Shown here: positions 1 to 64,000 of the stretch, piece after piece
Layout: each line of letters begins with the position of its first letter
How positions within the stretch are numbered: position 1 is the stretch's first letter
Assembly: GCF_037042905.1 (NCBI RefSeq)
Contig: NC_087252.1
Span: 37,882,001 to 37,946,000, forward strand
DNA from: Lytechinus pictus
Lineage: Eukaryota
Direction: 5' to 3'
DNA: 64,000 nt
Notes under the pieces: model-generated
What the model was told of the DNA's origin: nothing
Database searches by the model: none
What the model saw: the letters and a program-made list of their open reading frames with translations, nothing else
Made by a program: the position numbers and the translations under genes

Positions 1-2194
1 ACAAAGAAATAAATGAAAATAACACCATTTGTCATTATTTTGCATAAATAGTTATTTTAATACCAAATGATATACATGTACAGCACGATGTGGTATATTT
101 TTTTCAATCACAGTATAAGTACAGACTCTTGAACAATGTGCATTGTGGTTATTATGTGAACAACTTCCTTTGCACGCGTTATAACACCAAGCAACACGCG
201 TTTAATTCACACTTTATTAAGTTCATGTAAATGCACCTATATAATTTGGAGGAAACTATCCTCCGTTACCCTCACACAACTATCAATTGAGTCAGACATC
301 ATCATTCTTCCTGAAACTGTTTTATGAAGGTACTAAGAAACATTCTTCATGTGGACACCTTATAAATAACGTGACATCATCAACAAAAAGTAAAATAGCA
401 TGAATTATATGGAACACGAAAGCAACTAGAGTAATTATTTTCTCACACCATAAACGCTGTTTCATTTATCCGACGATGTTTACTTTATATGAGTACAGAA
501 GTTGTATGAACAGCTCAAACAAGTGTTTAAAATCTTACACAACAAAGTTAAGTTTTTTAAACATTTAATGCTCAATGAATTAAACATGGATGTTTAAACT
601 GTTAATCAACTACTGTTAAGTTCACATCGTAAGCAGCGTTTTATGCAATTTTTAAACAGCATTTGTGCCGTGTACGAACTAGCGCGCATCCTCACGGTGG
701 AACATAGAGGTTTCGTTTTATAACCGCACGCAACTGGGAATTAAGTGCGATTTTAAAGAAACCAAAACCCGAGAAGGGAATAATCAATCATATTGGAAAG
801 AGTAGAATGAGAGGAACAATTTAAAACAAGTTTCATCAAAATCGATTATGAAATAAGCAAGTTATGGACGTTTAAATAGTCTTAGTGTACTTTCTATGGG
901 GATTCAGAATAGCAGATTTTGTGGACAACTCTCCATTTGTTAAAATTGTCAGAGTTTTCCAATTATCTTTCAAATTGCGTCTTGCCTCGATCTTTCTGAG
1001 CATAACATATGTCATGGGAAAATATAATTCATACCACATATGTCAAGGTGGAGAGGAGGAGATAATGTGAAATGCGTGAAATAAAAGAGAAAATTTTATT
1101 CTTTCTGATTAGATGGATTCTCTCCTTATATTTTGGTTTCCTTTAAGTCACAAAAACTCTTTGTGAAATACAGTTTATTCTTTTGTCCAGTAGTTGCAAT
1201 CGTGTTCATATGTCTAGGCAATAATGTGCAACGTGCAGCAACGTAAACAAAAGACAAACCTGACTGATATTATTGCACGGAATCACTAAAAACACAAATG
1301 TAAACAAAAAATGAGTTTGGTTATTATAAATAAGATGCAATGGGGCATAATAACACCACGTAAAAACAATGAAAATAAATTATGGTGATGGAATAACTGT
1401 TCAATGCTACTGTACTCAGAAAGTATTTGTATGAATTATATAAAACAGTGTATTTAAACTGTCATGGGTGATCTCACGCTGGAACATCGATAAGAATTCT
1501 TTTAATAATAATTTAAATAAAAATCTCGGGTCAGAATGACCCGTAAAGTGGCTCAAAATTGATACCCGCAATACAATGACCGATGTGACGGAGTGAGGAA
1601 TATATTTGACTCCAAAATGGTTACATTGGACCCTATAGTCTCTATTTGACCCGGAACGGTCTGTGGTACCAACAGACTCTGTTCCCGGGTCAATCTGACC
1701 CGGTTCTCGAATCAATCTGACCCCTCAAGCATCTGATATGGGCAATGTGAGCATTTAAAGCAAATAAAGCTCGTTCATTGCTATCTACAATTACTGGCAC
1801 TTCTATATATATATATATAAATGCTTTATTTTCCTCCCTTTAGTAATATGAACAAAACTGAAGCCTCTAAAATTCACACACTATCTTTCTGTACGCTTAA
1901 TTGCATATCAAACAATTATTTCTGCAATTCTATGAAATATACAATCATAATATAATCAGCATCACAATGTTACATTAGCCTTATTCTATACGATCAGAAG
2001 TGTTTTAACTTTTTCATTGTATAAACAATCTTGATTTAATTCAATGATTCAAAACACAAGACAAAGAGTATATATTTTGTGGACCTTACGATGTATTTCG
2101 TGCTTCTATCAAGTTCACCGGTTGCACGTATTTGAGATATCAAACTATACAGAAATGAAAAAAAAAGACTAAATCATTTTCTGCACCGATCTAA

Positions 2195-2788
2195 AGGTCA
2201 AGTCCACCCCAGAAAAATGATTGAATCAATCAAACAAGCATTATGCTGAACATTTCATCAAAATCGGATGTGAAATAAGAAAGTTATGACATTTTTAAGT
2301 TTCGCTTATTTTTCACAAAGCAGTGATATGTACAACTCAGTGACATGCAAATGAGACAGTCGATGATGTCATTCACTCACTTTCAATTTTTCTATTGTTT
2401 GAATTATACAATATTTCATTTTTTCAATTTCGACAATAAGGACAAACTTGATTGAACCATATAGATATAGTATAAAAAAACAATGCTAATTCCACGTGTT
2501 CAGGGATGAAAGTAATCGTTGTTTCACAGGACAATGGTGAGAAAATTGGAATATTTCATAGTTCATATAATAAATTACAAAAAAATTGTGAGTGAGTGAT
2601 GTCATCAATCTCCTCATTTGCATACCAACAAGGATGTGATTATAACTGTTTTGTGAAATTAAGCGAAACTTTAAAATGTCATAAGTTTCTTATTTCACAT
2701 CCAATTTTGATGAAATTTTCAGTGTTATGCTTGTTTGATTTTTTTCTCTTTTTATTCGAATCAACTTTTTGTTGGGGATGGACTTCTC
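2195..2788. mobile_element. Kolobok-like MITE family 1 copy
   Basis: AGGTCAAGTCCACCCC start; homologous body; degraded right TIR. Confidence 0.75.
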
Positions 2789-4795
2789 ATCGATGTGCAA
2801 CGAACTAATCCTGGGTGACTTTGACTACATAAGTAATATTTCTGAGTTGTGTAACCTCTATACGTAAACGCAATAAATTAACAGATATAAATAATAAACC
2901 GAAATAAGAGGAATTTTAAATAGACGAGTAGATTAAAATGACAAAGAGAACATCCTGAACTACAAAGTTAAGATGAATAATGAATAAACCCGCATATTCT
3001 ATCATGTCAGCCAATGTGTTCTTGCTGATAATACACTCGGAGAAATTTTGTAACCAACAGGTTGGTTAAAAATGAACCTACCAGTTGTTGGATAAAACAA
3101 AATTGCATGGAAAACACATTGGCAGTTTTTTTTAATCAACAGTTGGATATTCATATTTTAAACAATAGTTGGTGGTTTTGATATTTTAATCAACACTTGG
3201 TAATTTCATATTTTATTAGTTATTACACTAACAGTTGGTAATTTCATATTTTAATCGACCGTGAGTTGGTAATTTTTATATTGTAATCAACAGTTGGTAA
3301 TTCCCTATTTTAAACAAGTTTGTAATTTCATATTTTGATCAACATGCATGCAGTTTGTAATTTCACATTTTAATCAACAGTTGGTAATTTCATATTTTAA
3401 CCAACAGTTGGTAAATATTATTTAACAACATGGTTTGGTTAAAACATATTCTGAGAATGCAGTATAAACAGAGTGTGCAATGTGAAAGAGACCCTGTTCT
3501 GTAAAATAATACTAAGTAAGTTCACCTTCATATTTCATCATATTTCACGACGCGACGCCTCAAACTAAACGGTAGGTTTATTATTCATTTTTTTTCACCG
3601 AAAGCATGCTATTTGCCTCATTACATAGCACTTATTACATTAGTAATGATGATAATAGGTAATGGTTTAAGCTGGTCAAGTTATCACAAAAACTATCAAT
3701 GTAAACATTAATTAAAATTGATCAGTAAAACGTACAAGTTCGACAATTCTAACAAATAATACAAAGGTGTTTGTTGACTCATTTCCCAACAAACGTTACA
3801 ATATTGACGGGAATGTCAATGGATTTTGTGACCATGATGCTGTACATAAGAATTATTCTCATACATCGTGCAGTTAGCATGCTAGGCCACTGATCTCAGT
3901 GGTATATGGGCACGTAATCGGAAAGAACACGCGTCCGAAACGTAGATGGCGCTATTCTACATCACCTTCGGTGTCGTATCCAGAGAGCATGGCCAACATG
4001 GCCAACGACTGTCCCAACAAGACCATTATTTTGATCATTCTATCGATTTCAATGACAACCCGAGGTACATGAAAGAGGAGCAATTCATCAGAATAAAGTG
4101 TGCGAAGGTACTAACAATCACACCAGAGCTGCAATGTTTAGATTTACCTATTTATCTTATTGCACCGCATCATCCAATAGCAGCTTTCAAGAATATCATG
4201 TGACATGATCACGTGACTCGCGACTCTCAGCAAGACGGGTAACACTGGAAAAATTTCAATAGTAGGCCTATAGTTCGAGAGCATATGCTTACTACTGAAG
4301 CCTTGATTCCAGTTTGCACCTTGTATACATATTTAGACCTACACATATGATGAAATCTATAGCTCTTTGGTAACTATATGAATTTATTACTCAGATGGAC
4401 ATTCAGGCCTATATTTTCTAGGAACCAGCCTGGCTCCAAATTGTCACTGATGATGAAATTAGATTTCCGTGTGAGATCCTTATTTAGGTAATAAATACAA
4501 GCAATAGGGCTTACAAAGCATACATGTTTTGGGAGTTTGCGAATAGGTTAGTGCTCATGTAATTTGACATTCATGGTTATACTTCAGATACCCATCAAGA
4601 TTAGAGATGGCAAGATGTACAAGCGATGTTTTTTAATCATTCCTGACCATTAACGTCCCTTTCTACTGCATCACAGTCTGTGTTTCTGACAAGGAATCAC
4701 ATCCCTAACGGTACACTCTTCACTGGGATTGGCTGAGGCAGCCAAATCAGGAGCAATAAATAAGCTAACAGCTGCGACGATCAGTGTCCATCGGA

Positions 4796-5037
4796 TCAAG
4801 CTTCATGCCGCAGGAAGTTGTTGACAGTGTCAAGAAGGTTTCCGAACCCTTGGGCGATACCGCGGAAGTGGCCCGGACGCTGAGGGGGCTCTTCCGTTGG
4901 AGTTGGGTCATCCACCGCGGTCCCGTCGTCATCTTTAGCTTCTCGTAGTCTCTTCACCTCCTCGTTGCTCACACAGACCCAGCTCTCGCCGAAGTCAGCA
5001 TGGGCGATGTCGGATCGGCTGGAGAGCTGTGATGGTC
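4796..5037 (-). CDS. Ig receptor gene A, last coding exon (GPSQ...DFGESWVCV...FGNLLDTVNNFLRHEA*)
   Basis: Acceptor ctgtctccag; GC-rich coding-like sequence open in phase 1 to TGA at 4798-4796. Total CDS 1431 nt = 476 aa + stop. Confidence 0.85.
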
Positions 5038-5098
5038 CTGGAGACAGGTTGGAGTGAAAGGAATAGAATGGTTTTTATTGATGACAACAATTATTGAC

Positions 5099-5765
5099 AA
5101 GAGGTTAGCAATGTGTGGGGGTCGTGGGTTTTCATGTGGAAAAGGAAGAAGAGGAAGAAGAAGAGGAGGAGGAGGAGGAAGAAAAGGAAGAAGAGGAGAA
5201 GGAGGAGGAGGAAGAAGGAGAAGAAGAAGAAGGAGAAGAGGTTAGTAATGTGTGGGGGTCGTGAGTTTTCATGTGGAAAAGGAAGACGAGGGAAAAGGAG
5301 AGGAAGAAGAAGAGGGGGAGGAAGAAGAAAAGGAAGAAGAGGAGAAGGAGGAGGAGGAAGAAGAAGAAGAAGAAGGAGAGGAGGTTAGTAATGTGTGGGG
5401 GTCGTGAGTTTTCATGTGGAAAAGGAAGAAGAGGAAGGAGAGGAAGAAGAAGAAGAGGAGGAGGAAGAAAAGGAAGAGGAGAAGGAGGAAGAACATGATG
5501 AAGAAGAAGAAGAAGGAGAAGGAGAAGAGGTTAGTAATGTGTGGGGTCGTGAGTTTTCATGTGGAAAAGGAATAAGAGGAAAAANNNNNNNNNNNNNNNN
5601 NNNNNNNNNNNNNNNNNNNNNNNNNNNNNNNNNNNNNNNNNNNNNNNNNNNNNNNNNNNNNNNNNNNNNNNNNNNNNNNNNNNNNNNNNNNNNNNNNNNN
5701 NNNNNNNNNNNNNNNNNNNNNNNNNNGAGGAGGAAGAAGATGAAGAAGAAGAAGAAGAAGAAAAA
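5099..5765. repeat. Tandem repeat of ~140 bp (GAGGTTAGTAATGTGTGGGGGTCGTGAGTTTTCATGTGG + GAA/GAG tract), interrupted by a gap
   Basis: Units at ~5101, 5238, 5381 and 5527; N gap at 5585-5726. Confidence 0.9.
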
Positions 5766-6450
5766 AGATCTGCTGATACCAGCATCTAATTTGGCTAAGA
5801 AAATCTGGTGAACAATCGCAGACATTCCGTAGTTTGCATATGGGTGTGAAGGGCCCGGGAAAAGTGAAATAGATAATCAGAACAAGAGGTATATATTTGT
5901 CATTCAACTATTTCCACACCACATTTACTTGGTAAATTAGCAAATTCGCCATGAAACGAACTGACAATAATTATCATTCATAATGTAGGAACAAATAGCA
6001 CTGCACAATTTGTCTAGCTTTCTTTCCCCTTTCTTTTTCGAGGCCTCCATCAATTTCAAGCTCTAAGCTTAAGATGGAGGTCTCCCACATTTCAAAATGT
6101 AGTATGTCGATATATACATATATATATATATATTTTCTTTCTTTCTTTCTGCTATGTGTTTTAATAATAAAAGAAGGAAATTTACCAGGTATAATTATAT
6201 TTCAATTAGAATGTATGTATGCATATGTTATTCACTATGTCATTTGCTTTTTGCTATGTTATGCTGAGAAAAAATGATTACACTTGTATATACTTTTTGT
6301 TAATGGAATGTGGAAATAAATAAATCTAATCAAATATCTCCAGACAAAATGAATTAAACCTTAACCTGATTCATCTGGGCATTTCATTCTTGAAGAGAGA
6401 GAGAACAAAAATCCAAACAGGTACGACATGATTTAAAACCCTTGACTTAC

Positions 6451-6540
6451 CTATCGAGACTGACTTGCTATCTTCCCTGTCATCTTTGCTCAACAATTCT
6501 TGGGACTGCTCCTCATCTTCTGAACTCATCCCGTCTTCAT
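6451..6540 (-). CDS. Ig receptor gene A, exon 7 (acidic, DEDGMSSEDEEQSQELLSKDDREDSKSVSI)
   Basis: Acceptor ttgcag, donor TAG|GTAAGT; 90 nt, phase 1-1. Confidence 0.85.
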
Positions 6541-6897
6541 CTGCAAGTAACCAAAATCAAACATTGTCCCTTTATTTACCCTGTTAATTGAAATACGTAA
6601 CAATAGCAATGGAAGGCACTGTGTAAGAATGTCTATATAATCATGATCCCCAAATATGAAAAACAAATAACATGTATACCAGTCTTCCCTGCTAGCCAAG
6701 AAATAGAAACAAATTTCCAGAAACGGGAACGTTCTTAATCTTCCTATTAAATAATAGTCTAGTTTTTTTCACAGAAATAAGAACACACGGGTTAAAATGT
6801 ATGTTTTCCCTTTCATCCGAAATAGGAATATTCCCATTATTAGGAAAAGTGGCAGGTATATTCATGACTTAAATCGAAGAGGTTACACAATTATTAA

Positions 6898-7500
6898 AGG
6901 ACAAGTCCACCCCAACAAAAACTTGATTTGAATAAAAAGAGAAAAATTTAACAAGCATAACACTGAAAATTTCATCAAAATCGGATGTAAAATAAGAAAG
7001 TTATGACATTTTGAAGTTTCGCTTCATTTCACAAAACAGTTATATGCACATCTCGGTCGGTATGCAAATGAGGGAACTGATGACATCACTCACTCACTAT
7101 TTCTTTTGTATTTTATTATATGAAATATGAAATATTTTGATTTTCTCGTCATTGTCATGTGCAATAAAGTTTCATTCCCCCCTGAACACGTGGAATTCCA
7201 TTATTTTAACATTTTGTGCTTCAGGCAAGGAGGTCCTAATCTTCAAATTCGTAAAAATTGAAATATTGTATAATTAAAACAATAAAAAACAAACGAAATA
7301 GTGAGTGAGTGACATCATCGACTCTCTCATTTGGATGTAACTGGCTCGTTCATATAACTATTTTATTAAAAATAAGCGAAACTTTGAAATGTCATAACTT
7401 TCTTATTTTACATCCGATTTTGATGAAATTTTCAGCATTGTGCTTTTCTGATTTTTCTCTATTGATTCAAATCAACATTTTTCTGAGGTGGACTTGACCT
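6898..7500. mobile_element. TTAA-flanked non-autonomous DNA transposon (Kolobok-like MITE), family 1
   Basis: TTAA|AGGACAAGTCCACC ... GGTGGACTTGACCT|TTAA with long imperfect inverted arms. Other copies at 2195-2788, 8816-9405, 21200-21778, 24796-25395 and 45785-46402. Confidence 0.85.
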
Positions 7501-7882
7501 TTAAAAAAAGATGTTGGTTGAAGCATGGACCTATAGGTCCATGGTTGAAGCAAAATGTATTGCTCTGTAAAGTATTATATAATTTCTTGAACTGCGGGAA
7601 ATTTAAGCTGCCTATACTAGCTCGTTGCACGCTTTGAGTTAGAAAATGCAGAGGCGGTCGTTATAGATGGCTACAAAAACATAGTAGGCTAATATAACAT
7701 AAGCACATCCTGATGAATGTATTCATTCAAATTTCCATCATATAATTTGAAACATTAATGAATGTTTTTTTTAAAAACATTAGTCACCCAGTTTCTACAG
7801 CTACAAATCAATATTCAATATGCATGAAATGACTTAAGACTTTTGAAGAAGTGGGCAAATGACCCGTGACCTATGACCTTAC

Positions 7883-7963
7883 CTTCGAGCGGTTCTGGAA
7901 TATCTGTCTGTGTTCCTTCGTTAAGTCTGGTCTCGACCGGGGGCTCTTCTACCACTACTGAAA
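7883..7963 (-). CDS. Ig receptor gene A, exon 6 (VSVVVEEPPVETRLNEGTQTDIPEPLE)
   Basis: Long pyrimidine tract + cag, donor AAG|GTAAGG; 81 nt, phase 1-1. A second in-frame AG lies 6 nt downstream. Confidence 0.85.
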
Positions 7964-8815
7964 CTGAAGGGGATGGATTAGAGATGGATGGAGAGAGAGA
8001 AAAAAAAAAGATAAAGCAAAATGTAGTCATAGGCATACAATTTATTGAGAATGATCAGACTTTTATTTCCTTTATATCATTATTATCAACAAAGTGAAGA
8101 TAGAGGCGTATATAAAACATTTTCTACTGAAGTTTTAATGCAACCTGAGAACCGTTAGAGGGCATTGACACATCCATGGATAAGTGTTGGCGCCCTCTAC
8201 GTTTGTTTCTCAAACAAGAAGGAAGAAAATAATTATAGTCTTCACTCTCCTTGTGACAACACTTTTTTTTCACCCAGCAGAGAGAGAATATGTTGCTAAG
8301 TTGTAAGTTTGTATCTCAAAAGTTGGAAAAGGTCTATCGAATGTACAATTTAGTGACAATCAGTCATATTTCATACTTCGTGGAAAGCGTTTCCTTCTTT
8401 TCTACCTAGCAAAGTTTTCCAGCAAAACGAATGGAACTTTAAACCAAAATTCACTATACCCCTGAAGAAATTAAAACAAAAATGCAGAAAAAAAAGGATC
8501 GATGGACATCGGGTTCAACCACCTAGTCAGTTCTACAAGAGAGAAATGCTGTCGCCACGGATCCCCATTGTAGGCATGCGCAATGAGGCACCTTTATGCA
8601 GAGGAAATCCAAATTAGCCGGGCTCATTAACAGTCAACGTAAACAGCCTTTACGACTTGCTGCGGTTTTCCAAATTGTCTACACAAAGGCTAATCGAGAA
8701 CTTAATATTAACCAGTGCCAAAAAAGTTTGTCTTTGTTTTTGTCGTACATACATCCTATTACATCATCACAGATATGTGTTTCACATGACTGGTTATAGG
8801 TATACATGAATTTCA

Positions 8816-9405
8816 AGGACAAGTCCACCCCAACAAAAAGTTGATTTGAATATACAGAGAAAATCTAACAAGCATAACACTAAAAATTCCATCAAAATCG
8901 GATGTAAAATAAGAGAGTTATGACATTTCAAAGTTTTGCTTAATTTAACAAAACAATTATATACACATAATGGTCAGTATGCAAATTAGGAGACTGATGA
9001 CGTCATCCACTCACTAATTCTTTTGTATTTTATCATATGAAATAGGGAATATTCTATTTTTCTCCTCATTGTCAAGTGAATCAACGATTAATTTATCCCT
9101 GAACATATGGAATGAGCATTGTTTTATACTATATGATTCATTCAAGTTGGTCCTTATTGTCAAATCTATAAAAATGAAATATTGTATAATTCAAACAATA
9201 AAAAACAAAAGAATAGTGAGTGAGGGACATCATCGACTTTCTCATTTGAGTTGTGCATATCACTGTTTTGTGAAAAATAAACAAAACTTTAAAGTGTCAT
9301 AACTTTCTTGTTTTACATCCGATTTTGATGAAATTTTCAACGTTTTGCAAGGTTGATTTTTCTCTATTTATTCAAATTAACATTTTTCTGGGGTGGACTT
9401 TACCT
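8816..9405. mobile_element. Kolobok-like MITE family 1 copy
   Basis: AGGACAAGTCCACCCC ... GGGGTGGACTTTACCT. Confidence 0.8.
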
Positions 9406-9498
9406 CTAATACTAACCAGTGCCAAACAAGTTTGTCTTTGTTTTTGGTCGTACTTACATCCTATTACACCATCACAGGGATAGTGTTTCACAAAACTG

Positions 9499-9764
9499 GG
9501 GCCCGTCTTACAAAGAGTTGTGCCCCGATCAATCGCAAATATGGAAAGCCAGCCACGTCAACATCTAAAATACATGTTCGTTCAACATATTTTTTTATGA
9601 ATGACCATAATTCATATATTCACTGCTTTCTTGACAATTCAGTATGCTTCTCTTTGTTTTCAAAGGACAATGAGCAAATTTCCTAGAGAAAAAATATGAC
9701 ACTGATGGATTTCCATAGACTTGAGATTGATTGGATCAATCGCAACTCTTTGTAAGACGGCGCC
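9499..9764. mobile_element. PIF/Harbinger-like MITE (3-bp CTG TSD)
   Basis: CTG|GGGCCCGTCTTACAAAGAGTTG ... CAACTCTTTGTAAGACGGCGCC|CTG. Similar elements at 20561-20689, ~37143-37300, ~42935-43237 and ~51243-51400. Confidence 0.8.
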
Positions 9765-10467
9765 CTGGTAGTTAGGTTACGCATGAATTTAAACACGGCT
9801 GAGATTCTCAGTCACTTGATTCCCATTAACCAATGTTTTACTTTTATTATTTTTATTGAAAACTAAATAAAACAAAACATATTTACAACTTCGCACTTAG
9901 GTGATATAACATAAGAAAGAACGAGAACCCATTAACTTAAGTTGAAATCCGTTCCTTTGGGAGTGAAATTCTAGTTGCATGTGAATAGGAATTTGGAGCA
10001 AAAGTTCTTATTAGTCCAAATTTTAATTAGGTTAAAAGAAATTCATCCCTCCTAAATGTTAAAACGATTTTTTTTTTGGTGGGGAGGGGGGTATCTAAGA
10101 ACAGCGAGGTCAAATTCGTCCGTGTATATATATAGTCGGGAATAAAATACGAAAAAAATTATGAAACGACTCCAGCCAGTTCCCTGGTTAAGGTGCCAGT
10201 TGTCACAATATAGCTAAGCTGGAGGACATTTGCATAAGTCTACTAATAGGATACCAAAATACATCTTGCGACTCACTCATCTTATTTCTATGACCTATGT
10301 GATGGCGAAAGGACTTCCCGTTCCTTTCCAAAAATACAAAGAACACAGCTGACCGACATGGTATTCATTCTTTGTTTTTATAAAACAACCTTAAAAGTTT
10401 GAAACCATTCGGAGGTTTAATGACGGGAAACAGGAAAGGATTCACGTATAATGGCTGATAGCCTCAC

Positions 10468-10509
10468 CTGGTTCTAAAGTGTAGTGATTGTTTTCTTTTG
10501 GACGAATGT
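10468..10509 (-). CDS. Ig receptor gene A, exon 5 (42-nt cytoplasmic micro-exon DIRPKENNHYTLEP)
   Basis: Strong acceptor tttttttctctcgttatag and donor CAG|GTGAGG; phase 1-1, open frame. Confidence 0.7.
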
Positions 10510-11305
10510 CTATAACGAGAGAAAAAAAGTAGAAACTCATCATTTAAAAGATAAGTTGTTTATGTTTATGAGGTTAAAGAATAGGCCAGTTTTATATGAA
10601 CCAGCTTTGAGTATATCATATATTCGTATAGGGTCAGATGGTGAAAGCATGGCTGAAATGAATTATGGGTGTCTGCAATGTACTGTGGTAACATACCGGC
10701 CGCTAACTAAGAAATAAGAAACAAAAGAGTGAAGTGATTTACTGCTAATGTATTCAACGAGGAAGATAAGAGGAAAACGAATTAAAATCACAATTAAAGG
10801 TTTAAAAGTTAAAATCTGTTGATTTGCCTACATGCAATTTCCAAAATAAAAGCGCTTCCACCACATGGTTAATGTGTTAATGTTTACAAATGAGTAATAT
10901 GCATGTTCTATGTACGCACTAGCGAATACTAGCTTTTAGGGTCCAATTAGCTTGCCTTTAATGACGATGAAATAATTCAGGCCCAAATTGCCTTGAGCAT
11001 GCGTTTGATAACTACTATACTACGGTCCGCGAATGGGCCAACACTGGCCAGCGGGTTTATAGTGACTATCATCCCATGGAGAAATATATAACACAAAATC
11101 CAAAAACCAAAAAAAAAAAAAAAAAAAAAAACCGTCGCAAGGAAAATATTAATGGCAACTAATTACACCACTAAAATACAAGCAGAAAGGATGAATATGT
11201 GATAAAAATTTCAAATTACCCATCAGTCAATATAACTACTATAAGATGGATACTATAGTATTAGTATACAGTAATTACATTCACAATTTTACATGAACCT
11301 TAGAA

Positions 11306-11756
11306 TAGACCAGTTCGTAGTTACTCATGGACAATTTTAGTCAAATGACCTTTCATTTCTTTCATTATGATAGGCAGATTTCAAAGCAAGATATTACGTA
11401 AGCTTGCCTTACATAGCAGGATGAAGAAATTGAATAGACCAGGTGACTAGAATAGCACACCAATGGACACTTTATGAAGGTATTTGTTGCATTCCTACTT
11501 TGAATGCATGTCATAGCATGTTGCACAATGTACTTGGCAAACTGTGAAATACCAGTCGTTCGTGGACGCCTTGTTGTTTTTTGTGGATGTAAATGAAAAC
11601 CACTATTCAAAAGAATATATGAATAATCAAGACATCAAAGTTGGTGCTTATCTCATTAGATTTTAAACCACCATGTCACGTTAGTATAAATGACCTTCCT
11701 CTGATCATGCGTAGAATCTTTTGATCATGCGCAGAAAGGAACTACGAACTGGCTTA
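11306..11756. mobile_element. Non-autonomous DNA transposon with TAG..TA termini (Academ-like)
   Basis: TAGACCAGTTCGTAGTT ... AACTACGAACTGGCTTA inverted termini. Confidence 0.6.
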
Positions 11757-13477
11757 TTGGCAGGTAACATCTTCATTATCAATCGTAGATGGCGTCATCT
11801 AATTGGTCAAATAATTTGTGTTAAGCATGATTTTAAAGCATAAGTATCCCATGTCCATAGCTTTCCCATAAATAACTTAATGATATTGATTAATCATTCC
11901 ATGAGCATTAAATTCAAAACATTGACCGGGAACCAATCAGAGCTGGTGTATCATTTGAAATTAATTTGAAACTGTGTCACTGGGTCCTGATTGGTGAACG
12001 CAGAGTATATATATATATATATCTCCCATTGTTCATATGGATGGAAGTTGTATTTTTAGGAATGCAAAACCTATACAATTGAATATTTTGGAAACACTGA
12101 TGCAGATCGAACTATAGTCTCCTTCCGTCACTAAACCAATGCAAATCAATAACATGTGGGTAATACAAGGATGCACTCTGACATCAAACAAGTCAAAATG
12201 ACTAGATTATTGGTCAGCGGGGTGTTACTGAGTCCATATATACATAGTCAGAAATGACCGTTTCCAAGTCAACTTCGACAAGAAATTAAAACTATATAGT
12301 TGAACCAAACTGACCTTTCATTTTAACCAGTTTGTTATAAGAGTCTGCAAGATAGGTTTTACGTTAATGACCTTCAAGCGTGAACACAGTTAATTGGCTA
12401 AAAAATCCGGGGGGGGGGGGGGACATGGCGTAAGCGGGGGGGGGGGGGGTATTTTTATGCGAGCAAGCGATTTTTTTTTTCCTTTTTTGAACTTTTACAA
12501 AATATGTTAACATAATTTTGTGATAGATTTTGACAGAATTTCCAACAAGGAATATCACATTTAAGTCCCAAGTGCATGAATATTGGATGGCTCATAATGG
12601 GATACCAGAAATATTCCAAGAGTTACATATGTTCGCAATCATGGTAAATATTGTTAAACATATAGCATATGAATGGGTAAGATAGTGACATGAAAATTAT
12701 ACTCCCGCATGGCTTTATGGATGATAACGTACAACTCGAAATAAAGATATCATTTGATGCCAAAATACTCTACATGAAATTAAGAACACGGCATCAAACA
12801 TGGTCATATGATAAAAGAACTGAAAAATGAAAACGACATCACATATTCTTGAGATAAAGAAATCATCATAAAATATACAAAACTGACATTCTGGCAAATA
12901 AATTTTGATCATCTTCCCTCATATATAAAGCTATAAAATGATAACATATTTTGCGGGAATATACCGGGCACCATACAAGTTCGAAGATAAAATATTAGTT
13001 ATGATTTTCAGAAAGTTCATTCGAAAACATGGCAATGTTGATTCCAAAAATCATCTTTCAAATTTTGCACGCAAAGGGGGCCTTGAACGGAAGAGAGATA
13101 AAACAAAACAAATTAATAGAATCATTTTCGATATCGCCAAGCAAGATAATAATTAAAAAGAGGATTGCCTTGATTCATGTCTAGTGCCCCATTACGGCGG
13201 ACACATTTGCATCTTATTTTATAAGTTAACGGAGAGCCTTTTTTTAAGTCAGTAATGATTGTGGTCAATTTTGGTCGAAAAATTGGGATAAAGCTTTCGT
13301 GATGAACGTGTGAGTGGGATCAGTTTCAAACTGTTAGTCCATTTTGGAGCTGTGTGAGGGTGGTTCATAACTATATAGTGGTCCCACAGTGGTTAGACAG
13401 TTCCTAAGACTCGATTTAGTTTCATAAGACGAGTCCTCACTCCCTCATCTCAGGTGTAAGAAGGTTGCGACTCATGT

Positions 13478-13692
13478 CAAGGGCGAATTCAGAGTTTTCC
13501 AAGGGGGGGGGGGGGGCGGCGTTACATTTTCCAATGGAAATTTGAAAAAAGGGAAAAAAGTCCTAACTTTCAAAGGGGGGGGGGGGGCTACTCGGGTAAA
13601 AGCGGTATATTTACATCACAAATTTTGATTATGACTCTCAAAGGGGGGGGGGGGGGGCACGGGCCGGCCGTGTCCCCCTGGATCCGCCAGTG
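13478..13692. mobile_element. hAT-type MITE with 8-bp TSD
   Basis: TSD ACTCATGT on both sides; CAAGGGCGAATTC / GGATCCGCCAGTG termini; poly-G tracts. Confidence 0.8.
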
Positions 13693-13843
13693 ACTCATGT
13701 CATAAGTATAAAATATGCTTTTTTTCTGAGTCGTCCTGGTGTTTTTTTCTTGTTGAGATACAACATTTTATCAGCCCACCGACAAATATTTGTAGGCGGT
13801 TGGACTGATTTATGGAAAGGATATAATGATAATGCTCGCATAC

Positions 13844-14020
13844 CTGAACCCTTCTCCAGGTCAGTGAGCTGCTCGTGCTTCGTCTGTTCCCTCGATGCCG
13901 CTCTCGATCTCGACCTCTTTCTGCTCTTGAGTACGAGTATGACGACGATGAGGAGAACTATGAGTACTAACAGGATAGCGACGACGATGACAATGATGAC
14001 CACGAGTGGTGAGCCATCGG
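13844..14020 (-). CDS. Ig receptor gene A, exon 4: transmembrane helix and basic stop-transfer
   Basis: Acceptor ctctacag, donor G|GTATG; 177 nt, phase 1-1. LVVIIVIVVAILLVLIVLLIVVILVL followed by KSRKRSRSR. Confidence 0.92.
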
Positions 14021-15326
14021 CTGTAGAGGTTGAATGAGAATGAACAGTATTTCAAACGGATGTTCACCTGACAATACGATGGCTTTAGGAAAAGCAATAA
14101 ATAAATGAAAAAAAAAAAACAACGGGAAATATTGATGAAAATTCGATGAAACTCCGTGTCAAAGAATACAGAATTTATGAATTTTTGATTATTTTCATTT
14201 TGTGACGTTGCAGATTGGTCGTGTGAATTTTTTTTACAGAAATGTTTACAGAAATGTCCTTTTTCTGTCAGAGGATTGAAAGCGATTCTATTAATTGTGC
14301 GGGGATCGTCAGAAACATTATTACATACTCAATTCTTCAAGTAACAAAAAACAACCTTCGTTTATCATGCTCCATTTAAAAAAGAAATGAAAATAATTGA
14401 ATTCACATTAAACGATATACGGGGAGCTGCTCGCATACGACGCAAAAACACTCAAAACCTGTAAAAATTTATACCGCTTGTATTCTTTCATGGATTTTCA
14501 TCAAATCCCTTTTCCTCGACCTTTTTTTTGCTTTTACTAGAACCAGCTTATTGTCAGGGTGATCTTCCACTTTAACAATGGGATTATAACCCTTAAAACT
14601 ATTGTTATAAGGAGGAAACGTGATCCTAATGGTATGATTGGTTGTGCATGATACGTGACCCGTCATTTATCTGCCATAAAATAGATTTACTAATGACCGG
14701 TGATGAGCGGTCATAAGTAAAGCATAATGACCGGCCACGTTTTGTATTTTGTTTCGTTCTGTTTTAAACGAGGATGGAATATCAAGTAACAAGAATCTAC
14801 ATTACTCTTCTAAAAGATATCATGCACATTATTTTGCTAGGTCATTAGAATATTTACCCGAATTGTTAATGTTGAAACAGTCAAGACACACTCGGCCTGC
14901 TTCGGGCGCGTTAGAACTCTTCAAACGGCACCGCGTGCTTGTAATTCTTACTAACACCCCGGTAAATGTGTGTATTATTTGTATACTATATAGCGCCTGG
15001 AGTACCCTGCAAGAGTGGATAAGGACCTATCAAATATCATTCAATATCCACTCTCCAGCGTACCCAAGACGAAAATTGTAACTTTGATTGAAAAAAAAAA
15101 TTGTAGAAACAATATTCATTATCATGGTTATGTCTATTCTTAGGCTAAATGATATCTATATTGTGTGTGTTTTTTTATTTAACCACCGATCGGAACTGTT
15201 ACACAAATATTGTAAAAGTAGGCTAACCGATTTATCCTCGAATATTTGGTAAAAGCAGTTTGAACATATTATACTAAGGTGAATGGTAGGAATGTCGCCC
15301 TTCGATTATTTTTGTAATGATAATAC

Positions 15327-15674
15327 CTTCTACTCCTTGGACGGCGACTACGCTCCATCTGTCCCCCGAGACGGCTTCTCCGCTAACATTACATGAAAAC
15401 TCCTGTCTCTCAAGGCTAGCTATGACTTCGAATGTCACAGACATGCTCTGTGTTCCATCAGAGTCATTTGTCAACGTTCTGTAACTTAGAATATCACTAT
15501 GAGAATTGTTCGTCCATCTTAGATCCACCAGCGGTCGAAATCCAGACATCTTGCACGTTAGGTTTAGACTCGTCCCAGCCTCTTGTTTGATTACACATGT
15601 GTTGTTCCTACGTTCAACGTTTTCATGGCCATTTGCACATTCTGGAATAAAGGGATATGGCTCCTTTGGAGCGG
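15327..15674 (-). CDS. Ig receptor gene A, exon 3: C1-like Ig constant domain with an extra N-terminal Cys pair
   Basis: Polypyrimidine+acag acceptor, G|GTATT donor; 348 nt, phase 1-1. YPFIPEC..NTC..LNLTCKMSGFRPLVDLRW..NDSDGTQS..FSCNV; core Cys-Cys spacing 54. Confidence 0.92.
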
Positions 15675-15905
15675 CTGTATAGGAGGCAATAAGAAGAAGA
15701 GAGCGTGTGTGAGAATGAGATCAATTAATCTACATTCGAGCGTGCACTCTGGGACATTAATTATTTTAAGTATTAATTACCTGTATCTGTTTATCATCCC
15801 CTTCTTACAATTAATGTGAGATAAGAATACATCATTATAATTCACTACGTTATTAGCCCGTATGATCTATCGTTGTTTTCTCTCAAAAATTGTTATACTG
15901 TCTCT

Positions 15906-16302
15906 CACTAGCGTACCTACGGGGGGGGGGGGGGGCAGACTGCCCCCCTGACGAGTCACAACCCATGCAAGGGACATATAACTGCCCCCCCTGACGAGTC
16001 TTGAAGACTTTTTTTTATTTTTATTATTATTTTTTTTTGCTTGTCAAATTTTTTTATGGTACGAAATCCTTTATTATTTTGTGGTTGAAGACTTTTTTTT
16101 TTTTATTGCTTGTCAAATTTTTTTCTGGTACGAAATCCTTTATTTGTGGTTGAAGGCCTTTTTTTTTTTTTTTTTGCTTGTCAATTTTTTTGGCGGACGA
16201 GATCCTTTATTTGTGGTTGAAGACCTTTTTTTTTTTTTTGCTTGTCAATTTTTTTGGCGGACGAATTTGCCCCCCCTGTGGAAAATCCTAGGTACGCCAC
16301 TG
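15906..16302. mobile_element. hAT-type MITE with 8-bp TSD
   Basis: TSD CTGTCTCT on both sides; TIR CACTAGCGTACC / GGTACGCCACTG; internal poly-G and tandem repeats. Confidence 0.85.
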
Positions 16303-16395
16303 CTGTCTCTATAACAATAAAATTACAGGCTATTTCATTCTCTAATCATCAATATTCATCTGAAAAGGTACATGACTTGTTGCTAATATACTTAC

Positions 16396-16776
16396 AAAGA
16401 ACACGAATAGTACTGGCATTTTGATGACCCTTGGGGGCGCCAAATAAAATCACTTTACAGACGTACGATAGCCCCTCGTCCTCTATCGTCGGGGGCCTGT
16501 GTAGAACCAACGACCTGTTCACTGAAAGACTAAAGTTCCCGCTCTCGATTCCCGATCCCGATACCGCATCCTTGAAGACTTTCACGATGGTTTTTAGTGA
16601 GGGAGCCTCCCCTTCCTCCTTCTGCTCCATGCGGCTCCAGGAGAAGGCGTATATCCGCTCTCCGTCCTGGAGCCGTACATCGCACGGGATGGATTGGTCT
16701 TTCTGGTGGAGCCATAGCGATACTGTACCCTGGGTGATGACCTCCAGTGCTGATATTCGCTCGCACATCAGGGAAG
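16396..16776 (-). CDS. Ig receptor gene A, exon 2: V-set Ig domain
   Basis: Acceptor ..ccccacag, donor T|GTAAG; 381 nt, phase 1-1. IPC..FSW..SLVL..EDEGLSYVC with 75-residue Cys-Cys spacing. Confidence 0.92.
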
Positions 16777-17686
16777 CTGTGGGGGTAGACCAGAAAGATT
16801 ATTTATGATACGTTTAAGACATACAGAGTACGCATCTAAGTGTTAACAGATTTAGTATTACCCCGGTCATCAGATTCCATCAGTCTTTCCCCACACACAT
16901 CCTCCACTCCCAGGGAGTATTCCAACCAGTCGCCTCCGAGGTGCACACGAAACTAGACAAGCTATACAGCGATTTTCACATTCTAACGGGTACCCATTTA
17001 ACACCTGGGTAGAGAGTGGCATGGTGTGGATTGATGCCTTGCCAAAGGACGCGAGGCTGCGATGGGATTCGAACACACGACCCTCTGATTACAAGGCGAT
17101 ATTTAGAACCACTATAGGTCCGCGGCTCTAAAAGGTGAAATAGCTGGCAGCTTCAGATTTGTTGCTATTTTGGCCAGGAGTTGTAAAGGTTGATCCGCCA
17201 GCCGCTGATCTCCGAATACCGGGGGGGGGGGGGGGGGGGGGGTGAATAATTAAGAAGAAGCTGTTTAAAATTGATGACAGAGATGGTGAACAATATTTAT
17301 TGACCGTCATCATTATAGGCATGAAAATCAGGTGAGGAGGAGAAATATATTTTTTTTCTGAATATTATGTAAACATCTATCACAAGATTGAATCGTAATA
17401 AAAACGTAAAAATCTTTGCTCGCTATAAAGTAGATATTTTAATGAAAGAAGGGTAGCAGCTATACCAAAAGCCCCCGCAACATGTCAAGTCCAGATCCTG
17501 GCAAGTTAGCAATTAAGTTGGAGTCTTTAGCAAGCGAAACTAAAATCATTTAAAGATTACAATGTATGCTATAGTACTCGTTTCACGCGTTGTATTATAA
17601 GGCCTATCATAATTGACCATAATAATGATGAAAATAAATGGTTATTGCAAAGTGCTACACTGTAAAAAAATGTTGGGTAAAATCTT

Positions 17687-18102
17687 GGTTACACTTCGTA
17701 ATTCCGAAGGTTCGTAATTCCGAAACACGTAAATTGCCTATACCTCGATGTTCGTTAATCCGAAAACGCAAAAGGGTTCGTTAATCCGAACGTTTGTGGT
17801 GTTATTCCGCAGGTTCGTTATTCCGAAGGTTCGATAGTCCGAAAACGAAATAAGGTTCGATGTTCCGAAGGTTCGTTAATCCGAAAACGAAATAAGGTTC
17901 GTTGTTCCGAAGGTTCGTTAATCTGAAAACGAAATAAGGTTCGTTAATCATTTCGTTTTCGGACTAACGAACCTTCGGGATTACGACCCTTATTTCGTTT
18001 TCGGGCTAACGAACCTTCGGAAATACAAACCTTCGGAATAACGAACCTTCGGAATATCCGAACCTTCGGAATAAAGAACCTTCAGAATTACGAATGTATG
18101 CG
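17687..18102. mobile_element. Foldback-type element made of inverted 16-bp repeats, nested in CAC-MITE 17658-18335
   Basis: 8-bp TSD AAAATCTT on both sides; TTCCGAAGGTTCG repeats on the left, CGAACCTTCGGAA on the right. Confidence 0.8.
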
Positions 18103-18496
18103 AAAATCTTTACCACCACGAGGGTAATTATGTGTCCAATCAATTCGGTTAGTATTTTACCCAATGCGGGAAGCATATTGTCTAGTAAGGTTAAACATAA
18201 AACAGCAATTACTTTAGAATGGGCAAAACTTTCATCACACTGGATAAATAAAAAATCTCAAAGGAAATGCCCAAAGTTGGTTGGACAAATAATTACCCTC
18301 ATGGAGCACTTTTACCCAATATTTTTTTTGGAGTGTAGATACAAAATGACGTCACCAGCTCTGTTCAGAGACGCATATTCCGACATAATTAAAAAAAGGG
18401 GTTAGAGAGTGTTAGGTTCTTGTGCCAATTACCTCATTAGGCACCCCCATATACACCCCAACACACACACACACCCTCACACACCTTCATCCCAGC

Positions 18497-18735
18497 CATG
18501 GCGTAATTTCCTTCGGCAAGAAATTTATCCACATTGTGCTGCACTTGACCCAGGTGCGGTGAATGGGTACCCGGTATGATTTATTCCTTGAACGCTTTAG
18601 CGCCTATTAATATGGCGGCTCAGCTACAGCCGGGGTAATAATATGATACCAAGTATCAGAGCGGAGTTAAATCATTATATGCACATAGTTACTGCGCTAT
18701 TATAAATGGACATATTATTATTATTTTTTTTATTA
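18497..18735 (+). mobile_element. tRNA-derived SINE (partial)
   Basis: Core GCTGCAC..ACCCAGGTG..GAATGGGTACC and (ATT)n tail, shared with 42165-42350 (+), 40050-40285 (-), 43262-43530 (-) and 16857-17100 (-). Minus-strand copies show a B-box (GTTCGAAT/GTTCAAAT). Confidence 0.7.
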
Positions 18736-21199
18736 CACGCAAACAAAGAGGAACCACCCTTACACCGAGTGCCTCCTTTCGTAACAACAACTAAAAAAAA
18801 AACAGTTTCGCTTATTTTGCCCTGTTCTAATCCCCTTCCATTTTTCTTTCCTTCTCATTTTATTCACAAAAATCAAGAGGGAAAAATCATTTCCAAATCG
18901 AATCTCTCGGACCTCCCCAAGAATGTGCTCGTTCGTCTTTGTCTGACGAGCTACAAAGAAGGGTCACGGGGTCACCTATCTATTGAGCTCAGCTTTTTTT
19001 TTCTTTTGGCTCAATTTTCTTTTTGTGTCCACAGATTCTCGACTACCCTTTTATCAGCATAAGTTGAAATTGTGTAGATATATCAAATAACCCCCAATAT
19101 GCCGTTTGTTCGAGCCACTTATACAATTTGAATTGGGATTGGAAAAGGAGGAAGAGGGTTGGTGGAACAAAGAACATTCCACTCCTAAGTTGATTGATGT
19201 ATTTCTGAGCCAGAGACAAAGAACACGCAGTGGATTTATGGAAACAAGCCGGTATATATATATACTCTCGAGTAAAATGGCTTGTTATGAATTATGAATA
19301 TAGTTTATACCACGCGGGTGACAATATATAGAAGTCGATATTTTTATGTATAGACAATTAGACATGAGGCGAGTTTTCGTCAGGGGGCGGGGGGGGGGGA
19401 TAATTACAATATATTTTGGGGCTTAGGATACTAATTGTTTTGGAATTCAGGTTCATGGTCGTAGTTAACGGACCTCTGATCATTTTGGAATAAGATTAAT
19501 TCATTCGACTATTAGTAGAGTCCTAAATTTTATTGTCTTTATTACCTGTGTTTTGTGTGTCTGCCAATGGGAGGTCCCAGGGGTATCCTTGGCAGGGTAT
19601 GGGGAGGGGGGGGGGGGGGGGGACAAAAATGTCATATTTTCTCAACTGGATAATAGAAGTGTTATGAGGTAGACCCCTCTTTTCCTTCATATGTTCATTC
19701 TCTCCCCCCTCCTCTCCCTCATTTTAATGTTTTCTTTTCTTCTTCAGCCCCCCCTCGTTTATGTTTCTTAATTGAAAATCAGAAGGTGAGACTGTCCCTT
19801 GTCCCCTGGTGGCGCAGCCCGCATGTGCCCCCCTTCCCCTCAATCTCCCCTCCCTTTACATCTCTTCCACATTCCGTCACCAGTTCATTCATGTGGGGGG
19901 GGGGGGTAAAGATTGTACAGTAATTATCTGATATCAAATCATATTGCATACTGCTACTTTAACGTTTTGGTAAAAGAAATAGGGGGAGAGTAATTCTGCC
20001 CATTAAAATCACTGAAACTTAAATATAAGTGAATAAATCAAATCGGCAATTTATGGTGAGGAAATAGTCTTTCGCATAATAAAGGTGCAGGCCTACAATA
20101 TTTGGACAACTCTCTGTCTCCATGTGCTAGCTCTCTTTACAAAGAGGTACCGTATGTTTTTTTATAGTATGATTTTGACTTAGTCTAAATTGTGCTTTCC
20201 TGCTTTCGCTCGCACAAGGCAAATTTTGTCTGTTGAGCACAAAAGTCTGTCTTTACCATGTTGACGCTGTTACGGTCCCCTTTTCATGAACATGCAGGAC
20301 AATACAATAACCTCTTTCACATCATCTAATTACATGATCCTTCCCCCAGCCAGCCTTCTGTAATCCAGGCACGGGAGACACGGTATCGTGAACGAAATCA
20401 CGCATCATGTCTACGTCACACTACGTCACAATGCAGTTATCTCGAGAGGTCATGTTCGTGATTAATCGTATTGGTGATTATCGTAAGTGAAGACTCGTGA
20501 TTCAATTTCCTCTGGATTCGAAAAGTGACGAACATAACATTTTATCAGAGAGAATACCCTGGGCCCGTAACACAAAGGTTAGCAATTGATCGTAAGCTTG
20601 ACTTTCACGATTGATTGTACATTGTAGCCAATGGAATCAATCGTAGAAAAATGTTCTACGATCATTGCTAGGTTTTGTGTTACGGGCCCCTGGTCTTACA
20701 AGTTCGAAGCTATCTTGCGACTGTCTTGTGAGAAATTCCCAATCATTTTGATTGTTATGAAATTACATAAATCAAAGCTCATTAAGACTCCGTTGAGATT
20801 ATTTGATATAGATTTTTTTTCTGCTGTTACCTATAGGCCTACATGTTCTTAGAACTGAATCAATATTTTCTAAACCATTTCATTTGTTAATGTTAATGAA
20901 AGCAACAACAGTTAGGTGAAACAAGGAATATCGCCCATAAATCATTTTTTCCTTTCTTTGAAATCATTTCCTGATAATTTCTTTTAATTAGGCCGATTCG
21001 AACGGAAACTTGTTTTCGGTGTTTTTTTACTACAGGATGTTAGTTATACAAAACACACAGAAAGAACCGACCATACATTCATTAAAATTGGTGGGAAGCC
21101 ATTTTTATGCAAATGGAATGAATATAAAGCTCTGAAACCATACAGTAACCTCGAGGGTGACACGACATTTTGCTCCTGCGACAATTGATCTGGGCTTAA

Positions 21200-21778
21200 A
21201 GAACAAGTCCACCCCAACAGAAAGTTGATCTGAATAAAAAGATTCAAATCCAACAAGCATAGCACTAAAAATTTCATCAAAATCGGATGTAGAATAAGAA
21301 AGTTAAGACATTTTTAAAGTTTCGCTTTATGTCACAAAATAGTTATATGCACATCCCGTTCGGTATGCAAATGAGGGAACTGATGACATCACTCACTATT
21401 TCTTTTGTATTTTATTATATGAAATATTCTAATTTTCTCCTCATTGTCCCGTGAAACAAAGTTTTATTTCTCCCCGCACATGTGGCATTACCATCGTTTA
21501 ACATGTTATGGTTCAGTCAAGTTGGTCCTTATTGTCAAATCTATAAATATAAATATTGTATAATTCAAACAATAAAAAACAAAAGAAATAGTGAGTGAGG
21601 GACATCATCGATACTTAATGTGACTAAATTGTGCATATACCTGATTTGTGAAAAATAAGCGAAAAAAAAGTCAGAACTTTCTTATTTTACATCCGATTTT
21701 GATCACAATTCAGCATTTCGCTTGTATGATTTTTATCTATTGATTCAAATCAACATTTTTCTGAGGTGGACTTGACCT
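21200..21778. mobile_element. Kolobok-like MITE family 1 copy, nested in another element (21155-21888)
   Basis: TTAA|AGAACAAGTCCACCCC ... GGTGGACTTGACCT. The flanks rejoin into an element homologous (inverted) to 30903-31092. Confidence 0.8.
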
Positions 21779-21944
21779 CTAATTTCGTCTAAGATGTAGG
21801 CTTAGGATTATGTTTAGGATAGGGTATAGTGTTAAACCCAGGTTTGGATTTTCGGAGCAATTGTCGCCGGAGCAAATATCATGGAACCGTTATCGAGATA
21901 TAAGAAACAAAAGGCATAAGTAATTTATGATCGAAATCGCTTCA

Positions 21945-22058
21945 TAATAATAATAATAATAATAACAACAATAATAATAATAATAATGATAATGATGATG
22001 ATAATAATAATAATAATGATAATAATATCAATAATAAAAATAATACGAATAATAATGA
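21945..22058. repeat. (AAT)n microsatellite
   Basis: Direct reading. Confidence 0.9.
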
Positions 22059-24795
22059 TGCATGTGGGTTAAAAAAAAGTTAGTATAATAGTTATGACAC
22101 AATAGCACTTGATACGCTCAATCAATACACGATATAGTGTCATAGTAGAAGAAAACGCAATGCTGGGTTTATCTTTTTTTTTTACAGATAAAGACGTTTT
22201 TATAATGTGTCTGGAAAAGGAGACTAGGATGACTAACTCAAACAGCTGATCGAGGGGAAAGCCCTATTCACCGAAGCCAGCCGACCGCAGCTGGCTGTCT
22301 TCTGCGCATGCGTGAAGCGACAAAGTGCTTTGTAAGTCAGCGTTCATTGTTATGCAGTATTTATCACTCGTCTATCACGTTCAAAAACTCTTGTTACCAG
22401 GGGCTCTCCGCTTCAGCGAACGGGAGTTGTTAAGGGTAGAATCGAGGTTTCACCCCGCAACACCGAAACGAAGCTACCGCACTATAACACCTGCAAAACA
22501 CACCAGAGGATTTAAATCGAGTTTTGCTCTCCCATTTAAACACTTCAAATTACTTTTCACTTATTATCATCATTATCATTATTTAATCTTATTATTAGAA
22601 TTTATAACTATTCATTTTGTTGAATTATGTATCTCTCTCGTAGGTTTTTCCACATTTGTTATATCTTACATGTTTGTATACCTTGTATCTTTGTGCCTAC
22701 ACAGAAGGTATCCTTTAGGTTATTTATTGTAAATATGCTGGCATCAAACTAACAATTTTGCTTAGAAAATAAAATAAAAATAATTATGGATAATTACAGG
22801 CGCTAGAAACAAGAAGAAAAAGAGTACGTATATCATTATGTAATATAAATTTGGCCCTAAACAGTTTAATCAATAATGGGATTACATAGATTTCATTCGG
22901 GGGGATAACCATGGTAACAAAATGTCAAATTTACTTTTGAATTTCATATTCATATTGGTGCTCATTTTTTTCCCTTCGAACTAGGCACTCCTGTTAGTCT
23001 TATTCTATATTATTTTGTATGAAATAATATCATTAAAAGGGAATAGGGCCTACCTAAAGTAGAGCCATGTGAGATATCTTTCATGATATCTTCAACTTAC
23101 AACAGTCACCAGTCTCATTCATGAAATTGAACACGATATCAATTATAATGAAATACATATTATTATGTGCGCCACATCCGAGTGATATACATTATAGGCC
23201 TGTAACGCTTTTTTGTAATATATTAGACAGCGACATGATAAAAGAGAATCGTAAAACTAACATTCCGTGTCAACAAAAATTGACACGTATGAATTTGACC
23301 ATAAATAAGTAAATATAGAGCCAAATTCATATGTAAGATAATGGATGGGCCATGAAATAACACTGAATAAATATAATACTGAAGCAAATTCATAGGGTGT
23401 ATACCAATTGACTAATTCACTTGCCAATCTATACAACGGTTAAAATAGGAACAATTAGAATATACGAGAATAGGAGGGTCGTATCTCGAATTAGAAAGAG
23501 ATTAAAGCAAGCGAAAATTGCTCGAAGTAAATGACAATATACTCCATACAAAACAAAGTTGTCACATATATTCGCTATATAATTATGGCAGTTCCATGAA
23601 ATGATCAACCCTTTTTGAACGTCCCACCCCGGGCCCATTTTGATCTAGTCCTCCGTCACTTCATAAACTGACCAAGTCATGGTCCTTTGAGAACATTACA
23701 GATCATCACAAATCCTCACATGTACCTGTTTAAATTGTAATTGTTGCTTTTACCCATGTATGACTTGTGAACATTTTACTGTAAACATGCTAATTTCAGC
23801 CTTTTGGCTGTGCTGTTTTATACGAAATAAACCATGATTGAATAGAACAAGAAATCAGAGACAGAACATTTCATAAAGGTCCCACACAGTGGACATATAT
23901 TATGAAATTGCCCTATATCATGTTTATTGGATTTTCATCCTAAATTCAGTGAATAAAACACAACATCCAGGCCCCATCCAGGCTGATCCACCCCCTCCCC
24001 CCAACAAGAACCGAGCTTTCGCCCCCGATCGTTCATAATCCCTTACTCTTTGGGATTGTTATTATGGGCGTCTTATACTATCTACGATCAATAATAATGT
24101 ATCAGTAAGGGGGTTGGGAAGGCACATCCGACCTGCCCCCCCTCCCCTCTCTTCAAGCCCATGAGAAAAATATTTGTTGTGCAAAATGTCGGGCACATGC
24201 AAGTGAAGACCTTTTTTTCTTCTCTCTATTGCTCATCAAATATCTCGTGACATAAATCACCGTCAAGACCCCCTTTTTTACTAGTGAAATTTTCCTAACA
24301 AAAAATACCACCGTAAAATCCTGGATCCGCCTCTGATGTGTTATTACCTGTATACTTTTTGCTCAACTGTCTTTACATATCCGCCTTCTTTGGGGGTAAC
24401 CCTTATAACACCAGAAATTACGAATTTTCATAATCTATGTCCCTCCTCTATATAAAGTTCCTTTTTAATACATGTTCAATGTAAAAAAAATGGTTTTCAC
24501 TGTGATCTCTCTTACGGCTTCAAGTTATGCAGAATGTAAACTAATTATCAATTACTTTCGAGATAGATGAAATTACCTCGTTTCATAATTCCTATTGTCT
24601 ACCTCTTTTCACAGGCTATATCTTCAGGGGGTTGGCCCTGATAAATTGGCAAAGCAGAAGTCGACCTTTCAACCAAGTTGGTTTCTTGTGCTCTTTCATT
24701 GAAACATTATTCCGGAAAATGGAAAAAAAAACTCTACAATTTTGCCAGAAAAGCGGTTTAGCAGTTTCAAATTATGGCTGTGAAAAAGTGATTAA

Positions 24796-25395
24796 AGGTC
24801 AAGTCCACCCCAGAATAAAGTTTATTTGAATAAGTAGAGAAAAATCAAACAAGAATAACGCTGAAAACTTCATCAAAATCGGATGTAAAATAAGAAAGTT
24901 ATGACATTTTAAAGTTTCGCTTAATTTCACAAAACAGTTATATGCACATCCTGGCTGGTATGCAAATGAGGAGACTATGACGTCATCCACTCACTATTTT
25001 TTTTTGTATTTTATTATATGAAATATGAAATATTCTAATTTTATCTTCATTGTCAAGTGATACAACGATTAATTCCTCCCTGCAAATGTGGAATTAGCAT
25101 TGTTTAATACTACATGGTTCAGTCAAGTTGGTCCTTATTGTCAAATCTATAAAAAATGTCATATTGTATAATTCAAACAATAAAAACAAAAGAAATAGTG
25201 AGTGATGGACATCATCGACTGACTCACCTAGTTGTTCATATCACTGTTCTGTGAAAAATAAGCGAAACTTTAAAATGTCATAACTTTCTCATTTTACACC
25301 CGATTTTGATGAAATTTTCAGCACTACGCTAGTTTGATTTTTCTCTATATATTTTTTCAAGTCAGCTGATCATTTTCCTGGGGTGGACTTGACCT
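24796..25395. mobile_element. Kolobok-like MITE family 1 copy
   Basis: Perfect TTAA|AGGTCAAGTCCACCCCAG ... CTGGGGTGGACTTGACCT|TTAA. Confidence 0.9.
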
Positions 25396-27827
25396 TTAAA
25401 AGTGGTACGTCGGCAAATAATTGTGTGGTATCCAGGTGGATCATGCATGATAGACATTTTGTTTTCAAGCATGGGCGGAAATCTGTCCCCAAAGGTAGGG
25501 GGGGGGGGCCAGGGGCTGGAAACTTTGACAAAAAAAGTAAAAAGTTTTCACCCAAAATGTAAGGTCATTTAGTGCAAAATACATGTATTATTTCGATTGT
25601 GAATGATGTATTTTTCTCCATCATAAAAGACCAAAAATAGTAGGGGGACATTTGATATTGTGTCCCCCTGCTTTTTTTGGTAGGGTGGACGCGTCCCCTG
25701 TCCCCCTTTATCCCACAGGAACAGGGAGGTAAACTTCTCTAGTAAAAAATATATATAATAAGGGTTTTTCATTTCGAGCTGAAATGTTTATAGCACGGTT
25801 TTCGTGGGTATATGTATTATATTGACAATAGGCCTACAGTGTACAATTTATTAGCACAGTAACAATGGCAGTGAAGCAATTTATCATGGTTCAGGCAGCT
25901 CCATGCGGTTGCCATTCGATGGCCAAAATATGGACCAAGTTATGTAGAAGAAGAAACGTTTTACGCTTGTCATATAAACGTGTGCTATCAATTCTCATTC
26001 GCCAATGACCTAGCTTAAACTATTAATACTCAACGACTTTTCATTTTAATGTAGACATTTTATAAAAAGATTTACACAGCATCAAAGGGAAATGCATGTT
26101 TATTTGGCTAAATAATGTCTAATACTGTGTAAATTTAAGGAAATGTTTTCCTAGCTATGGCAGTATATGAAACGTGCTTTCTATAATTTTCTATAATTAT
26201 GCTCCCTGTTCCAGAATATGAAGTAGATTATTCAACGTCAGTCATACCGCACATTTCTCTCTCCCATGCATATTGAATCTGAATGAATGAAAAGGAAAGA
26301 AAACATAACCAACCCTGACACCTAGTCATTTTCATCTTGAAAGTGCGATTGTCCCTTTAATATCAGCATCAGCTGTGCGCTGTCTCAGTTTCTCTCCATC
26401 ATGCACACAGCACTCATTAGAGCGGCACCTTCATTGGTCAGACATGACATAAGTGCGGTCATTGTTACTATGCTAATAAACTGCACGCTGCATTGCTAAT
26501 ACACGGAACCGCGAAAAAGCATGCAATATAACAAACTAGCCACCTCAAATAGTTTGGATTTCAACCAACTTTAGATATTATGTCCTTGATGCATGGTTTT
26601 ATAGCTTTCAGTGTTAGTTCTTTTCGATCAAAACAATTATTGTCAAGATGCCATTCTTCTAATTTCTATACCTATTTAATTATAATCATGACAATAAATA
26701 TTGCACATGAGCAGATAATACCGCTGAATAAAAAACAAAGGTTACCTGCATCCATTTTCAGTAGATATGTCCATTATTGACAGTAAGTTGCAGGAGTATA
26801 ATATTAAACAATGCAAAGGAAATAATGGGTAATATAAATTCACACATCGCTTTATACAACAGTCATGTAGGACAACTTTTAGGCCATAAATGACAAGAGA
26901 TCAATACATAATCCAGGGAAGTGTTATAGATCCAAGAACTTTGCAGAGTTACTCGTATTATTGTTTTCCTGTTGTCTCCTTTATCTTCAAATTCTACTGA
27001 AAGTTGATGGAAATGAATTGGAAAATTACTGTAAAACAAAATTTAAGTATGAAATTCAGGTCTATAACTCATAATTATCATTTCTGGTACTTGTAATTTG
27101 GTTTGCCCCCTTCACTTGTGCGCCTTGAGCATCTCGAGATGGATATGGCGCCTCGGAAATTGCATATAGTTATCAATTCATTATTACAAACCCGAGCACT
27201 TACATGTATTCGGTTACGTATTCGAACCAATTCTGTATTCAATTTCTGTAGTTAACATGTATATTCAAGTGAAAATACGTTACGCAGCCTGGCAGCTCGT
27301 CAAGGTACACAAGAGCTACGAATAAGCATTGGGAATAGAATAACAAAAATATACCCATAAACTATGAAATACACAGGCCATTATTACAACGCAATGACGC
27401 TACTAATTGAACCATTTGTAGAATTTGTCTTTATTTCAATGGGGGAATATACTTCCCTATCATATTGTTAATGGTTTCTGTATGACTGTATTCTGGTAAA
27501 TGTATTGTGATAGGCATAATGATGAATTACCGATCTTGTGTGTCGTAATTATAATTGCTTTCTGTCAGAGGGGTCCGAGACGAAAATGATATGCACAGTT
27601 TGCAGAACAATGCAACCGTGTTCTGTTCTTCGTGCGTGGAATTTTCAATCGTCTGCTGTTGTCGGGTGTTTGGGCCATCCGCTACAGCAGACTGACTGTG
27701 TTTTGACTAGCCTTGTTTCAAGCCCTCATTTCACGAGTCTCGAAGGCAAGCCTAGTTTTGTTGCGTTTCTCTTTGTTTAAAATTGAAGTGGAATCGATTT
27801 CTTGTTTATAGAAGTATTATAGAAAAG

Positions 27828-28200
27828 ATCATGACCATGACCATCATCATCATCATCATCATCATCATCATAATCAGCATAAATAATTACCATCCTCATC
27901 ACCATCACCGGGCATCATCATAACTTCATCTTCATCACCATAAATTCATCATTACCACGCATGGCATCATCACCACCTTCATGTCCATCATCATCATCAT
28001 CATTATCATCATCAATTCATCATCACCATAAATTCATCATTACCATGGCATCATCATGTCCATCATCATCATCATCATCCATTCCATCCTCCTCATCTTA
28101 AATTCATCATCACCATAAATTCATCATTACCATCATCATCATCATCATCATCTTTATCTCCAATTTCTCACCATCAAAACCACCCACCACCACCATCATC
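27828..28200. repeat. Degenerate (CAT)n microsatellite
   Basis: Direct reading. Confidence 0.9.
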
Positions 28201-28664
28201 AACAACAGTATTCCCATATCAAATCGCAACATTTCGTATTGCCGCCGAAGTGACCTTGATTCATATATAGAACTTGGCTGGATTGACCAAATTGTCTTCC
28301 GTAACAACAAACCTTCTTGAACCATAAATAATTCTACCCAAATAATGCTATAAACATACAATGGGCAATTCAAAGGTTATGAACTTCAATTTGAGTTTCA
28401 TTGAGTTATCATTAAAATAACTTGACCTTTCTTATGCAAAAGTCGGACCCTCTCCGTCGAAAGCTATTGCACTTCTTCACATTATGATCAAAACGCCATG
28501 TAATTACATATCATCAATTACTGATGACAGAATCTGAAGTGGCATCTATACACACCAATGCCAGGTGACAAGCGCTTCATGTGCAATCCATCATTCAATT
28601 TTGTAATCATTATTCCACGTAATTTAGCACAAAGGATATTGAGCGATTATGTAAAGTGATATTG

Positions 28665-29207
28665 TATTCATCAATTTCAAGAGAATTTGAAGGGCCCAGG
28701 TTTTGGAACGATCTTCCCGATGATATGGTACATAGTGCCTTCAAACGTAAATTGAAAGCGATTCTTATCAATTCTTATAATTTCCCCTTGTAAAATTTTA
28801 TATTCATGCACTTTGTTAATACGCTCTGGCCGAGTAATGAGTAATAAATAATTGTCATAGAGTGGCGGACTCTTTTTTATTTATTTATTTATTTTTTTTG
28901 GTATTCTTTACACAATCGTCACATTTTTGGCATTACTTTGTTATAATCAATTTACTTACCTGTCCTCTCCTCATTAAGACCGATTTTTTTTCTGGATCCT
29001 GCAGACTTAACAAGCTTTGCTTTTTTATGCAGGTTCCCTCATATTTCACTCTTTTAAATTGTCTTTAATTCAAAATCGCTATTTTGTTTAATTTGAATTA
29101 ATTGTTATGCCTTGTCTGATTTGTATTCTCATAAGTTTTCTGATATTGTTTCATAATTTTGTTTGTACTTGTGAAATATGTGAAAAAAAATAAAATCAAA
29201 TCAAATT
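28665..29207 (+). mobile_element. CR1-like LINE 3' fragment
   Basis: Matches the end of the 43.8-45.5 kb element (tttgaagggcccaggttttggaac vs tttgaaggacctaggtttggaac); ends aaataaaatcaaatcaaat. Confidence 0.6.
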
Positions 29208-29560
29208 TACGTGATATGACTTTATACATTCGCAAAATATTCGCCTTTTTCTTATATGCGGATGTGTCATGAGATGGTAGTAGACGAGTCTCCATTTCCT
29301 TACTTTCATTTTCTATCACTTGCTTTGAGAATACCGGAAATTCATCGTGAAGACCGAGAGAATAGAATATTGTCAAAACATCTTGTATTCACAATTATCA
29401 TATTACATGCAAACTTAGAGTTGGTTTGGACGTATGAAACAGATAACACAGTAATGGAAACTAATGGTTTCTGGGTTAAAACGCTATACGGCACGATACA
29501 ACAGGCCCAACATGTAAAAAAAAAGGTTATCTTCCACTATCCATGTACAAAATCGACTAA

Positions 29561-30085
29561 AGAGGAAGTTCACCCTGAAAAAAATTTTACTTTTGAAATA
29601 GCAGAAAAAAATTATTAAAAAAAATACTGTAGAAGGTTTGAAAAACTAATAATATAAAAGTTATTAGAATTTTAATTATATGATTTGTGACGCCAAATAA
29701 TATAAAAGTTATTAGAATTTTAATTATATGATTTGTGACGTCATATGAGCAGCATTCCTACATAATCATATGGTAAAAAATCAATGAAATGTCATTGAAA
29801 TGGTCTTTACTGTACCTTTAGTATAAAACCGACAAATCATTTCGCATCTGTCTTAAAAAAGAAAAGAAAAATCATCACGAACTATTTAAAAAAACCCTGA
29901 AATTTTATGCATTTTATATTACATAACATATGGGGCAGCTGCTCGTTTATGACGTCACAAATCCATAACTTAAAATTCTAATAACTTTCTTAATTCTTAA
30001 TGGATTTTCCTCAATCCCTCAACAATATTTATTATTTTTTTCCTGCTATTTAACAACAAACTTTTCTTCAGGGTGAACTTACCCT
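29561..30085. mobile_element. TTAA-flanked Kolobok-like MITE family 5
   Basis: AGAGGAAGTTCACCCTGAA ... TTCAGGGTGAACTTACCCT|TTAA. Decayed relatives near 14100-14570 and 32120-32690. Confidence 0.75.
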
Positions 30086-31449
30086 TTAAATAGCAAATCA
30101 TATACCTAGTACTAACGAAACTGTATAAAGACATGCTGGTATATAAGTTCATGCTTTACTTATCAAAGTATCGAATTTTTATATGCAACACAAAACCTAA
30201 TTATTACAGCACAGCAAAATTAATGTGCAGTACATTACATACCCCCCCCCCCCAAGTGGGAATATGACATCATCAGCCACCTAATGAATATTCATAAAGA
30301 TATGCCTAGAATTGTTTCACCGGAATAATGCAAATATTCAAATTCAATAACTTCGTTATTTGTTACCGGATTTTGATCAAATCTTCCACATTTTGCTCTG
30401 TGAATTTTACTCTATTTATTGAAATATAAATATCTTCAGCCCGGAGCATCCATTTTAGTTATCATCTGTGTTTATTATACACTTGAGAAGAGTAATGTAC
30501 GCACGCGATTGACACTTTTTGCAGGGATTTGAAATAAATCCTATTGGACTAGTTAGGGACCAATCGAATTCAGGATTCAGTTTGACCTCAAAGGCTTTAT
30601 ATTCAAATCACCGAGATTTCAAACTATATTTTAAGGATACAAATCCAGGCCTGTACAAAACTAAATCCAGAATTCGATAGGTCCCCAAGTACAGTCTACC
30701 TCGATTTATTTCATCCCAGAACCGACCTTGAGAGAACGATTGTGCATGTTGACAAGCCCCACCCCCCCTTTCATTCACTCTTATTGCTAATTCATGAAAT
30801 AAATAGAGTAGTTGAGGTTCCAATCGAATTCTGGAATTTGTTCGTATCCCTAAAAATAGCTTGAAATCTCGAGGATTTATATTTAAAGTCTTTGAGATTT
30901 AAGGTTCCATGACATTTGCTCCGGCGACAATCACTCCGATGGGAAATCCAACCTCCAGCACTAAATAAACCCCAATCCCTATCTTCACATCATTCTGAAC
31001 CAAACACTCTATTGCACTTCTATCTCTAACCCTATGCCCTCTTAGATATTAAGACAGGAGCAAATGTCGCAGGAGCAAATGTCGTGTCACCCTCAAGGTT
31101 TTTGGGTGTCATCCTTTTATAGCCTTTGCTCGCTATTATATAGGCCCATATCATTTCGGTGAATCATGAATTCGGCTAAACATTTATCCATGGCAACATT
31201 AATTTGAAATGACTTCCTCGTCATGAAACCTGAAATAACCTTCAGAACCGTGCATGTGACCAGACTTTTTATATAGCCTATCAATATTATCATTGCAGGA
31301 TGTATACTATACTTATCTGTCAATCTGCAGACCATACGTTCCTGCATACATCCTTTAACAAAGGCACGTGGTTATCGAATATTACAGGACTTTGAAAATT
31401 AATGGAAGGTATATCTACAGAATCGTGGTAATCACTCTGTACTCTTTAA

Positions 31450-32032
31450 AGGAGAATGAAACCCTTGAAGCCAGCTGAATCCATATCAAAGAGAAAAATC
31501 AAAGAAACATATTGTTGAAAGTTTGAGGAAGATCGAATGAATAATGAAAAAGTTATGAGCATTTGAATATTGAGATCACTAATGCCATGTAGATCCTCCT
31601 ATTGGCAATGCGACCAAGATCTGTGATGTCACACACGTACAACTCCCTCATTACTTAGTACTTATTTCACTTATATTCTCACTTTTATAGAGTCTATCAC
31701 AAGGTGAGGTGTTCTCTTTATGAGAGGACAAGTACAGATGTTTCACAACATTATATCATTGATGAATCGTTTGTCATATGATTAGAATGAACAAAAAGAG
31801 ATTTTTGGGGGTATATTTTCAGTATCCAAAAGGGGAGAGTTGTTCATCTGTGACATCATAGATCTTGGTCGCATTGCCAATGGGAGGATCTCCATAGCAT
31901 TAGTGATCTCGACATTCAAATGCTCATAACTCTTCTATTGCTAGTCCTATTTTACTCAAACTTTTGTTGATCTTATTCTTTGATTTTTCTGCTTTCACAA
32001 AAGCTAACTTGCTCCAAGAGTTTCATTCTCCT
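31450..32032. mobile_element. TTAA-flanked Kolobok-like MITE family 3
   Basis: TTAA|AGGAGAATGAAAC ... GTTTCATTCTCCT|TTAA; ~180 bp inverted arms. Confidence 0.85.
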
Positions 32033-33927
32033 TTAAGATTATGCAATGCCAATAAAGGCAATAAACATACAACTATTTTTGCCTTTCATGGCACTATAAT
32101 CGGCTAATGAGCAAATTCATTATAGGGGAAGTGCACCCCGACGACAAGTTGGTCCTAATAGAAACACTAAAATAAGAAAAAATATTGATGAAGGCTTAAT
32201 TGAATTCTATCAAACATATTAAAGAATAAGAGAGGAGAGTTTTGAGGTTTTTGAAATTAATTATTGTGACGTCAATATGCGAGCAGCTTCCCCATATATC
32301 ATGTAACATAATTCGGAATACGATCTTTTATTTTCTCATCTGATGATTATCTATATATTTTTCTCGTTCAAATTTGAACTATAGACAAATCAGCACTCCG
32401 AGGTGCAGTCACTGTACACGCTCTTTAAGAGCTAAATTAGCTCTTCGTTTTTTAGAGTGTGTACCGCACAAGAGAAATCACTTTCATATTTTTAAAATGG
32501 CATTTTTTTGGATATTTATATCACACGACATATAGCTTGCTTCTCGTCTGTGGCGTACATGAAAACAAAAACAAATTTGTTTATATCTCAGTTGTTCTTT
32601 GGCAGATTTCAATAAAACCCTTAACAGTATGTTCTCTATTTTTCTATACTTTTAATAAAATAATCATATTTTCATGGTAAACTTTCCCTTCAATATCAGT
32701 AATTAAGTAACACCACAGAACCTTAGGCTAAATGTCCAACATCAATATTCCATCATTACTTATGGCATAAGTACACATCACATATTGTGTTGCTTTATGT
32801 ATTTCCAGGGCCCTTCCTTCTGGTCGCTTCTGTTTTCATTTTCGACAAATGGTTTTGATTCGACTTAAAGGGATGCTGCAGGCTGAAGATATTTATATCT
32901 CAATAAATACAGTAAAATTCACTGAGCAAAATGTTGAAAATTTGATCAATATCGGATAACAAATAAAGAAGTTATTGGAATTTAAAGATTTGCTTTATTC
33001 CGGTGAAACAGTTCTAGGCATGTCTTCATGAATATTCATTAGGTGGGCTGATGATGTCATATCCCCACTTGTTCTTTTGTATTTTATTATATGAAATAGG
33101 TTTATTCAACATTTTTCTAACAAGACCTAGAACAATTGGATTGACAACTGATTAAGCGCCTTACTTATTGCTGCAACTTCATCATAATGGAGACATTTAC
33201 ACAAACATGAAAAAATGAAACAATTATGATTTCATGTAATAACACAAGAAAAAGGAAAGTGGGGATGTGTTATTATCAGCCCACCTAATGAATATTCATG
33301 ACGATGTGCATATAACTAATTTCACAAAAAATTGCTTCATATAAAACCCAATAACTTCGTGCTATTTTTTTTACTGTGTTACTAAAAAAATATGATTGCT
33401 ATTATGACCATTATAATTATTATTATTACTAATATTATTATTTACGTCCGTAAATTCCAGGCAAGCTAATTAGTTTTCTACTGTTTTTGTTATAGGCCTC
33501 ACCCCCCAATGTTATTTGTTTATTATGTATATATATATATATATTATTTTTGTATTGTGTATTTTAATTGCGTGTGTTATAACTGTGATTGTATAATGTT
33601 CGAATTGTGATTGATAGCAGGGCTCCCTTGTAAAGCAGGCCTCTGGCTTGAATGGGACTACCCTGCTTTTTATAAAGAAAACATGAATAAATAACTAAAT
33701 AAACACGAATATTATTATGTATTATTTTTATCATAATCATTATTATTTTATGAATATGTGGATCCTTCCTTTTCCAGTTGAACTTTGATCCTTTGTTATC
33801 AATTTCATGTATTGACAAATGATTATGAAACGTTATAGTTTACTAAACATGCTAAATGCGGAAATAAAACCAAACTATCAAATTAAATCATATCCCATGC
33901 GCTGGGGGGGGGGGGGGGTGACATAAA

Positions 33928-34751
33928 GGTTCGGTGCAAAATGTCAGAGGTAAGAATGGCAGAGGTTCGCGTTTAATCACATCAACTGATAAAGCAATAA
34001 ACCTAAAATGATAAAACACATAATATGTAATCAGCTCATAAGCCTATTTCGTAGACAAAAATCCATACAATGTCAATAATTATGACTGATATTGACGGGT
34101 AAAGCTCTTTATTTTCCTTGTCGATGCATAGGTCAATGGTCGATGTCATATTTACCTCTGTCATTTTACCTCTGCCATTATTACCTCTGCTATAATGACC
34201 TTTGTGCCATTTTTACCTCTGTCATTACTACCTTTGCAATTTTCACCTCTACTAATTACCTCTGCCATAATTACCCCTGCCTTTACCTCTGCCATTTTTA
34301 CCTCTGCCACTTTTACCTCTGCAATAATTACCTTTGTGCCATTTTTACCTCTGCCACTACTATACCTTTGCAATTTTCACCTCTACTAATTACCTCTGCC
34401 ATAATTACTTCTGCCATTTTCACCTCTGCCATTATTACCTCTGCCATTTTTACCTCTGCCAGTTTTACCTCTGCCATTATTACCTCTGCCATTTTTATCT
34501 CTGCTATTTTTACCTCTGTCATTTTTACCTCTGTCATTTGTACCTCTGCCATTTTAACCTCTGCCATTTTTACCTCTGCCATTTTTACATCTGCCATTAT
34601 TACCTCTGCAGTAATTACCTCTGCTATTTATGCCTGTGTCATTTTACCTCTGCCATTTTCACCTCTGCCACTTTTACCTCTGCCATTATTACCTCTGCCA
34701 TCTTTACCTCTGCCATCTTTACCTCTGCCATTATTAACTCTGCCTGGCACC
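33928..34751. mobile_element. Foldback-type element whose right arm has expanded into a 15-bp minisatellite (TACCTCTGCCATTWT)n
   Basis: Flanks GACATAAA / GACATAAT; GG..CC ends; two inverted units (GGCAGAGG) at the left; array at ~34150-34745. Confidence 0.7.
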
Positions 34752-36414
34752 GACATAATGTATATGTGACGTAATTTATTTTCCCTCGATTGAATATTAG
34801 AGGGTAAATGACAAATCATGTGATTGCAAAGTGCTTGTTCACAACAAGGCTATTGTAGTACCATAGAGCTATTAACAAAATACGGTGTATTATCTACCCT
34901 ATTTTATTTTCTCCGTGTTTTCGCGCGAATAATTACAGTTGTTGATCTCGGGCGTGTCTAGTCTTGTTCCAAGGATGACCAAGGCTTCAATTATTATGTC
35001 GACAAACAAAACCATCTCCAAACAATAATAACAGCAAACAATCACACAATCTGTTCGTTATACCTCCCTCAGGTGAATAGATGACTTAGGGGCCGCAAAG
35101 AGTGCATAACGATGGAGGTAATTGTATGCAAATAATTGGTGGAGGACAATAGCCGGTCCGTTATAACGTAATCGCTATTCATCCAGAAATAACAAACTTG
35201 GAGACAACACGATGGAACAAAACAAGGAACGGTAAAGTACAAAAACGTGTTAGTTTGTTCATGCAGGCACGAAAAGGGGTCAAGAGTATTAGGGGTTATT
35301 TTTTCGCATGGAAATAATCAAAAGTTTCTGCAATTTTGCAGAAAATGATAATAACGAGGATGATGCAGAATACGACCAATACGCTGACTGAGCTCATCGG
35401 TATATAGGCCTAACATTTTCTTTTGAGTGTAGGCCTATGTGGTTCGCGTGTATATACTTGTAATTATTGAACAATACCTGAACTACACTTCGAAATAATA
35501 GCCAATGCCAAATTACCAATCCATTCTGATGTAACGCTTTGCGTGATGATCATAATTCTCTATTTTAACATCCAAAAACAACCCAAGTATTCCACTGGTC
35601 CCTTCCCTGTGAATACATATATTATTACATCTTACGTAACACTCACGAATCCGTATTTAGTACGCTGTGGAAAAACTAGCTAGTCTACTGTGCATACAAT
35701 TCACTGGAGTTAAGGGTCTGAATGTGCAGCCTATATATGTCTTGTGTACTGAAGGCCTCATATGCTAGTCTTTGCGTGGAGACCCACATGTTAATCAAAG
35801 TTTCAATCAGGGTCTGTGTCTGCAGATTAGAGAAAAAACAGTCTTTCCCACATAAGGAAGGGGGTTGCGGGACGAGAAAGATTTAAAGAATGAAAGAGAG
35901 AGAGAGAGAAGAGAGGAGATAAAGGGCGGCGGGGGGGGGGGCTGTATCTATAGACTACCCCATTCTCGGTCCAGTAGTTCTGGGTGAACCCATCGGGGGC
36001 ACACAAAAATCAACAAGTTTATCCAACCGAGCAAACAATAGACTCACAGCTGTTCGTGTCTTTGTTCGGGCGTGAAAGTCTCATCTCATTTGGTGCGGTG
36101 CGGTAGGTGTATTTGCTTATTGAATTTCGAAACGGGCATTTACATTTGCGAAATAGGAGAAAAAAAAATAACGACACGAGTGTGTGAGTCACTGCAGTGC
36201 AATATGGAGGGTATTATACCTCGAGTTTCGCAATATGCTGAAATTTAGGCAAGATTCGGAGAGGAAACAATAAATAATGATTCTTGGGAAACCGTAACCG
36301 AAGTCTTTGGCTTGAAAATCAACCATCTTCCAATAAGATCAATTCTTATTTGTAACCGGCAAACAGGCTTAACAGGTCATAATTGGAAAGACAGTTTCAA
36401 CCCCAACCAACCCG

Positions 36415-36653
36415 CACTGTAAAAACTGTGGTGTTAAAACTGACACCAGTGGGTGTTAATAGAGGACCACACCCTCTGGTGTTAAAATTACACCCTAGAG
36501 ATTGAATATAACACCAAAGAGTGTACATGTAACAACCAAAGGTGTTGCAATAACACCTATAGGTGCTAAACTAACACTGTCAATTTAACACCGGTGTAAA
36601 ATAACTGGTGTGGTACTCTATGTACACCGGTTAACACCGCAGTTTTTGCTGTG
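36415..36653. mobile_element. CAC..GTG MITE, copy of 58216-58454
   Basis: Highly similar along its full ~240 bp. Confidence 0.8.
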
Positions 36654-39287
36654 TGCATGTGTACCTAAAAGAGAGGAAGAGAGAGAAAGAGAGAGGGAGA
36701 GGGGGAGAGAGAAATCCTTTATGTATAAATATGTAAATTTTCCCCTTTGAACCTAGTCATACTATATATAATAACAGGATCCAGTTCTACTATATCAAAA
36801 TGGTCACAGTGTGGAAAATATGGAAGTCCCGTCTCTTTCATGCCAACTTGATTACGTAATAGCATTTATATCTGGGAGTGGAGCACAAACGTTAATGGCA
36901 TTAATTCACTAATTTTCTGTTATTATGACAAAAGGTTCATTGCAATTTCTGTTAGCACAAAGTTAGTGTAAAGTTCACATACCCTCATGCCAATTAGAAT
37001 TCAATCCCACGGCAGCTAACATTGTGGTTAGAAAGCCCTGGAATGTTGGCACCAAAATATTCTAATTCGATGTTCAAGGATAAACATTAAAACAAAAAAA
37101 GAAATTGGTAGTCGATTTTTGTTCCGACAATAACTTCTGGATTCTTTTCCGCGATTAGATCTGGGGTCGGCAACACATAGCTTAGCAATCATCGCAGACG
37201 GTAGACTTATTTTGTTAGATTGATTGCATTGATTACAAAGTACAATTAATCTTTACAAAAAATCAAGCATACGATTAATCAGTAACCTTTGTGTTACAGA
37301 ATCCAAGTTGTTGTGGATGAAAATTAGAAGGTTTTTATTTTTATTACGGTATTGCATTCACAATTTCGCTGCACTGCAATCGCATTGAGCTTGCGGTCGC
37401 ATTCATTCGAATAAAATATGGATACTTCTGGAGACAAGACTAGCAGTAGCACGGAAAATCATTATCATTACTTCATAGGTCGAAACCAGTACTTAATAAG
37501 GACGTCACAAAGAGCATGATTAATAACATGCTTTAAAGGTCTATTCTCCGGGCTGAGAATATTTATATCTAAATAGATAGAGTAAAATTCACAGAGCAAA
37601 ATGCTGAAAATTTCATCAATTTCTGACTAGCGAAGTAATTGAACTACAAAGTGTAGCAATATATTGTGAGAACAGTTATATACACGTCGTCAATAATATT
37701 CATTAGATCGGCTGATGATGTCACATCTCCACTTTCCCTTTTCTTATGTTATTACATGAAATCATAATTGTTTCATTTTTTCATTGTATGAATGATATGT
37801 ATCCCTTGTAATGATTTAAGTTACAGCAATGAATATCTAATGCACTAAATCAGTTGTCATTCCTTTTTTTTAGTTCTTGAAGGTAAACATTTAATTTCAT
37901 ATAATAAAATACAAAAGAACAAGTGGGGATATGACATCATCAGTTTTCCATTGAATATTCATGAAGACATGCCTAGAACCGTTTCACCGGAATAATTCAA
38001 ATCTTTAAATTGCCATGACTTTGTTATTCCTTCTCCGATTTTTAAATCAAATTTTCAGTGTTTAGTTTGTCTGATTTTTCTTTATCAGTTCAAATCATAT
38101 TATTGCCAGCCTTTTATCATATGATAATGTGATAAAGCTCAAATGAGGTACATTGATAATATATTTTGTCCATGTCTTACATTTTCCCGGGACACAATAT
38201 AATACAATTTCTAAAACATATACACTAAAGGACACAATCCTCTTATATAATAGCTCCTGCTACATTTACACTATATACGGAAATATTCACCTTCATAGTG
38301 TCAACACTAACAGCACAATATGATTTTGAGGAAATATGATTTGCAAAACCAATGGCTACTATATCATATTATATATCAGCATCAGTGAAGCTCTATATAG
38401 GCAATAGGCGTTAAATAATAGTCCCCATTTTTTTTTTTTTTGGGGGGGGAGGAGGTTTATGTTGGGCTCCTCAGTCGATTTCGACTATTGGGGGGGGGGG
38501 GGGGTTAATTACAGCTACATTTTATTCAAGTCTTGATATTTATTCTATAATTCCTAGAAACACGACTGACAACACTTGGAATGAATAGGTAATAAAATAC
38601 CAACTCATGTAATAGGAGAAAGGGGTACATCAAGCATCTCAGCTCAGTGCTGAGGAAGATGATAAACTAGATACATTACATGTAGTCCATTGATGACATT
38701 TATGTAACTAAAAACCCCAGTTCCTCTCAAATGAGGCCAAAATGATCATCATAGAGGTATCTCACTTGTACCTCCATGAAGATACTGAGCACAAATTCTG
38801 ATGGACGACATCGGTTGAATGTAAAGTGGATGCACCCTACATCATAATACGGCTATATGGTAAAGTCATTAACACATGCGTGACCTGCTAACAAGCAAGG
38901 CCGAGGCATTCAAGTTATGCATATGTGTCAACCATGATGATGCACAATTGAATACAATAGAACAGGATCATGAATTATAATAAGATGAAAATGTAACAAA
39001 AACATTGCCGATAGGATTGATGATGGAAACTCATGCGCGCACAGGTTCTTTGTGTGCACTTTGTTACGGCAACACTGCTCTGTTTATATCTCCGTTAATA
39101 TACTACTCGGGTTCTGTCATTCAGGTATTGATTGATTGAAACTTGATAATCCACTAAATGCTGTTGTCTATACGCAGATATACACGATACTCCCGTGAAC
39201 TTAGGAATGGTGATAGCTCATAATTAGGTTAAACAAAAACAGGATACAGCAATAACAAAGGATAACGGCATCATCATCATAACTTAC

Positions 39288-39357
39288 CTCCGACATAGAT
39301 CATAACAAACATCCGCCACGAAATGAAGCTACATTTTAAAGAGGAGATTTCCGCCAT
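39288..39357 (-). CDS. Ig receptor gene A, exon 1 (start codon and signal peptide MAEISSLKCSFISWRMFVMIYVG)
   Basis: Kozak-like accATGG at 39357. 70 nt end in G|GTAAGT (phase 1) and join exon 2 in frame to give a continuous hydrophobic leader (...MFVMIYVG-A-SLMCERISA). A CpG-rich region lies upstream. Confidence 0.75.
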
Positions 39358-39793
39358 GGTTCTTCGTTCTGGATATTCAAAAATATGCCAGCATAAAAAT
39401 GAATAATCCACGGGTGATAGTCCTGTGCTATTGCACCATTTGGAGCTCCGATTCTGCCGAAGAGATCGGGTTTATTGAAATCCTGGCACGTTCTTTGTCG
39501 TCGCATGTCATGTGTTGGCTTTGTGTCGACGAATCAGCTGGGCAGATCGCGAAAAAGGAAAACATAGAAAATACCGTCTGCGTCGCAACACACGCAATGC
39601 TAGGGACCCCCGATGTGTTTCGTCTTCTGCTGATACACACGAATTGAAACTCTGTGGTTAGCGAACGAGCGACGAAGTGTGTGTATGAGGATGAGCTCAC
39701 CCGCCGAGAGGCTAGGGAAGACCTCGATAGCGAGCTCCGTCGGTGTAATTGTTATGCGCAGTTTGCCCGGATTTCGATCCAGAGAGCGCAAGA

Positions 39794-39881
39794 CACGTGC
39801 CAAAGCATAATTACTTTAGTGACGTCATTTAGGTCATGTGATCCGCTGTTTCTAGGGGAATCCCCAGCCTTTTTTGACTCA
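39794..39881 (-). promoter_or_regulatory. Candidate promoter of gene A: E-box, CRE, kappaB and AP-1 cluster
   Basis: CACGTG 39794-39799, TGACGTCA 39820-39827, GGGGAATCCCC 39855-39865 and TGACTCA 39875-39881, in a CpG-rich stretch ~440-520 bp upstream of the ATG. Confidence 0.6.
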
Positions 39882-40520
39882 TCTTCGTCTGCGGAGCCCC
39901 GTTGGCGGTGGGGCATAAATTTGATTGAGAGACACGCCTGCGTCTCTCCACTCCGATCAATTTGAAAGCATTAGTTTCTTAATGAACTAGTTCATTATTA
40001 TAAAGGTTTCGAAGAACAGTTTCGAGCATTGGTAGTATATGAATGCCTAGTAATAATAAATTATAATAATATAGGTATATTTCCCGGTATATTTACCCAT
40101 GGAAGCCACTTCAGTTCTGAAAACTACTGTTCTCCCAGCGGGCCCTGCTATTATAACCCGGGCTTTAGCTCGGCTGCCTAGGCGCTCAAGCATTCAAGGA
40201 ATTTCTTCCTACCGGGTACCCATTCACCTCAACTGGGTTAAGTGCAGCAAAATGTGGGAAAAAATTCTTGCTGATTACGCCATGGCTGGGATTCGAACCC
40301 ACGAGCCTCTGCAGTATTGGTATATCTATTTATTTACTTATTTGCCTTCTTTACCCAGGGTAGCCTGTTCAGTGATTAACACAATTTTATCAACCAGGGC
40401 CCTGCACATACACATAGAACGATCATAGAACATATCATATAAAAACATGAGAAGTCGACATTATTACATTACAATACAATTACAATAGAGTGAATGGGTC
40501 ATATCCAGGTTATAGATTCA

Positions 40521-41092
40521 AGGAAACCAAAACCCAAGAAGAGAAGTAAATCATATTGGAAAGAGTAAAATGAGAGGAACAATTACAAAAAGTTTCATCA
40601 AAATTGGTTATGAAATAAGCAAGTTATGGATGTTTAAAAAGTTTTGTTATACTTTCCATGGGGATCCTCAAATTGGCAAACGTGCTTTTAAAATGGTTGA
40701 TTTTGTGGACAACTCTCCATTTGTTTTGTACACAAATTTTCAGATTTTCCCCATTATTTGACATTATCTCCTTCTGACCTTGACAAATGTGGTGTGAATA
40801 ATATTTTCCCATGACATATTTTGTGCTCAGAAGGAGGCAAGATGCAATTTGAAAGGTAAATGAGGAAAATATGAAAATTTGTGTACAAAACAAATGGAGA
40901 GTTGTCCACAAAATCAGCCATTTTGAAGCACGTTTGCCAATTTGAGGATCCCCATAGAAAGTATTTACAGGAGTTTTCAAACTCCCATAACTTGCTTATT
41001 TCATAACCGAGTCTGGTGAAACTTTTTTAAATTGTTCCTCTCATGTTACTCTTTCCAATAAGATTGCATCTCTTCTTGGGTTTTGGTTTCCT
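40521..41092. mobile_element. TTAA-flanked Kolobok-like MITE family 4
   Basis: AGGAAACCAAAACCCAAGAAGAG ... CTCTTCTTGGGTTTTGGTTTCCT|TTAA. A shorter relative lies at 757-1142. Confidence 0.85.
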
Positions 41093-43261
41093 TTAAGTAT
41101 ATGACATAAAGGTTCGCTTATCAATTCGATGACGAGTTTAACCATTTTTTTAGAACACTCATCAAGATCCAGGGCTTTGTTGCTATAGAAACACAATGAA
41201 TAAAACAAATAACAACAAAAACAANNNNNNNNNNNNNNNNNNNNNNNNNNNNNNNNNNNNNNNNNNNNNNNNNNNNNNNNNNNNNNNNNNNNNNNNNNNN
41301 NNNNNNNNNNNNNNNNNNNNNNNNNNNNNNNNNNNNNNNNNNNNNNNNNNNNNNNNNNNNNNNGAGTATTATAACAGTTCCTGAATGAAAAAAACAAACA
41401 AATAAAACAAATAATGATTTAATCAATCAACAGAAGCAGTATGGATCAATCAGTCGATTAAGGAACGCTACTGGCCCAACCGTCCTTTAGGCTCGGCCCC
41501 GCTGCACTTACGGATGCAAAGAGAATGTAAAGCGGAACAAAATCTTGCCATCCGTTGGAAAACGCTATGCATCCGTTAAGTACTCATTGTGATTTCATCC
41601 GCGCAAGAAGTTTTGAGCTGCACAAGACTTTTAAAACGGATGAAATTTCCCCCATGTACGATGTAAATCCGCATCATATACGAGCAAAAAAGTAAACGTT
41701 CTATGTCCATTATCATCCGTTAAACGTCCGCTGTATCCACTCCGCATCCTCTGTACATGCTCGCAACTCACATCCATTGAAGCTGAACAACGGAAAGAGG
41801 GAGAAAAGATAGGGTACATGGGACGTATATACTGTACATCGTTAGTATCACGGAAATAGAAAGTATGGATTTATATAAGCGAATGCATCTCGTAAATAAA
41901 GTATTCAAAACCCTCGGTAGCCTTTTCGGACCTGCCATCCACTTCCATCCGTTTTTATCCGCTAGGTTTCCGATGAACATCCGTTAACACCCGCGCTACA
42001 TACTATCCATGTCCGTTCTTTTCCGTTATGTTTCCGCAAAACTTTCTCAAATTTTGTCAATTTCTTGAGCGGATGAAAACGGATGGAGCCACCCCCATAA
42101 CTTTGCTCGACCACTGCCTCCTTTATGAATGCATTTTATTTTCGTCAGCCAGTGGGACAGGAAGGGTGCTGCACTCAACCCAGGTGAGGTGAATGGGTAC
42201 CTGGCAGGAATTTATTCCTTGAAACGCCGAGCGCTGGAAAGGCTGCTTGAGCTACAGCCGGGATAATAATATCCAAGTAGATTGGAAGCGCATAGAGCCG
42301 TTATTCATAATGTGTTATGCGCTATACAAGAACTGACTATTATTATTATTACCGCTAAACTTTCAGTAGCTAAAGCGTTTGCCGTTAGATGGCGCTCTGC
42401 AAGATTCATTTCCCCGCCACAATAAGCTCTTGAACATGTTGAACACCGACAGATTTTGCACTGTGAACATCTGATTACCCAGGTACATTACGTATAGCTT
42501 GTATCTCCTTTTGACTAAAACTAAGAATATTTCCACTCGATTACACAAGCTCCGTATTCTCTCTAAATTCCTTCGATTAGAATTTGATCCTAGTTGGGAA
42601 TCAATCACAGTAAAACGCTGCAAGTTTAAATTTTTAACACAACGTTGTTTACTATATTAACCTTACATCGTAGCTGTTCAGGTACTTAAAATGAGTGTAT
42701 AAAATCTTAAACAACAAAGTTCAAAATGCAATACTTAATTCTGAATGAATATTAAGCATGGTTGTTTAAAATGTTAAACAACTTCTGTTAGAACGGCGTT
42801 GTATAAAAGTGTTAAACAGCGCTTATAATGAAATGTATAGAGTGAGAAAAATGTTATGTAAATAAAGACTTTCAGCCTTATTTGTGATAAGCTCCATCAT
42901 CGAAATTAGAGGGTGGTTAACTTTAAGAATATTAAGGCCCGTACTCTGAAGTCAGGTTTAACTTAAACCATGTTCTAAGTCTGTGCTAAAATGATGGGGA
43001 GCCAAACATTCTAACATTCTGTTTATGTTGTATACTTCTTATGTTTACTATTTTGTTTCCTTTTGCTTTCATAATGTTGAAAAATACTTCAGTTATCATT
43101 CCCAGACTATTTGGGTGTCGTATGAGTTGATAAATTGGATGTGTACTGTTGGGGATTTGTGCCCCAATGGCTCTCCATAGTTGAACCACAACTTGAAACC
43201 AGGGTCTGATTTAGACCCGAGTTCAGAATAAGGGCCATTAAGTTTAGGAATTTAGTCCGAT

Positions 43262-43530
43262 TCATAATAAATAATAATAATAATAATAATATGCAACATT
43301 TATATAGCGCTTAATACAAATGTTTCTAAGCGCTACATACTATTACCCCGGCTTTAGCACGGCTACCCTGATCGGGCGCATCGAGCATTCAAGGAATTCC
43401 TTCCTACCGGCCAGAGTGGCAAATGTAGATAAACGCCTTGCCAAAGGACGCTAGTGCTGTGATTGGATTTGAACCCGGACCTTGTGGTTCACAGTCTGGA
43501 GACTTACCCACTGAGCAACGACACCTCTAC
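43262..43530 (-). mobile_element. tRNA-derived SINE
   Basis: On the minus strand: tRNA-like head (GCTCAGTGGGTAAG...GGTTCAAATCC), body shared with other copies, (ATT)n tail. Confidence 0.75.
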
Positions 43531-43789
43531 AATCGGTAGTTTTCACAACCACTACGCACTAGACATTTCCTGGAACGTGGAGAATCTATTCTCAAAAATC
43601 CTTCATGACGAAGCAGTCTTTGTCGAAATTCGGTGAATCAAAACAGCAGTGTCGTCAGTGACTCTGGACAAACCGCATATTTGTAATTTTTTGTCAGCTC
43701 CGAACCTTATGACGACCAGCGGAGGGTTGAGGATGCATATTTGGAATCCAGTTTACACGAAGTGATCGCTGCTATGTCAGGAAAACGAC

Positions 43790-45533
43790 CCAGAGGATAA
43801 GATATGTGCAACTATCGTCCAATTTCACTTCCTACACATCCATCTCAAAGTTACTTGAAAAAAATGATGTGCTCACACTTAATCAAATTTTAACTGACTG
43901 TCAAATATTATGTGATTCTCAGTTTGGTTTTAGGAAAAAAAAACAATCAACTGTTCATACTTTACTTTCTTTTCATGATAAGGTTGCATGTGCGGTTGAT
44001 AAGTAATTACATGCTATTGGTATATTGGTGGACCTTTGCAAGCCCAAGGCCTTCGACTTGACCAACCATTAGACCTATACTTTGTTATATAAATTATCAC
44101 ACAATGGTATTCGTGCGAAGGCCTTGGATCGGTTCAGGAGGTACCTCACTGTCTTCTCGTAGACGATTTTTTTCTTATGCGGGTACAAGACACTAGTTTG
44201 AAATTGATATCTCGCGGAGTACCCTAAGGAACACTCCTTGGTCCCTTACTTTTCATTCTTTACATTAATAATTTGAAAAATTCTTCCAATATTTTGTCAT
44301 TTATTTTGCTTGCTGATAATTGATTTTTTTTCCATCTCACCGTGACCCCCACACACTGCTTAATCTATTGAAAAGAGAACTTCAATCAGTAATATTTGGT
44401 AATTCTCTTAAAAATCTACCTGGTCAAGCAATTATGGATAATGTCAATTTTATATTTACCAAATTTCCTGAGCTCTACATTGATCATGATTTGTCTTGGA
44501 AGCGTCACATTAATTACTTATGTAAATTGATTTCTAGAAATATTGGTATTCTAAACAAACTAAAAAAAATTCTTGATTATATACCATTAAACTTATATAT
44601 GACTCTCATTTCATCACGACTAAATTATGGAATATTGACTTGGGGCAATACTAACAAGACCTTATTAGACATGTTATTTAAATTGAAAAAGTGGGCTCTG
44701 CATGCACAAATCAATTTTCCAGAAAAATAATAAAATCCTGAAAATTCATGAACTATACGAATTTTACCTGGGGTATATTTATGTTTTAACCCTCAAAAGA
44801 CTATCTACCGGAAATGTTTCATCCTTATATCAAAGAAACAGCATCATCCATTCTTAGCCTACCCGCCAAAGGGACTCATTCCACCTTCCACCTATCGTAC
44901 GTTATTTGCTAAAAGAACGATTTCATTTGAAGGACCTAGGTTTGGAACCATCTTCCAAACGAAATAACTAGCTGTTTATATTTAAATACCTTTAAACTGT
45001 TAAATGTAAATTGAAATCCTTTCTTTTATAATGGACTAACTTAAGACGCACTGGCTGAACAAAATGTAAGATGTATTTGCCTTGAACCCTTTTTCTGACT
45101 AAAATATCAGAAATGTGACAAGACATAATCAGCTGCACCCTGCTGACTACTTGTCAAGTCAGTTTGACTAATTTGTTTTAAAAGAGTGTATTCTGCGTTG
45201 GTTTTGAATTTTTCTCTTTCTTCGCACATTCCCCTCTCTCCTATTATCCAATTTCCCTCACATTCTTTACCCCACGATTTCTTAATGCTTAACTTTGGCC
45301 CTTCCAGATGAATGTAGTCTAATATTTTTGTATGTGTCCGATCTCCTTCCTGCTGACTTTACAAATTTGTTTTATTTATGCAGATTCCTTCATATTTCAC
45401 TTTCATTTATTGCCATCGTCATAATCTTCTACATATATTCTGAGTTACAATCAAATGAATTTCTTGTATTTTGTTGATATTTTGTTATATATTTTGTAAA
45501 GTATGAGAACATATTCAAATCAAATCAAATCAA
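43790..45533 (+). mobile_element. Decayed 5'-truncated CR1/L2-clade LINE (RT domain and 3' tail)
   Basis: Frameshifted remnants of NYRPISLL..ISKLLEK, QFGFRK..ST, DL.KAFD, GVP.G..LGPLLF.LYIN, (F)ADD, L.W..HI, LNYG...WG; ends in (AAATC)n. Confidence 0.85.
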
Positions 45534-45784
45534 ACATGTGAAATAATAGCGGATAATGTTTGAAGTTGAAATTATCTTTATCAATACACGCTCAAAGTGT
45601 ATACGAATTGGCCTACCATGAATAGTGGATAGTTATCAATCAGAAAATATTATTTACACGAATCCCTAGAAATCCCCCCCCCCAAAAAAAAAAAAAAAAT
45701 TATATATGCAATCGACATGATATTCCTCTTGATTTGAGCTTGGGCGTCTGAATATCTTTGTGACTTTTACAAACAGCCAATTAA

Positions 45785-46402
45785 AGGTCAAGTCCACCCC
45801 AGAAAAAATGTTGATTTGAATAAAAAGAGAAGAATCAAACTAGGATATCGCTGAAAATTTCATTACAAAATCGGATGCAAAATAAAGTTAAAACAATTAA
45901 AAGTTTAGCTTATTTTTTTCACAATACACTGACATGCACACTTCAGTGACGTGCAAATGGGAGAGTCGATGGTGTCTTCCACTCACTACTTTTTTTTTTT
46001 TAATCATACAATATATCATTTTTTACAGATTTGACAATAAGGACCAACATGGCTGAAGCATATACTAATTTCACGGGTTCAGGGAGGAATTAATCGGTTT
46101 TTTTTACTTGACAATGAGGAAAAAATAGAAAATTTCATAAAATAAAATACAAAAGAAATAGTGAGTGGATGACGTCATCAGTCTCCTCATTTGCATACCG
46201 ACCAGGATGTGCATATAACTGTTTTGTGAAATTAGGCAAAACTTTCAAATGTCATAACTCTCTTATTTTACATCCGATTTTGAATAGATTTTCAGTGTTA
46301 TGCTTGTTGGATTTTTCTCTTTTTATTCAAATCAACTTTTGGTTGGAGTGGACCACTGAACTAGAGATACGTATCTCTAGTTCAGTGGAGTGGACTTGTC
46401 CT
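45785..46402. mobile_element. Kolobok-like MITE family 1 copy with a palindromic micro-insertion in its right TIR
   Basis: TTAA|AGGTCAAGTCCACCCC; right TIR interrupted at 46353-46388. Confidence 0.8.
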
Positions 46403-47555
46403 TTACCTAGATTGCAGTAACGTTAGATGGCGCTCTTCATGTTTTAAATCTCCCCACAATTTAATTGTTGGTATTGTCTTACATAATATGGAGATATAAA
46501 TATATATATTTCTTTTTATTATGAGATAGCCTATTCACATCTTTGATAAACAAATTATTTTTATATATCAATTTTATTATCTGCTCAGAACTTAAAAAAA
46601 ATTTGTTTTGACTTTTTCATCATGCAATACCGCATTATTATTCAGTAAATACAAGTGAAATTAATTTTGTTTGTTTGTATTATGGGTTATGATAATCTTT
46701 GTTAAAAAAATGTATATCACAATGTATAATATTCTAGTTGTTATATTGCTGTATGTACTTCACTTTATTTTGTATTTTTTTTTATTACCCTTGTATGTAT
46801 GAAAAATGTACTATCATCTGAATATAGGCTAAACAGCTTCAAAAATCCCAAAAAGCTCATGAAACTGAATTATTTTGTCATTTTTGTTGCTTCAAAAATC
46901 GGCACAAATCGCTGTTCCGTAGCCACTAAAATTTTTACTGAATGGAACTTCTCCCCACCGCCCCCATAAAAATAAATCGTACAAATCCATACCACAAAAT
47001 GAATCAAAAACAGCAAAAGATAATAAAAACTTTGAAAGAAAAAGTTGGCAGATGGCATTATTTTAAAGAAGAAACTTGATCAAGACGAATGGTTCCTTTT
47101 GGATGATATCGTTTTTAATCGTTAAATATGATTTTCCCACAGTCAGGTCTAAACAATAATGATAATAATATTAATTACAAAGATTGCCCAACGAGATTCT
47201 TCTTAATTTTCCTCCATGTTCGTCGTTAAGAAAAAAAAACTATCATGACTACAGAACGATAATATTTGATAATATAGGGCTTAAAACAAACACCGCACTG
47301 CATTTATCATGTTTATACAACACAACTTTCCTGGCTTAAAAGAGCAGCTGTGACCTGTTGTCTATTGAGAATAAGAAAAGCGTAAAGATAAATGTTTGAA
47401 CATATGCATTTATGTTATGCAACAATATATTCATTTTTCCGAATGATATGCGTTTCTATATTTTAGTTTCTTTCAACAGAAAGTTCATTTCGAGATTCCA
47501 AGATTGTAGTTCCTTCAATCGTAATCTTGATAATTTCATCCTGGAAGGAAAAGGT

Positions 47556-48276
47556 CTACTTAGTTAAATAAATTTTAGAAAGATTGACATCATTGTCATC
47601 CCTTGCAATCGGATGAAAAGTAACACTCTTCTCTTCGCCTAGAGGCTTGAATGTCAAGTTTCTATTAGCCAGTCCCATCCGTATCTTTTCGTGTGGTATC
47701 ATGGGCATGAATTGGCCGTATGCTTCAAGCAGTTGTTCCATCGTGTCCATGACCCTACGCTCGATCGAATCTCCCTTTTCCACGTAACAATGATTGTCTT
47801 TGATGTAGACCATGTTCCCTTCTTTGTAAATCATTGCAAACATCCCCTCTTCAAACATTTTCAGCTTTGGTCGCGGAAGAGCGTTGAAAACGTACGACAT
47901 CGGCTCCTTGAAGTGTTCCAGATCGCAATCAGTATCGATATCCATTTCCGATATCAATCTCCAGTTGGACGGGTGGGCGTGGTCATCTAAAAGAGCCATG
48001 TCAAGGTCACCTTGGCGAATCACGTGATAGCGTTGCAGGTACTTCTGACCAATCAGTTTGAATCTGTAAACGAGAAAAGAGTCTTGGTACACCGGACTGT
48101 CTTCACCGAAGTTAAGCGGAATAGGGTAGAACGTCGGATCCGATGCACCAACTTCGACGATATGACATTGACCTTTGACCTCGGCATCGTGCACAATGTT
48201 GGTCACGTGATATCTGTCATGGCCCATGAACTTTCCACCAATCAGGTGAACGTTGTATCCCAATGCAGCTAGTAGT
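47556..48276 (-). CDS. NAT: Arylamine N-acetyltransferase-family protein, exon 2
   Basis: Acceptor tattctactacag; joins as ...ELNIFTNR-LLAALGYNV (the NAT CxELN..LLxxLG[FY]xV motif). YHVTNIV (His), IVEVG, P..PIPL. Total CDS 1215 nt = 404 aa. Confidence 0.9.
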
Positions 48277-49122
48277 CTGTAGTAGAATACACAAGAACCG
48301 TGCGTTAGGAAAAAAAATGACTCACGTGACATCATGGTATCACAACAGGGCGAGCTCTGAGCAATTCTAATAGTAAAGATTACCAGCGGGACTTGTGTCA
48401 CCTGTATAATAGCCCCACTTGTTCTTGTTATAAAAATCAAAGTCCGGAGCCGCGGTACGGTCCCGAAAGGGGAAAGGGGAGGGGGGGGGGGGACTGAAGC
48501 TCCCGAAGCCAAAACATAACAAAACGAAAAAAAAGGGTCGAAAGTCCAAAAGGAAGGGCATTTTGTCTTCCGTAATAGCTTGCCAAGCAGAAAGCGAAGC
48601 AAAAACAAATCAAGACAAACACAGGAAAGGTCATCATTGTGAAATGGACAGGTAGAGAACATTTTGTCTCCCGAAAGCTTAATAAGCAAAGGGAACAATA
48701 ATAGTAATGCTTGATAAAAAAATAAAACAAATAGGTTCATGATTCACAAATGAAAATAATTTTGTCCCCGAAAATCTTGACAAGCAAAAAGCATATAAAA
48801 CATACAGCGTTGGTTCTGTGATCAGTTCTTTACGATGTACCTATATATCTATGCGTAAATAAATCCTAAAATCCAGATCGACTGTGAGTGATTACAAGCA
48901 AAGGATATGTTTTGAGGGTTCAAATTAAATCCAGAGTTCTGAAATTTGCCAGCCGCTGCTGACTTATATCTGTTTACGTACGATAGCTTTATTATTTTAC
49001 GCAACATTTTGCTCTTTGTGCTTCATTTCTTCTTAATAAGGTTTTGTAATAAATAACCAGGCTGTTTGAAATAAAATAATTGAAATGAATGAATGAATAA
49101 AATTTAAGAGTATGTGTCCGAC

Positions 49123-49232
49123 CAGTGGCGGACTGTGACCGGAGTAGACAAAGCATTGGAGGGGCACTGCATTGTTCACAAACAATAGTGCCCCTCCAAT
49201 GCTTTGTCTCCTCGGGTCACGGTCAGCCCCTG
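49123..49232. mobile_element. 110-bp hairpin hAT MITE in the NAT intron
   Basis: TSD TGTCCGAC on both sides; near-complete palindrome (GACAAAGCATTGGAGGGGCACT / AGTGCCCCTCCAATGCTTTGTC). Confidence 0.85.
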
Positions 49233-49580
49233 TGTCCGACGAAGTAATAATAACGGCCAAAATTTACCAAATAATTGGTTGGGATTTACCCAAATTCTGA
49301 CTGAGTTTGAGTACTAGTTTTGGTTGGACACTAGTTCAGTAAATCCGTAGGCTATTTTGACAAACAGTTTTAAAGAGTGTTTTAGACTAAGGTGATACCA
49401 AAAACGATATCTTCATTTTGAAAAAAAAAAATGTTCCACCGTAAATCAATTCTTAGCCAATCATTGATCAATACGTATGGCCGTCGCAAGCCACCCTAAG
49501 GAAAGGAGATCCAGCGATTAGCAGGACTCGATCACCGTACGGTCACCTTACGATAATCGTGGACTGGGCATTTAACCTAC

Positions 49581-50074
49581 CTATTCGTGAATATATTAAG
49601 TTCATAACAGACTCCACCTTGACCTTGTAGCATCGCCTCTTTAATCTCGTTGACAGAAGGAATTTTCCTCTCGGACAATGGAATAGCATACGTGTTAGTG
49701 ATATTCTGGAATGGCTGGCAAAAGTGGGTCTTCAGCGTTATTTCCCGAAGTAGTCCGAGGCGATCTTGTTTTAGCTTCGTGTGCGCCGAATGGATGCCGA
49801 GTGTGTGCCGAAGGTAATGGGATACCTCCTCGGATGACAGCCGAAGTGATTCTAAGGTAGCTGGTTGTGACTTTTGAGTACATTTTAGTCTCTCATTATT
49901 ATCTGTCTCGCGATCAACTAGCTTGGAAAGTTTACTGCATGTTCTAGTTGCGTGACATACCTGAGTTAGCTCGGTGATTGTGTTACGGCGTAACTCGGAG
50001 AGTGACCATCGTAAACTCGAGGGTGCAGTGGCGGGAAATAAACGCAAACCAACGGACAGCCCGTGGGGAAACAT
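49581..50074 (-). CDS. NAT: Arylamine N-acetyltransferase-family protein, exon 1 (N-terminal extension, PFQN motif, catalytic Cys)
   Basis: First in-frame ATG at 50074, with an in-frame TGA upstream. HYLRHTLGI..QPFQNI..GQGGVCYELN; donor AG|GTAGG (phase 2). Confidence 0.85.
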
Positions 50075-50222
50075 CACGAATACTTCGCCAGTATCTCAGG
50101 CATGCACTGATGTTCTATATGCGAAGCACCCAATTCCTATCTGGAATTCGTTGCCAGTTGTCTTCTTCAGGATCTGCAGGCCCTATTGAGGCTTCAAACT
50201 ACGACCTATGCAACAAGATGCA

Positions 50223-50232
50223 TTATATATAA
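50223..50232 (-). promoter_or_regulatory. Possible TATA box of the NAT gene
   Basis: TTATATATAA ~150 bp upstream of the NAT ATG. Confidence 0.35.
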
Positions 50233-50358
50233 GTAAACAAATCAGTACTATTGTGATATAGCTTGTCAACCATAACAGTGTTAAAATAGGAGTTCACATT
50301 GGTGGCCAGATTGGACATGACCCGAATTCCAGAAACTTGAAATTCTATCGAGTTGACT

Positions 50359-51193
50359 CAGTGGCGTAACTACGGGGGGGGGGGGGGCACGGGGTGGGGA
50401 CACGTACCCCCCATCGGCTGGCAAAAAAAAAAGGGAAAGGAAAAAAGAGGGAGAAAGAAAGATAAACGGAGTGGGGGGAAATAAATTAGTGTTTATTTTT
50501 ATATACTATATTATATTACATAAATAGTTTGTTCATAACTTTATGAAAAATAATTTGATTATGGCCTATGTGTTCATTATTTTTTTTTTCTCACTTTGTC
50601 TGTTTATTGAGATATATAATCATATTGTACTAAAAACATACCGTTTTCGAGTTAATATACACCAAATATATTTCCTTGCACTTCGAGTTATTATTATTTA
50701 ATGAAGTGACATATGCTTCTTTTTCATGACCAAAAGTGATTGCCCCTTTTTAAGTCTGAGCATAACATATTTCCAGTCCGTGCTTACGTTCGCATTTGTG
50801 GATTGGTTAGATATGTCTGCTTTTCATGAATTTCTAAATTATAGTCATTAAAACGTCCCTGTTTGGAGTTGATATATTAAAAAAATTCAGATCACGCTTC
50901 GCGCTCGCATTGTTTGTTTTATAGTGAGAAAGGTACGTATTATGATAACAACAATATGCTAATAATGACCCCCCCTTTTTTTAAAGGTCTGATTAAAAAA
51001 ATAAATCCAGCTCGCGCATCGCTCTCGCATTATTTTGATCAGTGGGATACATTTAATCCGTTTAATGGCACAGTCCTTAAAATGTCTCCATTAGGTCAGT
51101 ATAACTGGAAATTGAGAGAGCTTCGCTCGCCCACCAAGTAACTCAACATTTTTGCTGGTGCCCCCAAATGCAGTGACCCACGGTACGCCACTG
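50359..51193. mobile_element. hAT-type non-autonomous element with 8-bp TSD, just upstream of NAT
   Basis: TSD AGTTGACT on both sides; TIR CAGTGGCGTA / TACGCCACTG. Confidence 0.88.
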
Positions 51194-51569
51194 AGTTGAC
51201 TGTCATCCAGCATCCTTTTGCCCGAATACCAGGCTCGGAACCAGGGCTCCATAGCACAAAGGCTAGCGATTAATCGCTAAATGGAATGGCCTATCAAGAC
51301 CATCGTTGCATGTACATTTCGCTTAACAGACTGACTGGGAGCCAATGAGAACCGTTCTTTTAAAACTAGCGATCAATCACCAACGTTTGTGTTACATGGA
51401 TCAAAATATATACATTTAAGATAATTTTACAGATAAAACGGAAGAAGTAGCCCTGTCCTGAGAGGATATCTCTGCTTTGATCATATTCACTTCCGGAGTC
51501 TACGCTCTAAATGTCAAGGATTTAAAATAAATCCAGGTCAGATGTGAATAGTGACCAGCCGAATGTTAG

Positions 51570-52068
51570 ATTGAGATATAAACCTTATGGATTTGAATAT
51601 AAATCTAAAAGATTTGAATTTTGATATTTTGAGAATCAAAAGTTAATCCTTAAGATTTAAAATAAATTCAAATTTCGGCTGGTCACTATTTACAGCCGAT
51701 CTGGCTTCATGTTAAGTCCTTGACAATTAGAGTATAGCTAAATGAGGATGCGGGATCTACTATTTCGAGGGGGGGGGGGGGGCTAGAGCCAGCCTCACAT
51801 AAACGTTATCATCCCATTGAGATATAAACCTTATGGATTTGAATATAAATCTAAAAGATTTGAATTTTGATATTTTGAGATTCAAAAGTTAATCCTTAAG
51901 ATTTAAAATAAATTCAAATTTCGGCTGGTCACTATTTACAGCCGATCTGGCTTCATGTTAAGTCCTTGACAATTAGAGTATAGCTAAATGAGGATGCGGG
52001 ATCTACTATTTCGAGGGGGGGGGGGGGGGGGGCTAGAGCCAGCCTCACATTATAAACGTTATCATCCC
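51570..52068. repeat. Near-identical direct duplication of ~246 bp
   Basis: Copies start at 51570 and 51816 and differ by G-run length and about 2 small changes. Confidence 0.9.
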
Positions 52069-54464
52069 ACTCAGCAACGTACAGAGGATCAAAAACGGAG
52101 AAAAAGTTTGTCAAAATGCCCTTCATTGCAGAGGACAAACAATCGTTGAATCAAAACAGCAGTTAAGTCCTTGTTTTTTGGGGGGTCAGTTTTGAAATTT
52201 AGGACGGTCTGCTGTTCAGGCTTACCAACTTTAGATAAAGACCTCTATGTCCAATAGTCGTTCTTGTCATATGACTAGAATTTAACATTATTTTGACTAA
52301 GTTTGTTATAGATTGACGTAAAATAGTATGCAGAAACAAAATAATACTTGGCATGAACTATAACTAAGTTGGTTTCTTGAAATTCGATGAAGAAAGGCCG
52401 AAAAATCGTCGATTCTATTCTGGGGAAAATATCTAGCAGATCGATTTTTATTCGGTGACGTAATACCAGGGAAGACAAACGCTTGGGACTCACTGCTGTT
52501 ATATACGAACCAGTAATGGGATAAGGTGAAATAGAAAGGGTCCCTTGCCATTCCAAAGTGTACAAAGTTGTATTGTATACTTCATAGATCTTTCTCATTC
52601 TTTTCTAACACACAAGTGCACACCTTGTAACCATTTCCATTTATTTTTACGTAAGATAAAAGAGCATTGTCGATTAAATGCCTTGCTCACGGGCATATGT
52701 GCCGCGGCCGGGGATCGCACCCCGTACTTTCCATGTATAGTCAGGCGCCTCAACACCCCCATCACACTTATCCCGACTCAAGCAGAATTGGCCGGAATGA
52801 AAGGACTATTGTTCGACCACCAGTTGGTCATTTAAATCTACTTCGTACACCGTTCGTGAACATGACCAACACTTTCGGGACGGCCAAAAGAAATGACAAA
52901 AATATTTCGAATGCACTCAAAATGCAGTCAGAATATTTAGAATGCGCCTAGAATGTCCAAGAATGTAGCACGAATTATGAATCTGACTCCATTGCGGTTC
53001 ATTTTGAATAGTGTATGATGATTCACCTGGTCAATTTTCTGAATTTCAACTCCAGTTTGGTGAATTAATAAGTTCCTCCCCAAAATTTCTAGATTTTTTG
53101 AATACTTTATTCTTTTCAGCTTCTGCTTGATTCCTGCTGCTTCCGAATAAGTGTGATGGGGGCTTAATCGGTGTCTCATAGCGCCATCTCCGTTGGGATT
53201 CTGATCAGGCAGAAGTTTGTGAGCATCCCTTCCTTCCTTCCTGGTTTTCTCCCTCCGCTGCTTTGGGAGATCAGCCCTATGGAGGCTATAGTATCCAAAT
53301 AAATAATCATCCAGGGTTAAGACAAGGCAAGTCGTAAAGACATGGTTCATGCAGTTTAAACATGGTTATATGCAGGTTCTGAACATGCATCAGTAGATTT
53401 CAATCGACACATATGAAGTTTCACGCATCGATATAAAAAAAACAACAACAAAACAAACGCAAAATCCTAAAATAATGAATAGAGCTCGTTGAATGCTACC
53501 ACACACAGCTTCAAACTACAGGGAAACTTCTCTGATACAATTAACAATACATGCAAAATGTGATTTAAAATAGCACTTACAACCTGTGCACGGGGAATAT
53601 ATTTGACATCATGATTTTATTATCTAACAAGAAAAAGGTTGCTCGACCTATTCATTTGGGAAATAGATAGGCATTTATGAAGACATCTCCTGACGGGATC
53701 GAATTCATCACCTGAAACAGTAAGATATTCCTAAGTCTTCCGCAAGTCAAATAGTTCTAAAAGTTAAGTGAAATTCTTCCCCATTTGGGAAAGAAGGAAG
53801 TACATTGCTTGCCTTAGAATCAATATTAAATGGCTAATGATTATGCAACAAACTTTGCATAATATTGGGAATGGCTTGAGTCGAAAGAATATTATTTTTT
53901 CTTCATGTTGTAATTAGGCTCGTGAGTCCTGTTGATCTAATATTTAATAGATTTTACAAAGGTTGATCGCATGTTGTGGCGAGCGCAGTTAATACATACT
54001 ACGTGGGGAAGTTACAATTAAATTCAACTTGTAATTCAAGTTTATTTTTTCAATTTTCATTATCAACATTATAAACAAATGCAAATCAAACATTCATCAT
54101 AAATATAAACAAATACAAATGAAATATGATAACAATGATTACAAATCAATTACGAGTTCCAAAACATATGTAGAATAGTTTTAACAAAATCTTATATGGA
54201 AATAAGGGATCCACTAAAAGCATTGCTTGTAGAGCGTGGTTCCGCTAAGATAATATGTCAAACATTCGAAAATTTGGGACTCATTCGCAAGTGTAGGCGT
54301 AAGAAAATACAATAAGTTAAAAAAGATTGAAAAAAATTAACTTGATGCAGAGGTTCCAGGTTCGATTCCTGATCACATCTCTCGGATGGTGACGTTAGAA
54401 ATCGGTCCCACACGGAAATAGTCATCTGATTGATGCATGCAGGTCGGAAGAACCCATCAAATTT

Positions 54465-54582
54465 ACACACACACACACACACACACACCCTCTCATACAC
54501 ACGCGCACACACACACACACACACACACACCCTCACAACCACCCTCACACACACACACACTCACCCTCACACACTCCCTCAC
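54465..54582. repeat. (CA)n microsatellite
   Basis: Direct reading. Confidence 0.9.
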
Positions 54583-55536
54583 ATACTCTATCCCAAGGAA
54601 TTACGTGTACACAATTATATTTGAAGAGCGGTGATCTATCTATCCCCTCCCCTGTAAGAACTAGCTGTATCATGTTTTCCATAAGGAAGAGTTATTTGTA
54701 TGTTAGAAAGGAACGTTTTGAATCAAACAATATTAGAACCTCCGAGATGGCTGTGTTCTTACATCTTATCATGACATTGATTGATTGTAGTTTTGTTGTA
54801 TGTGATGTTAGTCTTTAAAAGAGAATGATGAGAGTCTGAAACGAATCGGACGAGTACAATTACAAAGAAAGTTATGGCTGTTTTAAATATGAGATTACAC
54901 TATGGAAATAAGGAAAAACATTAAAAAAAAAAAAAAAACGCTCGCGTTTATATGCCTGGCTACGATTTGTTTTCTTCAAAATGTTGTTTCACACTTCATG
55001 TTTAGCCCCCGCAGAAAAAAATAGCTCGCTTTTATATGTTCGGCTGCGACTATTTCTTCAACCTTGGTTCTACACTCCGTGCTTTAATAGCCCCTGCGAA
55101 ATTGTTGGCTTATTACGCTATTGTTTTCACATACCCACTTGACTGATTTTTTGCTTTCCTCTAAGAACAACTTTTAATTTGGGGTGGAGTCCCCCTTTAA
55201 CTCTTTGTCTGATTTTCAGTCCAGAGATTTTTCTATTATTTTGTGTGTGGTTTATCCCTACTTAAGGAGATTTAAAACTAGTCTTATACTTTTACTTATT
55301 TATTTATTGGTTTATTTAATAGTTTATTCATTTATTCATTCATTTATTTGTTTTATTTTGGTTTTAATAGTCTTCATTGATCACGATCAGTTCCAAAACA
55401 AAAAGATAATCTGATAAATATGTTACAGAAAATATCGCAACATTAATTGCAGTTGAGCAAAAGCATAACTATAAGTAAAAAAGTCACAGAATATAACATT
55501 TTGATGAGCATGCAACAGGGTAATTACCTAGTCTAA

Positions 55537-55568
<32 letters not shown>

Positions 55569-55997
55569 CATGAAAATAGTTTATAGCTGATCAAACGAAT
55601 AAATGAAACTGAATAAATAAAATAAAGTTTAGTTACGCCCTCTACGGTCATGTTGGCACATTTGATTTTGGGGGTTGCTTTGATATATTTTCCCTTCTTA
55701 TTCCCCAGTTCTCTTCAATCATACTTGTTTATTTTTGTAACCTACTTTCTTTTGCTGGGGTTGGCTATTCCCCTACTAACAAAATGCAAATTGCGGAAAT
55801 CATATGATCAGAATTCTATAGCGGCAGCCTTGAATGCCCACAAAGCTTGTCACCTAATCCCCTAAATTGTGAATCGGGCCTGTTCGCTCAAGAGTAGAAC
55901 ACCGAAAATGAATCCAACTTCTGTGGACATAAGCGCTAGGTCACACAAACGAAGCAGACAGTGGAACGATGACACCGATTACACGAACTAAAGTTAA

Positions 55998-56621
55998 AGG
56001 GATGGTCCAGTCTGGAAATATTTATATCAATATATCTCAATAAAAAGAGCAAAATTCACAGAGCAAAATGCTGAAAAATTTCATCAAAATCGGAAACAAA
56101 AAACAAAAAGTTATTGAATTTTACAAATTTGCATTATTCCGGTGAGACAGTTTTTACGCATGTCTTTTTGAATGTTCATTAGGTTGGCTGATGATGTCAT
56201 CATACCCCCACTTATTCTTTTGTATTTTATTATGTGAAATTAGGTTTATTCAAAAATTTTCTACCAAGAACTAAAACAACTGGATTGACAACTGATTAAG
56301 TGCATTAATTAGTTATTTATTGCGCAAATTATTTCATCATAATGGAGACACATCATTTATACATGTATGACAAAAACGAAACATTTATGATTTCATGTAA
56401 TAACATAAGAAAAAAAGAAAGTGGGGAAATGACATCATCAGCCCACCTAATAAATATTCGTGATGGTGTGCATGTAACCGTTTTCATAAAATATTGATAA
56501 ACTTAAAAATTCAATAACTTCATTATTTGTTATCCGATTTTGATGACATTTTCAGCATTTTGCTTTGTGAATTTTACTCTATTTATTGAGATAAAAAAAA
56601 TATCCAGCCTGGACCATCCCT
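55998..56621. mobile_element. TTAA-flanked Kolobok-like MITE family 2
   Basis: TTAA|AGGGATGGTCCAG ... CTGGACCATCCCT|TTAA. Relatives at ~32869-33360, ~37537-38110 and ~30255-30455. Confidence 0.85.
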
Positions 56622-58215
56622 TTAACCGTCACTAAAAGTGAATATCGAAATATGAGTCAAGGAAATGAGGTGTGACATGGGCATGGGAATCAACAATTCC
56701 GGCAAAGTACTTCATTATCCTCCAACAAATTCTATCACACGCAGGACTATACACTGAAAGCCACACAAAAATATAACTGCGCAGTACGATTCGGATTACA
56801 AGGATCATCCATTCTTTACTGATTCCTCAAACAACATCATAACCTCGCCAAAATGACTTTAATTCAATGCACGGTTGGTATTGAGTCTCTATAAGTTGTT
56901 TTGTAACCTACTGTTCCCGGTGACATCTCCAAACTATGTAGTGCCTTTAACCACCGTCTTGCAAGCCAATCATACTTCTTGTGGAGTTGACAGTTATTTG
57001 AGGTAAGTCTCGTTCCATTTTCCATTTAAGTTTATATGGCATTATTAACATAAAATTCAATGGTTTGGGGTGACACATTTGCTATTGAATTGACAAGTAT
57101 AAGAAAAACAAGAAAATGTATAACATTGTTGTTTGAAGTTCTTGAGGGAATCCACAATTTCTTGAAAGCTTGAATGATATTGAAGATGTAGACAGGAAGT
57201 GAGTACGTAATTAAGCCCAGTATTTTGAATCCATAAGCCTACTCACTGGCGTATAGATGGAGGGGGGCTGGGGGGGGGGGGGGGCATCCCGCAAAGTCCC
57301 ACAACCCGAAAAGGAAATGGACAAGGGTGAAATAATAATTACTTAAACCAACACAGTTCCTCATTTTTTTTCAAAATTATATACCTCAACCACGCTTCAT
57401 TGGTAACAGTAGTGACACTGCCATGATGGTAAAAGCTTCGACTAAATTTAGCCGAAAACATTCATATTAGGGCTAACGATTATTTCCATAATAAAATTAT
57501 TATCATGAAACCTCCCTGCTTATTATATTTCTTAAAGCCCGAGGACATTATCTGGTAATACAGCTAAGAAATAACAATATTATTCTTACTAAGAAATTAC
57601 AAACGAAGAATTAGGATAAATTTATAAATTATTTATTTCTAAAATTTCATGTAACATAATAAAAGAGTTGGCACAAGGAAAATCAATGTAGATTATAATT
57701 TCATATAACAAAAATATCACAGGAAAAATAACATGTAACCATGCCAACCGGATCAAAAAGCGACCGGAGAAGTATCAAACCGGAAACGATTATTTTCCTT
57801 TGTCCTTAGATACTGAATAATCCAATATTAAGGAAGTAATATTATCAAAACTTACGTCTCCTTTCCCCATTACATTATTTATGACTATATTATTTACATT
57901 ACTTGGAAACATGCTATTAGTTTTTCACTACACTTGAGTGAAAAACAAACTAGCTTGGCAAACAACGGCTCAACAATGCGATGAAAAAGCCTGTCGGAAT
58001 TCTGATTTTGATTCTGATTATGGACATTTTACTCCTGTTTTCATTTGTGTTTATATCCTCTTATGGTCTCTTTGATTGTGGCACCGAAAATTCATGTCCA
58101 TTTTATGTTTTATCTTCAACAACATGATTATATGAATATATTAATTTTTCCATCTAGATGAAATACAATGATAGCATATCCTGGCTGCATTAATTGAGCG
58201 CGAAGATCAGCTATA

Positions 58216-58454
58216 CACTGTAAAATCTGTGGTGTTAAAACTGACACCAATTGGTGTTAATAGAGGACCACACCCTGAGGTGTTAAAATAACACCCTAGA
58301 GATTGAACATAACACCAAAGAGTGTAAATGTAACAACCATAGGTGTTGTTATAACACCTATAGGTGTAAAACTAACACCACCAATTTAACACCGGTGTAA
58401 AATAACTGGTGTGGTCCCCTATGTACACCGGTTAACACCACAGTTTTTGCTGTG
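58216..58454. mobile_element. CAC..GTG-terminated MITE with TA flanks (CMC/EnSpm-like)
   Basis: TA|CACTGTAAAA..TTTTTGCTGTG|TA; near-identical copy at 36415-36653. Confidence 0.8.
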
Positions 58455-59330
58455 TACGATTATACAGACACTGGATCCCAGACCGAAAATATTGAACGGT
58501 TTTTTAGAGAAAAATGTCACAATCATTAATTACGTTTTAATAACAAAGTTGGCCCTAATGGCGAACGTGAAATACCGTTTATTCGGCTTGAAACAAAATA
58601 CACAGCAAAACTGGCAAAATACAAACTACAAATATTTAAGAAACTCGCGCGCGAATCATCTTCCACTCTGTTTTCGAGTTTGAGATTTAACAAGGAATAC
58701 AGAAAAAATGCAAACGAGACACTCCTATTTTAGGACAGGCCGTCAAATCCCAAGATTAACCTTGGCCCAAATCTATCCGCAACTTGGTTTCGAAATTGAA
58801 ATTTTTAACTCTTCTTGCTCACTGGCCTTTCATATCATATTAGGTAGGCCTATCGCATTCACACTCCTCAGCAAATTTGTGGAATGCACTTCCTGATTCA
58901 CCAAGGTACCTCAGTAATTTAGATAAGTTCAAAGTTTCTTTTAAGAGATGCTTATTCAACACTTAATGATTTTCCAGTGTATACGTACCATTATAAGCAA
59001 TTTGTTTACAATTGAACCACTGCATGGACTTTTGAAAATACAGTCATCAGAACTGTTGCACAACACACACACNNNNNNNNNNNNNNNNNNNNNNNNNNNN
59101 NNNNNNNNNNNNNNNNNNNNNNNNNNNNNNNNNNNNNNNNNNNNNNNNNNNNNNNNNNNNNNNNNNNNNNNNNNNNNNNNNNNNNNNNNNNNNNNNNNNN
59201 NNNNNNNNNNNNNNNNNNNNNNNNNNNNNNNNNNNNNNNNNNNNNNNNNNNNNNNNNNNNNNNNNNNNNNNNNNNNNNNNTCCAGCTTTGGCAACTCTTT
59301 TATATTTAAATATTGTGTGAAAGAAATGGA

Positions 59331-59332
<2 letters not shown>

Positions 59333-59392
<60 letters not shown>
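59333..59392. repeat. (TA)n microsatellite
   Basis: Direct reading. Confidence 0.95.
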
Positions 59393-59399
<7 letters not shown>

Positions 59400-60560
59400 A
59401 ACCGCTCAAAAAAGTTTGGAAATCTGACTTTGATCGATAATCCCTCCTCGGTTTTAGTGACTATTAGAATACAACATTTAATTGTCTTTAAAATGATACC
59501 CTACATGATATGATTATGTTCCACATGAAGTGGTAATCAGTGAGTTTCTCAGCGGATTATTTTGTTTTCATGCACCTGATCTGTGAAATAACATGGTTTG
59601 AGTCGTGGTTTGAAATACTCATGCATGGTTGTTTCTTTGTTTGTTTGTTATGTGTTTGCTTGTGCAGAGGCGTGTTTTATTCCATGTTAATGTTAAGGCA
59701 CTGCGCCTCCATGTGAACCATAATTATATCATGTAGGGTATCATTTTAAACAGAATTAAATGATCTTTTTAATGATATCAAATGTGCATTGTGTAAAATT
59801 GGGAGTTGGGAGAAATTCCANNNNNNNNNNNNNNNNNNNNNNNNNNNNNNNNNNNNNNNNNNNNNNNNNNNNNNNNNNNNNNNNNNNNNNNNNNNNNNNN
59901 NNNNNNNNNNNNNNNNNNNNNNNNNNNNNNNNNNNNNNNNNNNNNNNNNNNNNNNNNNNNNNNNNNNNNNNNNNNNNNNNNNNNNNNNNNNNNNATGACA
60001 GGTTGGATTGATCAAACAAGTTTATGTCCGCTCCAAGTATTTGGACTTTCCAAAGTCCGTTTATTGCTCTTTGTAAAATATGATATGTATTGATAATGTC
60101 CTACAAATTCAATAAAATCAATCGTTTATGTCAGATAACGAGTTTACCAACGAGTTCGGGGGCGGGCGGGGGTCGAATAAATAACATCGCATTGGTGTCA
60201 TTTTTATCGCCCCCTTGATCATCAATTTGTAGTTGTTGATTTCCTGATTGCGCTGTACACTCTAAAAACACTGAGTAAAATTCTACCCAACATTTGGTAA
60301 AAAGGGAACATGCATGTTTGCTGGGAATTTTTTTTTACCTCATATTGGGCAAAATACATGTTTCAAGGGTAATTTCAACGCAACATTGTTTAAAATTTAC
60401 AAAATATTTGGTACCTTTTTACCCAACCAACATGCATTTTCCCATTTTGCCCAATATTGAGTAATTTTTTTTTGTATAGTGTACATGTTGAGATCTTTTT
60501 TTGAGCTTCTAATCTATTTCTTTTCACTATCTTCGGAAACAGGATTTTGAAGGAATCAAA

Positions 60561-60623
60561 ATGCAGAGTGCAGTGACCTCTCTTTCATTCTGTCTCGGAT
60601 GGATACTTTTGAAGTTTACATTG
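60561..60623 (+). CDS. Ig gene B, first coding exon (signal peptide MQSAVTSLSFCLGWILLKFTL)
   Basis: Acceptor at 60542, aaaATG at 60561, donor TTG|GTAAGG (phase 0). Joins ILTVSG|QEW of the next exon to complete a signal peptide. A probable 5'UTR exon ends at 57002 (GAG|GTAAGT). Confidence 0.75.
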
Positions 60624-60654
60624 GTAAGGATATATGAGACTCGTCTACATACTA

Positions 60655-60906
60655 CACTCTAAAAATATTGGTTAAAAATGCTCCATGGGGGTAATCACGT
60701 GTCCAACCAACATTGGGCATATCTTTTGGGCATTTTTATTTATCCAGTGGGATAACAATTCTGCCCGTTCTAAAGTAATTGCTGCTTATTTTTTAACCTT
60801 ACTGGACAATATGCTTCCCGCATTGGGTAAAATACTGCCCCAAATTGGTTGCACACAGTAACTACCACCGTGCTGGTTAAAATTTTACCCAATATATTTT
60901 ACAGTG
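60655..60906. mobile_element. CAC..GTG MITE with TA flanks; inverted homologue at 17658-18335
   Basis: TA|CACTCTAAAAA..TTTTACAGTG|TA. A similar element lies at ~60258-60481. Confidence 0.8.
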
Positions 60907-61281
60907 TATTTCCAAGTGATGAATTACATCGAAATCATATTGGGAGAAAGACCCGGAGAAAGAGTAATGAATTTCCTATATTATGTATACATTTTAGATC
61001 AAATAGGCCTACTGCTAGACATGCTTGATAATTATGCAATGTCGATAGGGGTATGGTATGAAAGCTATGCCTTGTATGCCTATATATTAATACACGTGAA
61101 AACGTGGCTTCTTGATATAATCATGTTTTAGAAAGTGTGTATTCATATGGCACCCGATTAGAGTAAAGTGAGCCAGAGAGGGATCAGATATTTTGAATGT
61201 TTTAAAATCAAATATCAGCATTTAAGAAAATTGTTTTTACTACCGAAGATAATGTTGGTGGGCTTTATTATTTCTTCGTAT

Positions 61282-62758
61282 AGGGGAGAGTGTGGTAATC
61301 CCGAACGCGGGGTAATCCCGAACACCTTAATATCTATAGGAGAGATGAGGTTCTGCTGTCACGGCATAATAGCCGTAACACAGAATGTTGTCTGGCATCC
61401 TATGCATGGATCTGTTGACTGGTCTCTTCCGATTAAAGAATAATCGGGAAAATGCATATGACAGATTTTCGCTTTTTTACGTTTCCCTCATTGAAGAATG
61501 AAGAGTGGGGTAATCCCGAACACCTTAATATCTATAGGAGAGGTGAGGTTCTGCTGTCACGGCATAATAGCCGTAACACAGAATGTTGTCTGACTTCCCA
61601 TGCAGGGATCTGTTGACTGGTCTCTTCCGATTAAAGAATAATCGGGAAAATGCATATGACAGATTTTCGCTTTTTTACGTTTCCCTCATTGAAGAATGAA
61701 GAGTGGGGTAATCCCGAACGCGGGGTAATCCCGAACACCTTAATATCTATATGAGAGGTGAGGTTCTGCTGTCACGGCATAATAGCCGTAACACAGAATG
61801 TTGTCTGACTTCCTATGCACGGATCTGTTGACTGGTCTCTTCCGATTAAAGAATAATCGGGAAAATGCATATGACAGATTTTCGCTTTTTTACGTTTCCC
61901 TCATTGAAGAATGAAGAGTGGGGTAATCCCGAACGCGGGGTAATCCCGAACACCTTAATATCTATATGAGAGGTGAGGTTCTGCTGTCACGGCATAATAG
62001 CCGTAACACAGAATGTTGTCTGACTTCCCATGCAGGGATCTGTTGACTGGTCTCTTCTGATTAAAGAATAATCGGGAAAATGCATATGACAGATTTTCGC
62101 TTTTTTACGTTTCCTTCATTGAAGAATGAAGAGTGGGGTAATCCCAAACGCGGGGTAATCCCGAACAGCTCAATATCTCCTAGGAGAGGTGAGGTTCTGC
62201 TGTCACGGCATAATAGCCGTAACACAGAATGTTGTCTGACTTCCTATGCACGGATCTGTTGACTGGTCTCTTCCGATTAAAGAATAATCGGGAAAATGCA
62301 TATGACAGATTTTCGCTTTTTTACGTTTCCCTCATTGAAGAATGAAAAGTGGGGTAATCCCGAACACCTTAATATCTATAGGAGAGGTGAGGTTCTGCTG
62401 TCACGACATAATAGCCGAAACACAGAATGTTGTCTGACTTCCCATGCAGGGATCTGTTGACTTGTCTTCTCCGATTAAAGAATAATCGAAAAGAATCCAA
62501 ATTACATATCTTTACTTGTTTATGTTTCCACGAATGGCGTTCGCGATTACCCTGTGGTCCGGAAGTGCAGGGTAATCCCGAAAATCTGCGTTTTGTACTA
62601 TAAATTATAAAGGAATGCTTGATGTTGAATAAAGACGTTGTTACAGTCAATATATGGTGAGTTTTTATCAAATTATGTACTAGTTTTGGAATAAGGCTCA
62701 CTTTGATTCTTGCTATCGCTCTGATCAGAAAGGTGTTCGTCATTACCCCACTTCCCCC
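61282..62758. mobile_element. TA-flanked DNA transposon derivative containing six tandem ~198-216 bp units
   Basis: TA|GGGGAGAGTGTGGTAAT ... ATTACCCCACTTCCCC|TA. A marker motif recurs at 61347, 61545, 61760, 61975, 62191 and 62389. Confidence 0.8.
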
Positions 62759-63302
62759 TACGTGATCTTGATAAAGTGATCCTAATTGCTGCAACGGGGA
62801 ACCAGTTAAGAATAATCATTTTGATAATTTTAAAATTCTTTTGAAAAACAATACTAGACTCACCTTTTTAATTCGTATTAATACTCATCTTTACCCCTCA
62901 TGTTTGTATATTATTTTGTGTCTATTTTTTTTGTCATTGTTATTCAATGTCAATGTCAATGTTATTGCTAGTTGTTTTTCAATTCTTATTCATCTCCTTG
63001 GTGTAATTTATACAAGCCATACCTTGGTTTTCTCCTACACCATTTTCCAATCAAATACGCTGCATTGTTTTATGTTAAATTGTACTTTTGATAGTTTTCT
63101 ACTGTCTTTTTTTTAACCTGTCATTGTACATTTCTTCTGATTTGTGGTTACATTTTTTTTATCGAATACTTTGAATTGATTTTGAAATAAAGTTTACCTT
63201 TTCCTAAAATTGTATTATTTATTTCCTTTTTTTTTAAGAAATCAAAATGATGCATCGTATTTATCCTGTATCTTTTTAATTATTTTATGTGATTTTGGCC
63301 AG

Positions 63303-63669
63303 ATTCTAACGGTGTCAGGACAGGAATGGTTAGACCCGCTAACGACTTACGTCTCTTCGGGCCGGAACATTTCTCTGAGATGCGCGTTCATCGTTATGCC
63401 AGCCTCTAGCAATGCCTCTCAGCCAATGAACGCGTCCAACGCGATCACGTGGTCAGATTCAGGAACGCCAATATTTTCGGAGACAATCCGGTTGACGCAA
63501 AAAGCAAAGTACGACAATTTTCACACCAGTGTTCGGGCCAATGAAGAATTCGTCGAATCTATTTTACATATCACCCTGGCTGGCCAAGAAGATGAAGGAA
63601 TGTTTACGTGTATCCATGGAGATGATTCGGGAAATGTGACGTCACAAATGGCCAATCTGTATGTAGAAG
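63303..63669 (+). CDS. Ig gene B, V/I-set Ig domain exon (gene continues beyond the window)
   Basis: Acceptor ggccag, donor AAG|GTTTGT (phase 1). GRNISLRC..ITWS..SILHI..QEDEGMFTC..ANLYVE. Confidence 0.85.
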
Positions 63670-64000
63670 GTTTGTACCGAAAAAAAGCGAAGTGCCAACT
63701 GCAACGTTTGGCGGGGGGGGGGGGGGGGGGGGGGTGGCACACTCCAAGAGAATATAAACATCCTCTACCTCCCTCAATGGCTAGCATGTTGTTAATCATA
63801 GTTTAGGTTTTGAACTGCTAGATTTTTATGCTGAGTTTTTCCATGGGAAGCGGGAATGCTGAAGCACCCCAAGATTATCCGGGGGGGGGGGGGGGGGGGC
63901 TGCGTGTATTATTTCCATATGCAGCACCCCCTGGAATTGTGGTAGATATGACAAAATGGAGAATTGTAATCCCTTTTTTGCTTGTCAAAATTCTCTCCCA

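What the first reader, a model, noticed from the sequence alone, without database searches (positions are those of the whole stretch)
4796..39357. Invertebrate V-C1-TM receptor with antigen-receptor/MHC-like constant-domain motifs
Seen: the eight exons splice in frame (all phase 1, one domain per exon) to leader-V-C-TM-tail. The second domain has LxCxxSGFxP, xW, N/SxDGTxS and FxCxV. Established: these are hallmark motifs of C1-set domains (Ig/TCR constant regions, MHC, beta-2 microglobulin, tapasin, SIRP), which are mostly confined to jawed-vertebrate immunity. It lacks the final His of the [FY]xCxVxH signature and has an extra Cys pair (YPFIPEC...NTC) ahead of strand B. Inference: a member of an echinoderm V-C1-like receptor family resembling the proposed pre-RAG ancestor architecture, with no enzymatic, death or NACHT domain in the tail.
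Basis: partly seen in the sequence, partly recalled or inferred. Interest (0 to 1): 0.75.

Follow-up and report, generated by a model that had tools for sequence, protein, structure and literature searches.

The report
Sea urchin V plus C1-like receptor
This is a real, expressed sea urchin gene for a small cell-surface protein with two antibody-type domains; the second carries sequence marks of the 'C1' type usually tied to vertebrate adaptive immunity, but similar sea urchin genes were noted in 2006 and common descent is unproven.

Summary
Eight phase-1 exons on the minus strand (39357 down to 4796) give a 476-aa type I membrane protein: leader, V-set Ig domain, second Ig domain, transmembrane helix and acidic tail.

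- **Splicing:** RNA contigs and raw reads join V–C and C–TM at the predicted bases. The other junctions rest on Lytechinus pictus RefSeq models (98–99% identical) and on conservation in Strongylocentrotus and Diadema.
- **Gap:** the N run lies inside intron 7.
- **Motifs:** every quoted motif is present.
- **For C1:** Pfam C1-set is the second domain's best hit (24.3 bits, cut-off 21). The best PDB sequence matches are IgG constant domains, SIRP and MHC.
- **Against C1:** the margins are small and the Ig/MHC signature fails. The predicted fold sits closest to domain 2 of Rst/SYG-1/SYG-2 (Kirrel–nephrin); true C1 domains tie with I- and C2-set.
- **Family:** this genome holds a near-identical second copy and at least 17 paralogous C-like exons, many beside V and TM exons. 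Nearly all share an N-terminal disulfide-stapled hairpin.

Sea urchin IgV–IgC1 transmembrane gene models were reported in 2006, so this is a new member of a known kind. Function and homology to vertebrate C1 remain open.

The parts
39288..39357 (-). Exon 1: start codon (ATG at 39357, context ACCATGG) and hydrophobic leader, 70 coding nt; donor GTAAGT, phase 1
   Evidence: Sequence read. Maps to residues 1-23 of the L. pictus model P0059. The leader is conserved in L. variegatus, S. purpuratus and Diadema. The E1-E2 junction was not tested with reads.
16396..16776 (-). Exon 2: V-set Ig domain (Cys55, Trp70, Cys130; Cys-Cys spacing 75 aa), 381 nt, phase 1/1
   Evidence: Pfam V-set scores 16.3 bits here, below the cut-off of 26, but matches all 6 orthologues with best E 1e-6. 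The donor at 16396 is joined to 15674 in RNA.
15327..15674 (-). Exon 3: membrane-proximal Ig domain with C1-set-like motifs (LTCKMSGFRP, LRW, NDSDGTQS, FSCNV) and an N-terminal Cys163-Cys177 hairpin, 348 nt, phase 1/1
   Evidence: Pfam C1-set 24.3 bits against a cut-off of 21. Model pLDDT 81. Both junctions are seen in RNA contigs and raw reads.
13844..14020 (-). Exon 4: short stalk, transmembrane helix (about 26 hydrophobic residues) and basic stop-transfer KSRKRSRSR, 177 nt, phase 1/1
   Evidence: The acceptor at 14020 is joined to 15327 in RNA. The Pfam hits are only TM-like ones.
10468..10509 (-). Exon 5: 42-nt cassette micro-exon (DIRPKENNHYTLEP) with a conserved Tyr; skipped in the predicted isoform X2 of both L. 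pictus loci (P0058, P0063) and absent from the S. purpuratus X2 model and one Diadema model
   Evidence: Only a trace of read depth in this bin, in one run.
7883..7963 (-). Exon 6: 81 nt, acidic tail segment with the conserved EGTQT..PEP stretch
   Evidence: conservation shown.
6451..6540 (-). Exon 7: 90 nt, acidic Ser-rich tail segment
5585..5726 (.). Assembly gap (142 N) inside intron 7, next to a purine-rich low-complexity stretch (about 5050-5560)
   Evidence: Intron 7 runs 6450..5038. The protein models run straight from E7 into E8.
4796..5037 (-). Exon 8, coding part: 242 nt ending in the stop TGA at 4798-4796; holds FGESWVCV and the conserved C-terminal helix-like GIAQGFGNLLDTVNNFLRHEA
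   Evidence: conservation as far as Diadema.
2790..4795 (-). 3' UTR, inferred only: the transcript contigs carry 2186 and 2461 nt downstream of the start of the TM exon, which is 1.7-2.0 kb beyond the stop if no further intron exists

Best explanation
The locus is an expressed gene of the sea urchin Lytechinus pictus. It is one of two near-identical loci, which NCBI annotates as uncharacterised LOC129266568 and LOC129266657.

It encodes a 476-aa single-pass type I membrane glycoprotein with these parts:
- a signal peptide;
- a membrane-distal V-set Ig domain;
- a membrane-proximal constant-type Ig domain;
- a transmembrane helix;
- a 150-180 aa acidic cytoplasmic tail that is probably disordered and has no known domain.

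The constant-type domain is an echinoderm-specific subtype. It has an N-terminal hairpin stapled by an extra disulfide, followed by a core that carries C1-set-like sequence motifs. Its predicted shape is nearest to domain 2 of Kirrel/Rst/SYG-1 and nephrin/SYG-2.

Most likely mechanism: a cell-surface recognition or adhesion receptor. The V domain binds an unknown ligand. The C domain acts as a rigid spacer and possibly as a lateral contact surface. The tail recruits cytoplasmic partners through short conserved motifs, and alternative splicing of the 42-nt exon 5 adds or removes one Tyr-containing motif.

Shown: gene structure, transcription, domain types, family membership and conservation across echinoids.
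Inferred: surface location, ligand binding, signalling through the tail, and any immune role.
For: - Gene model: eight AG/GT phase-1 exons giving 476 aa.
- RNA joins V-C and C-TM at the predicted bases, in two contigs and in raw reads.
- The product is 98-99% identical to L. pictus RefSeq models, 97.5% to L. variegatus, 73% to S. purpuratus LOC100888071 and 51-53% to Diadema.
- The contig length of 42,376,555 bp ties the window to the L. pictus assembly.
- V-set matches all six orthologues.
- C1-set is above the Pfam cut-off in Lytechinus, Strongylocentrotus and Diadema: 24.3 and 22.1, 21.3, and 30.8-31.3 bits.
- PDB profile hits are IgG CH, SIRP alpha/gamma and the shark UrIg2.
- C-domain model: pLDDT 81, with strands B, C, one strand before a tight DSDG turn, then E, F and G.
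- Own genome: a second copy plus 17 paralogous C-like exons. V-like ORFs lie upstream in 12 and TM ORFs downstream in 9. The EP[YF]P..C...C hairpin is conserved.
- The sea star Patiria has two such domains in one protein.
- The tail has no Pfam family and no relatives beyond the orthologues.
Against: - No experiment or expression context ties the gene to any function. Read depth is low, about 2 in a 6% sample of 20-Gb runs.
- Only two of the seven junctions were checked with reads.
- The two-domain model was poor (pLDDT 57), so the V-domain fold and the domain arrangement are unverified.
- The window's own V exon is below the Pfam V-set cut-off.
- Which sheet the strand between C and E belongs to (D or C') could not be read from the tool output.
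Confidence: 0.7

Rival explanations
1. The second domain is a genuine C1-set domain sharing descent with the constant domains of Ig, TCR, MHC, tapasin and SIRP. Under this reading a V-C1-TM receptor already existed in the deuterostome ancestor and this echinoid family descends from it.
For: - C1-set is the best Pfam family for the window's exon and, by 8.5 bits, for the Diadema orthologue.
- The top PDB sequence and profile hits are nearly all C1 domains: IgG CH1/CH3, SIRP alpha/gamma, IgE, IgA, UrIg2 and MHC-I alpha3.
- The only non-echinoid hit in two searches of 5.8 billion proteins was a coelacanth MHC class I chain.
- The alignment to CH3 runs through strands B to F with a shared DSDG D-E turn.
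- Cys-Cys spacing is 54 and the Trp lies 13 residues after the first Cys.
- Paralogues carry G[FY][FY]PDI.L.F.
- The V profile weakly hits nectin-3/4, TAPBPR and TCR alpha V.
Against: - Per-domain E-values against PDB are only about 0.05-0.4, and the PDB is crowded with antibodies.
- The Ig/MHC signature [FY]xCxVxH fails.
- S. purpuratus and every paralogue scanned that gave a hit score higher on Ig_3, ig or I-set.
- Marginal C1-set hits are frequent in invertebrate genomes (PMC12909245).
- The N-terminal hairpin replaces the straight A strand that defines C1 (PMC12051499).
Confidence: 0.22
2. The second domain is an ordinary adhesion-molecule Ig domain of the Kirrel/nephrin/nectin/B7 pool (Pfam I-set or CD80-like C2-set), and its C1-like motifs are retained generic features or convergence. 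Under this reading the protein is a homophilic or heterophilic adhesion molecule of embryonic, neural or epithelial cells rather than an immune receptor.
For: - The best structural matches are Rst, SYG-1, SYG-2, Neph1 and Kirrel1-3, found in four libraries.
- After the echinoderm relatives, hits in the 1.84-billion-protein search include proteins named nephrin-like, SYG-2-like and KIRREL.
- The V profile's best PDB hit is nectin-3.
Against: - Pfam C2-set_2 scores only 15.4 bits (cut-off 21), below C1-set.
- Those large-database hits are multi-Ig proteins whose scores are summed over 3-8 stretches.
- The protein has two Ig domains rather than five to ten. Its tail matches no Pfam family, including any Kirrel or nectin tail family, and it ends in RHEA, which by my own knowledge is not a PDZ-binding motif.
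- No orthologue was found outside echinoids.
Confidence: 0.3
3. The model is an annotation or assembly artefact: a pseudogene, a chimera across the gap, or a collapsed haplotype copy.
For: There is an assembly gap within the span. A 98%-identical second copy lies 9 Mb away on the same chromosome.
Against: - The frame is open across all eight exons.
- Transcripts of 3.4-3.7 kb contain the exons.
- The gap is intronic.
- The protein is conserved across three echinoid genera, including the tail.
- The two copies differ by 6-13% in their introns, which I judge high for alleles (the allelic expectation is my own knowledge, not measured here).
Confidence: 0.02

Closest known systems
Sea urchin IgV set-IgC1 set transmembrane gene models (Hibino et al. 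2006 and Rast et al. 2006, as summarised in PMC3308324)
   Same: [quoted passage not shown]
   Different: I could not read the primary papers, so I cannot say whether the S. purpuratus orthologue LOC100888071 was among those models. Neither the stapled N-terminal hairpin nor the tail appears in the review's one-paragraph summary, the only text on these models I could read.
Domain 2 of IRRE/Kirrel/Neph1/Rst/SYG-1 and of nephrin/SYG-2 (PDB 4of8, 4ofy, 4of3, 4ofd)
   Different: - Sequence identity is only 12-17% over the aligned residues.
- Pfam C2-set_2 is below its cut-off.
- Those proteins have 5-10 Ig domains and different tails.
- The extra Cys pair defines the echinoderm subtype; whether the Kirrel/nephrin domains carry one was not checked.
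Vertebrate C1-set domains in V-C1 receptors: SIRP alpha/gamma, tapasin/TAPBPR, Ig heavy constant domains, MHC alpha3/beta2, beta-2 microglobulin
   Same: - Best sequence matches.
- Shared features: the GF.P BC-loop motif, the strand-C Trp, the DSDG-type D-E turn, the [FY].C.V F strand and similar Cys spacing.
   Different: The signature His is missing, and the A-strand region is replaced by a stapled hairpin. Structure does not single these domains out, there is no evidence of dimerisation, and no orthology is detectable.
Sponge SAML and RTK 'EV-set plus C1-set' ectodomains (PMC11926128, PDB 8OVQ)
   Same: A non-vertebrate V-like plus C1-like tandem on a membrane protein, used to argue that C1 predates vertebrates.
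   Different: The sponge case rests on crystal structures; this one rests on sequence scores and a model. No sequence link between the two was seen in any search here.
B7 family and butyrophilin V-C ectodomains (CD276, PD-L2, B7-H6, BTN)
   Same: Two-domain V plus C ectodomain, a single TM segment and a signalling-poor tail. CD276, PD-L2 and B7-H6 appear among the structural hits, and Pfam C2-set_3 scores 18.1 bits.
   Different: All are below Pfam cut-offs, and no orthology is detectable.

Membership tests
Ig C1-set (Pfam PF07654; IgC1) | Score at or above the Pfam gathering cut-off (21 bits) | tested here: met
   Window exon 24.3 bits; L. pictus P0059 22.1; S. purpuratus 21.3; Diadema 30.8-31.3.
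Ig C1-set (Pfam PF07654; IgC1) | C1-set outscores the other Ig-clan families | tested here: inconclusive
   True for the window's exon (by 2.9 bits over Ig_3) and for Diadema (by 8.5 bits). False for S. purpuratus (Ig_3, ig and I-set are higher) and for all 6 of the 9 scanned paralogues that gave any hit; the other 3 matched no family. C1-set matched 11 of the 20 family members.
Ig C1-set (Pfam PF07654; IgC1) | B-F disulfide, strand-C Trp and C1-type spacing, with the G-[FY]-x-P motif after strand B | tested here: met
   Cys191-Cys245 are 54 residues apart and Trp204 is at +13; the motif SGFRP is present. The domain aligns with CH3 across strands B-F with small gaps.
Ig C1-set (Pfam PF07654; IgC1) | Ig/MHC signature [FY]-x-C-x-[VA]-x-H (PROSITE PS00290, pattern recalled from memory) | tested here: not met
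   The F strand reads FSCNVSG; Gly stands where His is required in all orthologues.
Ig C1-set (Pfam PF07654; IgC1) | Seven-strand ABCDEFG topology: straight A strand, a D strand in the ABED sheet, no or minimal C' (definition in PMC12051499) | tested here: inconclusive
   The model has one strand (65-69) between C and E, followed by a 5-residue turn, plus a single bridge at residue 60. That fits a D strand, but sheet membership cannot be read from the output. The A region holds a helix turn and an extra hairpin rather than a straight strand.
Ig C1-set (Pfam PF07654; IgC1) | Nearest structural neighbours are C1-set domains | tested here: not met
Ig V-set (Pfam PF07686) | Score at or above the gathering cut-off (26 bits), with V-type Cys spacing | tested here: inconclusive
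   The window's exon scores 16.3 bits, below the cut-off. S. purpuratus scores 32.5 and Diadema 27.5, both above it, and all 6 orthologues match. Cys55-Cys130 are 75 residues apart, which is V-like.
Antigen-receptor-type VJ domain | J-like F-G-x-G-T-x-L-x-V at the start of the G strand | tested here: not met
   The F strand is followed by [FS]GA.., an 8-9 residue loop and then STIRVL. There is no diglycine bulge motif, and the Phe is not conserved.
IRRE/Kirrel-nephrin adhesion family (Pfam C2-set_2 / I-set domains) | C2-set_2 at or above cut-off (21 bits), multi-Ig ectodomain, family-type tail | tested here: not met
   C2-set_2 scores 15.4 bits. The protein has only two Ig domains, and the tail has no Pfam family or outside relatives. 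Only the fold similarity is met.
Echinoderm V-C-TM family with hairpin-stapled C domain (defined here) | An [EA]P[YF]P-x-I-x-x-C ... C hairpin ahead of strand B, one domain per phase-1 exon, a V exon upstream and a TM exon downstream | tested here: met
   19 exon hits in the genome. The motif is aligned. V and/or TM ORFs lie beside most loci. A Patiria protein carries two such domains.
Sea urchin IgV-IgC1 transmembrane models of Hibino et al. 2006 | Being one of, or orthologous to, the published S. purpuratus gene models | not testable with these tools
   Only the review summary was readable. Rast et al. 2006 is not held.

The most novel reading that the evidence does not exclude
The echinoderm hairpin-stapled C domains are true sister lineages of the vertebrate C1-set. 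On this reading a V-C1-TM receptor family, related to the stock that gave tapasin, SIRP, nectin-type and antigen-receptor chains, already existed in the deuterostome ancestor and expanded independently in echinoderms. This would overturn the common statement that C1 arose with jawed vertebrates.
Probability: 0.2. Interest if true: 0.75.

Novelty: new member of a known kind. Interest (0 to 1): 0.42.

Why it matters
[quoted passage not shown] A 2025 structural paper claimed the first non-vertebrate C1-set, in a sponge (PMC11926128). In that setting, a conserved and expressed echinoid V plus C1-like receptor, sitting in a family of at least 18 loci with a shared and easily recognised domain subtype, gives a concrete target. 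Solving one ectodomain structure would show whether C1 topology exists in a non-chordate deuterostome.

The present evidence does not show descent from, or to, the vertebrate antigen-receptor or MHC constant domains. The existence of such sea urchin gene models has been known since 2006. No function is known.

Tried and rejected
- **Two-domain V+C model:** mean pLDDT 56.9, too poor to search, so neither the V fold nor the V-C arrangement was compared with TCR, B7 or SIRP.
- **Tail:** the Pfam scan and the 5.8-billion-protein search on residues 300-476 found nothing beyond the orthologues.
- **Wider family search:** a full-length profile search added only fragments and one coelacanth MHC-I chain.
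- **Literature:** Rast et al. 2006 (PMC3707132) is not held. Papers on Kirrel/SYG structures gave no statement on the set type of domain 2.
- **Earlier scan notes:** a word search gave nothing relevant.
- **Reads:** Exon 5 showed only trace depth.
- **YxxL/ITIM reading of exon 5:** rejected, because the Lytechinus sequence is Y-T-L-E (Leu at +2) and no YxxL register is shared with Diadema.
- **Gap hiding an exon:** rejected, because the E7-E8 protein sequence is continuous in all models.


Full report
**What is there.** The finding lies on the minus strand. Motif and frame scans placed the quoted motifs in one open frame at 15277-15720, with a V-like frame at 16352-16798 and a TM frame at 13695-14003. 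Reading the boundaries gave canonical AG/GT sites, all in phase 1. Joined, the eight exons give 1431 nt, which is 476 aa and a single terminal stop:
- E1 39357-39288
- E2 16776-16396
- E3 15674-15327
- E4 14020-13844
- E5 10509-10468
- E6 7963-7883
- E7 6540-6451
- E8 5037-4796

The protein has eight N-glycosylation sequons, all in the ectodomain. Its Cys pairs are at 55/130 (V), 163/177 (hairpin) and 191/245 (C). The finding's end coordinates are the start codon (39357) and the last base of the stop codon (4796).

**The gap.** The N run at 5585-5726 lies inside intron 7 (6450..5038), next to a purine-rich low-complexity stretch. Homologous proteins run from E7 straight into E8 with no missing residues. 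The gap therefore does not affect the frame, and there is no sign of a hidden exon.

**Transcription.** Runs of the same species hold about 30% of the sampled words of 13800-16800, which equals the exon share. I laid two such contig sets and two raw RNA-seq runs on 10460-16459.
- The joints 15674/16396 (V to C) and 14020/15327 (C to TM) have minus-strand GT..AG ends.
- They appear in one contig per set (3366 and 3721 nt) and in 3+5 and 2+1 raw reads.
- Exon reads have the first mate on the + strand, which fits a minus-strand RNA in the usual stranded library.
- Depth is low.
- The contigs extend 274-354 nt beyond the V exon and 2186-2461 nt beyond the start of the TM exon, as expected for a leader exon with 5' UTR and for four tail exons with a 1.7-2.0 kb 3' UTR.
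- The E1-E2 junction and E4 through E8 were not tested with reads.

**Identity of the gene.** An exhaustive HMMER search of 1.84 billion representatives with the C exon found 57 proteins, only 7 of them at E ≤ 1e-10. The top one is L. pictus LOC129266568.
- The RefSeq models map exon for exon onto the window. Isoform X2 skips E5.
- A 98% identical C exon lies at C8:28.85 Mb. That copy matches LOC129266568 exactly in the C exon, so the window is probably the second locus, LOC129266657.
- The two copies are 87-94% identical in their introns, so they look like a recent duplication rather than alleles.
- Orthologues: L. variegatus LOC121419960 (97.5%), S. purpuratus LOC100888071 (73%) and Diadema antillarum/setosum (51-53%).
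- All of these are named 'uncharacterized'. No orthologue was found outside echinoids.

**The V domain.** Pfam V-set matches all six orthologues, with best E 1e-6. S. purpuratus and Diadema are above the cut-off, but the window's own exon scores only 16.3 bits. The 75-residue Cys spacing is V-like. Profile hits in the PDB are weak: nectin-3 at 7e-4, then nectin-4, TAPBPR, CEACAM1 and TCR alpha V. There is no J-like FGxG motif.

**The second domain, by sequence.** Pfam scores for the window's exon:

| Family | Bits | Cut-off |
|---|---|---|
| C1-set | 24.3 | 21 |
| Ig_3 | 21.4 | 30 |
| ig | 18.5 | 21.8 |
| I-set | 18.4 | 23.7 |
| C2-set_3 | 18.1 | 27 |
| C2-set_2 | 15.4 | 21 |

- The Diadema orthologue gives C1-set 31.3, next best 22.8.
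- S. purpuratus gives Ig_3 25.1, ig 24.6, I-set 22.2 and C1-set 21.3.
- Against PDB sequences, the single exon, the orthologue profile and the 20-member family profile all put C1 domains on top: IgG CH1/CH3, SIRP alpha/gamma, IgE, IgA, the shark UrIg2 and MHC-I. The one exception is multi-domain titin, which heads the family-profile list without any single stretch passing on its own. The per-domain E-values are modest and the PDB is rich in antibodies.
- The alignment with CH3 runs from strand B to strand F and shares the DSDG turn.
- The Ig/MHC signature fails at the His.

The C1 likeness is therefore real at motif and HMM level, but marginal. For calibration, one sponge genome has 162 proteins with Pfam C1-set hits (PMC12909245).

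**The second domain, by predicted structure.** An AlphaFold model of the exon with eight sequences reached pLDDT 81. It shows a short helix and an extra hairpin before strand B, then B, C, a single bridge, one strand, a five-residue turn, and E, F and G.
- Foldseek on the PDB, AlphaFold DB and the ESM Atlas agree that Kirrel/Rst-type domains lead.
- The tools do not expose coordinates, so I could not decide whether the strand between C and E is D or C'.

**The family.** The genome holds 19 matching exons. Seventeen are paralogues at 23-35% identity, mostly on chromosome C8.
- Within ±4.8 kb, V-like frames lie upstream in 12 loci and TM frames downstream in 9. This comes from a regex screen.
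- The paralogues share the [EA]P[YF]P-x-I-x-x-C...C hairpin. Many carry G[FY][FY]PDI.L.F, N.DG[ST]K and Y.C.AS.
- By Pfam the paralogues score best as Ig_3, ig or I-set.
- Diadema multi-domain relatives (V-V-V-C-C-C-TM) have C domains that Pfam calls C1-set.
- A Patiria miniata protein has two hairpin-bearing C domains.
- The AlphaFold DB search lists three entries in an accession series (A0A2G8…) that I recognise from memory as sea cucumber; one of them is named a NACHT-domain protein (the tool hides the organism).
- The best ESM Atlas match is an echinoderm cluster combining NACHT, V-set and ig.

**The tail.** It has no Pfam family and no relatives beyond the orthologues. It is acidic (41 Asp+Glu against 22 Lys+Arg in 177 residues). 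Its conserved islands are the Tyr in cassette exon 5, EGTQT..PEP, FGESWV and the C-terminal GNL.DTV.NF.RHEA. I do not read exon 5 as an ITIM or YxxL motif.

**Comparison with the literature.** A 2012 review citing Hibino et al. 2006 and Rast et al. [quoted passage not shown] Later texts still say that C1 is restricted to jawed vertebrates (PMC7916673) or was first seen outside vertebrates in sponges in 2025 (PMC11926128). The kind of molecule is therefore known, although little noticed. This gene is an uncharacterised member of it, with a domain subtype worth describing.

**Verdict.** This is a new member of a known kind and of moderate interest. Homology with vertebrate C1 and any immune role remain open.

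Noticed in passing
G000:C8:28848500-28858400 (L011), compared with window 10557-21194: A second copy of the whole gene lies 9 Mb away on the same chromosome. It is 98-99% identical in the V and C exons but only 87-94% identical in the introns. It matches RefSeq LOC129266568 exactly in the C exon, so this looks like a recent duplication rather than a haplotype copy.
   Followed up: partly
L012-L028 (G000 C8 at 2.1-2.2, 13.8-14.0, 18.4-18.5, 20.2-20.7, 23.7, 26.0-26.1 and 33.5 Mb; C1 at 24.26 and 24.31 Mb; C11 at 19.8 Mb): Seventeen paralogous C-like exons at 23-35% identity share an N-terminal Cys-stapled hairpin. Many sit between V-like and TM exons, and some loci have two V exons. Several carry G[FY][FY]PDI.L.F, which closely resembles the C1 BC-loop and C-strand motif.
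   Followed up: partly
window 63300-63670 (+): An open frame with V/I-type Ig features (…ISLRCAF…ITW…EDEGMFTC…) lies near the window's end. It is probably an exon of a neighbouring IgSF gene on the other strand.
   Followed up: no
window 11260-11860 and 15860-16460 (introns 4 and 2): RNA and contig depth is very high on both strands, with many variant letters and internal joints. This is typical of expressed interspersed repeats rather than of this gene.
   Followed up: no
ESM Atlas and AlphaFold DB neighbours of the C-domain model: The best shape match in the Atlas is an echinoderm cluster of about 864-aa proteins carrying NACHT plus V-set plus ig domains. An AlphaFold DB entry named a NACHT-domain protein also matches; its accession series looks like sea cucumber to me, from memory, because the tool hides the organism. 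Ig ectodomains of this type seem to be combined with NACHT in some echinoderm proteins.
   Followed up: no
window 10468-10509 (exon 5): A 42-nt phase-1 cassette exon with a conserved Tyr is present or absent in predicted isoforms of Lytechinus and among Diadema models, and is absent from the one S. purpuratus isoform seen (X2). This suggests a conserved splicing switch in the tail.
   Followed up: partly
window 5050-5560: A long purine-rich (GAA/GAG-type) low-complexity tract borders the assembly gap in intron 7. It may be the reason the gap exists.
   Followed up: no
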